From Phycisphaerae bacterium (GTDB lineage: Bacteria; Planctomycetota; Phycisphaerae; UBA1845), in contig CAXXGO010000006.1 in assembly GCA_963666835.2 (NCBI GenBank), forward strand, positions 1,056,001-1,120,000: 64,000 nucleotides of DNA. The letters run 5' to 3'. The translations under genes were made by a program, and so were the position numbers. Position 1 is the stretch's first letter. Each line of letters begins with the position of its first letter. Shown here one piece after another: positions 1 to 64,000 of this stretch. The notes beneath the pieces were generated by a model. It had not been told where the DNA came from. It did not search any database and saw only the letters and a program-made list of their open reading frames with translations.

Positions 1-293
1 GCCGCAATGGCGCGCATCGCGCGAAGATCTCGTAGGGCACGGTCGAGGCACGAGACCTGCCGCAACGGCGCGCATCGCGCGAAGATCTCGTAGGGCACGG
101 TCGAGGCACGAGACCTGCCGCAATGGCGCGCATCGCGCGAAGATCTCGTAGGGCACGGTCGAGGCACGAGACCTGCCGCAACGGCGCGCATCGCGCGAAG
201 ATCTCGTAGGGCACGGTCGAGGCACGAGACCTGCCGCAACGGCGCGCATCGCGCGAAGATCTCGTAGGGCACGGTCGAGGCACGAGACCTGCC
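1..293 (+). repeat. Tandem array of five 58-bp units, each with a GTAG-type REP (GTAGGGCACGGTCGAGGCACGAGACCTGCC)
   Basis: Units start at 1, 59, 117, 175, 233 and are near identical. The REP has a 5' GTAG and a bulged hairpin GGCA(C)GGTC..GACC-TGCC. May extend left of the window. Confidence 0.9.
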
Positions 294-496
294 GCTATAC
301 GGTGCCACACACTGTAGGCAGGATGCCTGCGCCACAAGCTCCGCGGACCACGTCGTCGACCTGCCTTCGCAGTTCCCCGGAATGTAGCGCCAGGGCTTGT
401 CCCTGGCGTGGAAGCCCGATGAACAATCCGGGCTATGCGTGCCTCGTCCTTGCGCAGCGAGAGTGGGGGACCGGTGGCCAATGCCGTAATACCCGG

Positions 497-571
497 CCGA
501 CAAGCATGGCCACGCCGAACCGGGTCGAGGTTCCGGTGTTCCTTCGCGCGTGGCCATGGCACCCGGCGGTT
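497..571. repeat. ~70-bp palindromic repeat, copy 1
   Basis: ccgacaagCATGGCCACGC...GCGTGGCCATGgcaccc; second copy at ~1503-1572. Confidence 0.75.
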
Positions 572-928
572 TGCGGCTATTCGGGCGATCCCTGAAACCG
601 TCCGCCGGCCCTTCGGGACACCCCGTAGCGTAGGCTCCCAGCCTGCCTCGAGGTCCGCCCTCCTCCGGCCCTTCGGGACGGGAGCACGTGGGGAGCAACC
701 TCACCCACGGGTTCCGCTTCGCTCCACCCGTGGCTACATGCCTATGTCCCTTCGGGACAGTTGCCCGCATGGCGGCCTGACAAGGTTAGTACCATTGGGC
801 TTTGCCCCACGCTTTCTGGAGTTGCTTGCCTTAACCGGCGGAGCCCAACCTACCATGCTTCGCTCTTGTTGAGTGGGCACCCGCGCCGAGTTGTGCGGGA
901 TATTTTCATATCATCCACCGAGTTACAC

Positions 929-957
929 TTGACATGCCGACGTGGGTGTGGTAGTAT
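929..957 (+). promoter_or_regulatory. Near-consensus sigma70 promoter, candidate for the Rhs locus
   Basis: TTGACA (929-934), 17 bp, TAGTAT (952-957), with extended -10 TG at 949-950. Confidence 0.6.
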
Positions 958-1502
958 ATGCATATAGGCACGATTAGGTCGGGGGATTCAATCCCTATCC
1001 TGCGTGGCATATCGTTTTTGTGAAGGTTGTCTGGCCGGTCGGGTCGGTCGTTGGTGACATATAAGGTGCGCAAACGCTCAAGGTGCGCGCGATCATTGAA
1101 TGCGCTTCGGGCGCAAGGCGCTGCCCGTGCGCCGTCTTTTCGTTGCTTCGAGTACCCGCACGCCATTCCCGCCGCGGGCAAGGCCGTGCTACTGCCGCGT
1201 TGCTTCAATCACGGCCTTGTCGTTTACGCGGCGGGATGGTTGCGGGAGTGCCGCTCGAAGACCGTTGTGTTCACTAGGTGTAGGGGTGTTGTGGCGACGG
1301 CGTGGCGCTGTTGTCTCTTTGCTGTGGCGCGAGAAGAAGATTTTGACGAGAAGGGGATTTTCCATGAGCGCGCCGAGCGCAGTTTTCGTTTAGATGGTAT
1401 AGGAGGTGGACGGGAGAATGCACGGGTCTGCACTGTCGCCGATTCGAACACACACGACGCCTACGCGATTGCCCAGTGCAGCGTCGATGCTGCAGTACTC
1501 TG

Positions 1503-1572
1503 CCGACAAGCATGGCCACGCCGAAGCGGGTCGAGGTTGCAGCTTTCCTTCGCGCGTGGCCATGGCACCCAG
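1503..1572. repeat. ~70-bp palindromic repeat, copy 2
   Basis: Same arms as 497-571. Confidence 0.75.
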
Positions 1573-1720
1573 CATCCCTCGTCGCTGTCGCGTGGCAGCA
1601 GTCCCGATACACAAGTTTCAGGTCATTCACATCTGCCGCCGTTGGGATTCGGCGGTCTTTTGGCTTCAGGCTCGCGGCCAATCAATCGCGGGCCGGGCTC
1701 TTTCTTGGAGATAAGGAGTA

Positions 1721-4700
1721 ATGAAGAAGAAGCATCACAGAGGCGATCGGAGCAGGCGCGGCGATCTCGCCGCGGGACGGAGGCCTTCAACCGGTGCAAC
1801 GCCGGCGACAACTCTCTTGGAGGGCCGATCCGGCAAAACGCCCATTCCCGGCCCAAGCGGGGCCAACCGCCGCTGGGCTCGCCTGCTGATCGGCGGAGCC
1901 CTCGTAACCGCCGCGGTGGCGGTGGCCGTGGTGGTTGTTTCGACCAGCTATCCGGGCGGGGATGCCAACAAGGCCGCGGCGGAGGTTCTTCCGCCCGATC
2001 CGCTGGATAACCCCTTCTCGGTCGAGCCGATCGAGCCGACGCCGCACGTGTCGTGCAATCCGGTGGCCCAGCCGGGGGCGCCCAGGCCGTGGGAGGCGGG
2101 CATCTCGGTCTCGCCCTACTCCACGATGAACGCGGTCAACCGAAACGTTCTTACGGTGATTCCGATTGTCAGTTGGTCGGGCGTCGGGCCGGACGTGTCA
2201 TTTTCGCTCTATCACAATTCGGCGAACTTCGATTCCGAGCTCGATCTCACCCGCGGAATGGGCTTTCGAATCCGACCAGATTGGACGACTTCCTATAGCA
2301 CGCAGATTGTCGATATGGAGACGCTCGGGAAACTGGTGATCGCCGACGACGGAACGCAGGATCTGTACACTCCGAACGGTGAGGGTTGGGATGCCCCTCC
2401 GGGCGTGCATGATGTCCTCACGTTCGATGGAATCAACTACACCCTGAAGCACAAGGATCAGTCGTACCATTCGTTCGATGCCGACGGGCTCCTGGTGGCC
2501 GTGGTCGACGCCGTGGGCAACACCCTGGAGATCGAACGGGACGCGAGTGGACAGATGACCGCGATCAAGGACGCCGCTGACCGCAAGCTGGAATTCGGTG
2601 TTTCGGAGTTCGATTACTTGATGACCATTACCGATCCCATCGAACCCGGGGATGATGGTGATGTTATCAGCGAACGGGTGTGGCAGATCTGTTCGGAGAA
2701 CTGGGGCAAATTCCACGGCGTTACGGATCCCATGGGTTACTTCATATCCATCGAGCGTGACGCCGATGGGCGGATCGACGAAATCAGCGATAAGCACGTT
2801 CCGGAGTCGGGGTACACCGCCCCGAAATACGTCTTCGAGTACGTCGAAGCCGGCAACGTCGATCGAGCCGCGTTGCTGCGCGTGGTTGACCCGCTCGGCG
2901 TTTACCAGGAGTTCTCCAGCCGCTCTATGGTGGACTTCCACGGGGCGATGACCCACACCGACGATCACGGGCACGATTGGTCGTACGAGTACACGTGCGA
3001 GTATCCGGTCTAACCCGCCTATGGCGAGGCGATAACGAACGGTCCGCTCACCGCCATTGAGAACCCGCTCGGCGAGCGGCAATCCTACGAGTGGGACGAC
3101 GACCGCAACAAGACGGTCCAACGCGATGCTCTCGGAAACGAGTGGACACAGGAATACGATGATCGGGGCAACATGACCAAGGCCACCGACCCGCTTGGGC
3201 ACGAACGAAATTGGGAGTACGACGAATACAACAACGTCAGATATCATTGGTATTACACGGACTGGATGCAGAGTCACTGGGTGATAACGGACTACGATCA
3301 ACCGGGTTACCCCACGCTGCCGACGCGGCGCGCCGAGAGCCCCGCGGGCGTCGAGGACGCAGAGACGTTCTTCACATACTACCTGCAAGATCCGCCGGGA
3401 TTCGAGGACGGTGCCCACCGGCACGGCCTGCCCAAGACCGTTACGGACCCGAACGGGGTGGTGACGACCTTTGACTACGACGAGTGGGGCCAGCCGAGCT
3501 TCTATGCCGAGGGGGACACAGCAACATCGGGTGACCCGTCTTACGTCTACCGGCTGTATTCGTCCAATGATTCAGGATCACGCCCGAACATCGTCGCACC
3601 GGCCGGTCCCGGGCCGAGGGATCCGAGCGACAAGAGCTCGCTTCCCGCGGGGGGCGGGGCCATGACACACAACGCGAACAGCTACACGACGAGCAGCAGT
3701 TGTCGCTTCGCGTGCAAGGGAACGTGTCCCCCGGCGGGCGACTTTGCCCCACCGGACGGGTTCCCGCGCATTCCGGGTTTGGCGGTCAGTCCGACGCTCG
3801 ATTATCATTTTCTTGACTGGAAGGCTGAGTATTCGCCCAAAGGCGAGTTGCTGAACTGGTGGGTACCCGAGCCGGATTCCGTCACCCACTCGACGACCGG
3901 TCGGCACTTTCGAATGATGGAATACAACGACGTCGGTGAGCTGGAGGAGATCACCGTCGCCCGCGAGGCTTGGGGGATGGCACACCCTCGCACCTTCACG
4001 TACGATCGTGAGCGTGTTCAAGTGTCCGGCGGGCCGACTAACTGGCACAGGTACACCGGTAAGCAGACTCGGGGCGGCCCGGATGGGACGGAGACTGTCA
4101 CGCAACTCGACGCCGCCGGGCGGGTTGAGTCGGTTTTGCGGCGGCGGGTGGACACGGGCGGAGTGTTGCTTCGGGCCGAGTATTCGTATTATGCCAACGG
4201 GCAGCTTCGCCAGGTTCGATTCAGTAACGATGCGACGGTCGAATACAGCTACGACGCGGCCGGGCGGATTACGGCAATCACGCACCGCGACTACCTCGAT
4301 TACATCATGTTGCGGCTGAGTTATGAATACGATCCGCACGACGCTCGTGGACTGCCGACCAGGATCACGGAGGAAGAAGATACGCTGTACGGTCGGGTGA
4401 CCAAGGCGGTGACGACGTTTCGCTACGACGGAGCGGGGCGGCTGGTCCGCGAGACGCGGGTGGCGAATACGTTATCGTCGTATGATCTGGTTTACACGTA
4501 CGACCTGGGCGGGAATCGGCTGAGCACGATCGACGAGGTGAACGAGGTCGAGACGGTTTATCATCATGACGTCGAGGACGAGGCGGATTATGTGTACGGC
4601 AGCGCCAATAATCGCCTAATGTACTTCGAGACGTTTGACACGAGCGCGCACGGGCACGAGCTCGTCTCGACAACGTATTATTACTACAACGACTACGGCA

Positions 4701-5752
4701 ACATCACGCGGAAGGTGACGCGGCTTGCCAATCCGGAGCCTGGAGAGCGGGAGTATCAAGCGACGTACCTGAGGTACGCGACGAACGGGCAGGCCGTGAC
4801 GTATCTGCTGGGCGAGGAATGGGATTGGAACGGGAATCCACTCGCCGAGGTCACGAATTATGCGGTGACTTTCGGCCGGGAGTTCTGGTATGATGGCGCC
4901 CGGCAGCGATTCCTGAATCGCGAGTTTGATCCGGTCGAATTGACGGGTGACAACATGGTCGTGCTATCCGAAACGTGGTCGGATTATGCGGGCGACAACA
5001 TCTACGCGGATTTCACGCTTAATGGGTCGGACGTGACTATCGCGCAGATCCACGAGCCGGGCATCGGGAAGATGGAGACTCCGTTTGACGTTCCCGAGTC
5101 GGCCTACTACCACGCCGACCACATCGGCACGACCCGTCTGCTCGGCTGGAGCGACTTCTTCGAACCGCGCGACCCGGCCGTGTACACCGCGTTCGGTAGC
5201 TTGGTATCCGGCACGAACCACCGCTACGGCTACGCCGGCAAACACGGCTACCAAGCCCACGCCGACACCCCCTTCCTCCACGTCGGAGCCCGTTACTACG
5301 ACCCGGACACGGGCCGGTTCCTGCAGCGGGATCCGATTGGGATTGGCGGGGGGATGAATGTGTATGCGTATGTGTACAACAACCCAGTGTCACAGACTGA
5401 CCCGAGTGGACATGGATGGTTCGATATTAAGGTATGGGGTGCCAAGGTCTACCTTTTGGCAACCGGTGGTCGGACGTCGTGGCTGGATAATCCTTTGAGT
5501 GTGCAAAGTGCGCAACGTAGAATGCAGGGTCTCGGCGCGGGCTTGGTTCTCGCCTGTGCTTTTCCGGTTGCCGCTCCATATGCTGCTGTGGCCTGGGGAG
5601 GGGCTCGCGTTGGCGGAATAAGTACTGGGAGTCGAGCAGTGGATGACTATCTGGATGGAGGTGCCTTGGGTGCCGGAATAGCAACGCTTCCCAAGATACC
5701 CTTCGCGCCAAAACACGGGATGCTCAAGCCACCGCTGGGAGGTCCGCTTTGA
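1721..5752 (+). pseudogene. Full-length Rhs/YD-repeat polymorphic toxin interrupted by one in-frame TAA at 3011-3013 (or a sequencing error)
   Basis: AAGGAG RBS; N-terminal hydrophobic helix; YD repeats. ORFs 1721-3013 and 3173-5752 share a frame and the gap reads [23 protein letters not shown]. Core ends [28 protein letters not shown], then a Gly/Ala-rich tip. Confidence 0.9.
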
Positions 5753-5824
5753 CCATAGTGCTGTCTGTTATTGCGTTAGAAGGACCTATTCTCCCAGACG
5801 GCCTACTGACAGAAGGAGTATGCT

Positions 5825-6589
5825 ATGGTTATTGAGTTTATAAGGAAGCCTCATTTATGGGGATTCCGTGACCCGCTTTGTTGTTTCGATGCTTTCCAGT
5901 TCATCGCCTACTACGGTGGCGTGTGCTACCTTTTTGGCCCCCTGTTTGTCGGTACCAACGCCAGCGGGATATGGGTCATGGCTATTCTCGCCCCCTTTGC
6001 CATCGGCCCCTGCTTCTGGCTGCGCGAGAGACTGTTGGATCGTCGCGCGCGCGAGGGGCCTGGGACGTTGCCGGACTGCATCTTAGCTTCGTTCAAGATC
6101 GCGGGGCGGGCAGCCCAGATGCAACGAGTTCTGGCACGGCAGCTGCCTCGGAAGCCGGATGGCTGGCGTTTTCGCACCGGGCTCACGTCTGCGCAGCACG
6201 CCGCGCTTCTGGCGGTTGTCTTGGTCGTCTTGCCGGGAATGCGGTTGCTGGAGTGCTCACCGGTAACGCTTTCACTGGTTTGTCTCGGTGCCGATGTGAC
6301 ACTTCTGCTTCAGTACGCTTTCGAAAGGCACGCATACATCGTCCGAGGTGGATCATTAATCGTGGAGCGTCGTAACAGACTGATCGTTACTGCAAGTCGG
6401 GTCATACCGCTAAGTGCGGCGGCCGTGGAAGCCGATTTGGCGGAGGGCATCTTGAGGATACGTACGACCGAGGAGACAATGTCGATCGATCTGCGGAGTA
6501 TTCTCAACCCGCATGGCCTCCTGAGCGCAGTTCTGAGCGCACGGATCGAAACGGAGGTCGAGCTAGGTGCGGTGGAAGCCTGCGTTTAG
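5825..6589 (+). CDS. Putative immunity membrane protein for tip 1
   Basis: AAGGAG RBS, ~4 hydrophobic segments, directly after the Rhs tip. Confidence 0.7.
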   Translation: MVIEFIRKPHLWGFRDPLCCFDAFQFIAYYGGVCYLFGPLFVGTNASGIWVMAILAPFAIGPCFWLRERLLDRRAREGPGTLPDCILASFKIAGRAAQMQRVLARQLPRKPDGWRFRTGLTSAQHAALLAVVLVVLPGMRLLECSPVTLSLVCLGADVTLLLQYAFERHAYIVRGGSLIVERRNRLIVTASRVIPLSAAAVEADLAEGILRIRTTEETMSIDLRSILNPHGLLSAVLSARIETEVELGAVEACV

Positions 6590-6595
6590 ATCGCA

Positions 6596-6692
6596 GATAC
6601 GGTCGGCAGTCGCTTTGACGGTCGACCACAGTTACTGCATTCGTGCCACCTCGCGGCACCGAGCGGGTTGATCCGTTCGGTGCCGCGGGTGG
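6596..6692 (+). repeat. Cassette-boundary element, copy 1
   Basis: Hairpin 6646-6692: CCACC-t-CGCGGCACCGAGCGG-gttgat-CCGTTCGGTGCCGCG-GGTGG. Confidence 0.9.
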
Positions 6693-6695
6693 TTT

Positions 6696-8510
6696 GTGGT
6701 TCGCGCATTCACGTACGATCGCGAGCGGGTCATGGCCGCAGCGGGATCGTTGTTCTATTGGTGGAAGTACACCGGCAAGCAGACTCGGGTCGGGCCGGAT
6801 GGGGCGGAGACTGTCACGCAGCTCGACGCGGCCGGGCGGGTTGAGTCGGTTTTGCGGCGGCGGGCAGACACCGGCGCGACGCTGCTGAATGCCGAGTATT
6901 CGTACTATGCCAACGGGCAGCTTCGCCGGGTCGATTATGCCAACAGCGCGGCCGTCGAGTACGCGTACGACGCGGCCGGGCGGATTACGGCGATCAATCA
7001 CCTGAACGCCGCCGGTCAGATCATGTTGCGGCTGAATTACGAATACGATCCGTATGACGTCCGCGGGCTGCCGATTATGATCACGGAAGAACAAGACACG
7101 CTGGCCGGCACGGTGACGACGGCCGTGACGACGTTTGAGTATGACGGGCTGGGACGGCTGAAACACGAGACGCGGGTTGGCGATCCGGCGTCGTCCTATG
7201 ATCTGGCGTACACCCACGACGCGGGTGGGAATCGGCTGAGCACGATCGACGAGGTGAACCACGTCGAGACGGTGTATCATTACGACGTCGAGGACGAGGC
7301 GGAGTACGTCTACGACAGCTTCAATAACCGTTTGATGTATTTCGAGACGTTCGATACGAGCGGTGCCGAGGCTGAGCTGGTCTCGACCACGTACTACTTC
7401 TACAACGATTACGGGAACGTCACGCGGAAGGTGACGGAGTTGGCGGACCCCGAGCCGGGCGAGAAGAAGTATCGTTCGACGTATCTCAAGTACGCGACGA
7501 ACGGGCACGCCGTGACGTATCTCGTGGGCGAGGAGTGGACCTATCCGGAGTCGGATTATGCGGTGACGTTTGCCCGGGAGTTCTGGTATGATGGTGCCCG
7601 GCAAAGGTTCTTGAATCGCGAGTTTGATCCGGTCGCGTTGACGGGTGACAACATGGTCGTGCTATCCGAAACGTGGTCGGATTATGCGGGCGACAGCATC
7701 TATGCGGATTTCACGCTTAACGGGTCGACGTTGACCGTGCCGCGGATCTACGAGCCCGGTATCGGCAAGGTGGAAGACCCGTTTGGCACCTTCGATCGAG
7801 CGTACTACCACGCTGATCATATCGGCACGACGCGGCTGCTCGGCTGGAGCGACTTCTTCGAACCGCGCGACTCGGCCGTGTACACCGCCTTCGGTAGCTT
7901 GGTCACCGGCACAAACCACCGCTACGGCTACGCCGGCAAACACGGCTACCAGGCCCACGCCGAAACCCCCTTCCTCCACCTCGGAGCCCGCTACTACGAC
8001 CCGGACACGGGCCGGTTCTTGCAGCGGGATCCGATCGGGATATTCGGCGGACTGGATGTGTATGAGTATTGCTCCAGCAATCCGGTGGCCTCGATCGATC
8101 CGAGTGGAAACGGGAACTTCGGCAGCCTCAATGGCGATGCGCAGTATCGTAGTTGGCGTGAACAGGGTTACTCACCGTCCAGCGCCAGCAGGCAAATGGA
8201 ACGCATGGCACCCGATGAGTTCAAGGCCGGACTGATGGTCGGTGTAGGTCTCGGAACGGCCATGGCGGCGTGGTACGCGGCGCCTTACATCGCCAGCGCG
8301 GCAGCTGCTGCGCCAGGGGTCGTCGCCGGTGGTGCTCGGGCCGTCGCCAGCGGTGCTAGAGCGGCGGGCCCCGCTATCGCATGCGGCGCAAGGGCAGCTT
8401 GGCCGTATGTTCGACGAGCAGGAGCGTCGGGACTGAGTGAATTCTGGAAGGGGGCGGCCTGGACAGCCGGCGCGCTGGTGAGCGCCTATGCAGCGAGCCA
8501 GCTTCTTTAG
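6696..8510 (+). CDS. Orphan 5'-truncated Rhs core plus tip 2 (Ala/Gly-rich, hydrophobic)
   Basis: Starts at [10 protein letters not shown] (same point as ~3989 in the main gene); Rhs core signature and DPSG. Confidence 0.85.
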   Translation: MVRAFTYDRERVMAAAGSLFYWWKYTGKQTRVGPDGAETVTQLDAAGRVESVLRRRADTGATLLNAEYSYYANGQLRRVDYANSAAVEYAYDAAGRITAINHLNAAGQIMLRLNYEYDPYDVRGLPIMITEEQDTLAGTVTTAVTTFEYDGLGRLKHETRVGDPASSYDLAYTHDAGGNRLSTIDEVNHVETVYHYDVEDEAEYVYDSFNNRLMYFETFDTSGAEAELVSTTYYFYNDYGNVTRKVTELADPEPGEKKYRSTYLKYATNGHAVTYLVGEEWTYPESDYAVTFAREFWYDGARQRFLNREFDPVALTGDNMVVLSETWSDYAGDSIYADFTLNGSTLTVPRIYEPGIGKVEDPFGTFDRAYYHADHIGTTRLLGWSDFFEPRDSAVYTAFGSLVTGTNHRYGYAGKHGYQAHAETPFLHLGARYYDPDTGRFLQRDPIGIFGGLDVYEYCSSNPVASIDPSGNGNFGSLNGDAQYRSWREQGYSPSSASRQMERMAPDEFKAGLMVGVGLGTAMAAWYAAPYIASAAAAAPGVVAGGARAVASGARAAGPAIACGARAAWPYVRRAGASGLSEFWKGAAWTAGALVSAYAASQLL

Positions 8511-8541
8511 CAGGGTGGAAGCACGAAACGGAGAAACGCCA

Positions 8542-11188
8542 ATGAACAGTTGGTTCGTCCCGGGATGTGTTGCGGCGGTATTGCTATCTAGGCTGATTGG
8601 CGGGCGCCTATGTAAGCGGTTCGCCGATCGCATGTTCTCCACGGAGCTATCGCATTTTGGTGATGCTCGGGATAGGAAGGCAGCATTGGACAATGCGAAC
8701 CCGTTCAGCGCAAGCAAGTCCCTGTGGCGGTACCCGCTGCCCCTCGTGCAGGGGCTCGCCGCGGGGACGATCGCGACGCTTCTAGTCCTCCTGCTACGCA
8801 TTCCGAGCTCTGTCCCAGATGCACTTGCGTGGGGTTCGATCCTGTTTGTTATATTCGTTTTGACCATGTTGATTGAGCTATGGTCGGCCAGAAGGGCGAT
8901 CACTCGCGCGCTTCGCGAGCGACTGATTGCGGAGGGTACTATCGTTTGTCGTCGATGCGGCTACGATCTTCGCGGACAGATAGAGCAACGCTGCCCGGAG
9001 TGCGGGTGCGCCACGGAAAGCCTGGGAAAGGAGGATTGCGACATGGGTCCTTGATGACTGCATGAAACCTTTCGCCGGGACCCGGCAGGTATCCAATCCT
9101 GCCCGGCAAAGTAGACCGACAGCCGGAAGCGAGTCTTGCGTGGTGTACGGGTAACCTGCACTGCGAAGCGTAGACAGCGAGTGTGCAGGCCGTGTGATCG
9201 AGCCTCGAAAGAGGGCTATTCGTGGGAGCCGACGTCGTCCGCACTGTACGGAAGGCAGCATCGGATCGCCGCAATCGGTCTGGCGTATCCGATCCCACCG
9301 GGGTCTAAGAGCAGGGCATGTACACACGAGGGTCCCCCAGGAACGTGGGAGGTCCTGTCATCTCCACCCGGAACAAAGCGGCTTCGGGAGAGCCGGAGCC
9401 AATCTCCTGGCCCAGGGATCGGCGTCGGATTCCATGGGAGATACGAAGAGCCGGCGCTACGGGTGGTATTGCCAAGCGAAGGAAACGAAGTGCGGCGAAA
9501 CGGGTGGCAGGAAGTCGGAGTACCGAATAGTACCAAAGAACCGGGGGAATCCTACCCGTGGGAGACCCCGTGGAGGAAAGGCGGTACCGAATCATGGAAC
9601 CGTTAGAGGGACACACGCCGAACGCCCGGACGTTCGAGAGCGTGTCAACAAAACGACGGCGGATAGCGATGCGTGCGAAGCGAAGTCCGGAGATGAGCTT
9701 CACCACGTTAGCCCACCACATTGACTTAGCGTGGCTACGTTCTGCGTACGATCAGGTTCGCAAGGATGGAGCCCCCGGCGTCGACCGAGAGACGTCGGCC
9801 TCCTACGCAACGGATCTGAGGGCAAACCTCCAATCCCTGTTGGACCGTGCGAAGTCTGGGTTGTACAAAGCCCCGCCGGTGCGTCGGGTTCATATCCCGA
9901 AAGGCACCGGTGGCAAGACTCGGCCCATCGGCATTCCCACGTTCGAGGACAAGGTCCTGCAACGTGCGGTGGCGATGGTGCTGGAATCGATCTACGAGGA
10001 GGACTTTCTGGACTGCTCGTATGGCTTTCGCCCCGGACGCAGCGCCCATCAGGCGTTGGAGGCTTTGTACGAGCAGCAGAAAGCGACGCGGGCGGGGTGG
10101 ATTCTTGACGTGGATGTTCAGGGATTTTTCGATGCTCTGGATCATGCTCATCTTCGGGAGTTTCTCAAGCGACGGGTGCGAGATGGTGTACTGACACGAT
10201 TGATTGGTAAGTGGCTGAAAGCAGGCGTGCTGGAGGACGGACGGGTTACCCGCTCGACCACCGGCAGCCCGCAAGGGGGCGTGATCTCACCGATCCTGGC
10301 AAACGTCTATCTGCACTATGTGCTGGACGTTTGGTTTGAGCAGGAGGTGATCCCACGGCTCCACGGCCGGGCGTTTCTTATCCGCTATGCGGACGACTTC
10401 GTCATTGGGTTTTCCGATGAACGTGATGCCCATCGGGTGTTGGCGGTACTACCGAAGCGATTCAGTAAGTATGGCCTGACTGTTCATCCGGAGAAGACGC
10501 GATTGGTCCGGTTCAATCGGCCGAACGATCGCGACTCTACAGCCAAGGGCGATAGGCCGGAGTCGTTTGACTTTCTCGGCTTCACGCACCATTGGCGGAA
10601 GTCCTGGCGAGGGTACTGGGTTGTCTCTCGTAAGACGGCCTCTGATCGCCTGAGCCGCTCGCTCCGCAACATCTCGGCGTGGTGCCGTGACCATCGCCAC
10701 CTGAAGGTGCGCGAGCAGCATGCACGGCTCACGCAGAAGATACGCGGGCATTATGCCTACTACGGGATTACGGGTAATGGCAGTTCTCTGACAGCGTTCT
10801 GGGAGGGCGTCAAACGTGCGTGGCGGAAATGGCTTGGGCGAAGATCCCAACGCAGCTATTTCAACTGGGCAGCGTTTGTCCGCCTCATGGAGCGTTACCC
10901 GCTCCCCAAACCGGTCATCGTGCATTCAGTATACCACCGACAGCGAAACCAAGATTCGAGGAGCCGGATGCGGTAATTCCGCACGTCCGGATCTGTGGGG
11001 GGCCTGGGTGAGCAATCACCCAGGTCTACCCGACGAACGCGTTCGACATTCAGGCGATGATCGACAAGTCAGTTGAAGGGAAGACGGTGCTGGCGCCGGC
11101 GAGAGACGAAGAACAGTCGAGTGCCGATACAACCGATGGGCAAACAACGGGATCGAGTGACGGCTTGACGACCGACCATAGTGATTGA
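8542..11188 (+). CDS. Putative immunity membrane protein with C-terminal zinc ribbon, split by a group II intron (exons 8542-9005 and 11035-11188; 205 aa spliced)
   Basis: Spliced frame reads CRRCGYDLRGQIEQRCPECG-NAFDIQ..DHSD*; the paralog at 21576 reads CPECG-NPF. Confidence 0.85.
9006..11034 (+). mobile_element. Group II intron lacking an endonuclease domain
   Basis: 5' GTGCG at 9006; domain V GAGCCGGATGCG..CGCACGTCCGGATC near 10961; domain VI with bulged A (11028) ending AC at 11034; EBS1 CCGCACT (9239-9245) complementary to exon AGTGCGG (8999-9005). Confidence 0.93.
9558..10976 (+). CDS. ltrA: Group II intron reverse transcriptase/maturase (start may be ATG 9594)
   Basis: APGVD, RRVHIPK, RPIGIP, YGFRPGRS, GSPQGGVISP, RYADD, FDFLGF, X domain; no HNH domain. 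Confidence 0.95.
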   Translation: MGDPVEERRYRIMEPLEGHTPNARTFESVSTKRRRIAMRAKRSPEMSFTTLAHHIDLAWLRSAYDQVRKDGAPGVDRETSASYATDLRANLQSLLDRAKSGLYKAPPVRRVHIPKGTGGKTRPIGIPTFEDKVLQRAVAMVLESIYEEDFLDCSYGFRPGRSAHQALEALYEQQKATRAGWILDVDVQGFFDALDHAHLREFLKRRVRDGVLTRLIGKWLKAGVLEDGRVTRSTTGSPQGGVISPILANVYLHYVLDVWFEQEVIPRLHGRAFLIRYADDFVIGFSDERDAHRVLAVLPKRFSKYGLTVHPEKTRLVRFNRPNDRDSTAKGDRPESFDFLGFTHHWRKSWRGYWVVSRKTASDRLSRSLRNISAWCRDHRHLKVREQHARLTQKIRGHYAYYGITGNGSSLTAFWEGVKRAWRKWLGRRSQRSYFNWAAFVRLMERYPLPKPVIVHSVYHRQRNQDSRSRMR

Positions 11189-11242
11189 GTGAATGCCACC
11201 ACGCGGCACCGGGCGGGTTACTCCGTTCGGTGCCGCGGATGG
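11146..11242 (+). repeat. Cassette-boundary element, copy 2
   Basis: Hairpin 11196-11242, loop gttact. Confidence 0.9.
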
Positions 11243-12395
11243 TTTCGTGTGCTCCCCGCCGTACCAAGGAAGGGCTGGGGAGGTTCTGCCGGATGGACGG
11301 TCTATCGTCACTGCCGACACCGCGAAGGCGGGCGAGCGGGAGTACGCGGCCGTGCGGTTTGAGTACGCGGTTAACGGGACGGCGGTCAGCTTCGTCATGG
11401 GCGAGCGGTGGCGGTGGGATCCGGACGCGGGCGGGAATCCGACGGATTTTGAGATTACATACGCGCGCGAGTTTCGGTATGATGGAGCTCGGCAGAGGTA
11501 TCTGAATCGGCAGTTGGATCCCGCGGCCTTGCAGGAGTCCGGGCAGTTGGTCTCTTTGCGCGATACGTGGTCGGACTACTCCGGGGATTCGGTCTACGCC
11601 GACTACAGCTTCGACGGCGGCGCGCCGGAGGTGTCGCGGATCTACGAGCCCGGCGTCGGCATGTCGGTCGACCCCACGGCCGTGGCGGGCACGCGGTACT
11701 ACCACGCTGACCACCTGGGCACAACCCGGTTCACCTCGGACGGTGCCACCGGTGCGGTCGTGGACAGTTCGGCCTACGAGGCCTTAGGCGCCCCAATCGA
11801 CGGGGCGAACCACCGCTACGGCTACGCCGGTGCCTACGGCTACCAGTCGCACGACATCGATGAAGTAGCCGCCCTCGACCCCCCACTAGACCCGGCCACC
11901 GCCTTCCCCTTCCTCCACGTAGGAGCCCGCTACTACGACCCGGCGACGGGACGGTTCCTGCAGAGGGATCCGATTGGGATCGCTGGGGGGTTGAATGTCT
12001 ATGCGTATGTATACAACAACCCGGTGTTACGAACTGACCCAAGTGGAAACGGCTTCTGGGATGGAAACAACGCGTTTCACGATTGGATCGCACGGAAGTT
12101 CTGGATGCACCCAATCAACCCAGCCAAGAGTCGGCTCCCGAAAATGGGAGATGCCGAGGCCTGCGCCTGGGTGGCCGGCTACACGGCCGTTGGCACTGTG
12201 GCGTTGTACCGTGGCGGAAAGTATCTAGCACGGTTTGCTCGGATACACCACGGTCCGTTTAAGGGGCATATGGGAGGCGCGTGGCACTTCCACATCGGTC
12301 GAAGAGCTGGCGAACTAGGGCGTTATCATCTTCCACAACAGTTTCGCGGATGGTGGGGCAACCTGAAGAGCATCTTACGGCGTAAATGGAGGTAA
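11193..12395 (+). CDS. Orphan Rhs fragment of a second core type plus His-rich tip 3; Rhs homology starts ~11280
   Basis: Core EYAAVRFEYAVNG..ERWRWDPDAGG differs from the main gene; [16 protein letters not shown] and DPSG. Confidence 0.8.
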   Translation: MPPRGTGRVTPFGAADGFVCSPPYQGRAGEVLPDGRSIVTADTAKAGEREYAAVRFEYAVNGTAVSFVMGERWRWDPDAGGNPTDFEITYAREFRYDGARQRYLNRQLDPAALQESGQLVSLRDTWSDYSGDSVYADYSFDGGAPEVSRIYEPGVGMSVDPTAVAGTRYYHADHLGTTRFTSDGATGAVVDSSAYEALGAPIDGANHRYGYAGAYGYQSHDIDEVAALDPPLDPATAFPFLHVGARYYDPATGRFLQRDPIGIAGGLNVYAYVYNNPVLRTDPSGNGFWDGNNAFHDWIARKFWMHPINPAKSRLPKMGDAEACAWVAGYTAVGTVALYRGGKYLARFARIHHGPFKGHMGGAWHFHIGRRAGELGRYHLPQQFRGWWGNLKSILRRKWR

Positions 12396-12396
12396 T

Positions 12397-12897
12397 ATGT
12401 CTGCAATACTCGAACAGTATGAAACCTGCTGCGCGCCTGGCGTCACGGAGAGCGTCATGGGTGACGATCAGCTTATCGGTCATGTAATTGATGCGCTTGA
12501 CAGTAGTCTTCTGTTCCAATCTGTTGTAGTTGTGCGTGGTAAGTTCCTTCGAAACGCGAAACATCTTGGGCTTGACAGGCATGTGACACTGCTGTACAGC
12601 GATAACCGGGAGTATCTTCGGCACTACAAGACGGCGTTGGTGGCTGCAAGCTCCTCGCAAGGACATTGCAACATCCTGTATGCGCCGACACGTATGGACA
12701 CGTTCTGGGGAACTTTGGTAGAGAGGGGCTGCATCCAATCTCAGAATTGGCAGCCCTTGGGCGAAGAAGAGGCACGAGAGGTACTTGGTGCCGACGGGCT
12801 GGCATCACTGATTGACACGGTTGAACCGCTGTGTCCGAATGGCTGGCTTACGTTTTGGCATGACGCGCAACACGTCGTCAAGTGTACATACGTATGA
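12397..12897 (+). CDS. Putative soluble immunity protein for tip 3
   Basis: Starts 1 bp after the toxin stop with a GGAGG RBS; no TM segment; lower GC. Confidence 0.75.
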   Translation: MSAILEQYETCCAPGVTESVMGDDQLIGHVIDALDSSLLFQSVVVVRGKFLRNAKHLGLDRHVTLLYSDNREYLRHYKTALVAASSSQGHCNILYAPTRMDTFWGTLVERGCIQSQNWQPLGEEEAREVLGADGLASLIDTVEPLCPNGWLTFWHDAQHVVKCTYV

Positions 12898-12903
12898 GTC
12901 GGA

Positions 12904-13000
12904 AAAGGGGTCGGGAGTCGTTCTGACGCCCGACGACGATGATTGAATGATTGCCACCACGCGGCACCGGGCGGGTTGATCCGTTCGGTGCCGCGGGTGG
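12904..13000 (+). repeat. Cassette-boundary element, copy 3
   Basis: aaaGGGGTCgggagtCGTTCTGAC, hairpin 12954-13000. Confidence 0.9.
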
Positions 13001-13003
13001 TTT

Positions 13004-14764
13004 GTGGTTCGCACATTCACGTACGACCGTGAGCGTGTTCAAGTGCCGGGCGGGCCAACGCACTGGCAGAGATACACCGGCAAGCAGACTCGGGTCGGGC
13101 CGGACGGGACGGAGACTATCACGCAACTCGACGCGGCCGGGCGGGTTGAGTCGGCTTTGCGGCGGCGGGTGGACAATGGCGGAGCGTTGCTTCGGGCCGA
13201 GTATTCGTATTATGCCAACGGGCAGCTTCGCCAGGTTCGATTCAGTAACGACGCGACGGTCGAATACAGCTACGACGCGGCCGGTCGGATCACGGCAATC
13301 ACGCACCGCGACTACCTCGATTACATCATGTTGCGGCTGAGTTATGAATACAATCCGCACGACGCTCGTGGACTGCCGACCAGGATCACGGAGGAAGAAG
13401 ATACGCTGTACGGTCGGGTGACCAAGGCCGTGACGACGTTTCGCTACGACGGACCGGGCCGGCTGGTCCGTGAGACGCGGGTGGCGAATCCGTTATCGTC
13501 GTATGACTTGGTTTACACGTACGACCTGGGCGGGAATCGGCTGAGCACGATCCACGAGGCGAACGAGGTCGAGACGGTTTATCATTACGACGTCGAGGAC
13601 GAGGCGCAGTATGTCTACGGCAGTGCCAATAACCGGCTGATGTACTTCGAGACGTTCGACACGAGCGCGTACGGGCACGAGCTCGTCTCGACGACGTATT
13701 ATTACTACAACAACTACGGCAACATCACGCGGAAGGTGACGCAGCTTGCGGATCCGGAGCCCGGGGAACGGGAGTATCATGCCACGTACCTGAAGTACGC
13801 GACGAACGGGGAAACCGTAACGTATCTGCTGGGCGAGGAGTGGGATTGGAACGGGAATCCACTCGCCGAGGTCACGAATTATACCGTGACGTTTGCCCGG
13901 GAGTTTTGGTATGATGGCGCCCGGCAAAGGTTCTTGAATCGCGAGTTTGATCCGGTCGAATTGACGGGTGACAACATGGTGGTGCTGTCCGAAACTTGGT
14001 CGGATTATGCGGGCGACAACATCTACGCGGATTTCACGCTTAATGGGTCGACCGTGACCGTGCCGTGGATCTATGAGCCGGGTATCGGCCGGGTTGGCAA
14101 CCCGTTCGGCGACATGGCGGATTGGGACACGGGCTACTACCACGCGGACCACATCGGTACAACCCGCCTGCTGAGCGACAACGACGGCCTGCCGAAAGAC
14201 GATTCAGTGTACACTGCCTTCGGTAGCCTGGTCGGGGGCACGAACCACCGCTACGGCTACGCCGGCAAACACGGCTACCAAGCCCACGCCGACACCCCTT
14301 TCCTCCACGTCGGAGCCCGCTACTACGACCCGGACGTGGGGCGGTTCCTGCAGCGGGATCCGATTGGGATTGATGGGGGCCGAAACGTGTACGCCTATGC
14401 GCACTCGTCACCCACACTAGCCGTTGACCCGTCCGGGCTGAAGATTTGGACGGAGGTGAAGGGTAAGCGACGCAAGGCCACCAAGGACGGCTGGCAGAAC
14501 CAGCAGCACCAGTTTAGCTACGACGATCACGATGCAGGGATGGCGTCTATTGCCGCAGGCGCGGCAGCAGTTGTGTTCGGTGCGGCGGCCCTCGCCTTCC
14601 CAGAGCCGGCGATAACGAAGTACGCTGGCACGTTGGCCCTGGCAGAAGGTGTCGGTGGATTAGCCTGCGCCGCGTATGCCTTCAACCCCGAAGTCATCAG
14701 GGACGAATGGGTTGATATCGGCCCGCTCGTTCCGTACAAGCCGGGGGAACGCCCACAGTTGTAG
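13004..14764 (+). CDS. Orphan Rhs core plus tip 4
   Basis: Starts [10 protein letters not shown]; core nearly identical to the main gene; DPSG then a tip with hydrophobic helices. Confidence 0.85.
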   Translation: MVRTFTYDRERVQVPGGPTHWQRYTGKQTRVGPDGTETITQLDAAGRVESALRRRVDNGGALLRAEYSYYANGQLRQVRFSNDATVEYSYDAAGRITAITHRDYLDYIMLRLSYEYNPHDARGLPTRITEEEDTLYGRVTKAVTTFRYDGPGRLVRETRVANPLSSYDLVYTYDLGGNRLSTIHEANEVETVYHYDVEDEAQYVYGSANNRLMYFETFDTSAYGHELVSTTYYYYNNYGNITRKVTQLADPEPGEREYHATYLKYATNGETVTYLLGEEWDWNGNPLAEVTNYTVTFAREFWYDGARQRFLNREFDPVELTGDNMVVLSETWSDYAGDNIYADFTLNGSTVTVPWIYEPGIGRVGNPFGDMADWDTGYYHADHIGTTRLLSDNDGLPKDDSVYTAFGSLVGGTNHRYGYAGKHGYQAHADTPFLHVGARYYDPDVGRFLQRDPIGIDGGRNVYAYAHSSPTLAVDPSGLKIWTEVKGKRRKATKDGWQNQQHQFSYDDHDAGMASIAAGAAAVVFGAAALAFPEPAITKYAGTLALAEGVGGLACAAYAFNPEVIRDEWVDIGPLVPYKPGERPQL

Positions 14765-14833
14765 ACTTCTGCACGCAATACCGGAGTCATCGGGAAACAA
14801 CGTCCGTGCCTCACAAAGAAGGAGCCGGTCTTT

Positions 14834-14998
14834 ATGAATTGGACGTACGGAAGAAAGCTGTGCGTTGTAGCGATTGTCCTTAGCCTACTCGGGATCTTGA
14901 TGGGTTCAGTGGCAATCTGTTCGCGGAGTCCGATTTCGCCAAGTTCGATGTCGCAAGGCAGACCGGCGTTGCCGCAGCAAAACGCGCCTGTTCCCTGA
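14834..14998 (+). CDS. Small 54-aa single-TM ORF, not in the ORF track
   Basis: AAGGAG upstream; MNWTYGRKLCVVAIVLSLLGILMGSVAICS.. Confidence 0.4.
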   Translation: MNWTYGRKLCVVAIVLSLLGILMGSVAICSRSPISPSSMSQGRPALPQQNAPVP

Positions 14999-15008
14999 GA
15001 TCCACCTG

Positions 15009-15644
15009 GTGTGCAGAGCCTGCGAAGTCGGCATCGACGGGAAAAGCACAGGAACACAGCCTGTCGAGGCGAGTAGGCGCGCGCGTTGTGGAGCCACGCC
15101 CGTTCGAATTGGAATCGGGCAGGCCTGTGCAGACTGTCACAGTGGCGGTGTCGTCCTGGTCGGGCTGCGAGAAGCCGCCGGGCGCGGCGCGCGTACGCGC
15201 ATTGTGGGGATCGGCATGTTTGCGATTGCTGTGCTGGTCATCTGCCTGACAGTGGGTGTCGTTGCGTGGGTCGTCGGCGTGCTCCTTGCGACGTATACGT
15301 CGTGGAACGCGTCGACAAGGACAGTCGTGAACTTCCTCGTGGTAACGCCTATACTTGGCGGACTCCTGGCATCTGCGACTGGGGCACTTCCCGTACGCGT
15401 GGTAATGTGCCCGCACTGCAGGCGTATCAGGCGATTGGGGTTTGGGAAACGGGTGCCCACGGAATGGCAGCATATTGTGGAACCGACAGGCTTCTGCATG
15501 GCTTGCGGATATTCACTCCGTGGAATTACTGAGCAGCCGAGGTGTCCAGAGTGCGGGGATCCGTTTCCGAAGGAGTGGCTGAAGATCACCCGTCAAGCGG
15601 ATGAGGAGCCCTCGGTCGAGTATGACGTTGTTGCGAAGGAGTGA
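15009..15644 (+). CDS. Putative immunity membrane protein with zinc ribbon (start uncertain)
   Basis: 2 TM segments, CPHC, CMACGYSLRG..CPECG. Confidence 0.7.
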   Translation: MCRACEVGIDGKSTGTQPVEASRRARCGATPVRIGIGQACADCHSGGVVLVGLREAAGRGARTRIVGIGMFAIAVLVICLTVGVVAWVVGVLLATYTSWNASTRTVVNFLVVTPILGGLLASATGALPVRVVMCPHCRRIRRLGFGKRVPTEWQHIVEPTGFCMACGYSLRGITEQPRCPECGDPFPKEWLKITRQADEEPSVEYDVVAKE

Positions 15645-15684
15645 AGGAGCAGACACAGGGGTTGGGAGTCTCTGTTGGGCGAAT

Positions 15685-15779
15685 GACGGAGTCGAGGGTC
15701 TTTTCGACGGCCGATCACAGTGATTGCCTTAGTGCCACCTCGCGGCACCGGGCGGGTTGCTCCGTTCGGTGCCGCGGGT
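15685..15779 (+). repeat. Cassette-boundary element, copy 4, fused to an internal Rhs position
   Basis: Hairpin 15735-15779; right arm joins Rhs RVGDPASS via shared CGCGGGT. Confidence 0.85.
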
Positions 15780-17052
15780 TGGCGATCCGGCGTCGTCGTT
15801 TGATCTGGCGTACACGCACGACGCGGGCGGGAATCGGCTGAGCACGATCGACGAGGTGAACCACGTCGAGACGGTGTACCATTACGACGTCGAGGACGAG
15901 CCGGAGTACGTCTACGACAGCTTCAATAACCGGCTGATGTATTTCGAGACGTTCGATACCAGCGGTGCCGAGGCTGAGCTGGTCTCGACGACGTACTACT
16001 TCTACAACGACTACGGGAACGTCACGCGGAAGGTGACGGAGTTGGCGGACCCCGAGCCGGGCGAGAAGAGGTATCGTTCGACGTATCTCAAGTACGCGAC
16101 GAACGGGCACGCGGTGACGTATCTGGTGGGCGAGGAGTGGACCTATCCGGAGTCGGATTATGCGGTGACGTTCGCCCGGGAGTTCTGGTATGATGGTGCC
16201 CGGCAGCGATTCTTGAATCGCGAGCTTGATCCGGTTGCGCTAACGGATGGCATTGTGGATGTGGAATCAGAAACCTGGTCGGACTATGTAGGCGACAGCA
16301 TCTACGCCGACTTCACGTTTGATGGGTCGACCGTGACCGTGCCGCGGATCTACGAGCCGGGCATGGGGAAGGTGGACGGCTTATCTGTCGGTGGCGCGGC
16401 TTACTACCACGCCGATCACATCGGCACGACCCGTCTGCTGAGCGGGTACAACGGCAGCGCGGACGATGAGTCAGTATACAGCGCCTTCGGAGGTCTGGTG
16501 TCCGGCACAAACCACCGCTACGGCTACGCCGGCAAACACGGCTACCAGTCCCACGCCGACACCCCCTTCCTCCACGTCGGAGCCCGCTACTACGACCCGG
16601 CAACGGGGCGGTTTCTGCAGAGGGATCCGATTGGGATTGATGGGGGGTTGAATGTGTATGTGTATGCACTAAACAACCCCGCGTTGCAGGTCGATCCTTC
16701 TGGGCTACACTGGGCGATTGATGGGCAGCCGCAGCATCATCTTCCCGATATCGATGGGCACGGGATTACTCCTCCTCCTGCGCCTTCGGTACGTCCGCCT
16801 CAGCCATTGGTTCCAACACCCGTTCCCTATGCGGATGACTGTGTAATGACTTGTGTCCGAATATACCTAACCCCATTGCTATACTGTAAGCCAGCGTCCT
16901 TCGGTCAGATTGGAAGGCACGAAGATAACCAAGACAACTGTGAAGACCTGGGTGGCACCTGGGGCTTCTACTCAGACGAAGACCCGACTTTCACGTGGAT
17001 CGGCCATAAACTCATCAGGAGGCGTGGTAGGCCAAGCCGTGGTGGTGTTTGA
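15757..17052 (+). CDS. Orphan Rhs core (further deleted) plus Pro/Cys-rich tip 5
   Basis: Rhs core signature and DPSG; PPPAPSVRPPQP linker; four Cys in the tip. Confidence 0.8.
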   Translation: MLRSVPRVGDPASSFDLAYTHDAGGNRLSTIDEVNHVETVYHYDVEDEPEYVYDSFNNRLMYFETFDTSGAEAELVSTTYYFYNDYGNVTRKVTELADPEPGEKRYRSTYLKYATNGHAVTYLVGEEWTYPESDYAVTFAREFWYDGARQRFLNRELDPVALTDGIVDVESETWSDYVGDSIYADFTFDGSTVTVPRIYEPGMGKVDGLSVGGAAYYHADHIGTTRLLSGYNGSADDESVYSAFGGLVSGTNHRYGYAGKHGYQSHADTPFLHVGARYYDPATGRFLQRDPIGIDGGLNVYVYALNNPALQVDPSGLHWAIDGQPQHHLPDIDGHGITPPPAPSVRPPQPLVPTPVPYADDCVMTCVRIYLTPLLYCKPASFGQIGRHEDNQDNCEDLGGTWGFYSDEDPTFTWIGHKLIRRRGRPSRGGV

Positions 17053-17531
17053 TCGACAGTACGTCTTATAATGAAGCGATAATCGGAGAAGCGGGTGAAG
17101 GTCCTTCGTCGCGCGGAGTCATGCCCGCAATAACGATCCATCTTATCGAGGAGCATGGGAAGCCGATGTATCAGGAGAGAACTCACGAGTGGATCGCGCG
17201 AGTGTTTGGAGCTGTGTTCGTGTTTCTTCTGGTAGGCGTTCTTGCTTTCGATCTGCTAAGCAGATTGCATATAGCCGACCACCAGTGGCGACTGCCTGGC
17301 ATGCTGTTTCTTGCCGGTAGTGCGGGACTGGGTGCCTCGTTAATCGTCATTCGAATCACCCGACGAGCACGGCCGACGCCACCTGGGCGATGTCGCAAGT
17401 GCGGGTATATTCTATTCGGGGCTCCGGGACCCAACTGTCCGGAATGTGGGACGCCTTTTACTGTCTCGGGCACCGAGGGCAAGATGACGAATAACGGGGT
17501 CGGGAGTCGTTCTGACGGCGGATCGGAGTGA
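17049..17531 (+). CDS. Putative immunity membrane protein with zinc ribbon (start may be ~17167)
   Basis: 2 TM segments then CRKCGYILFG..CPECG. Confidence 0.75.
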   Translation: MIDSTSYNEAIIGEAGEGPSSRGVMPAITIHLIEEHGKPMYQERTHEWIARVFGAVFVFLLVGVLAFDLLSRLHIADHQWRLPGMLFLAGSAGLGASLIVIRITRRARPTPPGRCRKCGYILFGAPGPNCPECGTPFTVSGTEGKMTNNGVGSRSDGGSE

Positions 17532-17589
17532 TTGAATAGGTGCCACTACGCGGCACCGGGCGGGTTAGTCCGTTCGGTGCCGCGGGTGG
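17493..17589 (+). repeat. Cassette-boundary element, copy 5
   Basis: aacGGGGTCgggagtCGTTCTGAC, hairpin 17543-17589. Confidence 0.9.
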
Positions 17590-18994
17590 TTTGTGGGTCG
17601 CGCATTCACGTACGGCCGCGAGCGTGTTCAAGTCTCCGGTGGGCCAACGTATCGGCACAGGTACACCGTTGAGCACACTCGGGTCAAGCTCGCTGGGACG
17701 GCTGAAACACGAGGCGCGGGTTGGCGATCCGGCATCGTCGTATGATCTGGCGTACACCCACGACGCGGGCGGGAATCGGCTGAGCACGATCGACGAGGTG
17801 AACGAGGTCGAGACGGTTTATCATTACGACGTCGAGGACGAGGCGCAGTATGTCTACGGCAGTGCCAATAACCGGCTGATGTACTTCGAGACGTTCGACA
17901 CGAGCGCGTACGGGCACGAGCTCGTCTCGACGACGTATTATTACTACAACGACTACGGCAACATCACGCGGAAGGTGACGCAGCTCGCGAATCCGGAGCC
18001 CGGGGAGCGGGAGTATCACGCGACGTACCTGAAGTACGCAACGAACGGGCAGGCCGTGACGTATCTGCTGGGCGAGGAGTGGGATTGGAACGGGAATCCC
18101 TACTCCGAGGTCTACAATTATACGGTGACGTTCGCCCGGGAGTTCTGGTATGATGGTGCCCGGCAACGGTTCTTGAATCGCGAGTTTGATCCGGTCGCGT
18201 TGACGGGTGACAACAGGGTGGTGCTATCCGAAACCTGGTCGGATTATGCGGGCGACAGCATCTACGCGGATTTCACGCGTAATGGGTCGACCGTGACCGT
18301 GGCACGGATCCACGAGCCGGGGATCGGGAAGATGGAGACTCCGTTTGACGTTCCTGAGTCGGCCTACTACCACGCCGACCACATCGGCACGACCCGTCTG
18401 CTCGGCTGGAGCGACTTCTTCGAACCGCGCGACCCGGCCGTGTACACCGCCTTCGGTAGCTTGGTCACCGGCACAAACCACCGCTACGGCTACGCCGGCA
18501 AACACGGCTACCAGGCCCACGCCGAACCCCCCTTCCTCCACCTCGGAGCCCGCTACTACGACCCGGACACGGGCCGGTTCTTGCAGCGGGATCCGATCGG
18601 GATTCGCGGGGGGGGGAATGTGTATGTATATGTGAACAACCACCCGAGTGCAGCCTTCGATCCTGATGGGCTCAGGAGTATCTACGACGATTGGAGTCCA
18701 CTGCCGTTTGGGCCAAGAGACGAGGCGGAGATCGAAGGGACTCAGCGAGGCACTGGAGTAGCGCTTGCATGCTTCGCAACCGCAGCTGTGGCAGCGGTTG
18801 CCGTGGAAGCTGGCGTTCCCGCAGCCGTTGCTGGTGCAGGCCGTATTGCTGCGAGGACGGGAGGAAGATGGGCCTGGAAGGCTGGCGTATGGGTTTGGCA
18901 AACGCAGGCGAAGCTCGAGAAAGTGATCGCCAAGAACCCGGGGAAGTCCGGGCTAGTTGCGTGGATGATTAAGGAGATCTACGAGCGGCTTTGA
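17540..18994 (+). CDS. Orphan Rhs core (internal deletion near 17690) plus hydrophobic tip 6
   Basis: RAFTYGRERV start in one frame, jump to LGRLKHE in this frame; DPDG. Confidence 0.8.
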   Translation: MPLRGTGRVSPFGAAGGLWVAHSRTAASVFKSPVGQRIGTGTPLSTLGSSSLGRLKHEARVGDPASSYDLAYTHDAGGNRLSTIDEVNEVETVYHYDVEDEAQYVYGSANNRLMYFETFDTSAYGHELVSTTYYYYNDYGNITRKVTQLANPEPGEREYHATYLKYATNGQAVTYLLGEEWDWNGNPYSEVYNYTVTFAREFWYDGARQRFLNREFDPVALTGDNRVVLSETWSDYAGDSIYADFTRNGSTVTVARIHEPGIGKMETPFDVPESAYYHADHIGTTRLLGWSDFFEPRDPAVYTAFGSLVTGTNHRYGYAGKHGYQAHAEPPFLHLGARYYDPDTGRFLQRDPIGIRGGGNVYVYVNNHPSAAFDPDGLRSIYDDWSPLPFGPRDEAEIEGTQRGTGVALACFATAAVAAVAVEAGVPAAVAGAGRIAARTGGRWAWKAGVWVWQTQAKLEKVIAKNPGKSGLVAWMIKEIYERL

Positions 18995-19281
18995 CGAGCG
19001 AGGTCCAGTGTGACAGTGCTTCTCGCTGTGGAATGGGGCCAATGCGAGCTGGAACACCGGTGTGGAATCAGCCGCCGCCTGTTGACGGCCCGAGGCTAAC
19101 GGGACAGGATAAGGACACTCAACCGTCCGCCGTGGCGGATGACCAAGGCACGGGCATGGCTAGCCCGCTGACGTGAGCAAGCTCAGCAGAGCTGATGGGT
19201 GTCCTTGTCCTGCCCAGACGAGAGTAGGATAGAGTGTGCTTCTAGCCGTGGCTCGCTCGTACGAAATGCGGGGAGAGTACA

Positions 19282-19545
19282 GTGACTCAGCACAGCAGAT
19301 TTTGGGTACTATCAAGGGCATTCGGTAGCCTTTCCATCTGCCTGGTGATTGACCTGCTGGTCTTTGAAATGGACTGGAAAACAGGTCGGGTAGACTGGGT
19401 GCCTTTCTTACGAGGCTGGGGGATCCTGTTCGGGGTCTTTGTCTTCTTTCTCCGAAAGCCCCTGTTTCATAAGGGTTGGAAGAGCCATCAGGAAGACGAG
19501 AACACTTGTGAACGCTGCGAACAGGAGGATAGGGAGACCCGATAA
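19282..19545 (+). CDS. Small putative immunity membrane protein for tip 6
   Basis: GGAGA upstream of GTG; two hydrophobic segments; CxxC near the end. Confidence 0.5.
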   Translation: MTQHSRFWVLSRAFGSLSICLVIDLLVFEMDWKTGRVDWVPFLRGWGILFGVFVFFLRKPLFHKGWKSHQEDENTCERCEQEDRETR

Positions 19546-19642
19546 CACGGCCGGAGGGATGACTAACGCTCGCGTGGATTAATCCGGCGAGACAGTGCAT
19601 CTTCTCGATCCTGCCGATCGGCCGGGACGATCCCAGGTCGCA

Positions 19643-19739
19643 AACGGGGTCGGGAGTTGTTCTGACGGCCGACCACGATGATTGAATGAGTGCCACCACG
19701 CGGCACCGGGCGGGTCAGTCCGTTCGGTGCCGCGGGTGG
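19643..19739 (+). repeat. Cassette-boundary element, copy 6
   Basis: Hairpin 19693-19739, loop gtcagt. Confidence 0.9.
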
Positions 19740-21551
19740 TTTGTGGGTCGCGCATTCACGTACGATCGTGAGCGTGTTCAGGTGTCGGGAGAGACAACGT
19801 ATTGGCACACGTACACCGGTAAGCAGACGCGGGTCGGGCCGGATGGGACGGAGACTGTCACGCAACTCGACGCGGCCGGGCGGGTTGAGTCGGTTTTGCG
19901 GCGGCGGGCAGACACCGGCGCGACGCTGCTTCAGGCCGAGTATTCCTACTTTGCCAACGGGCAGCTTCGCCGGGTCGATTATGCCAACAGCGCGGCCGTC
20001 GAGTACACGTACGACGCGGCCGGGCGGATTACGGCGATCAATCACCTGAACGCCGCCGGCGGCATCATGTTGCGGCTGAGTTATGAATACAATCCGCACG
20101 ACGTGCGTGGGCTGCCCACCGTTATCACTGAGGAGGTGGACACCGGAATCAGGGCCGAAACGAGGCTCTATTACGACGGGCTGGGGCGGCTGGCTCGCGA
20201 GAAGCGTACGCCGGGGGATAAGATCAACCCGTGGTACGATCTGAGGTACACCTACGACTTAGGCGGGAATCGTCTGACCGCGGTCGACGAGGCCAACGAC
20301 GTCGAGACGGTGTATCATTACGACGTCGAGGACGATCCGCAGTGCGTCTACGGCAGCGCCAACAACCGGCTGATGTACTTCGAGACGTTCAAGACGGCCA
20401 CCGGTCACTACTTAGTCTCGACAACGTATTATTACTACAACAACTACGGCAACATCACACGGAAGGTGACGCAGCTTGCGAATCCGGAGCCCGGGGAGCG
20501 GGAGTATCACGCGACGTATCTGAAGTACGCGACGAACGGGGAAACAGTAACGTATCTGCTGGGCAAGGAGTGGGATTGGAACGGGTACACCGCCTCCGAA
20601 GTCACGAATTATGCCGTGACTTTCGGCCGGGAGTTCTGGTATGATGGAGCCCGGCAGCGGTTCCTGAATCGCGAGTTTGATCCGGTCGCGTTGACGGGTG
20701 ACAACATGGTCGTGCTATCCGAAACCTGGTCGGATTATGCCGGCGACAGCATCTACGCGGATTTCACGCTTAATGGGTCGACGTTGACCGTGCCGCGGAT
20801 CTACGAGCCCGGTATCGGCAAGGTGGAAGACCCGTTTGGCGTCCTCGATCGAGCGCACTCCCACACCGACCACATCGGTACAACCCGCCTGCTGAGCGAC
20901 AACGAGGGCCTGTCGAAAGACGAGTCCCTCTACACCGCGTTCGGTAGCTTGGTATCCGGCACAAACCACCGCTACGGCTACGCCGGCAAACACGGCTACC
21001 AATCCCACGCCGACACCCCCTTCCTCCACGTCGGAGCCCGTTACTACGACCCGGATACGGGTCGGTTCCTGCAGCGGGATCCGATTGGGATTATGGGCGG
21101 GGTAAATGTGTATGAGTATTGCTCCAGCAATCCGGTGGCCTCGATCGATCCGAGTGGCACCTGGAACCATGGCACTCACCAGGGCAATGCGCAGTATAAG
21201 AGCTGGCGTGAACAGGGTCATTCGCCGTCCAGCGCTAGCAGGCAAATGGAACGCATGGCACCCGATGAGTTCAAGACCGGACTGATGGTCGGTGTAGGTC
21301 TCGGAACGGCCATGGCGGCGTGGTACGCGGCGCCTTACGTCGCCAGCGCGGCCGCTGCTACGCCAGGGGTTGTCGCAAGTGGTGCTAGAGCAGCGGGCCC
21401 CGCTATCGCATGCGGCGCAAGGGCAGCTTGGCCATATGTTCGACGAGCAGGAGCGTCAGCAGGGGGCAAGTTCTGGGATGGCTACTGGGGGACGCTAGGA
21501 AAGGCTGCGGCTCTCGGCACCGCGGGCTGGCTGATCTCCAAGTTACTGTAG
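19686..21551 (+). CDS. Orphan Rhs core plus tip 7 (paralog of tip 2)
   Basis: Rhs core; tip shares SWREQG..MAPDEFK.GLMVGVGLGTAMAAWYAAPY with tip 2. Confidence 0.85.
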   Translation: MSATTRHRAGQSVRCRGWFVGRAFTYDRERVQVSGETTYWHTYTGKQTRVGPDGTETVTQLDAAGRVESVLRRRADTGATLLQAEYSYFANGQLRRVDYANSAAVEYTYDAAGRITAINHLNAAGGIMLRLSYEYNPHDVRGLPTVITEEVDTGIRAETRLYYDGLGRLAREKRTPGDKINPWYDLRYTYDLGGNRLTAVDEANDVETVYHYDVEDDPQCVYGSANNRLMYFETFKTATGHYLVSTTYYYYNNYGNITRKVTQLANPEPGEREYHATYLKYATNGETVTYLLGKEWDWNGYTASEVTNYAVTFGREFWYDGARQRFLNREFDPVALTGDNMVVLSETWSDYAGDSIYADFTLNGSTLTVPRIYEPGIGKVEDPFGVLDRAHSHTDHIGTTRLLSDNEGLSKDESLYTAFGSLVSGTNHRYGYAGKHGYQSHADTPFLHVGARYYDPDTGRFLQRDPIGIMGGVNVYEYCSSNPVASIDPSGTWNHGTHQGNAQYKSWREQGHSPSSASRQMERMAPDEFKTGLMVGVGLGTAMAAWYAAPYVASAAAATPGVVASGARAAGPAIACGARAAWPYVRRAGASAGGKFWDGYWGTLGKAAALGTAGWLISKLL

Positions 21552-21575
21552 CGGGCGAGCAACTAGGACGGAGGT

Positions 21576-22172
21576 ATGCGGATGTTCTCTTTCTCCTTTG
21601 CGGCTCTTGTTTCGGTGGGTGTCGCAACGACGCTTCTGTCTGGACTGATCGGTGGGCGACTACGTGTTGCATTGGCATCTCGTATGTTCGCCATGGAGCT
21701 ACAGCATTACGACGGCGCCGCCGGGAACATCGCCTTGGAGCAAGCATTCCCTTTTACCAGGAAGCGGTATGTGTGGAAGGTGCCCCTGCCTTTCATTCAC
21801 GGCGTTGCCTCCATGACTGCGGCCATGATATTGGTGTTCGTCTTGCCGATTCCCGAGGATATACCAGATGTGTATGTCTTGGGGTTCTTTGTAGTCATTA
21901 TTGACGTGTTGATCATGTTGGTTGAGTTGCACTTGGCTAGGATAGCGATCATTCGTGTGCTTCGCGAGCGACTGATTGCGGAGGGTACTATCGTCTGTCG
22001 TCGATGCGGCTACGATCTTCGCGGACAGATAGAGCAACGCTGCCCGGAGTGCGGGAACCCGTTTTCCCTGACGCCGGAGAACGCGTCGACCCGCGGACAA
22101 AGCGGGCCCCCGCCTATGGAAGACACAAGGCAGACAAAGGGAGGCGTTTCCCGGGACGACCATTGCCATTGA
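21576..22172 (+). CDS. Putative immunity membrane protein with zinc ribbon (paralog of 8542)
   Basis: GGAGG RBS; 3 TM segments; LRERLIAEGTIVCRRCGYDLRGQIEQRCPECG. Confidence 0.8.
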   Translation: MRMFSFSFAALVSVGVATTLLSGLIGGRLRVALASRMFAMELQHYDGAAGNIALEQAFPFTRKRYVWKVPLPFIHGVASMTAAMILVFVLPIPEDIPDVYVLGFFVVIIDVLIMLVELHLARIAIIRVLRERLIAEGTIVCRRCGYDLRGQIEQRCPECGNPFSLTPENASTRGQSGPPPMEDTRQTKGGVSRDDHCH

Positions 22173-22224
22173 TTCAGGGTCACCATGCGGCACCGAGCGG
22201 GTTGATCCGTTCGGTGCCGCGTGG
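22136..22224 (+). repeat. Cassette-boundary element, copy 7 (diverged, not followed by Rhs)
   Basis: TGCGGCACCGAGCGG-gttgat-CCGTTCGGTGCCGCG at ~22186-22221. Confidence 0.8.
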
Positions 22225-22735
22225 GCCGTTCTACGGCGTTTGCTGCGCGGCATTTGCAATAGAGCCCACGTGCCAGGGAGGCATAGCGGGGCGGAGGCAT
22301 CCATACCGGCAATACAAGAAGGCGGAGGAGCGATTGATGAGAAGTACGAGGTTCAGCGGTTGTGCAGCGGCCATTTCGGTATTGGCCGCGTCGGCGTCGG
22401 TCGCGGTGGCCAGCGTTGATAGCGTTCTGCTTAGCCCTAAATTAGTTTTAACGTCGGGGTCTCCATGTCAGTGTCCGTTGCCAAACAGAGGATGCGCCAG
22501 AACCGATACGCGGTGATTCTCGGCTGTGCTGCGGATTACGGCATGCGTCAGATGACGGTCGAGGCGATCAAACTGGAGTGGTGGTTTCGCTCGCATCGGT
22601 TCAATCTGCGCCCTTACGCAATCTTCTGATGTTGAACGGGCGGGTCGACGTGATTGCGTTGAGGTTGGTGAAGGTATTCGACAGTTCGATCGTATTCAGA
22701 GGTGATGGGGCAGTAGAGGAGTTGTTCCTGATCTC

Positions 22736-23374
22736 ATGATAGTGCTTCTACGTAGCCATCTGTTGACCGCGGAGCAAACGTTGCTCAGGGGCTTCGTTTT
22801 TGCGTTCTGCGCCAACATCGTTATGCGCCTTGTGCTGGTTGTGGGAACGGCGCCGGACACCGGAGGAATAGTCTGCTATTTCATTCTCTTTGCAGCGTTC
22901 GTTGGTATTCCCGTCACATATATTGCGAAACGGACGACGACGCTACGAACGCTACAGTTTGTCATCGTGTACGTTTTGAGTCTCGTGTTAATCCAGCAGT
23001 TCAGCAACTGGGGCAACGTCATATGGGGAGGCTACGTGGATGCGCCGTTGCCTGGTTTCGGCCGAAGTGGGACGTTGCCTTTGTTCATTATTACGCCGAC
23101 GGCCATCCCGCTTTGCTTTTTGAGTTGCTTGCTTTATTGGGTAGCCAGCCGGTACCGGTGGGGGCCGGTGGTAATCCAGGATGGAACGATGTGCCCGCAA
23201 TGCGGCTACAACATCCTCGGCGCCGTTGACCGAATCTGTTCCGAATGTGGGCGGGAGTTCACATACCAGGAACTCGGTACGACGAAGCAGGGATTTTCGG
23301 CATCCGTGGGCGCGTCTGAGACCGCGCCTTTACCGGGTTGTGCAAGAACGGACGATGAGGCGCCGGAGTCCTGA
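22736..23374 (+). CDS. Orphan immunity-like membrane protein with zinc ribbon
   Basis: GAGGAG upstream; ~4 TM segments; CPQCGYNILG..CSECG. Confidence 0.75.
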   Translation: MIVLLRSHLLTAEQTLLRGFVFAFCANIVMRLVLVVGTAPDTGGIVCYFILFAAFVGIPVTYIAKRTTTLRTLQFVIVYVLSLVLIQQFSNWGNVIWGGYVDAPLPGFGRSGTLPLFIITPTAIPLCFLSCLLYWVASRYRWGPVVIQDGTMCPQCGYNILGAVDRICSECGREFTYQELGTTKQGFSASVGASETAPLPGCARTDDEAPES

Positions 23375-23382
23375 GGCCGAAC

Positions 23383-23480
23383 AACGGGGATCTGACGTCC
23401 TTTTGCCGGCCGACCACAGTCATTGCATTCGTGCTACCTTGCGGCACCGGGCGGGTTGCTCCGTTCGGTGCCGCGGGTGG
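23383..23480 (+). repeat. Cassette-boundary element, copy 8
   Basis: Hairpin 23434-23480, loop gttgct. Confidence 0.9.
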
Positions 23481-23483
23481 TTT

Positions 23484-24400
23484 GTGGGTCGCGCATTCAC
23501 GTACGATCGTGAGCGTGTTCAGGTGTCGGGAGAGACAACGTATTGGCACAGGTACACCGGCAAGCAGACTCGGGTGGGGCCGGATGGGACGGAGACTCCG
23601 AGCCGGTTTCGACGACGTACTACTTCTACAACGCCGTGGGCAATCCTCTGCGGGTGGTCACCGAGCCGGGTTCGACGGCTGCAATCGCGGCCGCGGCAAG
23701 GGCTCTGGATTCCGACATGGCCGCAGCCTTCGGGACTCCTTCGCCTACTCCCCTGCTTAGCAGGGAGGGGTCGGAGGAGGTTCTGCCGGATGCACGGTTC
23801 ACGGGCACCGCTGACGTCCCGAAGGCGGGCGAGCGGGAGTACATGGCCGTGCGGTTTGGGTATGCGGTTAACGGTACGGCCGTCGGCTTCGTGATGGGCG
23901 AGCGGTGGCGGTGGGATCCGGACGCGGGCGGGGATCCGACGGATTTTGAGATTACATACGCGCGCGAGTTTCGGTATGATGGAGGTCGGCAGAGGTATCT
24001 GAATCGGCAGTTGGATCCCGCGGCCTTGCAGGAGTCCGGGCAGTTGGTCTCTTTGCGCGATACGTGGTCGGACTACTCCGGGGATTCGGTCTACGCCGAT
24101 TACAGCTTCGACGGCGGCGTGCCGGAGGTCTCGCGGATCTACGAGCCCGGCGTCGGGATGTCGGTGGACCCCACGGCCGTGGCGGGCACGCGGTATTATC
24201 ACGCTGACCATCTGGGCACAACCCGGTTCACGTCGGACGGTGCCACCGGTGCGGCCGCGGACAGTTCCAGCTACGAGGCCTTCGGTGCTCAGATCGACGG
24301 GACGAACCGCCGCTATGGCTACGCCGGTGCCTACGGCTACCAGTCGCACGACATCGATGAAGTGGCCGCCCTCGACCCGCCACTAGACCCGGCCACGGCT
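23484..24400 (+). pseudogene. Chimeric Rhs fragment (type A start, type B core) truncated before the core end; no tip
   Basis: [17 protein letters not shown], then a frame change to EPVSTTYYFYN; identity with the 11193 module stops after LDPPLDPATA. Confidence 0.85.
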
Positions 24401-24567
24401 TCAGGGCCAGCGCACATTAGATCCCTGGCGTCACAAGGACTTACAGTCTGCCAACGGCGTGTCCCCAGGGGAATTGTGACACTGCCAGTCCGCCGCCCAA
24501 GCACTCCCACAGCGTTTTTCTCGAGGAAGGCGGGATTGCAGCTTTGCGGTCGGGTTTCCCATATTGC

Positions 24568-24984
24568 CTATTCGTCCCATTTATGCGCACTGGCCCTGCA
24601 CGGCGCCCCCGGGGTCCTGATGTAGTCCGATACTCTGGTCATATACCCGGACAGCTCACGATAGGAGCGTAGTAACATGATCGCCGATGCAATGCCGTGG
24701 TCGATCTGCATTTGCCCCGGATCTGGGCTCACGCCAAAGTCTTTACCTAAGGCGAAATAGTTGCGAAGCGCCTTTCCGTTAGTTCCGAGGCAACAGGTTT
24801 GCGCGTGTTCCTCGATGTCATCAAGCACCGTGCGGTTGGTGTTAGGCAGGCAAAGAAGGTCGTCAAGAGTGTCAACATGTAGCCGGACTGGTGTGCCCAG
24901 CAGGTATTGGAGCTTACGTTCGGTTTTGACGGGGGTTTGTTCGGTGAAGTATGCACGCACGAAGTGCGATAGCAGGTACCGCAT
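24568..24984 (-). CDS. Hypothetical protein, probably truncated (DHG motif, possibly HD-like)
   Basis: ATG directly follows the XRE stop; IDHGIASAIMLL. Confidence 0.4.
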   Translation of the reverse strand: MRYLLSHFVRAYFTEQTPVKTERKLQYLLGTPVRLHVDTLDDLLCLPNTNRTVLDDIEEHAQTCCLGTNGKALRNYFALGKDFGVSPDPGQMQIDHGIASAIMLLRSYRELSGYMTRVSDYIRTPGAPCRASAHKWDE

Positions 24985-25485
24985 TCACTTCGCCGGCTTC
25001 CGTCGTGGTGTTGCATCGGACTCCTTGGATCTCGTTGGGTCCGACAGCTCCGTTCCTTGCAGGATCTGCTCAAGCTTCCGTGTGACATTACGGGTGCTCT
25101 TGAGGATTTCCGAAAGGAGACGCCGAGGCACGACGCAGAACTCCCCGCCGTCAGGGACGGGCGACGCCAAGCTCTCCACCGACACGTCCAAGAACTCCGC
25201 GATTCTCTTTATGTCATCGGGGGCAGGGTTTGCCACTCCCGTTAGCCACTTGCTGACCTTCCCCTGCGATTCGCCAATCCCGATGGCCAAGTCGCGCTGT
25301 CGCAGGCCCTTCAGTTGGAGTTGCGCCCGCACCGTACGGCGAAAAATCTCCCAAAACGGTGAATTTTCTCTTGACTCGGTGGGGTTCACGGTGTATGTTT
25401 TCCAATAGAGGCGAGTGCTTGGGCGAACGGCACAGGACGGAGCCCGCACTTCGGATCCCGCCGAGCGCAAGTGTGGCGGAAACAA
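24985..25485 (-). CDS. XRE-family HTH transcriptional regulator (start uncertain)
   Basis: KGLRQRDLAIGIGESQGKVSKWLTGVANPAPDDIKRIAEFLDV. Confidence 0.8.
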   Translation of the reverse strand: MFPPHLRSAGSEVRAPSCAVRPSTRLYWKTYTVNPTESRENSPFWEIFRRTVRAQLQLKGLRQRDLAIGIGESQGKVSKWLTGVANPAPDDIKRIAEFLDVSVESLASPVPDGGEFCVVPRRLLSEILKSTRNVTRKLEQILQGTELSDPTRSKESDATPRRKPAK

Positions 25486-25732
25486 GTTTCACAACGCTCC
25501 TGTCGGAAAGGGCGCAAGGAAGTAACTGAGTACACACGGTCGGAGCAAAGCACGTACAAGATCCTTCTGGCCGTCCATGAAGAGTCAAGTTCCCCGCCGT
25601 CGTGAGAGGAGAACTTACTCAGGATACTTGCCCGAAGGGCCGTCAGTCAAGCTGCGGTGGTTGTCTTGCCGGGTGAGGTGCGCGCGGAGCGTAGACGGCA
25701 TGTGGTTGCGTGCGGATGTTGGCTGTCTGACT

Positions 25733-25948
25733 TCCCCCCTTAACGAGGGGGGATTGAGGGGAGTCTGCGCGGGAGATGCGGCGTTGGGTAAGCCGTTGAC
25801 TCGAAAGGGCGGGAAATCTCCCCCAACCCCTCCTTCGTGAGGAGGGGAGTAAGAGGACAACCTCGCCCGGGCCTTCCTTGGCATGGAGGAGAGCAGGAGG
25901 ACGACCTCCCCTGGCCCCTCCTTGGTAAGGAGGGGAGGAAGAGGGGGA
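25733..25948. repeat. Cluster of CCCCT/AGGGG palindromes (REP-like)
   Basis: CCCCCCTTAACGAGGGGGG, CCCCTCCTTCGTGAGGAGGGG, CCCCTCCTTGGTAAGGAGGGG. Confidence 0.65.
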
Positions 25949-26053
25949 CGCGGGTGTGGTAGCTCTTATCACCTGAACAGGTGATACCGGGCGGGTATCG
26001 AGTCTTGGGGCGGTAGTTGGTTCATTGGAAGCGAAGCGGCTTGGCCGCGGTGG

Positions 26054-26380
26054 GTGCTCAAGGTGCGCGCCGGCGGGGCCGAGTTGTCGGAGGCGGTCGG
26101 GATGCTCAATGAGGCGGATGCTCGGTACTTCGCGGCGTTGGTGGCGGTGCGCGAGGTGATCGGGCAGGAGGGGCTTCATTTCGAACGTCTGCCCGAAGCG
26201 TTGGAGGCGTTGCTCGATCGGTGCAGGCCCGAGGTGCTGTTCAGCGTGATCGCCGAGTGTCTTGAACGGCTGCTGGGCACCGAGACGCTCCAGCGGGTCA
26301 AGGAGATTCAGATCGAGGCCGGGGCAAGTCCCCGGATTGACGAGGGCAACGGGCGGAGATGCCACGGGTGTGGCAGGTAG
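26054..26380 (+). CDS. Hypothetical protein
   Basis: Coding-like composition only; no motif recognised. Confidence 0.35.
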   Translation: MLKVRAGGAELSEAVGMLNEADARYFAALVAVREVIGQEGLHFERLPEALEALLDRCRPEVLFSVIAECLERLLGTETLQRVKEIQIEAGASPRIDEGNGRRCHGCGR

Positions 26381-26925
26381 TTATGGCGGACGGTCGGGGC
26401 AGATGTCGGGGTACGGAGGGCGCGGTTGGGGATCTTCACTGGCGAAGTGCAGGCGCATGCCGCAGGATTCATCCTCCCTCCGGGTGGGGCACCGGTCAAC
26501 TGGAACGGGCCGGTGCCCCCGTTCTTCGACCCCCCGGCCACTGACGGCTGCGTCCAGGGACTGCGAGTCCCTTCCCTTGCGGAGACCCCGACCGGCCTTC
26601 CTCGGTCGGGGTCTCCCGGTTTGGCCGACAGGCCGGCCGAGGTCGGTTTACCGTCAGTACCGCAAGCCTCAGCGCCCGGCCCTCGGTACGCACATAGGCT
26701 GCGGCAGGTCTCGTGGCTCGTCGGGGACCTTGGTGGTCCGTGGAACGGCCCCGGCTTCACCCCAGCAGGCTGCAGCGCGGTCGGGCTCCGGATGCTGCCC
26801 AGCCCGGCCAACCGAGGTATCTTGCACCAGGAAGCCAGATAGCCTGATGATCACGTCTCGATGCTGCAACACTGTACCTCCACCGGATGTTAGTACCCCT
26901 TAAGGGGAAGCTTCTACGGATACGC

Positions 26926-26954
26926 TTGACGTGGAGTCAGAGGGGGTGCAATAT
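26926..26954 (+). promoter_or_regulatory. Candidate sigma70 promoter for the 27101 gene
   Basis: TTGACG, 17 bp, CAATAT. Confidence 0.35.
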
Positions 26955-27100
26955 TCGTCGATAGCATATGCTGGGCAACTGCAAGGTCGTCGTTCTTATC
27001 GCGGTGGGACTTGGCCGGCCCGCCCGGGATGGTGGGGCACTCCTCACGCGAGAGGGGTGTCGTGGAGTCCTTGGAGTGCTTTCATATCTGGAGAAGTGTC

Positions 27101-27634
27101 ATGAAAAAGCTGCTAACGGGGTTAACGGTATTGGGGCTTTGCGCGGGGCTGCTCGGGGTATCGTCACTTCTGTACGCCGCCGACCCAGAGCCGGTTGAGT
27201 CGACCGACGCGCAGGCAGAGCAAGAGGAGGACGCCGCTTGGGACGCCTGGCGTACGGACTTCGAAGCCCGGCTGGCCGTGGATGAGGAGTACCTCGCGGC
27301 CGAGGAGGCGTTGGCGGGCTGGGTCGGCGAGGACGACGAGGAGTACGCGATTCTCGAGGACGCATGTGCCCGGCGATATCGAGAAGTTGCTCTGGTGGTA
27401 TACGAAGGGCATTTCGGCGAATGGACCGGCACAATGGACGAGTTCGACGAGGCGGTGGCCGAGCAACCCAGCGACTTCGCCAAGTCCTGCACCAAGGACG
27501 CGATAGATGGTTGCGGACAGGGCAAAGTCTGCTGGGTGAAAGCCGACGCGAAGAACGGTATATGCGGGTGCGCTTGTGCCGGCCCGAAAGGCGAGTGCCC
27601 GGACTATCCGGCCGCTAGCATGTCGACTGAATAG
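27101..27634 (+). CDS. Secreted protein with acidic middle region and Cys-rich C-terminus
   Basis: GGAG RBS; MKKLLTGLTVLGL.. signal peptide; 7 Cys in the last ~50 aa. Confidence 0.8.
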   Translation: MKKLLTGLTVLGLCAGLLGVSSLLYAADPEPVESTDAQAEQEEDAAWDAWRTDFEARLAVDEEYLAAEEALAGWVGEDDEEYAILEDACARRYREVALVVYEGHFGEWTGTMDEFDEAVAEQPSDFAKSCTKDAIDGCGQGKVCWVKADAKNGICGCACAGPKGECPDYPAASMSTE

Positions 27635-27680
27635 CCGACGCGCCAACATGCGGTATTGATCGGAAGAAGACAGCCCAAAG

Positions 27681-27719
27681 AGGGGGAGCCGGATTCCACC
27701 GGCTCTCCCTTCGTTCTTT
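27681..27719 (+). terminator. Intrinsic terminator
   Basis: AGGGGGAGCCGG-attcca-CCGGCTCTCCCT then TCGTTCTTT. Confidence 0.65.
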
Positions 27720-28186
27720 GGTTTAACCGGCAGCCCCTCGACGCAGGCGACGACGTCAGTGCCATCGGGCTAGCGCCGGAAACACACGATCGCAAGGCCG
27801 GTACGAAAACTCTGCAACCGAGGACGGGGTGCAGCCTGCGAAGCTACCTGACGGAAGAAGCGGAGAATTCGTGATGCTCTGTTCTCCCTTTGAACTCGCA
27901 CGGTGCGGACCGTCGGGCAGCCCACGGAGTTGATATCGGCATGATTCGTCGGCCCACGCCACCAAACGGGTGCGGCCCGGTGGGTGTCTGCCTGTCCTCG
28001 TTGATGACACTTGTTGAAAACCACGTGTTACGTCAGTACAGTGCCGGGCGGTGGTCCGTCTGGAGTCTGTGCGGGACCGGGTCTGCGCCATCTTGGCTGA
28101 GAGGAAGTCCACGCACTTCGCGGTGTTCGGCGTTGCGGACGAGGCCTGCCGGAAGCCGTTGGAGCGACTGGAGGTAGAGTCAGGTC

Positions 28187-29971
28187 ATGATCTCCAGCAT
28201 GTTGGCCGTCGCCTCGGAAACCGATTGGGCCATTATCACGAACTTGGTCGTGATCCTGGTAAGCGCCGCCGTCGTGGCCGTAGTCATGCAGCCCATGCGG
28301 CTGGCCGCGATTCCTGCCTACCTGATCGCGGGCGCTGTGGTCGGGCCGCGGACACTCGGGTTGGTTCCTTCGTCGGAGAACCTCGGCGCCATCTCGCACT
28401 TGGCCATCATCCTGCTTCTGTTCGGGATCGGACTGGAACTGCACCTTTCGGTCCTGCGGCACCGCTTGGCGCGTATGGTTCTCGTGGGGGTCGGATCCTG
28501 TCTGCTCTCTGTGGCTGCGGGCTGGCCGGTCGCGATCTGGTTCGGATTGACGCCTCCGGCGGCGCTGGTGGTCTGCATGGCGCTGGCGCTTTCGTCCACG
28601 GCGGTGGTTCTGCGCATCATTGCGGAACGGCGGGAGATTCGCAGGGCGCGCGGCCGGTTGGCAGTTTCGATCCTCGTGATTCAAGACATGATCGTCTTGG
28701 GGATGTTGGCGGCACTGCCGGCGGTGGCCGAATGGGCCGACGTCGCCGTCGGTACGCCGGTGGATCAGTCCGATTCGGCGGGCGCCCCCAAGAGCTGGCT
28801 GCGATTCGTTGCAGATGCTACCGTCCGGGTCGCGGCGGCGGGAGCGCTTATCGTCCTCGGCCGACTCGTCCTTCCGCGGATTCTGCGCGAATCGCTTAAG
28901 GGGCGGTCCTTGGAGGTGATGACCCTTGCCGGCGTGGCGGCGGCGCTTCTTGCGGCCGTTACGGCGCAGGGCATCGGGTTCAGCTTGGAGATGGGCGCGT
29001 TTCTGGCCGGGCTCGTGCTTGCGGGGACACCGTTTCGGCACCAACTCAGCGGCCAGATTGGGCCGTTGCGGGATATCTTCATTGCGGTGTTCTTTACGAC
29101 TCTCGGTATGAAGCTGGATCCGAGTATCGTCGCCCAGTGGTGGTGGGTTATTCTGGCGGGCGGGGCGGTGATGATTGCGCTCAAGGCCGTCTTGATCTCC
29201 GGCGTTTGCTGGGCGCTCGGAACCACGGCCGGCATCGCCATTGCGGTGGGCTTCTCGCTTGCCCAGGCGGGGGAGTTCAGCCTCATCGTGCTCGACACGG
29301 CGCACGGCAAGGGGATTCTCGATGATGCGACGGCGGCAACGGCCATCGCCATTGTGGTTATGTCGCTGATCATCACACCGGCGTTGGTTGAACTCGGCGG
29401 CCGGATCGCTCGGGTGGCATCCAAGATCGGACCCGCCCCGTGGATCAAGACAGCGCTGCTGCGTGAGTCCGGCCATGTGCCGCCGTCCCAGCGGACCCAG
29501 CACGTGATCATTGCCGGTCATGGTCCCATCGGAGCGTTGATTGCGGAAGAGCTGGAACGGGCGGGCGGCACCTGCACCATTGTGGAACTCAACCCGGCCA
29601 CCGTGCAGGAGCAGTCTCGGCGAGGTCGGACCGTCATCTTCGGCGACGTCGGTAATCCGGAAGTGCTCGAGTCGGCGGGGATCGGCACCGCGGATGCTTT
29701 GGTCATTACCATTCCCGACGAAGAGGCCGTTTTGCGCACTTGTGCAGTTGCCCGCCGGCGCGCCCCGGACATTTTCATTGCCGCCCGGACGCGCGTAGTC
29801 AGCGAGCAGGCGGCGCTTACCGAGGTCGGTGCCGACTCTGTGACAGTAGACGAGACGTCCGCGGCGTCGGAGATGTTGCGGGCGGTCATGGATCGCATCG
29901 GTATTAACGCGGACATGGAACCGCTCGGTGAGGGACTGCGTTCCGACAAACCTGCCGACTCGGTCGGCTGA
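28187..29971 (+). CDS. CPA2 cation:proton antiporter with TrkA-N/RCK domain (KefB/KefC-like)
   Basis: LLFGIGLEL, ALSSTAVV, GAFLAG, LAQAGEFS, VIIAGHGPIG, VIFGD. Confidence 0.92.
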   Translation: MISSMLAVASETDWAIITNLVVILVSAAVVAVVMQPMRLAAIPAYLIAGAVVGPRTLGLVPSSENLGAISHLAIILLLFGIGLELHLSVLRHRLARMVLVGVGSCLLSVAAGWPVAIWFGLTPPAALVVCMALALSSTAVVLRIIAERREIRRARGRLAVSILVIQDMIVLGMLAALPAVAEWADVAVGTPVDQSDSAGAPKSWLRFVADATVRVAAAGALIVLGRLVLPRILRESLKGRSLEVMTLAGVAAALLAAVTAQGIGFSLEMGAFLAGLVLAGTPFRHQLSGQIGPLRDIFIAVFFTTLGMKLDPSIVAQWWWVILAGGAVMIALKAVLISGVCWALGTTAGIAIAVGFSLAQAGEFSLIVLDTAHGKGILDDATAATAIAIVVMSLIITPALVELGGRIARVASKIGPAPWIKTALLRESGHVPPSQRTQHVIIAGHGPIGALIAEELERAGGTCTIVELNPATVQEQSRRGRTVIFGDVGNPEVLESAGIGTADALVITIPDEEAVLRTCAVARRRAPDIFIAARTRVVSEQAALTEVGADSVTVDETSAASEMLRAVMDRIGINADMEPLGEGLRSDKPADSVG

Positions 29972-30027
29972 CCAGGGCGGCGCAGGGGGTTTCAGTAAGC
30001 GATACGAATTTGCGAGGGCTGCCACGG

Positions 30028-31467
<1,440 letters not shown>

Positions 31468-31807
31468 TCCGAGGACTGATTTCTGTGTGACCATACTGGT
31501 CAGTATCTGTCCAGAATGGTCATATTGTGTCCGATGTCGGCGTGTTCGGCACAGGCGGACGAGTTACGTAATGCTCTAATGGATAAGGGTTTACGAGCTT
31601 TTCTCACGCGGGCCGCGGATGGCACGCGTCGTGTGATAGAGCATGTCGGGAGCGGAAGCACTTCGGGGAGATTGACTCTTCGGGGTGGCGACCGGTGGAT
31701 CGAGCTTATCCGGTTCTGCGAGCGATGATCCGCGGCCGGAGGGGGCTCGGATTGGGGGCTGGGGTCTCCCGCAACCGGTAAGACCATTAGAGATGGAGGT
31801 ATTGACG

Positions 31808-32116
31808 ATGCGACGAGGAGATTCGAAACCACGGGCGAAGCGGCGACAGGAGATGCTACGCGAGTTGGCGGCCGAAGAGGCGATCTACGTCAACTCCGGC
31901 GGAGGATTGTCGCGTGCGGCGGAGGCCATCGATGCGCTGCGGCGGATGCGCGACGGCACGTACGGCATCTGCGCCGACTGTGAGAAGAAGATCCCCGCGG
32001 CCCGCCTTCACGCTAAACCGGAGGCAACGCGCTGCATCGCCTGCCAGACGGAATACGAGCGGCGATCACCGATTCCTATGACACCATGGGGTCAGTTTTC
32101 CGCACAATCTGCCTAA
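31808..32116 (+). CDS. DksA/TraR C4-type zinc finger protein
   Basis: GGAGGT RBS; ALRRMRDGTYGICADC..IPAARLHAKPEATRCIAC. Confidence 0.85.
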   Translation: MRRGDSKPRAKRRQEMLRELAAEEAIYVNSGGGLSRAAEAIDALRRMRDGTYGICADCEKKIPAARLHAKPEATRCIACQTEYERRSPIPMTPWGQFSAQSA

Positions 32117-32267
32117 GGGCTCGCACCCGACCCGCCGCGCCGCGACGGCCGGGCGATCCGGCCCGAACGCCCCGCACCACACTGGTGCGGGCGAGCCGTC
32201 GCGGCGGGCGGTGGTGCTGATGATTAGCGTCATGCCGAGAATGGTAGGGTAACGGCACGAAACGAGG

Positions 32268-33227
32268 CAGGCAGGTCTCGTTCCTCGATTATGCGCTACG
32301 CGCTGCATGCCGGCTCACGGGTTGACAAGTTGGCCTATGACACCCAGGTGGCATATCTTGTAGGGTAGGTCGAGGCACGAGACCTGCCGCTGTCTTTGTG
32401 CGACGTGCGCGCTTTTGAGCCTACGCCGAAGGCGTTTCACGACAAAGCCCAGGGTGAACGAAGCGGCGTAGCCGCGAAGTGCCACCCTGGGGCACAAACC
32501 CGCCTTTTGCACCAACCCCGACGTGGGTTGAACAACGGCGGGACCCCGTTGGGGTGCGTTCTTCATGCGATCGTGATCCCAGGGTAGCCGCTCCGCGGCA
32601 ACCCGGGGCTACCGGACGTAACGGCGTAGTTCGGTACGTCGAACATTCCCGCGCAATGCCGCATTCCCTCACACCGGCTGTAGCGGGTGGGGTCCGTTCC
32701 GCGGATCGTATTTGCTCCACGGGTCAACAAGTTGACGCATGCCACCAAGTTGGCTTCCACGTAGGGCACGGTCGAGGTACGAGACCTGCCATCAACGCCG
32801 CAATGGCTCGATCTGCACGAACATGCGCCACCTGCGTGCCTCGCGGAACCAGCCCGCCAGGGTGACAACTCTGCCTAGCTCGCGCGGCGCGAGCCGCGGG
32901 ATCGCGTCGCACGTCGACGCCAGCCCCGCTAGGGGCGGCACTTTGATACTCGGAGGGGGTCCGGCCTTCGCCAACATGCTCTCCGTATGGTGCCGAAACA
33001 TCGGCGTCCGATCCAAACGTCGATGTTCTCTGCCGCCCGCAAGGGGCTTGGGGTGAAGCGGCCGCACGGTCTCCCCAGGCTTACGCCTTGGGGCTACAGG
33101 ACCTGTCGCCCCAAGGGGCTTCACTCCGGCGGGTGCGCTACTGTTCTCGAATAGTACGCTGCCGCCACGGGTGACGCTCCACGGGTCAACAAGCTGGCCG
33201 ATGACACGCAAGTGGCATATGATGCAT
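32268..33227. repeat. Mosaic of REP/MITE-like repeats (BIME-like) between convergent genes
   Basis: GTAG-REP copies (~32270, 32360, 32761), CACGGGTCAACAAGTTG modules, and a ~200-bp unit at ~32420-32615 that recurs inverted at ~47030-47210. Confidence 0.75.
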
Positions 33228-33943
33228 GGCAGGTCTCGTTCCTCGACCATGCCCTACCTGCTGCGCCGCATCGTTTACTCGGGGTTGTCCTGTCAGACGC
33301 CGTCGGCGCACGTTCAGAAGGGGGGGCGTTGCGTAGGGACCATGGCAGGTCTCGTTCCTCGACCGTGCCCTAACTGCTGCGCCGCATCGTTTATTCGGGG
33401 TTGTCCTGTCAGACGCCTTCGGTGCATGTTCAGAAGGGGGGCGTTGGGTAGGGACTACGGCAGGTCTCGTTCCTCGACCGTGCCCTACCTGCTACGCCGC
33501 TTCGTTTATTCGGGGTTGTCCTGTCAGACGCCTTCGGCGCACGTTCAGAAGGGGGGCGTTGCGTAGGGACTACGGCAGGTCTCGTTCCTCGACCATGCCC
33601 TACCTGCTGCGCCGCATCGTTTACTCGGGGTTGTCCTGTCAGACGCCGTCGGCGCACGTTCAGAAGGGGGGCGTTGCGTAGGGACTACGGCAGGTCTCGT
33701 TCCTCGACCGTGCCCTACCTGCTGCGCCGCTTCGTTTATTCGGGGTTGTCCTGTCAGACGCGTTCGGCGCACGTTAAGAAGGGGGGCGTTGCGTAGGGAC
33801 TACGGCAGGTCTCGTTCCTCGACCGTGCCCTACCTGCTACGCCGCTTCGTTTATTCGGGGTTGTCCTGTCAGACGCGTTCGGCGCACGTTAAGAAGCGGA
33901 GCGTAAGGACCACGGCAGGTCTCGTTCCTCGACCGTGCCCTGC
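33228..33943 (-). repeat. Tandem array of seven GTAG-REP copies in ~115-bp units
   Basis: Starts at 33228, 33344, 33459, 33574, 33689, 33804, 33914; linkers nearly identical. Confidence 0.92.
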
Positions 33944-34012
33944 GTGCTGCATGCCGGCTCACGGGTGAACAAGTTGGCCCATGCCACCCGCGTGGCATAT
34001 CTGCTCCGCCGC

Positions 34013-35407
34013 CTACTTGCGCAAGTACGCCAGCGCCGCGGCGATTACCGGGTCGCCGTCTTTGAAATCGGCCGGTTCGGTTACGACCTCAATATCCGGC
34101 GAGATGCCCTGGCCCTCCCACTCGCGGCCGTCCGGCGACATGGTCTTCCAACTCGGCAGATTGACCGTAATGCCGTTGGGCAGCTCGTGTGGCTGAGGGT
34201 TTCCGCTGGAGCCGTAAGACGGCTCACCCACCAGTCGGCACCCGGGCACGGTCTTCATCATCAGCAGAAAGGCCTCGCAACTGCTCATGACGTAACGACC
34301 GGTCAGCACGGCAACCTTCCCGCGGTACTTCGGCCGGTCCCGGCTCGGTTCGAGGACTCGTTTGGTCGGCGCGGTGAAGCCGCTCGGGGCCTTGCGGTCG
34401 CAGTTGACGTGCTGGGCGTACACCACCGGCTCATCCACGAAACACCCGGCGAACTCCTGTGCCACCAACTCTGCACCGCCGGAATTGAAACGCATGTCAA
34501 TGATCAGCCCCGGGCAGTCGGCGAGTTCCTCCAGGGCGACAAAGGCTTGTTCATGGGCTCCGGCTTCCCGGTTCCGCCAGGTGGAGATCAGGATGTAACC
34601 GATCCCATCCGGATAACGGCCGGAGAAGACAGCGGCCGAGCGCTTCGCGAACTCCGGAACCAGCTCGGGCAAGCGGCGCTGGTCGGCGTTGGGTGACACG
34701 AATCGGCGGAAGCACGCGAACCAGCGGTCGCGGAGGCTCACGGAGATATGCACGTCTTTGGCCGCGGCCAGCATGCGGCCGGCGTAGCGGCCGAACTGCT
34801 CCGGTGTGGCCGCCCCGCAGAGCCGCGTCTCGTAATCCGCAAAAAGTTTGTCCCAGTCTATGCCGCGCACCGCGCGATAGGAGTATTCCTCGTTAACCAA
34901 ACGCCGCAGCTCCTTGAAGGCCGCCCGATGTTTCTCGGGCGGCACGTCGCTGGATCCCCCGCGGGTAGCGAAGTTGAGCGAATAGGGACCCGCGGACTCT
35001 CCGCCGGCGTTTCGGAAGTTCATGGCCGAGGGGCAGTTGAGGTTGAAGCCGTAGTCGTGGTTGAGCTTCAGCTTGACGGGTAGTACGAACGTCCGGGCGT
35101 TTTGCCAACTCGCCTCGCCGACCACTTCGGGGAACCAGTCCCCGCCGCCGCACACCGAATGGCCGGTATGGTCCATATCCTGATCAAACTCGACGCGGAT
35201 CTCGGTCAGGCCGGGGTCAACGTCGAAGTCGCCGTCGGCGGGGGTTGTGCGGATTACCGTCGGCGGCGCTGCGTACGTGGGGGGTGACACAACGCCGACA
35301 CTAAGCAGCAAGACGACAAGCACCGCGCCAAGAGGGGGAATGGCGCGATTAGCCGGGTTAGAAGGTGAAGTCGGTACTGTTCCAACGTCTTGGAATGTAT
35401 CCTGCAT
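34013..35407 (-). CDS. S41-family peptidase with N-terminal Ig-like domain
   Basis: Signal-like helix; PTVIRTTPADG..VEFDQDM; IIDMRFNSGG, SSCEAF, VGEPSYG, EGQGISPDI. Confidence 0.9.
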   Translation of the reverse strand: MQDTFQDVGTVPTSPSNPANRAIPPLGAVLVVLLLSVGVVSPPTYAAPPTVIRTTPADGDFDVDPGLTEIRVEFDQDMDHTGHSVCGGGDWFPEVVGEASWQNARTFVLPVKLKLNHDYGFNLNCPSAMNFRNAGGESAGPYSLNFATRGGSSDVPPEKHRAAFKELRRLVNEEYSYRAVRGIDWDKLFADYETRLCGAATPEQFGRYAGRMLAAAKDVHISVSLRDRWFACFRRFVSPNADQRRLPELVPEFAKRSAAVFSGRYPDGIGYILISTWRNREAGAHEQAFVALEELADCPGLIIDMRFNSGGAELVAQEFAGCFVDEPVVYAQHVNCDRKAPSGFTAPTKRVLEPSRDRPKYRGKVAVLTGRYVMSSCEAFLLMMKTVPGCRLVGEPSYGSSGNPQPHELPNGITVNLPSWKTMSPDGREWEGQGISPDIEVVTEPADFKDGDPVIAAALAYLRK

Positions 35408-35545
35408 TGGTCAGCCTCCTTGGTACGAGAATCGTCTGTCGAACAGCGGATCCCGGGCGCTCATCCAGACCAGAACCAGGTCATCGTAACTTCGGAGCGA
35501 TGCCTCGGGTAGCGGGCGGTCTGTCGCTTCTTGTGGATTCGGTCG

Positions 35546-35990
35546 GGTGAAGCACATCGCCGGTACACGCGCTGGGTGAATTTCCGGAAGCGCTGGCGGG
35601 GGGCATCTCTGGCAGGGGCGGTTCTCGTCCTGCGTTCTCGACGAGCACCATCTGCTGGCCGCGGCTCGATATGTCGAGATGAACCCGGTCAAGGCCGGCC
35701 TGCTGGCAACGCCGCAGGCCTACCGCTGGAGCAGTGCCAACGCCCACTTGAAGAGGCGCGACGATTGCCTCGTTCGGGTTGAACCGCTTCTGTCACTAGT
35801 CGGTCCGTGGCGTCGGTTTCTGTCGCAATCGCAAGAAGGCGAGACTATCGAGCGGCTGCAGATGCACGAGCGCACCGGCCGCCCGCTCGGAAACGACTCG
35901 TTCCTGGCAAAGCTCGAAAGACGCCTGGGCCGCCCCCTCCGCCCCCGCAAACCCGGCCGCAAACCGAAGAGACTAACCGATGAGGCCGCG
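35546..35990 (+). pseudogene. 5'-truncated, frameshifted Y1 (IS200-like/RAYT) transposase
   Basis: HRRYTRWVNFRKRWRG, +1 shift in G6 at 35598-35603, HLWQGRFSS..YVEMNPVKAGL..YRWSS..RTGRPLG..RKPGRKPK. Confidence 0.85.
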
Positions 35991-36065
35991 AAATCGGTAT
36001 GGTGTCCCCCGAATTTCGCTCGCGAAATCGGTATGGTGTCCCCCGAATTTCGCCCCCGAATTTCG
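35987..36065. repeat. Duplicated transposase-end motif CGCGAAATCGGTATGGTGTCCCCCGAATTTCG (2 copies plus a partial)
   Basis: Copies at 35987 and 36021; partial at 36053-36065. Confidence 0.85.
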
Positions 36066-36066
36066 C

Positions 36067-36651
36067 GGCGTCAATCCTGATCCGACGCGATTCGACGGTA
36101 TCCTGGTATTGCATGCCCCCGACGCCGACGCCGTCGCTGGCACGTTGGATAGCGCCGCAAACGGAACCGCGACCGTGCAGCCGCGTACGATGGTCGAAGC
36201 GCGACTCGACGACGGGCAGAGGTTACTTGCACTCAACGAACTCTTCGTCGGCGTCCGCACCCATCAGTCGGCGCGGTATTCGCTGCGCTTCGGTAACCAA
36301 GTGGAGCACCAGTGCTCATCGGGGTTGATCGTGGCGACGGGAACCGGCTCCACCGGGTGGGCGCGGTCGATCCTCGGGGAACGGCAGTCGAACTTGATCA
36401 TGCCCGACGCGGGGAGCGATGAGTTGGCCTTCCTGGTGCGTGAAGCCTTCCCCAGCATAACCTCGGGCACCGAACTTACCGAGGGGCTGATCCGAGACTC
36501 CGAGAAACTCGTAGTAGTTTCGGAGGTGAGTGCGAACGGCGTGGTTTTCGGCGACGGAATCGAAGACGACAACCTGCCCTTTGACTGGGGAAGCGTTCTG
36601 ACGGTACGACCTGCGGCCAACAAGCTGCACCTCGTCGTCGGAGCATCGTGA
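36067..36651 (+). pseudogene. N-terminally truncated NAD-kinase-like protein
   Basis: GVNPDP..LLALNELFVG..SSGLIVATGTGSTGW..FGDGIEDD; N-terminal GGDG/GQDG region absent. Confidence 0.75.
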
Positions 36652-36981
36652 ATCTTCTGGTTGCACGCCGGTGCAGTGAGCAAGAACCTGCTCGAAACCG
36701 GTCCTCTTTCTCAACGTTCTACTCTCCATGTACGCCAGAGGCAGGGCTCCGAGTCTACTCATCAGTGCCGAAGCGACACTCTTCCAACAGCCAATCCGCA
36801 ATTGCGCAAACGCGGGGGACATACCGTTTTCTGTTGACGCGTTGGGCAAAGGTCGAAAGACGCCGGGGTCGCCTCCAACGCCCCCGCAGACCGACGAGGT
36901 CGTCGGATTAAGCCGCGGAATACGCTTGGTGCCCCCCGCCCGGAGATTCCCAGGCGGAAATCAAACGGCTAGGATTCTGAG

Positions 36982-37317
36982 ATGGCTGTTATTGGGTTTG
37001 GCGACGATTCGGTTTGGCACGTTGCCGGCTGGTGTCTTCGGCAGCTCTTTGTCGACGTGGAATTGTGCTACAACGTGGATGAGAAGATGGCGTGGAAGTT
37101 CGATCAGGCCAGGGCGTTGAGCGGCCTGCACTTGGATCTAATCGACTCGAGCTTCAGCGCACGCATACTAACGGCACTGAGCGTAACGGTGGCCGCAATA
37201 CTTGACGACTCGATCGTCGAGAAGAGGTCTGCGCCACTGGACGATGAGACGCAGGCGATGTACAAGGCGGCCGTGCAAGAGCTGGCAACCTACGTGAACG
37301 AGAATCTCGCCTTGTAG
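36982..37317 (+). CDS. Hypothetical protein
   Basis: AGGA RBS, ATG start, coding-like composition. Confidence 0.5.
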   Translation: MAVIGFGDDSVWHVAGWCLRQLFVDVELCYNVDEKMAWKFDQARALSGLHLDLIDSSFSARILTALSVTVAAILDDSIVEKRSAPLDDETQAMYKAAVQELATYVNENLAL

Positions 37318-37371
37318 CTTCGAACTCGGCGTACACCACACCCAACAAGTTCGGATGACCGCCGCAATCCG

Positions 37372-38274
37372 TTACAGCTCTTCCGATGCGTCGTCCGCCG
37401 TCTTCGGCGAAGCGGGCGTGCGGCGGTGGGAGGATAGACCGAGCAGGGCTAGCGTGTCGCGCTCGACGATACCTCGCAGATGCTCGCGCGGGATGGTCGG
37501 TAGGCTCGTGCCGTGGATTAAGTGGCTGATACCGTACAGCTCCTCGATCACATGGGAGGCCGGGGCTTTTGGGAAGCCGCTTCCGAACAGCAGCTTGCCC
37601 GTCACCCCGCAGTGGTACGCGCTGAGCAACGCCTCATAGGCCCGCCAGGGTTGCTCCAGAAGCCAACTGATCTCGGCGTACACGTTCTGATGCTTTGCCA
37701 GTAGCACGATTGTCTCATCAACCCACGGAAAGCCCATGTGGGCGATGACGATCTTCAGGTTGGGCAGCTCCCGGGCGATCTCGTCAAGCAGCACCGGGCG
37801 GGCGTACTCCAGCTTCGTGGCCGCCGAGGTGTGTACGCCGGTATGGAACAGGATCGGCATTCCGGCTTGGGAGGCTTCGGCGTAGACCAGCATGGCTTGG
37901 CTGCTGTTGGGGTGGAAATCCTGGGCGGCCGGGGCGACGTTGAGCCCCGGCATGGATAGCTCGGTGCGCGCCCGAGTCATCTCCGCAATCGCCTCCTTCG
38001 GGTTGCTCGGGTCAATCCCCGCTAAGCCGATCATCCGATCGCGATGTTGTCCGACGTACGCGGCCACGCGATCGTTGGGGATGTCCGCATCGAGATACCG
38101 GCTCTGAAACCCGAGCACGAGGGTGACATCGATGGGCTCGGCGGCGGCGAGGTGCCGGGCGATGTCGGCGCCGCATGGATCGGTTCCGTTGCGTGCTTCC
38201 GGATCGACCCCGGCCACACAACGACCAAGCTGGGCCGCCGTCTCCCACGTGTGCGTGTAACAGTCTACTATCAT
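37372..38274 (-). CDS. Amidohydrolase family protein (amidohydro_2-like)
   Basis: IVDCYTH, ILFHTG, IVIAHMGFP, LLFGSGFP. Confidence 0.88.
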   Translation of the reverse strand: MIVDCYTHTWETAAQLGRCVAGVDPEARNGTDPCGADIARHLAAAEPIDVTLVLGFQSRYLDADIPNDRVAAYVGQHRDRMIGLAGIDPSNPKEAIAEMTRARTELSMPGLNVAPAAQDFHPNSSQAMLVYAEASQAGMPILFHTGVHTSAATKLEYARPVLLDEIARELPNLKIVIAHMGFPWVDETIVLLAKHQNVYAEISWLLEQPWRAYEALLSAYHCGVTGKLLFGSGFPKAPASHVIEELYGISHLIHGTSLPTIPREHLRGIVERDTLALLGLSSHRRTPASPKTADDASEEL

Positions 38275-38613
38275 GGAGGTTACGTCGTCTTGCCTATCCC
38301 CGGGGCACCATGCCGCGCGGCCGCGTATCGTACCGCCTCCGGGGCAGTACGGTCAAGCTGGGGTATTTGTCCGAGGTGACCCGATCCATGAGGCCTCGAC
38401 CCTGGGGCGGCCCGCTCGAGTTCCGCCGGGGTATTGCCGTGGGCGGGGCGTCGGACGTGGTCACGAGTGCGGTGAAGCGTTATCCTGGGGCGGTTCGGTG
38501 AATCCACCCGGCGCGGTGGTGGGTTCGGGGGCGGTTGCGTCCTTCGGGCACGCCGTCCGCGGGTGTGCGCGGGGTGACCGGCCGGACGGCGACCGACCAG
38601 GGATGGATGTCAG

Positions 38614-40347
38614 TTGCGAAAGTCGAACCCTTCACAGACTAGCTGGAGTGAATCCGGAGCCCCCTTTGTGGAGCCGGGGGTTGGGTTTGAGGTAGCGACG
38701 CACCGCGGGCTGATTGTGCTCGGGTTGCTGACGCTGATCCTCAAGAGCCTGATCTTCGCGCCGATCTCGTGGTGGCCTCTGGCGTTCGTTTGCCTCGTTC
38801 CGTGGTTGCTCATGGTGGGCGGGGCAACTCTGGCTCCGCGAGTGTACCTGCATAGCTACCTGATGGGGCTGGTGTTCTTCCTGATCAATGTGCGATGGCT
38901 CTATCCGGCGACGGGGGCGGGGTACGTGGCCATGGCGGTATACCTGGCGGCGTACTTCCCGTTGATGGCATGCGCGGTCCGCTCGATCGTGCGCCGGCGC
39001 CGCTGGCCTTTGGCGGTGGCAGTTCCCTTCGTTTGGGTCGGCTGCGAGATGCTCCGGGCAGTCGTGATTTCCGGGTTCCCGTGGTTCTATCTGTCGCACA
39101 GCCTTCACGGCGTGCTGACGCTGATCCAAATCAGCGATCTCGTGGGGGCGTACGGGGTCAGCTTCGTGGTGGCGGCCGTTAACGGAGCGATAGCGGATGT
39201 CATCATCGCCAGATCGGCGGCGCGCCGTGCGGATTCCACCAAGGTGCCGGGGCGATCGTGGCGTTTCAGTGCGGCGTTTGCGGGGTCCCTTCTGGTGGTG
39301 ACGACCGTTTACGGGTGGGTTCGGCTCAGCCAGGATACGATCTCTCCGGGTCCGCGCGTGGCCGTGCTTCAAGGTGATTTCGTCAACGCCGTCTACGATC
39401 AGGGAGCGAGCGAAGAGGAGAAGAGGCGGGTCTACCTGGGGTTGATTGACGAAGCCTCCAAGGAGAAGCCGGACCTGTACCTGCTCCCGGAATCGCCGTG
39501 GTCCATGTACTTGAACAAAGAGGCCCGAGACTACTTTGCATCCTACCGGGAGAGCTACACGCAGTTGCGCGGCCGGGCTATGCGCGACCGGGCGTATCTG
39601 GTGACCGGCAGCGCGAGTTACGTTAAGACTCCGTACGATCTGCTGGCCACCGAACGGCGGTACAACTCGGCAACGATATTCAACCCGGAGGGCACCGAGC
39701 CGGAGCGATATGACAAAGTCCATCTGGTCTACTTTGGTGAGGTCGTGCCGTTTAGGTTCGGCCGGCTGCGTTTCGTCTACTTCTGGCTGAATAAGCTGAT
39801 GCCGTTCAGCGATCACGGAAAGAGAGAATATTCGATCTTCCCGGGCGAGGGGTTCCGCACGTTTTCGATGAATCCGACCTCGCAGCCGGGTGAGTCCTAT
39901 TCGTTCGGAGTGCCGATTTGCTATGAAGATGTTATGCCTTATGTGAGCCGGGAGTTCGTCTCGGGCGGCGGGGCGAGCAAGCGCGTCGATCTGCTATTGA
40001 ACATCAGCAACGACGGCTGGTTCGGGCGCGGCGTGCAACAGCCGCAGCACCTGGCGATATGCGTGTTCCGCGCGGTTGAGAACCGCGTGGGGATTGCCCG
40101 GGCGGTCAACACGGGCGTCAGCGCGTTTATTCGGCCCGACGGTCGAGTGCATGATGTAGTGACGGGCGATCCTAACACGACATGGCCCGGAGTGAGCGGG
40201 TTCTCCGTAGCGAACGTCGGGGTCGATTCGCGCTACTCGTTCTACTCGCGACACGGGGATTGGTTTGCCTGGCTATGTGCGTTGGTATGGTTGGCGATAT
40301 TCCTGGACTATTGGGTCATCCGCGTGCGCACGCGGGGTGATGGTTAG
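38614..40347 (+). CDS. lnt: Apolipoprotein N-acyltransferase (start uncertain)
   Basis: TM N-half, GFPW, LPES, YDKVHLVYFGE, ICYED, NISNDGWF, RAVENR, RAVNTGVS. Confidence 0.95.
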   Translation: MRKSNPSQTSWSESGAPFVEPGVGFEVATHRGLIVLGLLTLILKSLIFAPISWWPLAFVCLVPWLLMVGGATLAPRVYLHSYLMGLVFFLINVRWLYPATGAGYVAMAVYLAAYFPLMACAVRSIVRRRRWPLAVAVPFVWVGCEMLRAVVISGFPWFYLSHSLHGVLTLIQISDLVGAYGVSFVVAAVNGAIADVIIARSAARRADSTKVPGRSWRFSAAFAGSLLVVTTVYGWVRLSQDTISPGPRVAVLQGDFVNAVYDQGASEEEKRRVYLGLIDEASKEKPDLYLLPESPWSMYLNKEARDYFASYRESYTQLRGRAMRDRAYLVTGSASYVKTPYDLLATERRYNSATIFNPEGTEPERYDKVHLVYFGEVVPFRFGRLRFVYFWLNKLMPFSDHGKREYSIFPGEGFRTFSMNPTSQPGESYSFGVPICYEDVMPYVSREFVSGGGASKRVDLLLNISNDGWFGRGVQQPQHLAICVFRAVENRVGIARAVNTGVSAFIRPDGRVHDVVTGDPNTTWPGVSGFSVANVGVDSRYSFYSRHGDWFAWLCALVWLAIFLDYWVIRVRTRGDG

Positions 40348-40374
40348 GAGGTGCTATGAAAAAGGCGGGTCCTT

Positions 40375-40710
40375 TTTCAGCCTGAAGGCTTCGAGCTGGC
40401 TCCGTGTTCAGGCTGAAAGCCTGCAAGATAGTAGACGGGGGCAAGGACGCGGAGCGGCCGCCGCCCCCGGGTGAGGCCCCAACAATCCAACCAACCCCGA
40501 TAGGGGTGGACGAGGCGGCGTCGATGAACCGCGCTGTTGTTTCAGTCGGGCGGCCTCTTTCGGAATGCGTCAAAAGGAATGGCGTCGTTGGATGGCACAT
40601 TCGCCGGGGCCATTTGACCCTTGCAGGGTCAGGCTGGTCGCGGCGGCGGCGTCCGCCGATGGCGGACTTGCCCCGGGCTACTTCATCTAAGCCCTTCGGG
40701 CTGGAAGAAC
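40375..40710. repeat. Intergenic REP-like palindromes
   Basis: AGCCTGAAGGCT, CAGGCTGAAAGCCTG, ACCCCGATAGGGGT, GACCCTTGCAGGGTC, AGCCCTTCGGGCT. Confidence 0.5.
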
Positions 40711-40818
40711 CGGGGCATAGTACGTATGCCGTAACTACGCTTATATACAAGGCGTTTGATGTCTACCGCGATACAACACAGGGCGAAGGACGGGGCCCCT
40801 GCATAGGAGTCGGATTCA

Positions 40819-41871
40819 GTGAAATATCCCAGGAAAACGGTGGGTGTGGGATTGATCGTAGCATTCCTGGGCGGATGCGCAACGACCGGCCCGACGGGGA
40901 ACGTGGTCAGCCAACGAGAACTCCGCCGCAGGGCGATGGAGTGCCTTCGAGCGGCGGTCGACTTCAGGCCCAATACGGCCGTGCGGGTGGCGGCGGTCGA
41001 AGCCCTCGAGACCTGCCCCTGTGCTCAGAGCCTGCCGTGGATCAGGACTGCGCTGCTCGACGAGCACCCCGCGGTTCGCTTCGCCGGGTGTGTGGCGATC
41101 GGCAACCTGCGCGACACGGTTGCGGAAACGGCGATTCGCGATCGGCTGAGCGACGACGACCCTAGTGTCCGCGCGGCGGCACTATTCGCTATGCACCGGC
41201 TCGGGCATACCGAACAGACGGGAGAGTTGGCTACTTATCTACTCAAACATGAGGACCCGGCCGTGCGGCGCAATGCGGCGATGGTCTTGGGCATGTTTGA
41301 GGAGCCCGGGGTCGTCAAGCTGCTGGCCCGGGCGATGCGCGACTCGGACGCGGGAGTGCGAGACCACGCCTTGGAGGCTATGGCCCGGCTGGGTAACCGT
41401 GACGCGAAGAAGGAGCTGACTTTCGTAACTTCGGCCGGGATCGGATCCGAGGAGGTTTTTGCCGTTTGTGCGCTGGCGGCGACGCGCGATCGGACCTACG
41501 CCGACACGTATCGGTACAAGCTCTCCGCGGCCCCCCATCTGGAGACTCGTCTGGCGGCGGCATACGGGTTGGGCCTTTTGGGTTCGGACGAGGGGTTCGC
41601 TCTGGCGATGCGGGCTCTGCGCTTACGAAAAGCACCCACGCGAGACCCCAACGATTCACCCGCGGGGCAGCTTCTACGAATTCACCAACTGGCGGCCAAG
41701 GCGCTCGGGGCGATCGGTCGAGCGGACGCCCTTCCGCTCTTGCGAGACCATATGGAGAATCAGAACGACCCGCGACTTCAGGTCTCGGCTGCGCGGGCGG
41801 TTCTCGAGATCGTGGAGGCCAACGAGGACGACGGGCTGCCCTTTGCCTGCGAGACCGGAATAAGGCGATAG
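40819..41871 (+). CDS. HEAT-repeat lipoprotein
   Basis: Lipobox-like FLGGC; repeated DxxPxVRxAAxxAL motifs. Confidence 0.88.
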   Translation: MKYPRKTVGVGLIVAFLGGCATTGPTGNVVSQRELRRRAMECLRAAVDFRPNTAVRVAAVEALETCPCAQSLPWIRTALLDEHPAVRFAGCVAIGNLRDTVAETAIRDRLSDDDPSVRAAALFAMHRLGHTEQTGELATYLLKHEDPAVRRNAAMVLGMFEEPGVVKLLARAMRDSDAGVRDHALEAMARLGNRDAKKELTFVTSAGIGSEEVFAVCALAATRDRTYADTYRYKLSAAPHLETRLAAAYGLGLLGSDEGFALAMRALRLRKAPTRDPNDSPAGQLLRIHQLAAKALGAIGRADALPLLRDHMENQNDPRLQVSAARAVLEIVEANEDDGLPFACETGIRR

Positions 41872-41877
41872 CGGATT

Positions 41878-42420
41878 ATGCGGTGGATAGTGTTCATTCC
41901 GGGAGCGTTACTCCTGCTGACCGTACAGTCGGCAATCGCGCCGCGCGTGGAGTTGTTCGGGGCACGACCGGACTGGCTTCTGGCCGTCGTAGTTTTCTTC
42001 GCCCTGTATTCTCCCGCCAAGGACGCCGCGATCGGCGCGTGGGTCATCGGGGCGGGTGCCGATCTTCTCACGATTGAACGCGTCGGTCTGATCGCTCTGA
42101 CGTACCTGCTCATAGCTTTGCTGATTACTTCGGTTCGCGAGTACTTCTTCAGATACCGGGCGCTGACTCAGTTCATCGTGACGCTCGCGGCCGCAATGAT
42201 GGTTCGGCTCGCGTGGAGCGTCTACTCGCGATCGCTCTATGAGCCCGGCGAGCCCTTGTTGGCGGGGCTCATTGGTGGGGTGCTGCTCGGCTCAGTCTAC
42301 ACGGCCGCGTGGGCGCCGCTGCTGCACCGGTTTCTGATGTCCACACCGTACTTCTGGGGGATCGGCCGGCCGCGGTATGGATACACCGGCTCGGTACGAC
42401 TGAACGACGAACGTGTTTGA
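41878..42420 (+). CDS. mreD: Rod shape-determining protein MreD
   Basis: Hydrophobic; GARPDWLL, GAGADLL; upstream of PBP2 and RodA. Confidence 0.85.
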   Translation: MRWIVFIPGALLLLTVQSAIAPRVELFGARPDWLLAVVVFFALYSPAKDAAIGAWVIGAGADLLTIERVGLIALTYLLIALLITSVREYFFRYRALTQFIVTLAAAMMVRLAWSVYSRSLYEPGEPLLAGLIGGVLLGSVYTAAWAPLLHRFLMSTPYFWGIGRPRYGYTGSVRLNDERV

Positions 42421-44644
42421 TAGGCGTTTGAAGATCCTGCTGATCGTCTTCTCGTTGGCCGGTCTGGTTATCGTGGGGCGCCTGGTCCACCTTCAGGTAA
42501 TCAACGCCGGCTATTATCGCAAGCGGGCGGAGCAGTCGTTGCGGCTCAAGCCCAAGCAGCTTCCCTTTGTGCGCGGCAGTGTTGTCGATCGTACGGGAGA
42601 AGTGTTGGTTGCCGACGAACCGGGTTGGGATCTGTGCATCGACTTCGTCGCGCTCGCGGCGGATATCGAAGAGAAGGGCCCGCCCGCTAAGGACGTTAAG
42701 GAAAGGAAACCCAACGCGATCGATCGGGCGCTGGGGACCTGGCGAAAGCGCTATCGCGGCAGAACGGCCAACAAAGACGAGGCCGAACGCGCGTTCCGCG
42801 ACGAGATGGACATTACCTGGCGCGAGATCACATTTCTGTTCAGTACGGAGGCGGAGCCGCTGTCGACCGAGATTCTGCGGGACAGGGCCCGCGTCATCGT
42901 TGATCGTGTTCAGCGAATTCGCAGGGCGGTCGAGAGGAGGCGGGGGTTCAACAGCCCCGTTCTGGAGGAGACCATCCCGCACGCGATAGTCACCGGGCTG
43001 GACCCGCAAGGTCTGATCAAGGCTCACGATCTGCTTCCGGACTTCCCGTGGATCCATGTAGTCGCGTCGTCAGTGCGAACATACGTCGATTACGGTACGC
43101 CGTTTGCGCATGTGCTCGGGCGTTTGGGTAGAGTAAGCGCCGAGACCGTGGCGGAAGATCCCATGGCCGATGAGCCGTTGGCGAAGTACTTGGCCGACGA
43201 ACACGTAGGTATCTCGGGGGTGGAGTGGGCCGCCGAGCGAACGCTCCGCGGGCGGCGCGGGCAGATTACCCGCGATCGGCGTGGAGAGATAATCGAAGAT
43301 ATCCCGGCGCTGAACGGGCAGGATGTAACGGTTGCGTTGCACGCCGCGCTGCAGCGGCGGTTGTACGGATTGCTCGGGACCACGGTGGACCAAGTTCCCG
43401 AATCGTCCGGGGGGGCGATTGTGGTCTTGGATGTGGCCAGCCGCGAGGTTCTCGCCCTGGTGTCCTATCCGTCGTACGACCCCAACCGGTTCAACGAGCT
43501 GTACGACAGCCTTCGCGACGATACCGTGTCGTTGCCGCTTCGGTTTCGGGCGTTGGCCAATCAATACGCTCCGGGTTCGACGGTCAAGCCCATAACATGT
43601 CTCGTCGGACTCGACACCGGCCGGATAGAGCTGGACACGCGGATCGAGTGCACGGGTTATCTCTTCCCCAACGACCGAGACCACTGGCGATGTTGGCAGG
43701 TGCATGGCACGAGCATGCGTAAGGCGCACGGCTCGATTGATGTGGTCGGCGCGCTTACCGGGAGCTGCAACGTCTTCATGTATAAGGTCGGGGAGATGGT
43801 CGGGGTAGATGCACTGTGCAGCGCCTTCGACATGATGGGAATCGGCAAGGACCCGCACATCGGGTTGGACGAGGCAGCATGGGGCATCAACCCGACGCCG
43901 AGCTGGTTGGCATCCCGAAACTCACCGGTCTACCCGGCACATGCCCGCAACTTCGCCATTGGTCAGGGTGAGATTCTCGTGACCCCGATCCAGATGGCGA
44001 ACCTTATGGCCACGTACGCCAGCGGCAGATATCGCTGGGTGCGCCTTATTCGAGGGGGCGAGCCGTCCCCGGAGTGGAATCTGCCGTTCAAGCCGGAGCA
44101 CTGGGCCGCGGTCCGGCAGGGGATCTACGGGGTGGTGAACGACCCGGACGGCACGGCCTACAAGACTGCGCGCCTCGTTGATGACCACATCGCCCTGTGC
44201 GGCAAGACCGGCAGCGCGACGGCTCGCCCGTGGACCACTTCGTATCGTATTCCATATCTGGATGCGGGCGGACAAGAGCAAGTCACCGTGGTGCCGGCGG
44301 GGATCAAAAAGCACGCAATCGATCAGTTCACTCTGGAGCATCCGCTGGCGACGTTCGATCCGGAGGATATCGTTGCGGCGAGCCACTGGCCACTGGTTAA
44401 ACTCCCGGAGGGGCAGGAATACTCTCACGCCTGGTTCGGGGGTTATCTCCAGCGGCTCGGGCCCGATCGGCAACCGGATTGGTCGGCGGAGCCGCGGATT
44501 GCAATTGCGGTTCTGGTGGAGTTCGGCGGCAGCGGCGGGCGCACCAGCGGGCCACTCGCCAAGCAGGTTGCGATGGAGCTGATTGACCTTTTTGGCCCCG
44601 ACTTGGACTTCGATGCGCCGACCCGGCCTACGGTGAGCCCATGA
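42413..44644 (+). CDS. mrdA: Class B penicillin-binding protein (PBP2-like)
   Basis: N-terminal TM, RGSVVDRTG, SxxK (STVK), SxN (SCN), KTG. Confidence 0.9.
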   Translation: MFDRRLKILLIVFSLAGLVIVGRLVHLQVINAGYYRKRAEQSLRLKPKQLPFVRGSVVDRTGEVLVADEPGWDLCIDFVALAADIEEKGPPAKDVKERKPNAIDRALGTWRKRYRGRTANKDEAERAFRDEMDITWREITFLFSTEAEPLSTEILRDRARVIVDRVQRIRRAVERRRGFNSPVLEETIPHAIVTGLDPQGLIKAHDLLPDFPWIHVVASSVRTYVDYGTPFAHVLGRLGRVSAETVAEDPMADEPLAKYLADEHVGISGVEWAAERTLRGRRGQITRDRRGEIIEDIPALNGQDVTVALHAALQRRLYGLLGTTVDQVPESSGGAIVVLDVASREVLALVSYPSYDPNRFNELYDSLRDDTVSLPLRFRALANQYAPGSTVKPITCLVGLDTGRIELDTRIECTGYLFPNDRDHWRCWQVHGTSMRKAHGSIDVVGALTGSCNVFMYKVGEMVGVDALCSAFDMMGIGKDPHIGLDEAAWGINPTPSWLASRNSPVYPAHARNFAIGQGEILVTPIQMANLMATYASGRYRWVRLIRGGEPSPEWNLPFKPEHWAAVRQGIYGVVNDPDGTAYKTARLVDDHIALCGKTGSATARPWTTSYRIPYLDAGGQEQVTVVPAGIKKHAIDQFTLEHPLATFDPEDIVAASHWPLVKLPEGQEYSHAWFGGYLQRLGPDRQPDWSAEPRIAIAVLVEFGGSGGRTSGPLAKQVAMELIDLFGPDLDFDAPTRPTVSP

Positions 44645-45963
44645 GACGATCGCCGCTAGACCTGACCGAGCCCGGCTGGGTGATCTTCATCGCGATCGGC
44701 ATTCTCGTCTCGATGGGCATCGCAACGATTGCAGTTACCGATACGCATTACGCGTCCGGTCATGACGGGCTGCGCAACGCCATTAAGCAGACGGCCTTCG
44801 TCCTGACTAGTGCGCTATTCGCTTTGGTGGTACTGCGGATCGGTTATCAGGAGATTTCCCGGCATGCGTATCTGATCTTCGTCGTAGCGGTGTTGGGTCT
44901 GGTACCTCTGCTTATCGCCAAGAAGACGGGCGCCACCTTCGGCGGATTGGCCACGCCGATCAAGGGAGCCTATCGCTGGATCCGCCTGCCGGGCTTCCAG
45001 CTCCAGCCGTCGGAGCTGATGAAAGTCGCCTATCTGATCGCCCTGGCGTGGTACCTTCGCTATCGCAAGAACTACCTGAGGTTCAGCGGGCTGCTGTTGC
45101 CGTTTCTGATCTCGGTTATCCCCCTGTCGCTGATCCTCTTCGAGCCGGACCTGGGTACGGTGATTCTCCTGCTTCCGGTCTTGTTCACCATGCTGTTCAT
45201 GGCGGGTGCCAAGGTGCGGCACTTGCTGATTATTGCCATGATCGGGGTGGCTCTCGTTCCTCTGGCTTGGCGCGAGCTCAAGCCGTATCAGCGACTGCGG
45301 GTTACCGCCGTGCTGCTGCAATCGGACAGCCTGCGCCGGGCGATCATCGCGGATCCGGCACCGTACAAGGAGATTGCCACCAAACGCCAGGCGATCGAAT
45401 GGTCGGCCGGCTCCGGCTATCAACTCGTCCACTCCAAAAACGCGATCGGTAGCGGCGGGATCTTCGGCTACGGCTGGGGCAACGGGATCTACGTCGACTA
45501 CGACCGCCTGCCCGACCGCCACAACGACCTCATTCTCGCGATCATCGGGCATCAGTGGGGCTTGTGCGGGTGCCTGCTGGTGCTGGCCTGTTATCTGGCG
45601 ATTGTGGTTTCCGGGGTGCGCATTGCCTCGGTAACCAGTGATCCGTTCGCCCGCCTTCTGGCGGTCGGCGTGGTGGTGCTGATCGCCACCCAGGTGATCA
45701 TCAATATCGGGGTGACTGTCGGGCTGATGCCGATTACCGGAATGACATTGCCGTTCGTTTCCTACGGCGGTAGCAGCGTGATGAGCAATTTCCTGGCCGT
45801 GGCGCTGCTGATCAGTGTTTCTCAGCGCCGTCCTTTCCTCCTGGCCGACAAGCCGTTTGAGTATCGCGCCCGTCGGGAACTGCCTCCGCCGTCGCCCGGC
45901 CCGGAAGACGGCCGGTCGTCGGTCAGCGGTCCGCAGCCCCGTTCCGGGGCATCCCTCATGTAA
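44641..45963 (+). CDS. rodA: SEDS peptidoglycan glycosyltransferase RodA
   Basis: QPSELMK, EPDLGT, GYQL..IGSGG, HND, PITGMTLPFVSYGGS. Confidence 0.93.
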   Translation: MRRSPLDLTEPGWVIFIAIGILVSMGIATIAVTDTHYASGHDGLRNAIKQTAFVLTSALFALVVLRIGYQEISRHAYLIFVVAVLGLVPLLIAKKTGATFGGLATPIKGAYRWIRLPGFQLQPSELMKVAYLIALAWYLRYRKNYLRFSGLLLPFLISVIPLSLILFEPDLGTVILLLPVLFTMLFMAGAKVRHLLIIAMIGVALVPLAWRELKPYQRLRVTAVLLQSDSLRRAIIADPAPYKEIATKRQAIEWSAGSGYQLVHSKNAIGSGGIFGYGWGNGIYVDYDRLPDRHNDLILAIIGHQWGLCGCLLVLACYLAIVVSGVRIASVTSDPFARLLAVGVVVLIATQVIINIGVTVGLMPITGMTLPFVSYGGSSVMSNFLAVALLISVSQRRPFLLADKPFEYRARRELPPPSPGPEDGRSSVSGPQPRSGASLM

Positions 45964-46282
45964 CGCAGGCATCTTGCCTGCAGCACGTCGGATAACGCCG
46001 CCGGCACGGGCAGACCGGCGCACGCGGTCGTAGGGCACGGTCGAGGTACGAGACCTGCCGCCGTTTTCGCGCAGCGCAGGCATCCTGCCTGCAGCACGTC
46101 GGATAACGCCGACGGCACGGGTAGACCGGCGCACGCGGTCGTAGGGCACGGTCGAGGTACGAGACCTGCCGCCGTTTTCGCGCAGCGCAGGCATCCTGCC
46201 TACAGCACGTCGAATAACGCCGCCGGCACGGGCAGATCGGCGCACGCGGTCGTAGGGCACGGTCGAGGTACGAGACCTGCCG
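45964..46282 (+). repeat. Tandem array of three 111-bp units containing the GTAG-REP
   Basis: REP starts at 46030, 46141, 46252. Confidence 0.9.
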
Positions 46283-47600
46283 TTGATCTTCGCGCGACAT
46301 GCATCATTGTGGGCGGATTGCGTCGTAAGAAACGCTTTCGCCCACGCGCAACGTGGGATGCCAGCTGGGTGGCATGGGTCAACTTGTTGACCCGTGGATT
46401 CTGGCGCGCCAGGGGCGTAGGGCGGGTCGCTTACCCTCGCCGTACCGATAGGGCATTGTAGGCGGGTGTAGGGCACGGTCGAGGTACGAGACCTGCCGTG
46501 GTCTTCTCGCGCCGCGCGCTGTTGTGGCAGGTTTCGGGCCTCGACCGTGTCGTAAGCGAAGCCCCTTGGGGCGACAGGTCCTTTAGCCCCACGGCGTAAG
46601 CCTGGGGAAACCGTGCGGTCGCTTCGCGCCAAGCCCCCTCGGGGGCGGCAGAGGGCATCGAGGTTCGAATGGGACACCGGTGATTCAACATCTAAGGCGA
46701 GCACGTTGGCGACTGCTGGGAACTCTTCGATCATCAAAGTGCCGCCCCTGGCGGGGCTTAGGGGCGAGTTGCTACCCGATCCCGCGGCTTACGCCGCGGG
46801 CTGGGCAGAGCTGCCGCCCTGACGGGCTGGCCCCGCGAGACACGCGGGTGGCACATATTCGTGCGACTCACACCATTGCGGGACGGGTGGCAGGTCTCGG
46901 ACCTCACCGTGCCCTACGCCCGTGGATGCTGCCCTACAAGGAGGCCGTCGCAATCAGTGCGGTGAGCGTGAGCGACCCGCCTTTGGCCGATGAGCAGTAC
47001 CTTCAGGGACGTGGGCACGTAGCCACGGGTGGAGCGCAGCGGCTACCCCGGGATCACGGTGACATCAAAGATCAACCCCAACATGGTTTCGCCGTTGTGC
47101 AACCCGCTTCGGGGTTGGTGTGGAAAAGCGTTTTGTGACCCAGGGTGGCACTTCGCGGCTACGCCGCTTCGTTTGCCCTGGGCTTTGTTGTTAAACGCCT
47201 TCGGCGTATGTTCAGGACGTGCGCGGCGCACGGAGATCATGACATTGCCGTAAGATCGAGGCACGAAAGTTGCCATGTTGGGTGGCATGGGCGAGCGTCG
47301 CCCGTGCATAACGCACGCTGCCGCACGTCCGGAGATTACGCGTTGGAGGCATGGACGCTCGCAGCTTGCCCGTGGATGCCCGCGGCAGGTCACGCTCCAC
47401 GGGTCAACAAGTTGGCCCATGGCACCTAGGTGGTACCCCCGTGCAGCGGTTCGAGTGCCTCCACCTCTAAAGAAGCGGGCCACCCGGCCATCATGGCACT
47501 CCACGGGTCAACAAGGTGACCCATGACACCCGATTGGCGCCCCCGTGCGGCGGTTTGAGTCCCCCACCTCTAAAGAGGTGGGCCACCCAGCCGTTACGCG
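46283..47600. repeat. Second REP/MITE mosaic between convergent genes
   Basis: Shares modules with 32268-33227, several inverted. Confidence 0.7.
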
Positions 47601-47608
47601 CGGGCGGT

Positions 47609-50488
47609 CTATCCGCCGATCGTAATCGGCACGCGCAGGGCGACGTCGTTGGTCGAACGTTCGCGGATGCGCAGGTAGCCTATCGGATTCAGGCCGCCGG
47701 GCGTTTCGGGCGCGCCTTCCTCCACGGCGAAGTCCAGCGTGATCGGGACGCTCGGTACGAAGTCCACGTTCCCGGCTTCGCCGTGGGTTACGTCGATAGC
47801 GATCGGCTTAGCCAGTAATTGATCGAACCGGACGGTGATCGGGGTCTCGCGCTTGTCATCAGCCGCCGCGAACCCGCCGGTGATGGTCAACGTGACGCTT
47901 GTGTCTTCGCCCACGTCGGGAATAGCGATGGTGGCTTCCATGGTGCGATTGCTGAACGCGGAGGAATACACTTGTTCGCCGTCGGCTTCGACTGTCACGC
48001 CGATGTCGGTAGTGGTGGCGTAGGCCTCGGGGTCCATTTCCAGGTCGATGCGAACTCTATCGTAATCCTCGTCCAAGGTGAGCGTGTACGTCAGACTGTC
48101 CTTAAGTCCCGTGAAGTTGTCCTCCGCGTATTTGCGGAAACCCTCGAAGAGGCCGTCGACCGTCGCAGGCAGCGGACGCTCGAACAGGTTGGTGACGGTC
48201 ACTTCCCCCTCCGGCGGCGAGCCGGACCACTCGGTGATCCGCTTCGGCTCGGCGTGCAGCCCGAAGAACCGCACATCGAAGTCGTAAGGCCACTGCCGAT
48301 CGGGCCGGTCGGCCAGAATCGGGATCTCCCAGACGCCGGGAATTAGCTCGTCGGTCAGGGTCCACTCCGCCTCGCGGTTGGCGTCCGTGGTGTCCAGACG
48401 AGCATTGCGGCGGTAAAGCTGGGCACCGTTAGGGTCGTATATCGAACTCATCCGCGCCTTCGACTCCGTATTCTCCGGAGCCGCGAGGGTCAGCTTCATG
48501 GCAGAGGCTCCCGGGGGCACGGTCAGGAAATAGCGGTCCGGTTTCCAGCCATCGACGGTCTGCCCCTTGAACGACAGGCGGAAGTTGTCTTCGGCCTTTG
48601 CCCGATGGGGCACGATGATGGCATTGGTCAGCCGAAACGCGACTTCGCCGTCGGCCAGGGCGTCGACCGTACCAACGTGCAAGCCCGGCTCAGTAAGTTG
48701 CGTCTCGTCGTACTCGACGTACACGTTGGCCGACTGCGCGCTGCGCAGGTAGACCTGCTGCTGAGTGACCTTGCACCACGGACTGTTGGAGCGCAGATCG
48801 AACTTCCGGGTGAACTCGGTCCGGGCGCCGGCGTCGGCCGTAGGGGCGAAAACCGGCTCAATGACAAAGGTCTGGCGCTCAGCCGTCGGATGATAGATGC
48901 TCCGCCAGTAGGCCGCTCGGGCCTTGCCGCCGTAACCGTGCGGACAAGCGGTGTTTATGTCGTAACCAATGATCGGGTCGTCCGGGGCGCTTTTGAGAAG
49001 CTTGTCCAGCAGCTTCGCTGCCTTGGGCATATCGGGCATGCCATATCCGACGTCCAAGACCGTGGCGTTCGGCACGGGAGCGGCAGACAGGCACAGCGCC
49101 CGGCGGACATCCCACGCCCGGACTTTGGCGTGGTGGGTTCTGGCGTTGCTGATCAGCGCCGCGCAAAGCCCGGCCGCGTAGGGCGAGGCCATGCTCGTAC
49201 CGGCCCAAAAATCACCCCGAGTCACCCAGCGCGGCACGGTCGAGGTGGACCAGCCGGGGGTGGCGAGGTCCGGCTTGTTCGACTCCCCGCCGCGGGAGGT
49301 AAACCCGGTGGCTACGGCCTGGTCGATGTCGATCCCCATCACGTCACGCGCGGAGTCGGCCGCCAGGAGGGCGGCGACGGTGACGGCCTGAGCGGCCGCG
49401 GCGGGTGTGCCGACCGTGGACAGACCGGGCCCCTCGTTGCCTGCCGAGGTGCAGAAAACCACTTCCGGGTGCTTGACCAGGAACTTGTCCAGCAGCTTGT
49501 CGATGTCGGAGTGGCCTTCGATGACCGATTCGACGCCGAAGGACATGTTGCAGACGACGGCGAGGTTGTGCTCGCGACCGAAGCGGGCGGCGTGCTCCAC
49601 AGCCCTTTTGACGCTTTCGGTCGTGCTCGGTCCGCCGCGGGCGTTCTGGCTGATCTTCAGCCCAATGACCTTTGCTCCGGGGGCGACGCCGTTGAAGCCG
49701 TCTTGGTTGTTGATGCGGTATCCGGCGGCGATGCCGGCCACATGCGTGCCGTGGGCTCCGTCGTCATAGACGACCGAGATCTTCGCCTGGCGAAGAAAGA
49801 TGTTGACGGCGAAGGCAACTGGTACGATCTGCTTTTCCGGCTTCTCCCGGAAGAGGGTGAAGGTGTCGTAGGCGAGATTGTAGTTTCGCAGTGCTTTCTC
49901 GTCGCCGAAGCTACGGTCCAGGTTCCTGTCAACGAACGCCAGTGCCTGATCGTCACCGTCGCCACTGAGGGCGGTCACGCAGATGGGGAACCGATCATCC
50001 GTAGTCCCGTTATCGTTAAGGTCCGGGACATCGGAGTTAACGAACCGGCTTTCGGTGAAGAACCCGAGCCACCATCGCCGAGTTTCGCCGGACGTGTCGG
50101 CCGGCACCGTCGGCGGTACGTAATGAATGGGGGCGCCATCGTCGTCGTAGTCGATCAGCTTGCCGTCTTCGAATTGCACGCGATGCAGTTCGACGTCGCC
50201 CTGACCGCTGAAGTCCTGAACATCGATGACCTTGACCTCTCCGTCCGGCGTGTGCGTTAGCCCGGGGATCGACGGATCAACGCCGGTGTCGAGCACGGCG
50301 ATAACCACCCCGCGCCCGTCGCCGGCGGGGTTCGCGGCTATAAACTCGTCGACGCGGCAGGTCGACAGGGACAACTGTGTCCAGGCGACCGAGGCCCGGG
50401 CACACGCCACGCACCCGATCAGACACCCGCCGGCCACTAACAACAGTCTCGTTCGCTTCGTCATCGTCTGGAATCTCCCCATCGTCAC
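47609..50488 (-). CDS. Secreted S8 subtilase, tripeptidyl-peptidase II-like
   Basis: Signal peptide; IAVLDTGVDP..DFSGQGDV, long D-H insert, HGTHVAGIAAG, SAGNEGPGLSTVG, GTSMASP. Confidence 0.9.
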   Translation of the reverse strand: MTMGRFQTMTKRTRLLLVAGGCLIGCVACARASVAWTQLSLSTCRVDEFIAANPAGDGRGVVIAVLDTGVDPSIPGLTHTPDGEVKVIDVQDFSGQGDVELHRVQFEDGKLIDYDDDGAPIHYVPPTVPADTSGETRRWWLGFFTESRFVNSDVPDLNDNGTTDDRFPICVTALSGDGDDQALAFVDRNLDRSFGDEKALRNYNLAYDTFTLFREKPEKQIVPVAFAVNIFLRQAKISVVYDDGAHGTHVAGIAAGYRINNQDGFNGVAPGAKVIGLKISQNARGGPSTTESVKRAVEHAARFGREHNLAVVCNMSFGVESVIEGHSDIDKLLDKFLVKHPEVVFCTSAGNEGPGLSTVGTPAAAAQAVTVAALLAADSARDVMGIDIDQAVATGFTSRGGESNKPDLATPGWSTSTVPRWVTRGDFWAGTSMASPYAAGLCAALISNARTHHAKVRAWDVRRALCLSAAPVPNATVLDVGYGMPDMPKAAKLLDKLLKSAPDDPIIGYDINTACPHGYGGKARAAYWRSIYHPTAERQTFVIEPVFAPTADAGARTEFTRKFDLRSNSPWCKVTQQQVYLRSAQSANVYVEYDETQLTEPGLHVGTVDALADGEVAFRLTNAIIVPHRAKAEDNFRLSFKGQTVDGWKPDRYFLTVPPGASAMKLTLAAPENTESKARMSSIYDPNGAQLYRRNARLDTTDANREAEWTLTDELIPGVWEIPILADRPDRQWPYDFDVRFFGLHAEPKRITEWSGSPPEGEVTVTNLFERPLPATVDGLFEGFRKYAEDNFTGLKDSLTYTLTLDEDYDRVRIDLEMDPEAYATTTDIGVTVEADGEQVYSSAFSNRTMEATIAIPDVGEDTSVTLTITGGFAAADDKRETPITVRFDQLLAKPIAIDVTHGEAGNVDFVPSVPITLDFAVEEGAPETPGGLNPIGYLRIRERSTNDVALRVPITIGG

Positions 50489-50680
50489 TTGCTTGAATAC
50501 CGTCGATACGGCGAGAATCTACCCGAAATCGGCCAATCCGTACACCGCTGAACCCCTAAGGCCTATCGCCGGGGACTGTTTTTCGAGCCTGGTTGCACTA
50601 ACATGGTCTATTGGGGCCAGGGCACGGGCCAGGCCGCGAACTCGCGAAGTGTGAGAAGTTGTGTTGCGTAGGAGATTGCG

Positions 50681-51520
50681 ATGATTGCGAAATTGCGCAT
50701 GACGGTTCTGGCGGAGAACCTCGCGGGTGCTCGTGGTGTGCGGGCCGAGCACGGGCTGGCGTGCTGGGTCCAGGCCGACGCTACGAACATCCTGTTTGAC
50801 ACCGGGCAAGGGCTGGTTCTGAACTCCAACGCGGAGGTGTTGGGAGTCGACCTCACCACGGCCGATGCGGTCGTGCTCAGTCATGGTCATTATGACCACA
50901 CCGGCGGACTCGAGAGCCTGTTCGGGAAGATCGACCGAGCAAAGCTGTATGTGCATCCTCGCGCGTTTGAGGAGAAGTACGTTCGACACCCTGCGGAGGG
51001 CGGGAGACCCGTCGGCGCGCCGTTGGCCGCGGTCGATACGATTGCCGCACATGTTGCTGGGATTGTGTGGACGGAGAAGCCCACGGAACTGGCGAAGGGC
51101 GTCTGGGTTACCGGACAGATTCCGCGCCGGCACGACTTCGAAGATACCGGCGGGCCGTTCTTTCTGGACGAGGCGTGTACCGAGCCGGACCCGCTGTGGG
51201 ATGACCAGGCCCTGTTTGTTGAAACGGCGCGCGGGGTGGTCGTGTTGATGGGTTGCGGTCACTCCGGTCTGGTCAATACGCTGGACTACGTGTCGGACCT
51301 TACGGGCGGGAGTCGGATCCACGCGGTGGTGGGCGGCTTCCACTTGGTGGGGGCGTCCGACGAGAAGGTCGCGCGCGTGTTGGATGCCCTTCAGCGGCAC
51401 GACGTTCAACGAATCGGCCCGGCCCATTGCACGGCTTTGCAGGCTACGGCGAAGATTTTGGCCGCCAATCCGGACCGGTTCGTGTCGGTAGCAGCAGGGT
51501 CTGTGCTGACGTTCGCGTGA
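50681..51520 (+). CDS. MBL-fold metallo-hydrolase
   Basis: AEHGL, FDTGQ, LSHGHYDHTGG, GCGHSG, GGFHL, PAHCT. Confidence 0.92.
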   Translation: MIAKLRMTVLAENLAGARGVRAEHGLACWVQADATNILFDTGQGLVLNSNAEVLGVDLTTADAVVLSHGHYDHTGGLESLFGKIDRAKLYVHPRAFEEKYVRHPAEGGRPVGAPLAAVDTIAAHVAGIVWTEKPTELAKGVWVTGQIPRRHDFEDTGGPFFLDEACTEPDPLWDDQALFVETARGVVVLMGCGHSGLVNTLDYVSDLTGGSRIHAVVGGFHLVGASDEKVARVLDALQRHDVQRIGPAHCTALQATAKILAANPDRFVSVAAGSVLTFA

Positions 51521-51632
51521 TGAATGAGAGTTGCTTGTTCGGTTAAGGCGGGCTTTCGGGCCGGTGAAGTGGTTTGGGTCTGGGCGGTTGCGGAGGAAGC
51601 GATGCGGCTTTTGCGGCGCAAAGGTGGTTCTT

Positions 51633-52442
51633 ATGAAGATGCGGTCCGGATGGTTGTGGGTTTTGGCCTTTGTACTGACGTTGGCTTCCGCGGTGTTTCA
51701 ACGCATGACCGGGCCGACATACCCCGTGCGGGGGGAAGTCGTCGTCGGCGGGGGGGGGGAAGTTGCGTTTCGGCTGCCCCGCAGCCATGGCGGTGCGGGC
51801 GATGCCGAGGTGCGCCTCGAAGTTCCGGACGAGTCCGTTAACGGGGTGATGGAGTACCGGCGGTATCGCAGCCACGATGATTGGGCCAAGCAATCGCTAG
51901 CTCGGGAAGGGGATTTGCTGGTGGCACAGGTTCCGCATCAACCGCCGGCCGGCAAGGTCATGTATCGAATCGAGTTAAGCAAGCCCGGACAGAGTGCCGT
52001 GTCCTTAACGAATGAACCGGTAATCATTCGTTTTCGCGGTGGCGTCCCGGCGTTTGCGCTGATCCCGCATATCATCCTGATCTTCGCCGCGATGCTGTAT
52101 TCGACGCGGACCGGACTGGAGGGTCTGGTCGGTGGCTCGCGGATAAGCCGGCTAACGATCTGGACGATCGGCCTGCTTCTCGTGGGAGGTTTGATCGGTG
52201 GTCCGGTGGTTCAGAAGTACGCGTTCGATGCGTTTTGGACCGGTTGGCCCTTCGGCCACGATCTGACCGACAATAAGACGGCAGTCGCTTTCGTCTTCTG
52301 GCTCATAGCCTTCTGGCGGATAAAGAAGAACGCGCATCCGCGGGGTTGGGCGATTGCCGCGTCGCTGGTGCTGCTGGCGATCTTCCTTACGCCGCACAGC
52401 TTGCTCGGCTCGGAGCTGGACTACACCCAAATGCCCTCGTAG
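51633..52442 (+). CDS. Conserved-looking membrane protein of unknown function
   Basis: N-terminal TM, QRMTGPTYP, four C-terminal TM segments, GWPFGHDLTDNKT. Confidence 0.75.
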   Translation: MKMRSGWLWVLAFVLTLASAVFQRMTGPTYPVRGEVVVGGGGEVAFRLPRSHGGAGDAEVRLEVPDESVNGVMEYRRYRSHDDWAKQSLAREGDLLVAQVPHQPPAGKVMYRIELSKPGQSAVSLTNEPVIIRFRGGVPAFALIPHIILIFAAMLYSTRTGLEGLVGGSRISRLTIWTIGLLLVGGLIGGPVVQKYAFDAFWTGWPFGHDLTDNKTAVAFVFWLIAFWRIKKNAHPRGWAIAASLVLLAIFLTPHSLLGSELDYTQMPS

Positions 52443-52490
52443 GAATCCGGACAGTGCGGCCGCTTGCCGCGGGGCCTTCGGGCTTCGGCG

Positions 52491-54521
52491 TTACTTGATC
52501 GCCAATCGAAACTCGGCGTAGAACATGCGGGGGACTTCCGCATCGTTGAGGAACAGCGTGCTGCCCTCGTAGTGGTGCGAGTCGAGCAGGTTACGGACTC
52601 CCACGGCGATGGACGCGTGATCGTCGTGGAACTCATATTCTCCGCGCAGATCGAGGCGGAAGTACGAGTCTACCGGTTTGGGGCCGAACGGGTTGATGGG
52701 GTCGGGGGTTTTCACGTTGTCCACGTAGTACAGATGGCCCGACAGGTGAAGGTCATCAGTGGCGTCATAGCGCACGCCCACCATGAATTTGTGCTCGGGG
52801 GGGGAGATCAGCTCCTTCTCATGGAACGGGACGGACGATCTCCAGTTCAGCCGCTGATAAGAATAGTGCCCGAGAACGGTGAGCTGCTCGCTAACCCGAT
52901 ACTTGGCATCGAGTTCCGCTCCGTACAATGATGAGTCCGCCCGCGTGTCAATATCGAAACGAAGCAACCCGGGAGGTCCGAGAGTCGGGGATGCCGTAGA
53001 CATGTCAGCAGCTTCGTGCCAGAACAGGTTCGCGTTTGCTTCCAGGTTGCCGGTCGGCCGCACGCGGTATCCCAACTCGTATGCTACTACGGTCTCCGGT
53101 TTCAAATCACGTCTGCCAGTCACGACGGCCAGCTCGTTGAGCAGCGGCATCTCGAGGAACCGAAGCCCTGGCGGGTGAATATGCGCTGCGCGGGAAACGG
53201 CACCGTAGAGCAACGACTTTTCGTTCGGGGCAAACGACAAGGCCGCTCGGGCGCTTGGCTGGAAGCCGCCGTAGGACTCATAGTCGAGACGTCCGCCAAG
53301 GCTGAGAGCCCAGCGCGGGGCGAACTGCCAGTCATCCTGCACGTACGCGCCGACTATCGCCGTTCTCACGAAGTCCCTGGATAGCAGATAGGGGTCGGCG
53401 TTGCTTCCGTCCAGCAGGTCGACGCGCCCATCCACCCCCCAGGTCAGGACGTGTCCTTCGGTTGGCCTCGTCGTTTTTCGGACTTGTAGGGCGAGCTGTT
53501 GGTAGCGGTAGTCAAGCGCGGAGAATCCGGCGGATCCCTGAAAGTCGTTGACATACCCCGTCAACTCCAGCTCGCCTCCGTTTCCGGTCTGGCGCGTCCA
53601 ACTACCCAATATGTGTGACGCGACGGCCCCCGGGTTCTTGCGGGTGCCGATCCCCGCGGTAGGGGCGGGAGCGAACCCGCCGTCGAGCGTCCCGTTCCCG
53701 ATGGAGAGCGTGAAGGTCTCGTCCGGGCTCGCGTCGAAAATGGCGTAGAGGCCGATCCGCCCCGCTTTGAAGTCATCTTCGAGGCCTCGAACAAAGGACC
53801 CTCCCCTGAGGAAACCATCGCTGGCTTCGTACTCGCCGGACACTCGTATTCTCAGCCTCTCGTCTTCGAAGGCGTAGCCTACGTGCTGTTTGAGGGAACC
53901 GCGCGAACCGCCGCCGGACGTTACCGTTAGACCGAGTTGGTCTTTCGGGTCCTTGGTGATGATGTTCACCACGCCGTTGAGGGCGTTCGCACCCCACGTG
54001 ACTCCTCCGGGGCCGCGGACGATTTCAATCCGGGCGATGTCTTCGATTTGAAGCGGCCAAGCTCCCCAGAGCGTTCCGCCGAAGGCCGAGTCGTAGAGTT
54101 GGCGCCCATCGACGAGAACCAGGACCTGGCGGTTGGCGAAGCCGTGGAATCCGCGCGGCGAGACCGCCGCCGCGCCGTATAAGAGGTCCGCCACGTCCAT
54201 GCCGGGAACCAATCGCAAGGCGTCCGGAACCGACCGGGCCCCGGAACGCCGAATGTCCTCGGCGGTGATGACCGTGACGGCCTGCGGGATAGTCGAGATG
54301 TCCTGTTGGTGTCGCGCGGCCGTGGTGACCGTGGGAATCTCCAGCTCCAGGAGCCCGAGGTCATCAAGATCATCCGGGTCCCAAGTGGGCTCGGATTCGT
54401 CAGGGCGGGCCGCAGGGTCGGATGAGGGCTGATCCTCGGCGAGTGCGGAAGACACGTCGGGGATAGAGACTGCGATGGCGGCGCAGAGGAGGAGGGTTGC
54501 CGTGGGTTTCTTGTGCATCAT
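52491..54521 (-). CDS. TonB-dependent receptor (third in operon)
   Basis: Signal peptide; plug VITAEDIRRSGA..LVDGR..RIEIVRGPGG..GVVNIITK; barrel end VGVRNLLD. Confidence 0.92.
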   Translation of the reverse strand: MMHKKPTATLLLCAAIAVSIPDVSSALAEDQPSSDPAARPDESEPTWDPDDLDDLGLLELEIPTVTTAARHQQDISTIPQAVTVITAEDIRRSGARSVPDALRLVPGMDVADLLYGAAAVSPRGFHGFANRQVLVLVDGRQLYDSAFGGTLWGAWPLQIEDIARIEIVRGPGGVTWGANALNGVVNIITKDPKDQLGLTVTSGGGSRGSLKQHVGYAFEDERLRIRVSGEYEASDGFLRGGSFVRGLEDDFKAGRIGLYAIFDASPDETFTLSIGNGTLDGGFAPAPTAGIGTRKNPGAVASHILGSWTRQTGNGGELELTGYVNDFQGSAGFSALDYRYQQLALQVRKTTRPTEGHVLTWGVDGRVDLLDGSNADPYLLSRDFVRTAIVGAYVQDDWQFAPRWALSLGGRLDYESYGGFQPSARAALSFAPNEKSLLYGAVSRAAHIHPPGLRFLEMPLLNELAVVTGRRDLKPETVVAYELGYRVRPTGNLEANANLFWHEAADMSTASPTLGPPGLLRFDIDTRADSSLYGAELDAKYRVSEQLTVLGHYSYQRLNWRSSVPFHEKELISPPEHKFMVGVRYDATDDLHLSGHLYYVDNVKTPDPINPFGPKPVDSYFRLDLRGEYEFHDDHASIAVGVRNLLDSHHYEGSTLFLNDAEVPRMFYAEFRLAIK

Positions 54522-56542
54522 TTGATCGCCATACGGAACTCGGCGTAGAACATGCGGGGGACTTCCGCATCGTTGAGGAACGTCGAGCCTCCTTCATAGT
54601 GATCCGGGTCCAGAAGATTGCGCACGCCGACCGCGATCGACGCTTGGTCGTTCCAGAATTCGTACTCCCCGCGGAGGTCGACCCGAACGTATGGTGCCTG
54701 GTGGCGAGGATGGAATAGATTGGCGGGGTTCGGGGCGAACGAGGCGTCTACGTAGTACACGTGACTGGATAGATGGAGATCGGGCGTCGGGCTGTACCTA
54801 ACGCCGACCATGGCCTTATGCGCCGGTGGGCTAATGGCGTCCTTGTCATGAAGGGGGGCCTTCACCCGCCAATCCAGATGCTGATACGTATAGTGCGCCA
54901 GGAGGGTGAACGAATCAGCCAGGGCGTAGCGTGCGTCGGCCTCGAATCCGTACACCGCGTTGGAGCCGCGGTTGTCAATATCGATGTGGATCAGCCCCGG
55001 GGGGCCGAGACGCGGAGAGAGCGTGTAGACGTCGGAGTACTGATGCCAATACACGTTCAGGTTGACGTGGAGTCGATCATCTTGGTAGCTCGCCCGATGC
55101 CCCAGCTCGTAGGCCATCACGGTTGCCGGGCGGATGGCCCGGTCGCTCTGGACTACTATCAAGCCGCCCAACAACGGGATGTCGGCGAAACGGGTCGCTC
55201 CCGGGAGCATGTGAAAAGCGCGAGAGACGGCTCCGAAGACACTCGAGTTGTCGGTCAGTTGATAGGAGAATGCCGCCCGCGCGCTGGGCTCGGTTCCGCC
55301 GTACGAGTCGTAGTCCAGCCGGGCGCCGAGGGTCGCGGTCCAGCGGTCTGTCGGCCTCCATTGGTTCTGGACGTAGGCGCCGATGATGAACGTGTTGACC
55401 AGGTCCTTCGAGAGCATGAATGGATCAGAGTTCGTCGTGTCGGCATGATCCAGGCGGGTGTCGATCCCCCAGGTCAGCGTGTGCCTCTCGGCCGGGCGAA
55501 ACGTGTGGCTGAGCTGCAGGGCGTATTGCTGATAGCGATAGTCTATCGATGACACTCCGTTGGACACGTGGGAGTCGTTCACGTAGGCGGTCAGGCTGAG
55601 GTCGTTGTCGGGGGCGATCCGCCGGTCCCATTTGCCGAGGATGAACGACGCCTGCGAGCCTGAGTTCCTCCGCTTCATCAACAGCCCCGCAGGTGGGGCC
55701 GGATAGCCCCCGTCCAACAGGGCGCTGCCGGCCGAGAGCGTCAGGCGGTCATCACCTTCTTCGAAGATGGCGTGGACGCTTGCGCGACCGCTCTTGTAGT
55801 CATCTGCCAGTGGGCGAAGGAAAGACCCGCCCTTGCGGAATCCGTCACTGGCCTCATATTCCCCAGAGACGCGCAGCCGGAGCCGATCATCCTCGAAGGC
55901 GTACCCCACGTGTTGCTTGAACGTCCCGCGCGATCCGCCGCCGCTCGTGGTCGTCAGTCCGAGCTGTTTGCGGGGGTCTTTGGTTATGATGTTGATGACC
56001 CCGTTGACGGCGTTGGCTCCCCAGGTGACCCCGCCGGGGCCGCGGATCACCTCGATGCGTTCGATGTCCTCGACCTGAAACGGCCAGCTTTCCCAGAGCG
56101 TGCCCCCGAAGACCGAATCGTAGATCTGCCTTCCGTCCACGAGAACGAGCACGTAGTTGGAAAGGAATCCGCAAGAGGCTCGGGGTGACACAGCGGCGGC
56201 ACCAAAGGCCAAGTCGGCGATATCTACGCCGGGGACCAGGCGGAGGGCGTCGGGGATCGACCGGGCGCCGGATTGGCGGATGTCCGCGGCGGTGATGACG
56301 CTCATGGCGTGCGGTACGGTCGTTATCTTCTGCTCGTGGCGGGCCGCCGTGATTACGACGGGAATCTCCAGGTCCAGCAGGTCGAGATCGTCGAGGTCAT
56401 CTGTTTCCGCGACCGGCTCGGCCTTGCCGGAATCGCTGGAATCGAGTTGGTCCTGGGCAATTACCGGCGACGCACCGGCGGCGAGCAGTGGGATGATGAG
56501 CCACTGAAGCCACGTCCGGAATGTTGCCTTTGTGTTCATCAC
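54518..56542 (-). CDS. TonB-dependent receptor (second in operon)
   Basis: Same plug and barrel motifs; 4-bp overlaps with neighbours. Confidence 0.92.
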   Translation of the reverse strand: MMNTKATFRTWLQWLIIPLLAAGASPVIAQDQLDSSDSGKAEPVAETDDLDDLDLLDLEIPVVITAARHEQKITTVPHAMSVITAADIRQSGARSIPDALRLVPGVDIADLAFGAAAVSPRASCGFLSNYVLVLVDGRQIYDSVFGGTLWESWPFQVEDIERIEVIRGPGGVTWGANAVNGVINIITKDPRKQLGLTTTSGGGSRGTFKQHVGYAFEDDRLRLRVSGEYEASDGFRKGGSFLRPLADDYKSGRASVHAIFEEGDDRLTLSAGSALLDGGYPAPPAGLLMKRRNSGSQASFILGKWDRRIAPDNDLSLTAYVNDSHVSNGVSSIDYRYQQYALQLSHTFRPAERHTLTWGIDTRLDHADTTNSDPFMLSKDLVNTFIIGAYVQNQWRPTDRWTATLGARLDYDSYGGTEPSARAAFSYQLTDNSSVFGAVSRAFHMLPGATRFADIPLLGGLIVVQSDRAIRPATVMAYELGHRASYQDDRLHVNLNVYWHQYSDVYTLSPRLGPPGLIHIDIDNRGSNAVYGFEADARYALADSFTLLAHYTYQHLDWRVKAPLHDKDAISPPAHKAMVGVRYSPTPDLHLSSHVYYVDASFAPNPANLFHPRHQAPYVRVDLRGEYEFWNDQASIAVGVRNLLDPDHYEGGSTFLNDAEVPRMFYAEFRMAIK

Positions 56543-58647
56543 TTGATCGCTAATCGAAACTCGGCAAAGAGCATGCGAGGGACTTCCGCATCGTTGAAGA
56601 ACGTGGAGCCTCCTTCATAGTGATCCGGATCCAGCAGATTGCGCACTCCCACAGCGATGGACGCCCGATCATCCCAGAACTCGTATTCGCCGCGGAGGTC
56701 CAACCGCAGGTACGGATCCACGTGGCGAGGAGCGAACGGATTGCCGGGGTCCGGCGCGCAGGTGGCATCTACGAAGTGCAGGTGACCGGACAAGTGGAGG
56801 TCAGCCGTCGGGCTGTACCGGACGCCGATCATGGCTTTGTGCTTCGGTGGAGTAATAACGTCTTGCTCGTCAATGGAAGCCGCTACCGACCAGTTCAGTT
56901 GTTGATACGTGTAGTGCGCCAAAAGGGTGAACGAATCGGTCAGGGCGTAGCGGGCGTCGGCCTCGACTCCGTACAGAGCGTAAGGGCCGCGATTGTCGAG
57001 GTAGATGCAGGCCAACCCCGGAGGCCCCAGGCGAGGAGTAAGGGTGTAAGCATCGGAGTGCTCGTGCCAGAAGAGGTTCAGGTTGAGATGCAATCTGTCT
57101 TGCGCATGACGACCCCGGTAGCCCAGTTCATAGGCTATTACTGTCAGCGGTCGAACGTTGCGATCGCTCCGGACCTCCACCAACCCGCCGAACAACGGGA
57201 AGCTGAGGAAGCGTGCCGTTCCCGGGAGCATGTGAAATGCGCGGGAAACGGAGCCGAACATGCTGGAGTTGTCTGACAGTTGATAGGAAATCGCCGCCCG
57301 GGCGCTGGGTTCGAACCCGCCGTAGGAGTCATAGTCCAGCCGGGCGCCGATCGTCGCCGTCCAGCGGTCTGTGGGCCTCCATCCGTCTTGGACATAAGCA
57401 CCGACGATGAACATGTTCACCGGATCCTTCGAGAGCATGAGCGGATCGGAGTTCGTGGCATCGGCATGATCCAGACGCGTATCGATCCCCCAGGTCAGTG
57501 TGTGCTTATCGCTCGGGCGATAGGTGTGGCTGAATTGCAGGGCGTATTGTTGGTATCGATAGTCTATCGACGGCACGCCGTTGGAAACGTGGAAGTCGTT
57601 TACGTATCCGGTCACGCTGAGGTTGTTGTCGGGCGCGATTCGGTGATCCCACTTGCCGAGAATGAACGAGGCCTGCGAGCCCGAGTTTCTCCGTTTCATC
57701 AACAACCCTGCCGGTGGGGGCGGATAGCCTCCGTCCAGCAGGGCGTTGCCGGCCGAGAGCGTCAAGCGGTCATCCCCCTCGTCAACAATGGCGTGGACGC
57801 TTGCGCGACCGCTTTTGTAGTCATCATCAAGTCGGCGCAGAAGGGACCCGCCCTTGTGGAATCCGTCACTGGCCTCGTATTCGCCCGAGAAACGCAGGCG
57901 TAACCTGCCGTCTTCGAAGGCGTACCCTATATGTTGCTTGAACGTCCCACGCGATCCCCCGCCGCTCGTAATCGTCAGACCAAGCTGATCTCGGGGGTCT
58001 TTGGTTATGATGTTGATCACTCCGTTGACCGCGTTGGCTCCCCAGGTGACGCCGCCGGGGCCTCGGATCACCTCGATGCGTTCGATATCCTCCAACTGGA
58101 ACGGCCAGCTATCCCAGAGCGTGCCTCCGAAAACCGAATCGTAGATCTGCCTTCCGTCCACGAGCACGAGCGCCTGGTTGGAAAGGGCGCCGTGACTGCC
58201 TCGCGGGGATGCCCCGCTAATGCCGTAGGCGAGGTCGGCGAGGTCCATCCCGGGAACTAGCCGGAGGGCGTCGGCAATCGACCGGGCACCGGATTGACGA
58301 ATGTCCGCCGCCGTGATGACGCTCATGGCGTACGGGACGGCGGTTATCTTCTGTTCATGCCGGCCGGCCGTGACCACGGTGGGGACTTTCAGGCGTAGAA
58401 GGTCGAGGTCTTCGATGTCATCATGTACCGGAGTCTCGTTGGCCGTCGGGGCCGCCTCCGGCGGTAACTCCGGATCCTCTTGGGCGAAAACGGAAGTTGG
58501 CTGCCAGTATGCCGTCAGCAACGCTAAGGCGAGCAACGTGAGGACCGTCCGGGCGGCGGAAGCGCGGAGTTCGGGCAACGCGGCGAGCCTTGTAAGCCGC
58601 GCCTTTCGATGGTCGCGCGATGGGTTTTGTCCTTCGCGTCCGGTCAT
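56539..58647 (-). CDS. TonB-dependent receptor (first in operon)
   Basis: Same plug and barrel motifs. Confidence 0.92.
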   Translation of the reverse strand: MTGREGQNPSRDHRKARLTRLAALPELRASAARTVLTLLALALLTAYWQPTSVFAQEDPELPPEAAPTANETPVHDDIEDLDLLRLKVPTVVTAGRHEQKITAVPYAMSVITAADIRQSGARSIADALRLVPGMDLADLAYGISGASPRGSHGALSNQALVLVDGRQIYDSVFGGTLWDSWPFQLEDIERIEVIRGPGGVTWGANAVNGVINIITKDPRDQLGLTITSGGGSRGTFKQHIGYAFEDGRLRLRFSGEYEASDGFHKGGSLLRRLDDDYKSGRASVHAIVDEGDDRLTLSAGNALLDGGYPPPPAGLLMKRRNSGSQASFILGKWDHRIAPDNNLSVTGYVNDFHVSNGVPSIDYRYQQYALQFSHTYRPSDKHTLTWGIDTRLDHADATNSDPLMLSKDPVNMFIVGAYVQDGWRPTDRWTATIGARLDYDSYGGFEPSARAAISYQLSDNSSMFGSVSRAFHMLPGTARFLSFPLFGGLVEVRSDRNVRPLTVIAYELGYRGRHAQDRLHLNLNLFWHEHSDAYTLTPRLGPPGLACIYLDNRGPYALYGVEADARYALTDSFTLLAHYTYQQLNWSVAASIDEQDVITPPKHKAMIGVRYSPTADLHLSGHLHFVDATCAPDPGNPFAPRHVDPYLRLDLRGEYEFWDDRASIAVGVRNLLDPDHYEGGSTFFNDAEVPRMLFAEFRLAIK

Positions 58648-59630
58648 CTGTTTCCCAATCTTGCGGTGTCGGGACCGAGCGTTCTCTCGTCGAGAGTTAT
58701 GTCGATCAGCTCCGCGGTTCTCTCGTTTACAGCGCGTATCACCCGCCGGGGATACTGCAGCCCGATCGCTTCGACGTTCTCTCCTCGCAGGACGCGATCG
58801 ATCAGCTCTGCGGTCTGCTGGCCAATCGCGTGGTTATCGCAGTAGATCCCGGTCAAAGCGCCGGCCGTTACAACATGGGAAGAGAATGCGGAGATCGGCT
58901 TCTTCTGACTAATGCCCCACAGCAAGAGCCGCTGGACAGTCAGCGAGTTGTATACCTGGGCGTCCGGGATCATCAGCGCGGCGTCACACTTATGACGCTT
59001 GAGCGCCTCGATGGCAGGCGGGAACTCGTCGCGGTTTGCGTCAATGAGCTGGACGGCAATCCCGACTTTATCTCCCGCGTTTCGGATTCTGCTTGCCGTC
59101 TTAAGGGAGCGGGCACTGGAGAGAATGCCGACGTTCTGAATGCCCGGACAGAGGGAGGTCAACCATCGGATCTGCTCGTCCGGGGCGATGTCCGTAGTGA
59201 TTCCGGCGACTCGATCGCGATGCGGCCCGTCTACTGACATAAAACTGGCATCGAGGGCGTTGGGGACTATGAAGAAGATGACCGGCACATCCGCCACGTG
59301 CTGCAGGGCAAGCAGGGTTGCCTTGGTTCCGCCGGTAGCGATGACGTCCGGCTTCGCAGCCGCGAGAGCGTCGAGGGCCTGTCTCTGGGCGGCAGTGTCT
59401 TTTCCCGACGGAAGTTCGATCAGGATCGACTCGTATCCGCTCTCGGCCAAGGTCTGGTTGAGGGCCGTAGCCGCTTCGCGGTGGCTTGGGTTGGCTCGAA
59501 ACAGAACCGCTACCTGGACTGCGGAGTCGTCGGCAGGCGGACCAGCGGCGCGCAACGGGTTCGAACCGCTGACCAGCGTGATCAACAGCACAACGAAGAC
59601 GAAGGGGCTGTGCCGGCTCCGGGAACGCAC
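58644..59630 (-). CDS. Periplasmic ABC-type substrate-binding-like protein
   Basis: Signal peptide; PDVIATGG..VPVIF, VAGI, IGQQTAELIDRVLRG, VNERTAELIDI. Confidence 0.8.
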   Translation of the reverse strand: MRSRSRHSPFVFVVLLITLVSGSNPLRAAGPPADDSAVQVAVLFRANPSHREAATALNQTLAESGYESILIELPSGKDTAAQRQALDALAAAKPDVIATGGTKATLLALQHVADVPVIFFIVPNALDASFMSVDGPHRDRVAGITTDIAPDEQIRWLTSLCPGIQNVGILSSARSLKTASRIRNAGDKVGIAVQLIDANRDEFPPAIEALKRHKCDAALMIPDAQVYNSLTVQRLLLWGISQKKPISAFSSHVVTAGALTGIYCDNHAIGQQTAELIDRVLRGENVEAIGLQYPRRVIRAVNERTAELIDITLDERTLGPDTARLGNR

Positions 59631-59925
59631 GTATCAACCCAGAAACACGATCTTCCGACTCTCTGACAATCCACCCCCCGACCTAGGGCAAGACACGCCC
59701 CGGTTATCGGCATTGCGGCGCCGCCGTTCGTGTTCTTCGCGCCGGGCACGGACTTGTTGAGGGTATTTCCGGCATGAAAATGCGTCACCGGAGCGCGCAG
59801 CTCCGTCGAGGAGGACCTTATTCAAGGTTGAATTTCCGCTGCAGATGGGGCGTCTTCCGACGCGGACGCCGGAGGCTTATGCTCCGATAACTCGGCAGCA
59901 CTGTGGAAAGCTCGACGAGGTCAAC

Positions 59926-59963
59926 GAAGAAAGCCACCCCGGCGCAAACGCCGCGGTGGCTCT
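59926..59963 (-). terminator. Intrinsic terminator downstream of the tRNA
   Basis: Minus strand AGCCACCGCGGCG-tttg-CGCCGGGGGTGGCT then TTCTT. Confidence 0.6.
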
Positions 59964-59968
59964 GTCGA

Positions 59969-60041
59969 CACCCCCAAGGGGACTCGAACCCCTGTCTTCA
60001 GGATGAGAACCTGATATCCTGGGCCGCTAGACGATGGGGGC
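59969..60041 (-). tRNA. tRNA-Glu (CTC), CCA not encoded
   Basis: GCCCCCA acceptor; anticodon arm TCAGG-TTCTCAT-CCTGA; GGTTCGAGTCC T-loop. Confidence 0.95.
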
Positions 60042-60211
60042 CTGCTCTTATTTAGATATAGAATTAGGATCTCAGCGACGTTACGTCAAGACCCTATCCT
60101 CCAACTTGTTTGCTTCGATCATCAGAATCATCCCGAGCGGCCAAGATCTGGACAGCGGCTGCGCCGCGGCGATGATAGTTTTCCCGTGTGGGGAAGCTAT
60201 AGGAGACGAGC

Positions 60212-61720
60212 ATGACAACAACGAACAACGTTGACACGGTAGCCGGCCTGGAACCGGCGGCGGTCTGGAGTTTCTTTGCCCGAATCTCCGACGTGCCGCA
60301 TCCTTCGAAACACGAGGCCCAGGTCTGCAAACTGGTGCGGGGGTTGGCCGAAGAGCACGGTTTGACCGTTCGCCAGGACGCCGCCGGGAATCTGGTAATA
60401 GTCGTCCCGGCGTCACCGGGTTGCGAGGATGTTCCTATAACGGTGCTTCAGGGCCACGTCGATATGGTCGGAGAGAAGAACGCGGATTGCAGCCACGACT
60501 TCGAGAAGGATCCGATCAGGCTGGTTCTCGGGCAGGCCCCGGAGGGAGACGAGCAGGTCGTACGGGCAACCGGTACGACTTTGGGTGCGGACAACGGCAT
60601 TGGCGTTGCGATGGGGCTCGCAGTTGCGGTGTCTTCCGATGTAGTCCACGGCCCGCTGGAGATCCTCCTGACAGTTGACGAGGAAGCAGGCATGACCGGG
60701 GCGGGAGCCCTGGAACCGGGTTCTTTTGAGGGCAGGTGCCTGCTCAATCTGGACTCGGAAGAGGATGACGTTCTGTACATCGGCTGCGCCGGCGGGTGTG
60801 ATTGCACCCTTATTTGGGACCTGGATCTGGATCGTTCCGTCGATGGTGCGTCGGCCTGTAAGGTGAACGTGTCAGGGCTTCTTGGAGGTCATTCCGGATC
60901 GGACATAAACGAGAACCGAGCCAACGCCATCAAACTCCTTGTTCGAACGTTAAGGCGGGGTGGCAACGGCTCTGTACGCTTGGCGTCGCTCCGCGGCGGA
61001 TCGTTGCGCAACGCCATCCCGCGCGAAGCTGAGGCGGTGGTCGTGGGAGACGATGAGGCCCTGGTGTCGGTGAAGGCGGCGGCCCAAGCCGTGGCGGCCG
61101 AAGCTGTCCGGGAATCCGGGGAGCAGGGCATCTCGATCCAAGTCGAGGACGCGGACTTGTCCGAAATCGGGGGAGCGGTGTCCGGGGAAGACACCGGACG
61201 CCTGTTGGACGCGCTGGCGGCTCTCCCGCACGGCGTGCTCAGGATGCAAACGGAAATCGCGGGGCTGGTTGAGACGTCCAACAATGTCGCTACGGTTACC
61301 GGTACGGTGCAGGATGGTGGCAGCGTCTTACGGGTTGTCGTCGGCAACCTGACGCGGAGCTCCTCCGCTACGTGTAAGGAGCAGGCGGCCGACCAGATTG
61401 CCGCGGTTGGTCATCTTGCGGGGGCGGCCGTGGAGATCGGCGGCGCCTACCCGGGCTGGGAGCCGGACATGGACTCGCCCATTCTTGCCAAGTGCCGCCG
61501 CGTGTACGAACGGCTCTTCGGCGAGCAGCCGAACGTGACGGCGATCCACGCGGGGTTGGAATGCGGGATCATCGGTGAACGGGTGGGCGAGATCGACATG
61601 GTGTCGTTCGGCCCGCGGATTGAGGGGGCCCATAGTCCCGACGAGCGGGTGTACGTGGCGTCGGTCCAAAAATCGTGGAAGTACCTGCTGGCGGTTCTGG
61701 AGGAACAGACGCGCGGTTGA
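60212..61720 (+). CDS. pepD: Aminoacyl-histidine dipeptidase (M20)
   Basis: LQGHVDMV, TTLGADNGIG, TVDEEAGMTGA, NLDSEE, GGHSG, IHAGLECG, HSPDE. Confidence 0.95.
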   Translation: MTTTNNVDTVAGLEPAAVWSFFARISDVPHPSKHEAQVCKLVRGLAEEHGLTVRQDAAGNLVIVVPASPGCEDVPITVLQGHVDMVGEKNADCSHDFEKDPIRLVLGQAPEGDEQVVRATGTTLGADNGIGVAMGLAVAVSSDVVHGPLEILLTVDEEAGMTGAGALEPGSFEGRCLLNLDSEEDDVLYIGCAGGCDCTLIWDLDLDRSVDGASACKVNVSGLLGGHSGSDINENRANAIKLLVRTLRRGGNGSVRLASLRGGSLRNAIPREAEAVVVGDDEALVSVKAAAQAVAAEAVRESGEQGISIQVEDADLSEIGGAVSGEDTGRLLDALAALPHGVLRMQTEIAGLVETSNNVATVTGTVQDGGSVLRVVVGNLTRSSSATCKEQAADQIAAVGHLAGAAVEIGGAYPGWEPDMDSPILAKCRRVYERLFGEQPNVTAIHAGLECGIIGERVGEIDMVSFGPRIEGAHSPDERVYVASVQKSWKYLLAVLEEQTRG

Positions 61721-61835
61721 GGCTTGTACTTGGGTGGTTTCTTAGGACTTGGGGGGCTCCGCCGAACAAGGTGCCCCCTGATGGTCCGGACATGTGAACT
61801 GAAACGGCGCCGGGCGAAACGCGCCGAGCGAGGGA

Positions 61836-62552
61836 GTGGCAGTGATGGCTAATAGACTGCGAGTGTGGGGTATCGTGCTGGGTCTGACGTGGTTGGTGAT
61901 GCCCGCCGTTGCGGGCGAAACCGTGGAGTCCGTGGAGAAGAAGGCCGGTGAGAGTTTCGGTCGAATCAAGACTCTGTCGGCCAAAGTAGACGTGGTCGGG
62001 AAGATGCTCACGGCTGGCAGCGTCGTCAATGTGGAGTGGGACGGGACCTTCATCTACGCGCGCCTGGACGATGACTACATGTCCCGGATGGATATCAGAG
62101 GTCTGATTCAACAAGATGGGACCAGCGTGGAGGCCACCATGAACACGGTAATCATGGGAGGGGTCATGCAGCTCTATGCCGATCAGGGTGGCAAACCGAT
62201 CGCTCGCAGGATGAAGGCGGAGGACATCCACAGCAGCAACGCCGCCGTCATGATGCGCGGGCTGCGCAAAGAGAACACGCTGAAGCTCCTGCCGGACGAG
62301 AAGATCGACGGTCGGCCGGTCTGGGTTGTCGAGTCGAAGCCCAAGGATCCCAACGCGGGGGAATCGAGGGCCGTCATGTTCATTGCGAAGGAGCTGGGCC
62401 TCGCGGTGAAGGTGGTGCGTATCGGGTCGGACGGAAAACCGGATTCGACTATCACGTTTAGCGACATCAAGCTGGGCGAGGACATCAAGCCGCACAGGTT
62501 TGTGCTGCGGATTCCGCCGGGCGTCCAAGTGATTGATACTACGAACGAGTAG
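61836..62552 (+). CDS. Secreted LolA-fold / lipoprotein-sorting-like protein
   Basis: Signal peptide; EKIDGRPVWVVESKP..ITFSDIKL..F..PPGVQVID. Confidence 0.7.
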   Translation: MAVMANRLRVWGIVLGLTWLVMPAVAGETVESVEKKAGESFGRIKTLSAKVDVVGKMLTAGSVVNVEWDGTFIYARLDDDYMSRMDIRGLIQQDGTSVEATMNTVIMGGVMQLYADQGGKPIARRMKAEDIHSSNAAVMMRGLRKENTLKLLPDEKIDGRPVWVVESKPKDPNAGESRAVMFIAKELGLAVKVVRIGSDGKPDSTITFSDIKLGEDIKPHRFVLRIPPGVQVIDTTNE

Positions 62553-62603
62553 CCCGAATGACGCTGTAGGACGGTGGAATCCGGCGCTTGCCGTGTGGCG
62601 TAG

Positions 62604-63050
62604 CTAATCCGCCTCGCACACCCCGCATGCTTCGGTTGCGGGGCTTGGAACGCACGAGCCGTTGATAATACTGGACACGTTCTCGTTTTCCAGAAAGACC
62701 TGGAAGCGTCGGTGAAACCCCAATAGCCCCTCCTGCGCCGTGCAGGCATCGGTGGGGGCAACAGCGCAGGTTCGCCGGTGCCGGTTTTCGTCGGGCGGCA
62801 CTACCGCGTCGAATATGTCGGCCATAGACACTTCCGAGAGCGGCTGCGCCAGAGCGTACCCGCCCGTTCGACCGCGGGTGGACCTGACGAGCCCCCGCTG
62901 AGACAAACTGCGGAGGATCTTGCAGGCTTGCTCCGGCGGAACCCCGACGGCCTTTGCGATACTGCGGGCCGCGGTCACGGAGGCGGCGTCTTGCCGGCGA
63001 AGATGGCACAAGATGTAGACCGCCTGAGTAACGCAGCGGGGGAGTATCAT
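62604..63050 (-). CDS. Rrf2-family transcriptional regulator
   Basis: IAKAVGVP..KILRSLSQRGLVRSTRGRTGGYALAQP..SMADIFDAV; C-terminal Cys residues. Confidence 0.92.
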   Translation of the reverse strand: MILPRCVTQAVYILCHLRRQDAASVTAARSIAKAVGVPPEQACKILRSLSQRGLVRSTRGRTGGYALAQPLSEVSMADIFDAVVPPDENRHRRTCAVAPTDACTAQEGLLGFHRRFQVFLENENVSSIINGSCVPSPATEACGVCEAD

Positions 63051-63456
63051 GGAGTAGCCCTCTCTAGTCGTTACGGAAGTCGTTACGGACGATCATAAGT
63101 TGTCTAGTGAGCCGGGTCCACCGTTTCTTTCGTCCAGGCTGCCGGCCGCGGCAACGCCGGGCGAAACGTGTCCTTGAAAACACGATTCTGTCCCGCCGGG
63201 CCGGCGGGGCGTGTTCGCTTTTGAGGCGCTGCGGAGATTCTGTTCCTGCAAATGTGGTCCATCGACCGATAGTACTTGTGCCAGCGTAGCGGAAAGCGTA
63301 GCCTGCCGCGACGTGACAGGCGGCCCGGAGTTCTGCCGAGATTGTGCGCGGAAAATCTCACAGGATTCGGGTCCACTGGCCGATAAGTGCAATCGGCAAA
63401 TGTAAAACCTCGTCCTTATCCAGATAACTCGCGCGGACCTTATGCGGAGACTTGCA

Positions 63457-64000
63457 ATGCGCTTTGCATCCCAAGGCACAGTCCGAATCGTCGTAGGTTG
63501 CGGATTGTTGGTTATGTTGGTGTCTCACGTTTCATGGGCGGATGGCCCCTATGTAGCGGATTCCCAGATGCATGGGCTGCGTATCAGCCAGGCGTCGGGC
63601 GAAACGTCCGAAGCGGTAACCGAAGACAAGGTTGATGACCTGTGGACCAGGAAGAGGTTGACCGGCGATTGGGGGGGGGCTCGAACCTCTCTGGAAGACG
63701 CCGGGATCACCCTCAAGCTGTATTCCCAGACGCAATACATGGTCAACATGCACGGTGGCCTGGAAACGAAGAACGGTAACGACTTCGGATCCAGCTATGA
63801 TCTGACGCTGCTGTTCGATCTCGAGAAGATGAAGCTCATCCCGGGTGGAACGCTGTTCTTTCGGATCAAGGGAACCTCAGGCGGTGAAGTAAGCGATTTC
63901 GACAGGGAGAAGATCGGCGGCCTGTTCAAGACCAACACGGACGGGAGCACTGAGGAGCCCATTTACGTCGACAAGTGGTGGTGGCAGCAGCGGCTCTTCG
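63457..64000 (+). CDS. OprB-family carbohydrate-selective porin (runs off the window; absent from the ORF track)
   Basis: GGAG RBS; signal peptide MRFASQGTVRIVVGCGLLVMLVSHVSWA; LWTRKRLTGDWGGARTSLEDAGI..DLEKM..WWWQQRLF. Confidence 0.85.
   Translation, partial: MRFASQGTVRIVVGCGLLVMLVSHVSWADGPYVADSQMHGLRISQASGETSEAVTEDKVDDLWTRKRLTGDWGGARTSLEDAGITLKLYSQTQYMVNMHGGLETKNGNDFGSSYDLTLLFDLEKMKLIPGGTLFFRIKGTSGGEVSDFDREKIGGLFKTNTDGSTEEPIYVDKWWWQQRLF

Follow-up and report, generated by a model that had tools for sequence, protein, structure and literature searches.

An array of Rhs toxin fragments in which every module boundary carries the same element of about 100 bp raises the question of what this element is and how it came to stand there. 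Within the window, the 64,000-nucleotide stretch of a Phycisphaerae bacterium genome analysed here, an earlier note had placed hairpins at eight such boundaries, and all eight were recovered. A 15-nt core of the right hairpin arm was found with no mismatch at 6673, 11223, 12981, 15762, 17570, 19720, 22207 and 23461, always on the plus strand, and a repeat search returned one 103-nt family with eight copies in the window. These copies, termed linkers, and the modules between them are arranged as follows.

1644–1753 (+): leader and first codons of the main rhs gene, 76% identical over 110 bp to C5:195243 and C6:2236305
1721–5752 (+): main rhs gene, with hydrophobic N-terminal segment, YD repeats, core and variable C-terminus (Pfam RHS_repeat, TIGR03696)
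5825–6589 (+): gene for an immunity-like membrane protein of the main toxin, an ORF with its role assigned by position
6594–6696 (+): linker copy 1, TIR with three mismatches, hairpin at 6645–6693
6701–8510 (+): orphan Rhs fragment and C-terminus 1, 81% identical to the main gene from 3988 (TIGR03696)
8488–11188 (+): immunity-like gene 1, split by an intron, paralog of 21576–22172 (89% over 151 bp)
9006–11034 (+): group II intron (Rfam RF02005, RF00029), RT/maturase ORF at 9558–10976 (TIGR04416, over cut-off)
11144–11246 (+): linker copy 2, TIR with four mismatches
11244–12897 (+): orphan 2 (second Rhs subtype, 5'-deleted) and immunity-like gene 12397–12897
12902–13004 (+): linker copy 3, TIR perfect
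13009–15644 (+): orphan 3 and immunity-like gene 15009–15644
15683–15785 (+): linker copy 4, TIR with three mismatches, second TIR-like copy immediately upstream
15773–17531 (+): orphan 4 and immunity-like gene 17049–17531, which extends 35 nt into copy 5
17491–17593 (+): linker copy 5, TIR perfect
17598–19545 (+): orphan 5 (internal deletion) and candidate immunity ORF 19282–19545
19641–19743 (+): linker copy 6, TIR with one mismatch
19748–22172 (+): orphan 6, kin to module 1, and immunity-like gene 21576–22172, which extends 39 nt into copy 7
22128–22230 (+): linker copy 7, TIR lost, outer stem altered
22231–23374 (+): module 7, without Rhs homology, then immunity-like membrane protein gene 22736–23374
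23382–23484 (+): linker copy 8, TIR with four mismatches
23489–24400 (+): orphan 8, standard junction, internal deletion into the second Rhs subtype, ending before any C-terminal domain

The layout is that of an Rhs orphan array. A main gene with YD repeats, Rhs core and variable C-terminus, interrupted by a single in-frame stop at 3011–3013 beyond which the reading frame resumes, is accompanied by seven orphan fragments that combine a 5'-truncated core with a different C-terminus and a small ORF, TIGR03696 being detected in six of them. Toxin and immunity roles are putative; no ORF of the array matched a toxin or immunity domain in Pfam or NCBIfam, and the gene at 5825–6589 had no match in either. 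The group II intron inside immunity-like gene 1, overlooked in the earlier note, is an incidental insertion with borders set by comparison with the intron-free paralog. An Rfam scan of window positions 1–28000 reported this intron only, with no family at the linker.

To the left of the linker, six of the eight immunity-like ORFs in the window end at most 13 nt before the TIR or run into it: three stop 10–13 nt short and three enter the linker, including the last exon of immunity-like gene 1, which extends 39 nt into copy 2. To the right, copies 1, 3, 5, 6 and 8 lead into one common Rhs breakpoint at which the main gene has no linker, both as previously described. The accompanying statement that copies 2 and 7 precede non-matching cargo holds for copy 7 only, as copy 2 precedes the second Rhs subtype; over 660 bp its orphan shares 91% identity with an internal part of cassette 8. 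The right foot of copy 4 is fused to Rhs, with a 7-nt identity common to Rhs and the right arm of the hairpin.

A model search of the genome found exactly 17 linker copies, with scores then dropping from 59.5 to 16.8 bits. Fifteen of these, without exception in sense orientation, stand at joints between modules in three arrays of polymorphic-toxin type, namely the Rhs array of the window and two non-Rhs arrays with different cores. A profile of the main-gene leader gave three strong matches in the whole genome, which are the main genes of these same arrays. Throughout the three arrays the linker is situated where an immunity-like gene has its 3' end, ahead of an orphan toxin fragment, and each of the 13 orphans with homology to a main gene is preceded by it (13 of 13). 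Because 15 of the 17 copies are at array joints, the linker is not a general repeat of ordinary gene ends; occurrence at such ends genome-wide would, according to the earlier note, have counted against its proposal. The alternative offered there, repeated duplication of one terminator-Rhs junction, does not go far enough, since the linker also stands in two non-Rhs arrays. A GTAG/CGTC-tagged REP was considered and rejected, given only 17 copies, 15 of them in arrays, and a foot reading GTGC, ATGC or TTGC. Conservation begins at the TIR tip, beside more than 10 unrelated upstream genes, and stops at the T tail in most copies, with arrays 2 and 3 having a further ~40 nt in common past the tail. 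At one joint, a remnant of about 250 bp from an older module is left of the linker.

The linker can be described as a lineage-specific composite of a TIRtron left end (~25 bp), a spacer (~30 bp) and a 22-bp bulged hairpin, followed by a short T tail. By sequence similarity, its leftmost ~25 bp represent one end, the left, of a TIRtron, an element of the TIRYT Y1 transposases, and comprise the TIR and the TTGAC box of the transposase promoter. This segment matches TIRtron left ends of the source genome and of two relatives (G104 and G053) over 24–29 nt and not further, and its TIR matches those flanking Y1 genes at C1:1181375 of the source genome and at loci L067/L230 and L066. The cognate TIRYT gene at C1:1181457, elsewhere in the genome, has an uninterrupted reading frame that encodes the NHWH and YVEQN motifs. 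Each linker holds a single TIR in direct orientation rather than the inverted pair of a whole TIRtron, and no transposase was present among the ORFs scanned in or beside the three arrays. The GGGGTC motif noted earlier upstream of the hairpins corresponds to this TIR; compared with GGGGTCGGGAGTC, it is intact to within one mismatch in three of the eight window copies, has three to four mismatches in four and is lost in copy 7. Among the 15 array copies the TIR is clear in four, degenerate in four and lost in seven, and it is absent from its place in six of the seven copies of the two non-Rhs arrays. Identity between window copies is 44–90% over TIR and spacer, and the right arm is 100% identical in five of the eight. 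The hairpin has been retained while the TIR has decayed or been lost in most copies. Elsewhere in the genome, TIRs of this family number 62 at up to one mismatch, of which 32 are solitary, and one TIRtron bears stacked partial copies that all start at its left TIR. The idea that the hairpin derives from the transposase gene's 5' end was rejected (similarity only in the TTGAC box, p 0.11–0.96), and the genome model search showed no hairpin of the linker type beside the Y1 genes.

Folding of the top strand of copies 3 and 6 gave z = −6.8 and −4.7, with none of 200 shuffles as good. In the 17-copy alignment 95% of stem cells still pair, and one-sided stem changes favour G.U on the sense strand in 17 versus 4 cells, an asymmetry that by distinct changes becomes 8 versus 4 (p=0.19); no two-sided compensatory change was seen in the 22 pairs. 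The earlier claim that G-T deviations are compatible with the top strand only therefore survives as a tendency (4 versus 1 cells in the window) and not as a rule. G.T pairs would also suit a hairpin in DNA that a Y1 enzyme recognises. The flanking Rhs sequence has no excess of C>T (49 of 225 C, versus 57 G>A among 260 G). Conservation is higher in the hairpin than in the TIR beside it and in most Rhs coding windows; a greater variability of the left arm than of the right was rejected (27/373 versus 21/374 cells). Under a lax terminator scan five of the eight window copies pass, and the GC-rich stem and sense position fit a terminator; the tail is only TTTG. No conserved −10 promoter box was found in the linker, and none of 11 promoter-like matches lies inside one. 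Alignments of the post-hairpin bases with the main-gene leader beat shuffles in some cases (1/8; 3/6), although the Rhs core explains the window junction equally.

The Rhs fragments are mosaic, the nearest neighbour changing repeatedly along their length. The fragment of copy 1 is 94–98% like that of copy 6 at 4088–4287, 95–98% like that of copy 4 at 4488–4887 and 99% like that of copy 5 at 5188. Crossovers therefore lie inside Rhs homology, which goes part of the way towards the outcome that the earlier note had named as counting against a boundary site, and its proposal of a recombination or capture site is supported in part: the linker is array-specific, precedes every main-homologous orphan and carries the end of an HUH-transposase element, but no precise crossover was seen at it. 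Nor were the suggested excised circles. The contigs of four of seven runs, from at most two studies, contain no linker-to-linker joint among the pieces listed, contigs being a form of data in which rare forms are lost. One strain contig passes from the end of the Rhs core through intervening DNA to a hairpin.

No TIR was found at any junction examined in 21 of 26 relatives, and none of their scanned loci had the hairpin, so arrays of this kind can form without a linker. Own-family TIRs occur at joints in the other five (1.3 expected, p=0.007), a pattern picked after the junctions had been viewed; one of the five looks like a chance match, and with four genomes p=0.036. These TIRs are on the sense strand at Rhs joints of G008 (five of its 12 matches), G015, G053, G104 and G035, a sense TIR being found in 7 of 67 junction windows against one antisense and in 2.0% of 3205 ordinary gene ends. 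A hold-out test gave 0/6 and 1/22, or 1 of 28 junctions, which is not significant. A model search of 100 family genomes, using the best 50 candidates per genome, did not find the linker hairpin and returned seven single matches of 22–27 bits, two of which are U-tailed terminators with the same or a similar inner stem core and five generic. Comparison of the linker DNA with 40 relatives gave a single weak 26-nt match. With records near the source genome possibly excluded, the exact linker pattern was absent from metagenome contigs and present at six single places in GTDB contigs of unrelated taxa, where both the outer stem and the TIR were missing. An Rhs-based metagenome search gave one unrelated locus only.

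The reading we favour, with about even confidence, is that the linker was seeded by TIRYT, spread by recombination and kept as an RNA hairpin. One-ended copying by TIRYT from a TIR would have put the linker at a joint, and such copying probably also moved it between arrays. The arrays would then grow and reshuffle through ordinary homologous recombination in the conserved core, as the mosaic fragments demonstrate for the Rhs array, while new toxin/immunity modules would anchor on the core and fuse illegitimately left of the hairpin. The part retained, the hairpin rather than the TIR, is most likely a sense-strand RNA structure, acting as a weak terminator or 3' stabiliser that would close the immunity message and damp read-through into the next toxin fragment; both expression and termination at the hairpin are predictions from the DNA itself. 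Against this stand the short T tail, the consideration that a strong terminator would silence downstream immunity genes, ORF ends that lie nearer the TIR than random fusion suggests, and the need for at least two to three separate right-hand joins and more than 10 left-hand joins to have spared the hairpin. The zero covariation, the non-significant count of distinct changes and the fit of G.T to a DNA hairpin also weigh against it.

If the linker were instead a dedicated, array-independent joint, the Y1 transposase would nick the top strand where the TIR begins, at its tip. An incoming toxin/immunity strand, held in place by homology in the core, would be attached to the linker through its free 3' end, and the hairpin would serve as a strand-specific recognition element. 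The recurrence of this linker in three arrays whose cores differ, the onset of conservation at the TIR tip beside so many unrelated genes, the ORFs ending in or just before the linker, the stacked copies at the left TIR of the resident TIRtron, the relatives with TIRs at joints and the strain contig all speak for such capture. We regard it as less likely than the favoured reading, given that 11 of the 15 array copies have a decayed TIR or none at all, that the pattern in relatives is post hoc and was seen at one of 28 junctions in the hold-out, that no Y1 gene of the genome has such a hairpin beside it, that no transposase accompanies the arrays and that the contigs show no circle or exact joint. 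Its extension, in which TIRYT has been co-opted as a trans-acting joining enzyme, with the linker as portable acceptor for unrelated toxin families and other genera doing likewise with their own TIRs, is slightly more doubtful still. A functionless selfish repeat of TIR and hairpin, landed once and homogenised by duplication and gene conversion, would agree with the abundance of family TIRs, the absence of the linker from 100 relatives (best 50 candidates per genome) and the missing covariation; the conservation of the hairpin above its surroundings, the pairing of 95% of cells and the position at all 13 main-homologous orphan starts in three arrays make it improbable.

Two further possibilities appear very improbable. 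Direct-orientation folded sites between modules, one bulged base and 14 tyrosine recombinase matches in the genome recall an attC- or dif-like site of an integron or rAID-type recombinase, and the earlier note had called the array integron-like. That label has to be dropped: the best match to the integron integrase profile TIGR02249 reaches 89.4 bits against a cut-off of 265 in a genome 92% complete, the ORFs scanned in the surroundings of the three arrays include no recombinase, and the cassettes start with gene fragments rather than whole genes. The attC consensus has complementary boxes R'' (RYYYAAC) and R' (GTTRRRY), and in the 17-copy alignment no AAC faces a GTT at the stem foot on either strand. 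Equally remote is reverse transcription of transcripts ending at the hairpin, for example by the RT of the resident group II intron, with recombination of the products into the arrays. This would fix the right edge at the T tail, where conservation does stop in most copies, and an intact intron RT is present within the array; however, the intron has inserted once, within a gene, and arrays 2 and 3 have no RT and ~40 nt in common past the tail.

Orphan rhs-CT/immunity and cdiA-CT/cdiI arrays have been described (Poole et al. 2011, PMC3150448), and in that account they resemble the present ones in having a main gene followed by modules of truncated core, variable C-terminus and immunity-like gene, and in reshuffling through conserved sequence. 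They differ from the fixed non-coding linker found here before every orphan and common to three arrays, none being named in the relevant parts of that paper. TIRtrons and TIRYT (Di Nocera et al. 2013, PMC3733652), subclass 2.1 in the descriptions of Quentin et al. (2018, PMC6006769), resemble the left part of the linker, which is near the GGGGWSAS consensus, and the genome likewise has a Y1 gene flanked by TIRs, with TIRs as doublets and as solitary copies. In contrast to those elements as described, the linker fuses one same-orientation TIR to a long hairpin, with no partner TIR or internal transposase, and is located in toxin arrays; the term rhs does not occur in the main text of PMC3733652. 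Homology-facilitated illegitimate recombination in effector/immunity arrays (Kirchberger et al. 2017, PMC5361080) is outlined there as a conserved-sequence anchor with a non-homologous downstream join and no integrase shown, as here. A specific site was not found in those arrays; in the present ones the joins gather immediately to the left of a single conserved hairpin. The rAID-1 arrays of Bacteroidales (bioRxiv 10.1101/471110), like integrons, have conflict-gene modules separated by repeated intergenic sequences. As presented in that preprint, they possess a 5' XerD-like recombinase and whole immunity genes, whereas modules here begin with toxin-gene fragments and no XerD-like recombinase was found at an array 5' end among the ORFs scanned around the three arrays. 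A subclass 2.1 Y1 transposase has also been proposed as gene-family diversifier, in the sections of a preprint dealing with TnpA-REP beside prochlorosin genes (bioRxiv 10.1101/2020.03.09.984088).

To account for the non-homologous downstream join of orphan modules, these sources, in the parts concerned, call on conserved-sequence recombination or on an occasional illegitimate event, and report no dedicated site. In the present genome such joins are marked, in all three arrays, by a single defined sequence of 100 bp that includes a transposase-family end, and an intact enzyme of that family is encoded in the genome as well. The linker may be the place at which this little-studied transposase inserts new genes. 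Were capture by TIRYT true, it would amount to cassette capture without a tyrosine recombinase and to a first function for TIRYT; a hairpin that is only an RNA insulator would still be an unusual regulatory part common to toxin arrays. The 16.8-bit model matches below the linker belong to a separate five-copy element, the non-coding end of a putative IS110-like insertion sequence (so labelled from reading its protein sequence), with five insertion sites that differ from the linker.

The Rhs array consists of a main rhs gene, an immunity-like ORF downstream of it and then eight modules, of which seven begin with an Rhs fragment. Profile scans recognised no toxin or immunity domains in the ORFs of the array. 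Rhs loci have a known layout, and the toxin and immunity roles of the modules are putative, assigned by position and by that layout. Two features interrupt the genes of the array:

window 1721-5752, main rhs gene, with a single in-frame stop codon (3011-3013)
window 9006-11034, full-length group II intron interrupting immunity-like gene 1, the site being intact in a paralog

The stop splitting the main gene is a mutation or an assembly error. The intron is treated as incidental; two 5' partial copies lie elsewhere in the source genome (C6:567389 and C7:26541).

Module boundaries carry a linker of ~100 nt, composed of a TIRtron left end, a spacer and a bulged hairpin. The eight hairpins reported in the earlier note are all present, the 15-nt right-arm core having eight mismatch-free matches in the window, all on the plus strand, and the linkers there form a single 103-nt repeat family. 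A hairpin covariance model, trained on the same 17 copies that sequence searches had found beforehand, returned exactly those 17 from the genome, with a score gap from 59.5 to 16.8 bits. Eight lie in the window, three in array 2 on contig C5, four in array 3 (C6:2.24-2.26 Mb) and two elsewhere, one in a region that also holds another, partial copy, an Rhs remnant and ORFs for small membrane proteins, the other with no clear array context. The further arrays and a leader common to all three are:

C5:176000-195300, array 2, non-Rhs, main gene and orphans (5'-truncated toxin-gene fragments) ending in HExxH motifs with a weak metallopeptidase match
C6:2236000-2263500, array 3, non-Rhs, Cys-rich orphans and a deiminase module
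window 1644-1753, C5:195243 and C6:2236305, leader of 110 bp with two predicted hairpins

Rhs homology is absent from arrays 2 and 3, whose main genes have ~1.3 kb in common at their 5' ends. Repeated duplication of one Rhs junction, the alternative first proposed, fails to account for linkers in these non-Rhs arrays. All 13 orphan fragments with main-gene homology have a linker at their 5' side, and array 3 has two further long ORFs without one. The linker is a real, array-specific element, and is not found at ordinary gene ends genome-wide. The leader precedes the main genes of the three arrays and occurs at no other genome site; it is possibly a shared regulatory element, and parts of it resemble the bases immediately 3' of the linker hairpin. 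Both non-Rhs arrays are polymorphic, with a common N-terminal anchor, a Cys-rich stalk and HExxH and deiminase C-termini, and their proteins are mostly without Pfam names.

The hairpin stem comprises 22 pairs and one bulge, with fold z-scores of -6.8 (copy 3) and -4.7 (copy 6). Pairing is retained in 95% of cells across the 17 copies, but two-sided changes are absent from the stem pairs and the covariation score is the same as for shuffles. The top strand is more stable than the bottom in 17/17 copies folded as RNA and 16/17 folded as DNA. Changes of Watson-Crick pairs that are G.T-compatible favour the top strand by cells (17 vs 4, p=0.004), and by distinct changes stand at 8 vs 4 (p=0.19). 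The Rhs sequence flanking the hairpins has no C>T excess. Strand-specific folding is therefore likely, short of proof. The right arm is identical in 5/8 window copies, 5/8 also pass a lax terminator scan, and U-tailed terminators with the hairpin's inner stem core are present in two relatives.

The left half of the linker is a TIRtron end. The sequence GGGGTCGGGAGTC has 39 exact matches in the genome; allowing one mismatch brings the total to 62, of which 30 lie in inward-facing pairs, and one such pair brackets an open-frame Y1 transposase gene (TIRYT) with NHWH and YVEQN motifs. Such TIR-flanked Y1 elements have been named TIRtrons, with the TIR consensus GGGGWSAS (Di Nocera et al., PMC3733652), and were assigned to subclass 2.1 in a study that reported no REP-like structure beside them (Quentin et al., PMC6006769). 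Aligned with the left ends of TIRtrons in three genomes, the linker matches for 24-29 nt, up to and including the TTGAC box, where the likeness stops. In the window the distance from the upstream stop to the TIR is 10-13 nt in three copies and 44 and 101 nt in two; in the other three the TIR starts within the ORF. Across the 15 array copies the TIR is clear in four, degenerate in four and lost in seven; it has decayed whereas the hairpin is retained. A second TIRtron (C6:1415429-1416400) carries its own left end as a stack of partial copies, all beginning at the TIR, which fits one-ended copying from TIRs.

Copies 1, 3, 5, 6 and 8 share a single Rhs junction, as the earlier note had stated. 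The cargo behind copy 2, described there as non-matching, is a 5'-deleted Rhs subtype with 91% identity over 660 bp to one inside module 8. At copy 4 the fusion with Rhs lies in 7 nt that Rhs and the copy's right arm have in common. The joints of copies 2 and 4 are both read as deletion products of ordinary modules. Along the Rhs fragments the nearest neighbour changes several times, showing that recombination occurs within the Rhs core, which tells in part against the capture site proposed in the earlier note. The 250 bp upstream of two linkers in array 3 are shared and represent the end of an older module; this join therefore lay well left of the linker. In runs sampling the species, a contig of X3 joins the Rhs core end (5372) via unknown DNA to a hairpin (12952), read as a module missing from the assembly, and X4 has a chimeric Rhs core contig, these being single contigs at 90% likeness and too coarse to place a crossover. 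Excised circles had been suggested, and no linker-to-linker circle was present in contigs of four runs. Record 17 of X4 is a 1261-bp contig with depth far above its neighbours, in which 766 bp of other DNA precede a chimeric Rhs piece mapping to window 17787-18040 and 4781-5021.

Among 100 family genomes, 51 have this Rhs type, none of them with a detectable linker hairpin, and 26 have relatives of the array 2 type. From 79 fetched regions, 67 orphan junctions in 26 genomes were callable; a TIR expression matched seven on the sense strand and one on the antisense, against backgrounds of 16/1012 control windows and 64/3205 ordinary gene ends of the source genome. Positive genomes numbered 5/26 with 1.3 expected (p=0.007; p=0.036 without a doubtful G017 match), for an expression composed after inspecting the same junctions. 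In relative G008, 5/12 genome-wide matches to the junction motif fall within one 8-kb Rhs contig; TIRtrons in G015 and in the source genome have this motif as their TIR. When 40 further regions were taken as a hold-out, their 28 junctions yielded one match (G035, two tandem TIRs), which is not significant. TIRs at joints are thus a recurrent feature of a minority of genera; in most relatives the arrays are built without any linker. In four loci of other genera (L030, L031, L036, L047) orphans begin near the 'FTY' codons of the window junction, without the hairpin; this region is possibly a recurrent breakpoint.

With linker composition, array-specific position, core recombination, TIR decay and hairpin retention established, we give about even chances to a scheme in which TIRYT would seed the linker, arrays would enlarge through homologous recombination as well as through illegitimate joins anchored on homology, and the hairpin would be kept after each immunity gene as a sense-strand RNA structure. 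Models have been published for such illegitimate joining (PMC5361080) and for the recombination (PMC3150448). A less likely rival is that the downstream join is still made by TIRYT, at the TIR tip: the tight fit of TIR tips to the ends of unrelated genes and the recurrence of TIRs at joints in other genera speak for it, and the weak hold-out and the TIR loss in arrays 2 and 3 against it. Such joining would chemically resemble that by IS200/IS605 transposases. Neutral hitch-hiking of the linker is improbable, and retro-capture very much so.

It is equally remote that the linker is a tyrosine-recombinase site. The 52, 24 and 30 ORFs scanned in and around the three arrays include no recombinase gene except an IS1595 transposase within array 2, the genome has no integron integrase over the cut-off, and boxes of the attC consensus are absent from the 17-copy linker alignment; the integron-like description is abandoned on these grounds. 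XerC/D adjoin polyimmunity loci in PMC3482391, whose searched text mentions no HUH enzyme, and rAID-1 (10.1101/471110) requires an adjacent recombinase, unlike the linker arrays, beside which none was found. Orphan toxin arrays and TIRtrons are each already described; across the main texts of mostly openly available papers, no published link between them was found, and 'rhs' is absent from the main text of PMC3733652.

Other repeats and genes were recorded. Window 1-298 holds five tandem copies of a 58-bp repeat with a GTAG-led, REP-like palindrome, and window 52491-58647 an ABC substrate-binding gene followed by three tandem TonB-dependent receptor genes. A 1.8-kb insertion sequence is present in five near-identical copies (C1:1128874-1130703 and four others), with a 560-nt non-coding end 3' of its transposase.

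Follow-up and report, generated by a model that had tools for sequence, protein, structure and literature searches.

A class E group II intron lineage that probably specialises on the codons of one protein motif, CPxCG

The window, a 64,000-nucleotide stretch of the genome of a Phycisphaerae bacterium (GCA_963666835.2, CAXXGO010000006.1:1056001-1120000; genome G000 below), contains a membrane-protein gene that is interrupted by a complete group II intron inside the last glycine codon of its C-terminal zinc ribbon. An orphan Rhs module lies directly upstream of the interrupted gene, and three further genes of the window carry the intron's target without an insertion. The features are the following, with coordinates counted from the first letter of the window.

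6696..8510, plus strand: orphan Rhs module that immediately precedes the host gene; the C-terminal domain shares 80% identity with that of the module 19686-21551
8542..9005, plus strand: host gene, 5' exon, encoding a membrane protein whose C-terminal zinc ribbon is CxxC-x13-CPECG; the last 2 nt are bases 1-2 of the Gly codon
8992..9005, plus strand: target TGYCCN(G)ARTGYGG, with the IBS2 core at 8993-8996 and IBS1 at 8999-9005
9006..11034, plus strand: complete group II intron of 2029 nt, GUGCG...AC, assigned to class E
9006..9054, plus strand: intron 5' end read in the host frame; Gly completed, then 15 residues and TGA at 9052-9054; predicted unspliced product of 170 aa
9211..9216, plus strand: EBS2 GAGGGC, of which GGGC pairs with exon positions -10 to -13 (Pro and Cys codons), from covariation over 19 intron types
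9238..9245, plus strand: delta U9238 (by position) and EBS1 CCGCACU
9306, plus strand: EBS3 U, forming a G-U wobble with base +1 of the 3' exon, from covariation in 16/16 intron types
9594..10976, plus strand: intact intron-encoded RT/maturase of 460 aa with YADD and without an endonuclease domain
10958..11034, plus strand: domain V with its AGC triad at 10962-10964 and the 5-nt loop UAAUU; domain VI with a bulged A at 11028
11035..11188, plus strand: host gene, 3' exon; last base of the Gly codon and a 50-aa low-complexity tail
15543..15557, plus strand: empty target in the gene 15009-15644, fitting EBS1, EBS2 and EBS3
17436..17450, plus strand: third empty target, in the gene 17049-17531, with a single EBS1 mismatch at -6
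22041..22055, plus strand: empty target in the paralog 21576-22172, identical to the occupied site for 59 nt before and 4 nt after the insertion point

The 5' exon ends with TGCCCGGAGTGCGG at 9005, the intron runs from GTGCG at 9006 to CCCGAC at 11034, and the 3' exon starts with GAAC at 11035. Specifically, the element combines a GUGYG start, an AY end, domains I, V and VI and an internal RT reading frame, and Rfam places domain I (RF02005) at 9093-9313 with an E-value of 6e-42 and domains V-VI (RF00029) at 10959-11034. The segment CCGCACT at 9239-9245 is the exact reverse complement of exon positions 8999-9005, which gives an EBS1-IBS1 pairing of 7/7, and splicing is predicted to join the exons at 9005/11035, yielding 205 aa from the ATG at 8542. 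The sequence-only reading of the window had placed the insertion in the CPECG Gly codon with the same 7/7 pairing and the same 205-aa spliced frame, and all of this was re-derived from the sequence.

The intron reading frame, which begins 588 nt into the intron, matches TIGR04416 with 357 bits (cut-off 300) and PF00078, and matches PF08388 slightly below the cut-off. Its RT is 52.5-52.7% identical to two class E references, which fall among its near relatives, and 34.6% identical to one class F reference, which sits on a long branch. In line with this, the intron lacks an endonuclease domain and has the 5-nt domain V loop of class E, a loop also found in class F according to the accessible text of PMC3753933. 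Assignment to class E is thus supported with few references placed, namely two E plasmid introns and one F intron whose class labels come from PMC8919778 supplementary Table_3. A plain fold of the 5' 395 nt of the intron gives a z of -0.63. Two other identities were rejected: class C, whose introns use terminator or attC sites with a hairpin upstream of a short IBS1 and have no EBS2, because the window intron has a covarying EBS2 and an EBS1 of 6-7 bp, and the IIB1 clade of start and stop codons, because the insertion lies in an internal Gly codon, the RT is of class E and the reading frame starts 588 nt in.

Other elements were seen beside this intron. A second group II intron family is present in G000 as 12 near-identical copies (C6:320514, 476949, 556561, 674085, 687195, 696766, 727301, 801130, 1555894 and 2624676; C7:45964; C1:23864), whose RT is 45% identical to the window's; these lie mostly just after a palindromic element ending in ..GCCGG[AG]ATG, with AC GGA next. 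A class E-like relative with 58% RT identity is inserted twice in L016, at 1037 and 5083, at sites that look like what we take to be integron attC sites. The window also holds a tRNA gene at 59969-60041 on the minus strand.

The two other sites pointed out in the sequence-only reading are both present, in that 22048-22055 and 15550-15557 each read AGTGCGGG. This 8-mer occurs further in the window at 17319, at 17398 and twice on the minus strand, and its count in the genome is 200 against 202 expected, that is, without enrichment. The 14-mer TGYCCNGARTGYGG, in turn, occurs 75 times in the genome against 2.0 expected. Between host (8947-9005) and paralog (21996-22054) the last 59 nt before the site are identical, with 49% protein identity in the N-terminal parts, which suggests conversion or crossover in the part of the gene that encodes the ribbon.

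In G000, a blastn search with the intron alone returns three more copies, all 5' remnants (443, 346 and about 53 nt), so that the genome has four copies, one whole and three remnants, all at CPxC-GG; the remnants follow CP(E/K)C-GG in different host frames. Searches free of exon sequence were made with intron DNA against 61, 101 and 279 genomes and with the EBS1 stem-loop against 54 metagenome stretches. The introns of G000, L184, L171, G066, G067 and G125 form one clade with support of 99/93 and RT identities of 64-78%, in a tree of 31 rows picked from a quick 89-row tree plus three references. Twenty-one copies, found without exon in the query, are assignable to this clade by domain I or the RT tree. 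The consensus TGYCCN(G)ARTGYGG precedes 18 of the 21, which come from few related genomes and about seven intron lineages, and none of the 27 relatives that fall outside the clade and whose domain I was located. The full CxxC..CPxCG frame surrounds 15 of the 21 copies, compared with 84 of the 660 sites in G000 that satisfy EBS1 and EBS2 pairing with wobble allowed. Of the 18 consensus sites, three are outside the full frame: one at a first knuckle (CLECG), one at a CPDCG downstream of a stop and one with TAA. The three copies off the consensus comprise a tandem insertion at an intron end (L148), a copy in G050 C11 whose flank is unrelated and a decayed copy carrying one additional G.

Ten more short remnants and contig-end pieces from the exon-free searches all lie at the consensus; these stand outside the count of 21, since their clade assignment is not independent of the flank. 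Eleven further copies come from junction patterns that contain exon, and this search, which is positive in 11 of 279 genomes of the order and in none of 400 other genomes of the phylum, was left out of the specificity count because its query contains exon. The 27 outside relatives each have their own EBS1 and a matching exon, and L143, L146 and L159, which lie outside the clade and share the same or a near-identical EBS1 start with a different EBS2, sit in other contexts. The earlier proposal that an expanded gene family offers the intron a repeated motif for homing is therefore borne out by the 18/21 and 15/21 counts. It was to be judged by whether homologous introns lie in unrelated contexts, and the tabulated flanks divide along the clade boundary, with unrelated contexts outside the clade and the consensus predominating within it.

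The target family itself is large. A census of G000 yields 91 CxxC..CPxCG motifs, 74 of them of the CxxCx[YFH] type, and 70 of its 75 consensus sites lie inside CxxC..CPxCG ribbons. Six genomes have 75, 91, 55, 74, 53 and 66 consensus sites, with backwards controls of 0-2. Occupancy is low, at 4 of about 75 sites in G000 and about 12 of about 91 in G066.

Covariation across intron types shows how the exon is read. After three duplicate wrong starts, one remnant and one intron with an interrupted EBS1 were dropped, EBS1 pairs on average 5.4 of 6 bases over 19 intron types against 3.0 with shuffled exons, and the longest EBS2 run, in the segment after CGAAA, is 4.4 against 3.3; for neither do any of 2000 shuffles reach the observed value. 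Position 9306, picked in a post hoc scan of about 370 positions, pairs with the opening base of the 3' exon in all 16 types (7.6 expected); this covariation rejects an absence of EBS3 constraint. Within the clade, EBS2 GGGC faces positions -10 to -13, and an RNA G stands opposite the third base of both Cys codons, so that TGC and TGT both pair. The 28 exon-free consensus sites (18 + 10) have C 20/T 8 at -12, C 21/T 7 at -3 and A 20/G 7/T 1 at -6, all four bases at -9, and eight invariant positions. EBS3 is A before T in both G067 copies, G before C in L171, and U in G000 and in G066, where 8 of 10 copies precede A or G; in G125, U stands before C. A contig from run X5, at window position 9243, has an EBS1 loop variant with two extra bases, as in G066 and G067, and therefore represents a second clade allele in a sample of the same study.

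Pairing of EBS1 with IBS1 had been put forward as what sets the target. It does pair 7/7, but EBS1 alone is insufficient and was rejected as the targeting rule, given 875 strict and 14,986 wobble sites in G000 and an 8-mer at chance level; EBS2 and further positions are needed. Among these is a T at -14, invariant in 28 of 28 sites, which has no partner among the pairings found; a search by eye for a pair like the EBS2a pair described in the accessible part of PMC8643678 gave nothing clear. Because only 84 of the 660 sites fitting EBS1 and EBS2 belong to the CPxCG family and T-14 lacks a partner, the rule must include more than RNA pairing. Target bases beyond such pairing are usually explained by the RT (PMC4424553, in the part available), and we infer that recognition by the RT may contribute to target choice here.

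The same 660 sites could be read as a sign that insertion is broad, occurring wherever EBS1 and EBS2 pair, with selection afterwards keeping the harmless copies at gene ends. The enrichment of remnants in hosts with a C-terminal ribbon would agree with such a survivor effect. However, the near-identical copies of G066 and G067, which are recent because they are near-identical, already sit at the 14-mer, and these include insertions that cut off tails of 108-372 aa and one at a site with TAA in place of Glu. Harmless antisense and intergenic EBS matches, moreover, are unoccupied. We regard a survivor effect as quite unlikely, and targeting of the motif itself as the preferred reading.

The copies also bear on how the intron spreads. 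In G066, ten long copies occupy ten different sites, and near-identical introns have different 5' and 3' exons in hosts that are unrelated outside the motif; because the flanks differ beyond the motif, the copies are new insertions and not moved cassettes. In population reads, a contig of run X3 ends exactly at 11034 with a depth of 33, where the host gene has about 5, and joins to other sequences occur at 8992; this fits several insertion sites. Spread by duplication or recombination of intron-bearing host genes in place of retrohoming might be suspected in a recombining cassette array such as the window, where the 59 nt at the site are the same in host and paralog. The distinct flanks largely refute it, the X3 depth and joins also stand against it, and we hold it to be very improbable. 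A separate arrangement at G075 C1:1992071-1993796 (L208, minus strand) is inside-out, with the last 43 nt of the intron, two reading frames ending in CPECG and the first 140 nt of the intron, and may record recombination between two intron copies. Reads with the intron at 22054, which the sequence-only reading suggested looking for, are absent among the matches listed (contigs, from 4 of 8 runs), as is any joint skipping 9006-11034, and a contig from run X3 spans 22054 with the site empty.

Seven Rhs modules occupy window positions 3173-21551, with C-terminal domains of 107-133 aa, most of which contain hydrophobic Gly/Ala-rich stretches and have no Pfam match. An inverted repeat of about 45 nt precedes orphan Rhs modules at 11197, 12955, about 15736, about 17544 and 19694, and could be a terminator or a recombination site. 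The host gene at 8542 stands directly behind the module 6696-8510, and its paralog behind the 80% identical 19686-21551, so by position the host gene fits an immunity gene. Pfam and NCBIfam return no immunity family for the host gene and no match that names a function, and the ESM Atlas matches of the paralog are all unnamed, below 0.9 and mostly from Planctomycetota. Two host homologues, C1:1494081 (48%) and C7:71707, have no cognate Rhs C-terminus in the genome, the former with Rhs cores at a distance of about 11 kb on the opposite strand; since orphan immunity genes are known, this is weak counter-evidence. The 48% homologue belongs to an array at G000 C1:1490000-1497500 (L281) of small membrane-protein genes, many of them ending in a zinc ribbon, with Rhs cores 7-18 kb off on the other strand, and the array could be one of orphan immunity genes. 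No homology was found between the window gene at 5825 and a gene of this C1 array (E 0.96).

For a wider count, Rhs cores were located by TIGR03696, and a copy was counted as in the immunity position when a core on its own strand lay no more than 3 kb upstream. Among 36 genome-placed copies, a count that excludes four metagenome contigs (several short), G149 and the G050 C11 copy, 8 are in the immunity position, 13 lie within 5 kb of a core and 23 do not; immunity genes thus make up only part of the hosts. In G000, G066 and G067 taken together, a core within 5 kb is commoner at occupied than at empty sites (6/21 against 21/205, Fisher p 0.025), but for the immunity position the difference is not significant (2/21 against 12/205, p 0.63). 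None of 12 copies in G066 is in the immunity position, and 4 of 5 in G098 are. The Rhs association is real in some lineages and at most mildly enriched overall. The earlier claim that the intron travels with toxin cassettes is thus partly supported.

Taken in full, the sequence-only reading would have the intron specialised on Rhs immunity genes, travelling with toxin cassettes, with immunity dependent on splicing. The window copy, G067b, four G098 copies, G087b and G050a do lie 0.8-2 kb behind an Rhs core, occupied sites are oftener near a core, and host and paralog each follow one of two similar Rhs C-termini; a hydrophobic residue at +3 would also be lost without splicing. The 23 copies away from any core, the absence of G066 copies from the immunity position, the homologues without a cognate Rhs C-terminus and the missing immunity family all stand against it, as do 19 remnants unable to splice. 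Specialisation on immunity genes is therefore unlikely, and specialisation on the motif, with Rhs-linked genes as one group of hosts, is the reading that we retain.

Without splicing, the host RNA would be translated into 155 native residues through CPECG and 15 intron residues, 170 aa in all. In 21 aligned relatives the invariant residues end at the CPECG Gly, and several relatives stop within 5 residues of it; among membrane-type members in G000, tails have a median length of 14 aa. In a model of the paralog, the pLDDT is 91 at 151-160, 67 at 161-170 and less than 60 beyond, with one bridge at +2. Additionally, the 19 unspliceable 5' remnants persist, and a membrane segment precedes the ribbon in 17 of the 19 remnant hosts, against 43 of 71 empty sites (p 0.014, with a baseline from G000 only) and 11 of 16 full copies (p 0.14, not significant). 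On the other hand, position +3 after CPxCG is mostly occupied by a hydrophobic residue (F, I, V, Y, L), in whose place the intron encodes Thr, and this may impair the ribbon of the unspliced product. The early in-frame stop was rejected as a special adaptation, since class E introns outside the clade share it. The sequence-only reading had the native immunity C-terminus depend on splicing; this holds for the 50-aa tail, whereas the invariant residues would be made without it. As the unspliced mRNA encodes the protein through CPECG plus 15 residues and the remnants persist, dependence of the host on splicing is doubtful and, in our judgement, unlikely.

Taken together, we propose, with a probability of about 0.85, that the window intron is one of a lineage of selfish class E group II introns that have specialised on a single protein motif, targeting the codons of CPxCG. 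The spliced intron RNA with its RT would reverse-splice into the coding strand directly after the GG of the CPxCG Gly codon. EBS1 would read (Glu)-Cys-Gly, EBS2 Cys-Pro and EBS3 the third base of Gly, the third base of Pro being left unread, and EBS3 (U, A or G) varies by lineage and tracks the Gly codon used. Replication-fork priming is established for En-minus introns and would presumably serve here, with splicing and mobility probably continuing today. Each chromosome would offer many homing sites because the motif closes the zinc ribbon of 50-90 divergent genes per genome, and unspliced mRNA would still give a protein through CPECG because the ribbon is the last conserved part in most hosts. 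Insertions would then probably be cheap, and dead 5' ends could persist as a new C-terminus of the host; genes in the Rhs immunity position, the window host included, would be one subset of hosts. A bolder extension is possible but tentative: the EBSs may be tuned to the genetic code, with wobble G/U at synonymous positions reading the peptide CPECG and EBS3 swaps opening synonymous Gly codons, which would make the intron a retroelement that seeks out a motif and alters C-termini throughout a large family of membrane proteins; 2-kb homologies in Rhs or cassette arrays could drive rearrangement, as perhaps in the G075 arrangement.

With class E introns as described in the accessible parts of PMC3753933 and PMC3552965, the clade shares an En-minus RT/maturase, a IIB-like RNA, EBS1, EBS2 and EBS3 and the 5-nt domain V loop. 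Unlike other class E relatives, whose EBSs change freely and whose sites are unrelated, it keeps EBS1 and EBS2 on the CPxCG codons down to 64% RT identity. The IIB1 clade, for example the groEL introns (PMC12584367, in part), is likewise monophyletic and tied to a low-cost position in protein-coding genes; it belongs to CL1, has a large extra subdomain (300-700 nt near the 5' end) and uses start and stop codons of housekeeping genes, whereas the window clade is of class E and targets the codons of a motif inside the proteins of a large paralogous family. Other introns also survive by homing into a many-copy sequence at low occupancy: the available portions of the respective papers describe RmInt1 in ISRm2011-2 (PMC5894124), E.c.I9 with free 'Rsh IS' copies (PMC3522654) and class C introns after terminators or in attC (PMC4424553, PMC7306698, PMC7923331). 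What those introns recognise is either a single repeated DNA element or a DNA structure, whereas the targets of the window clade lie in divergent host genes and have nothing in common but the codons of five residues. Inteins and group I introns likewise insert at the most conserved residues of host proteins, and the accessible part of PMC2814812 reports no such preference for group II introns; the logic there is that the element is hard to lose, while here the sites are many and probably cheap. No report of a CPxCG-codon target was found in the open-licence literature, and the accessible parts of PMC2504315 and PMC7159879 do not mention one.

The chemistry is ordinary retrohoming, and it is the niche that is new. 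The clade is a counter-example to the lack of group II preference for conserved sites reported in the available part of PMC2814812. It also provides a natural target set with known EBS alleles for the recognition rules of class E; EBS2 is dispensable for splicing in vitro according to the accessible part of PMC3753933, and a role of EBS2 in homing is probable. Annotators should note that a C-terminus like CPECG-CATE(S/K) in these genomes is an intron remnant and not host sequence. To the survival strategies described previously, which use mobile elements, positions after terminators, attC sites and start or stop codons, the clade adds homing on the codons of a short conserved motif that the host lineage has multiplied.
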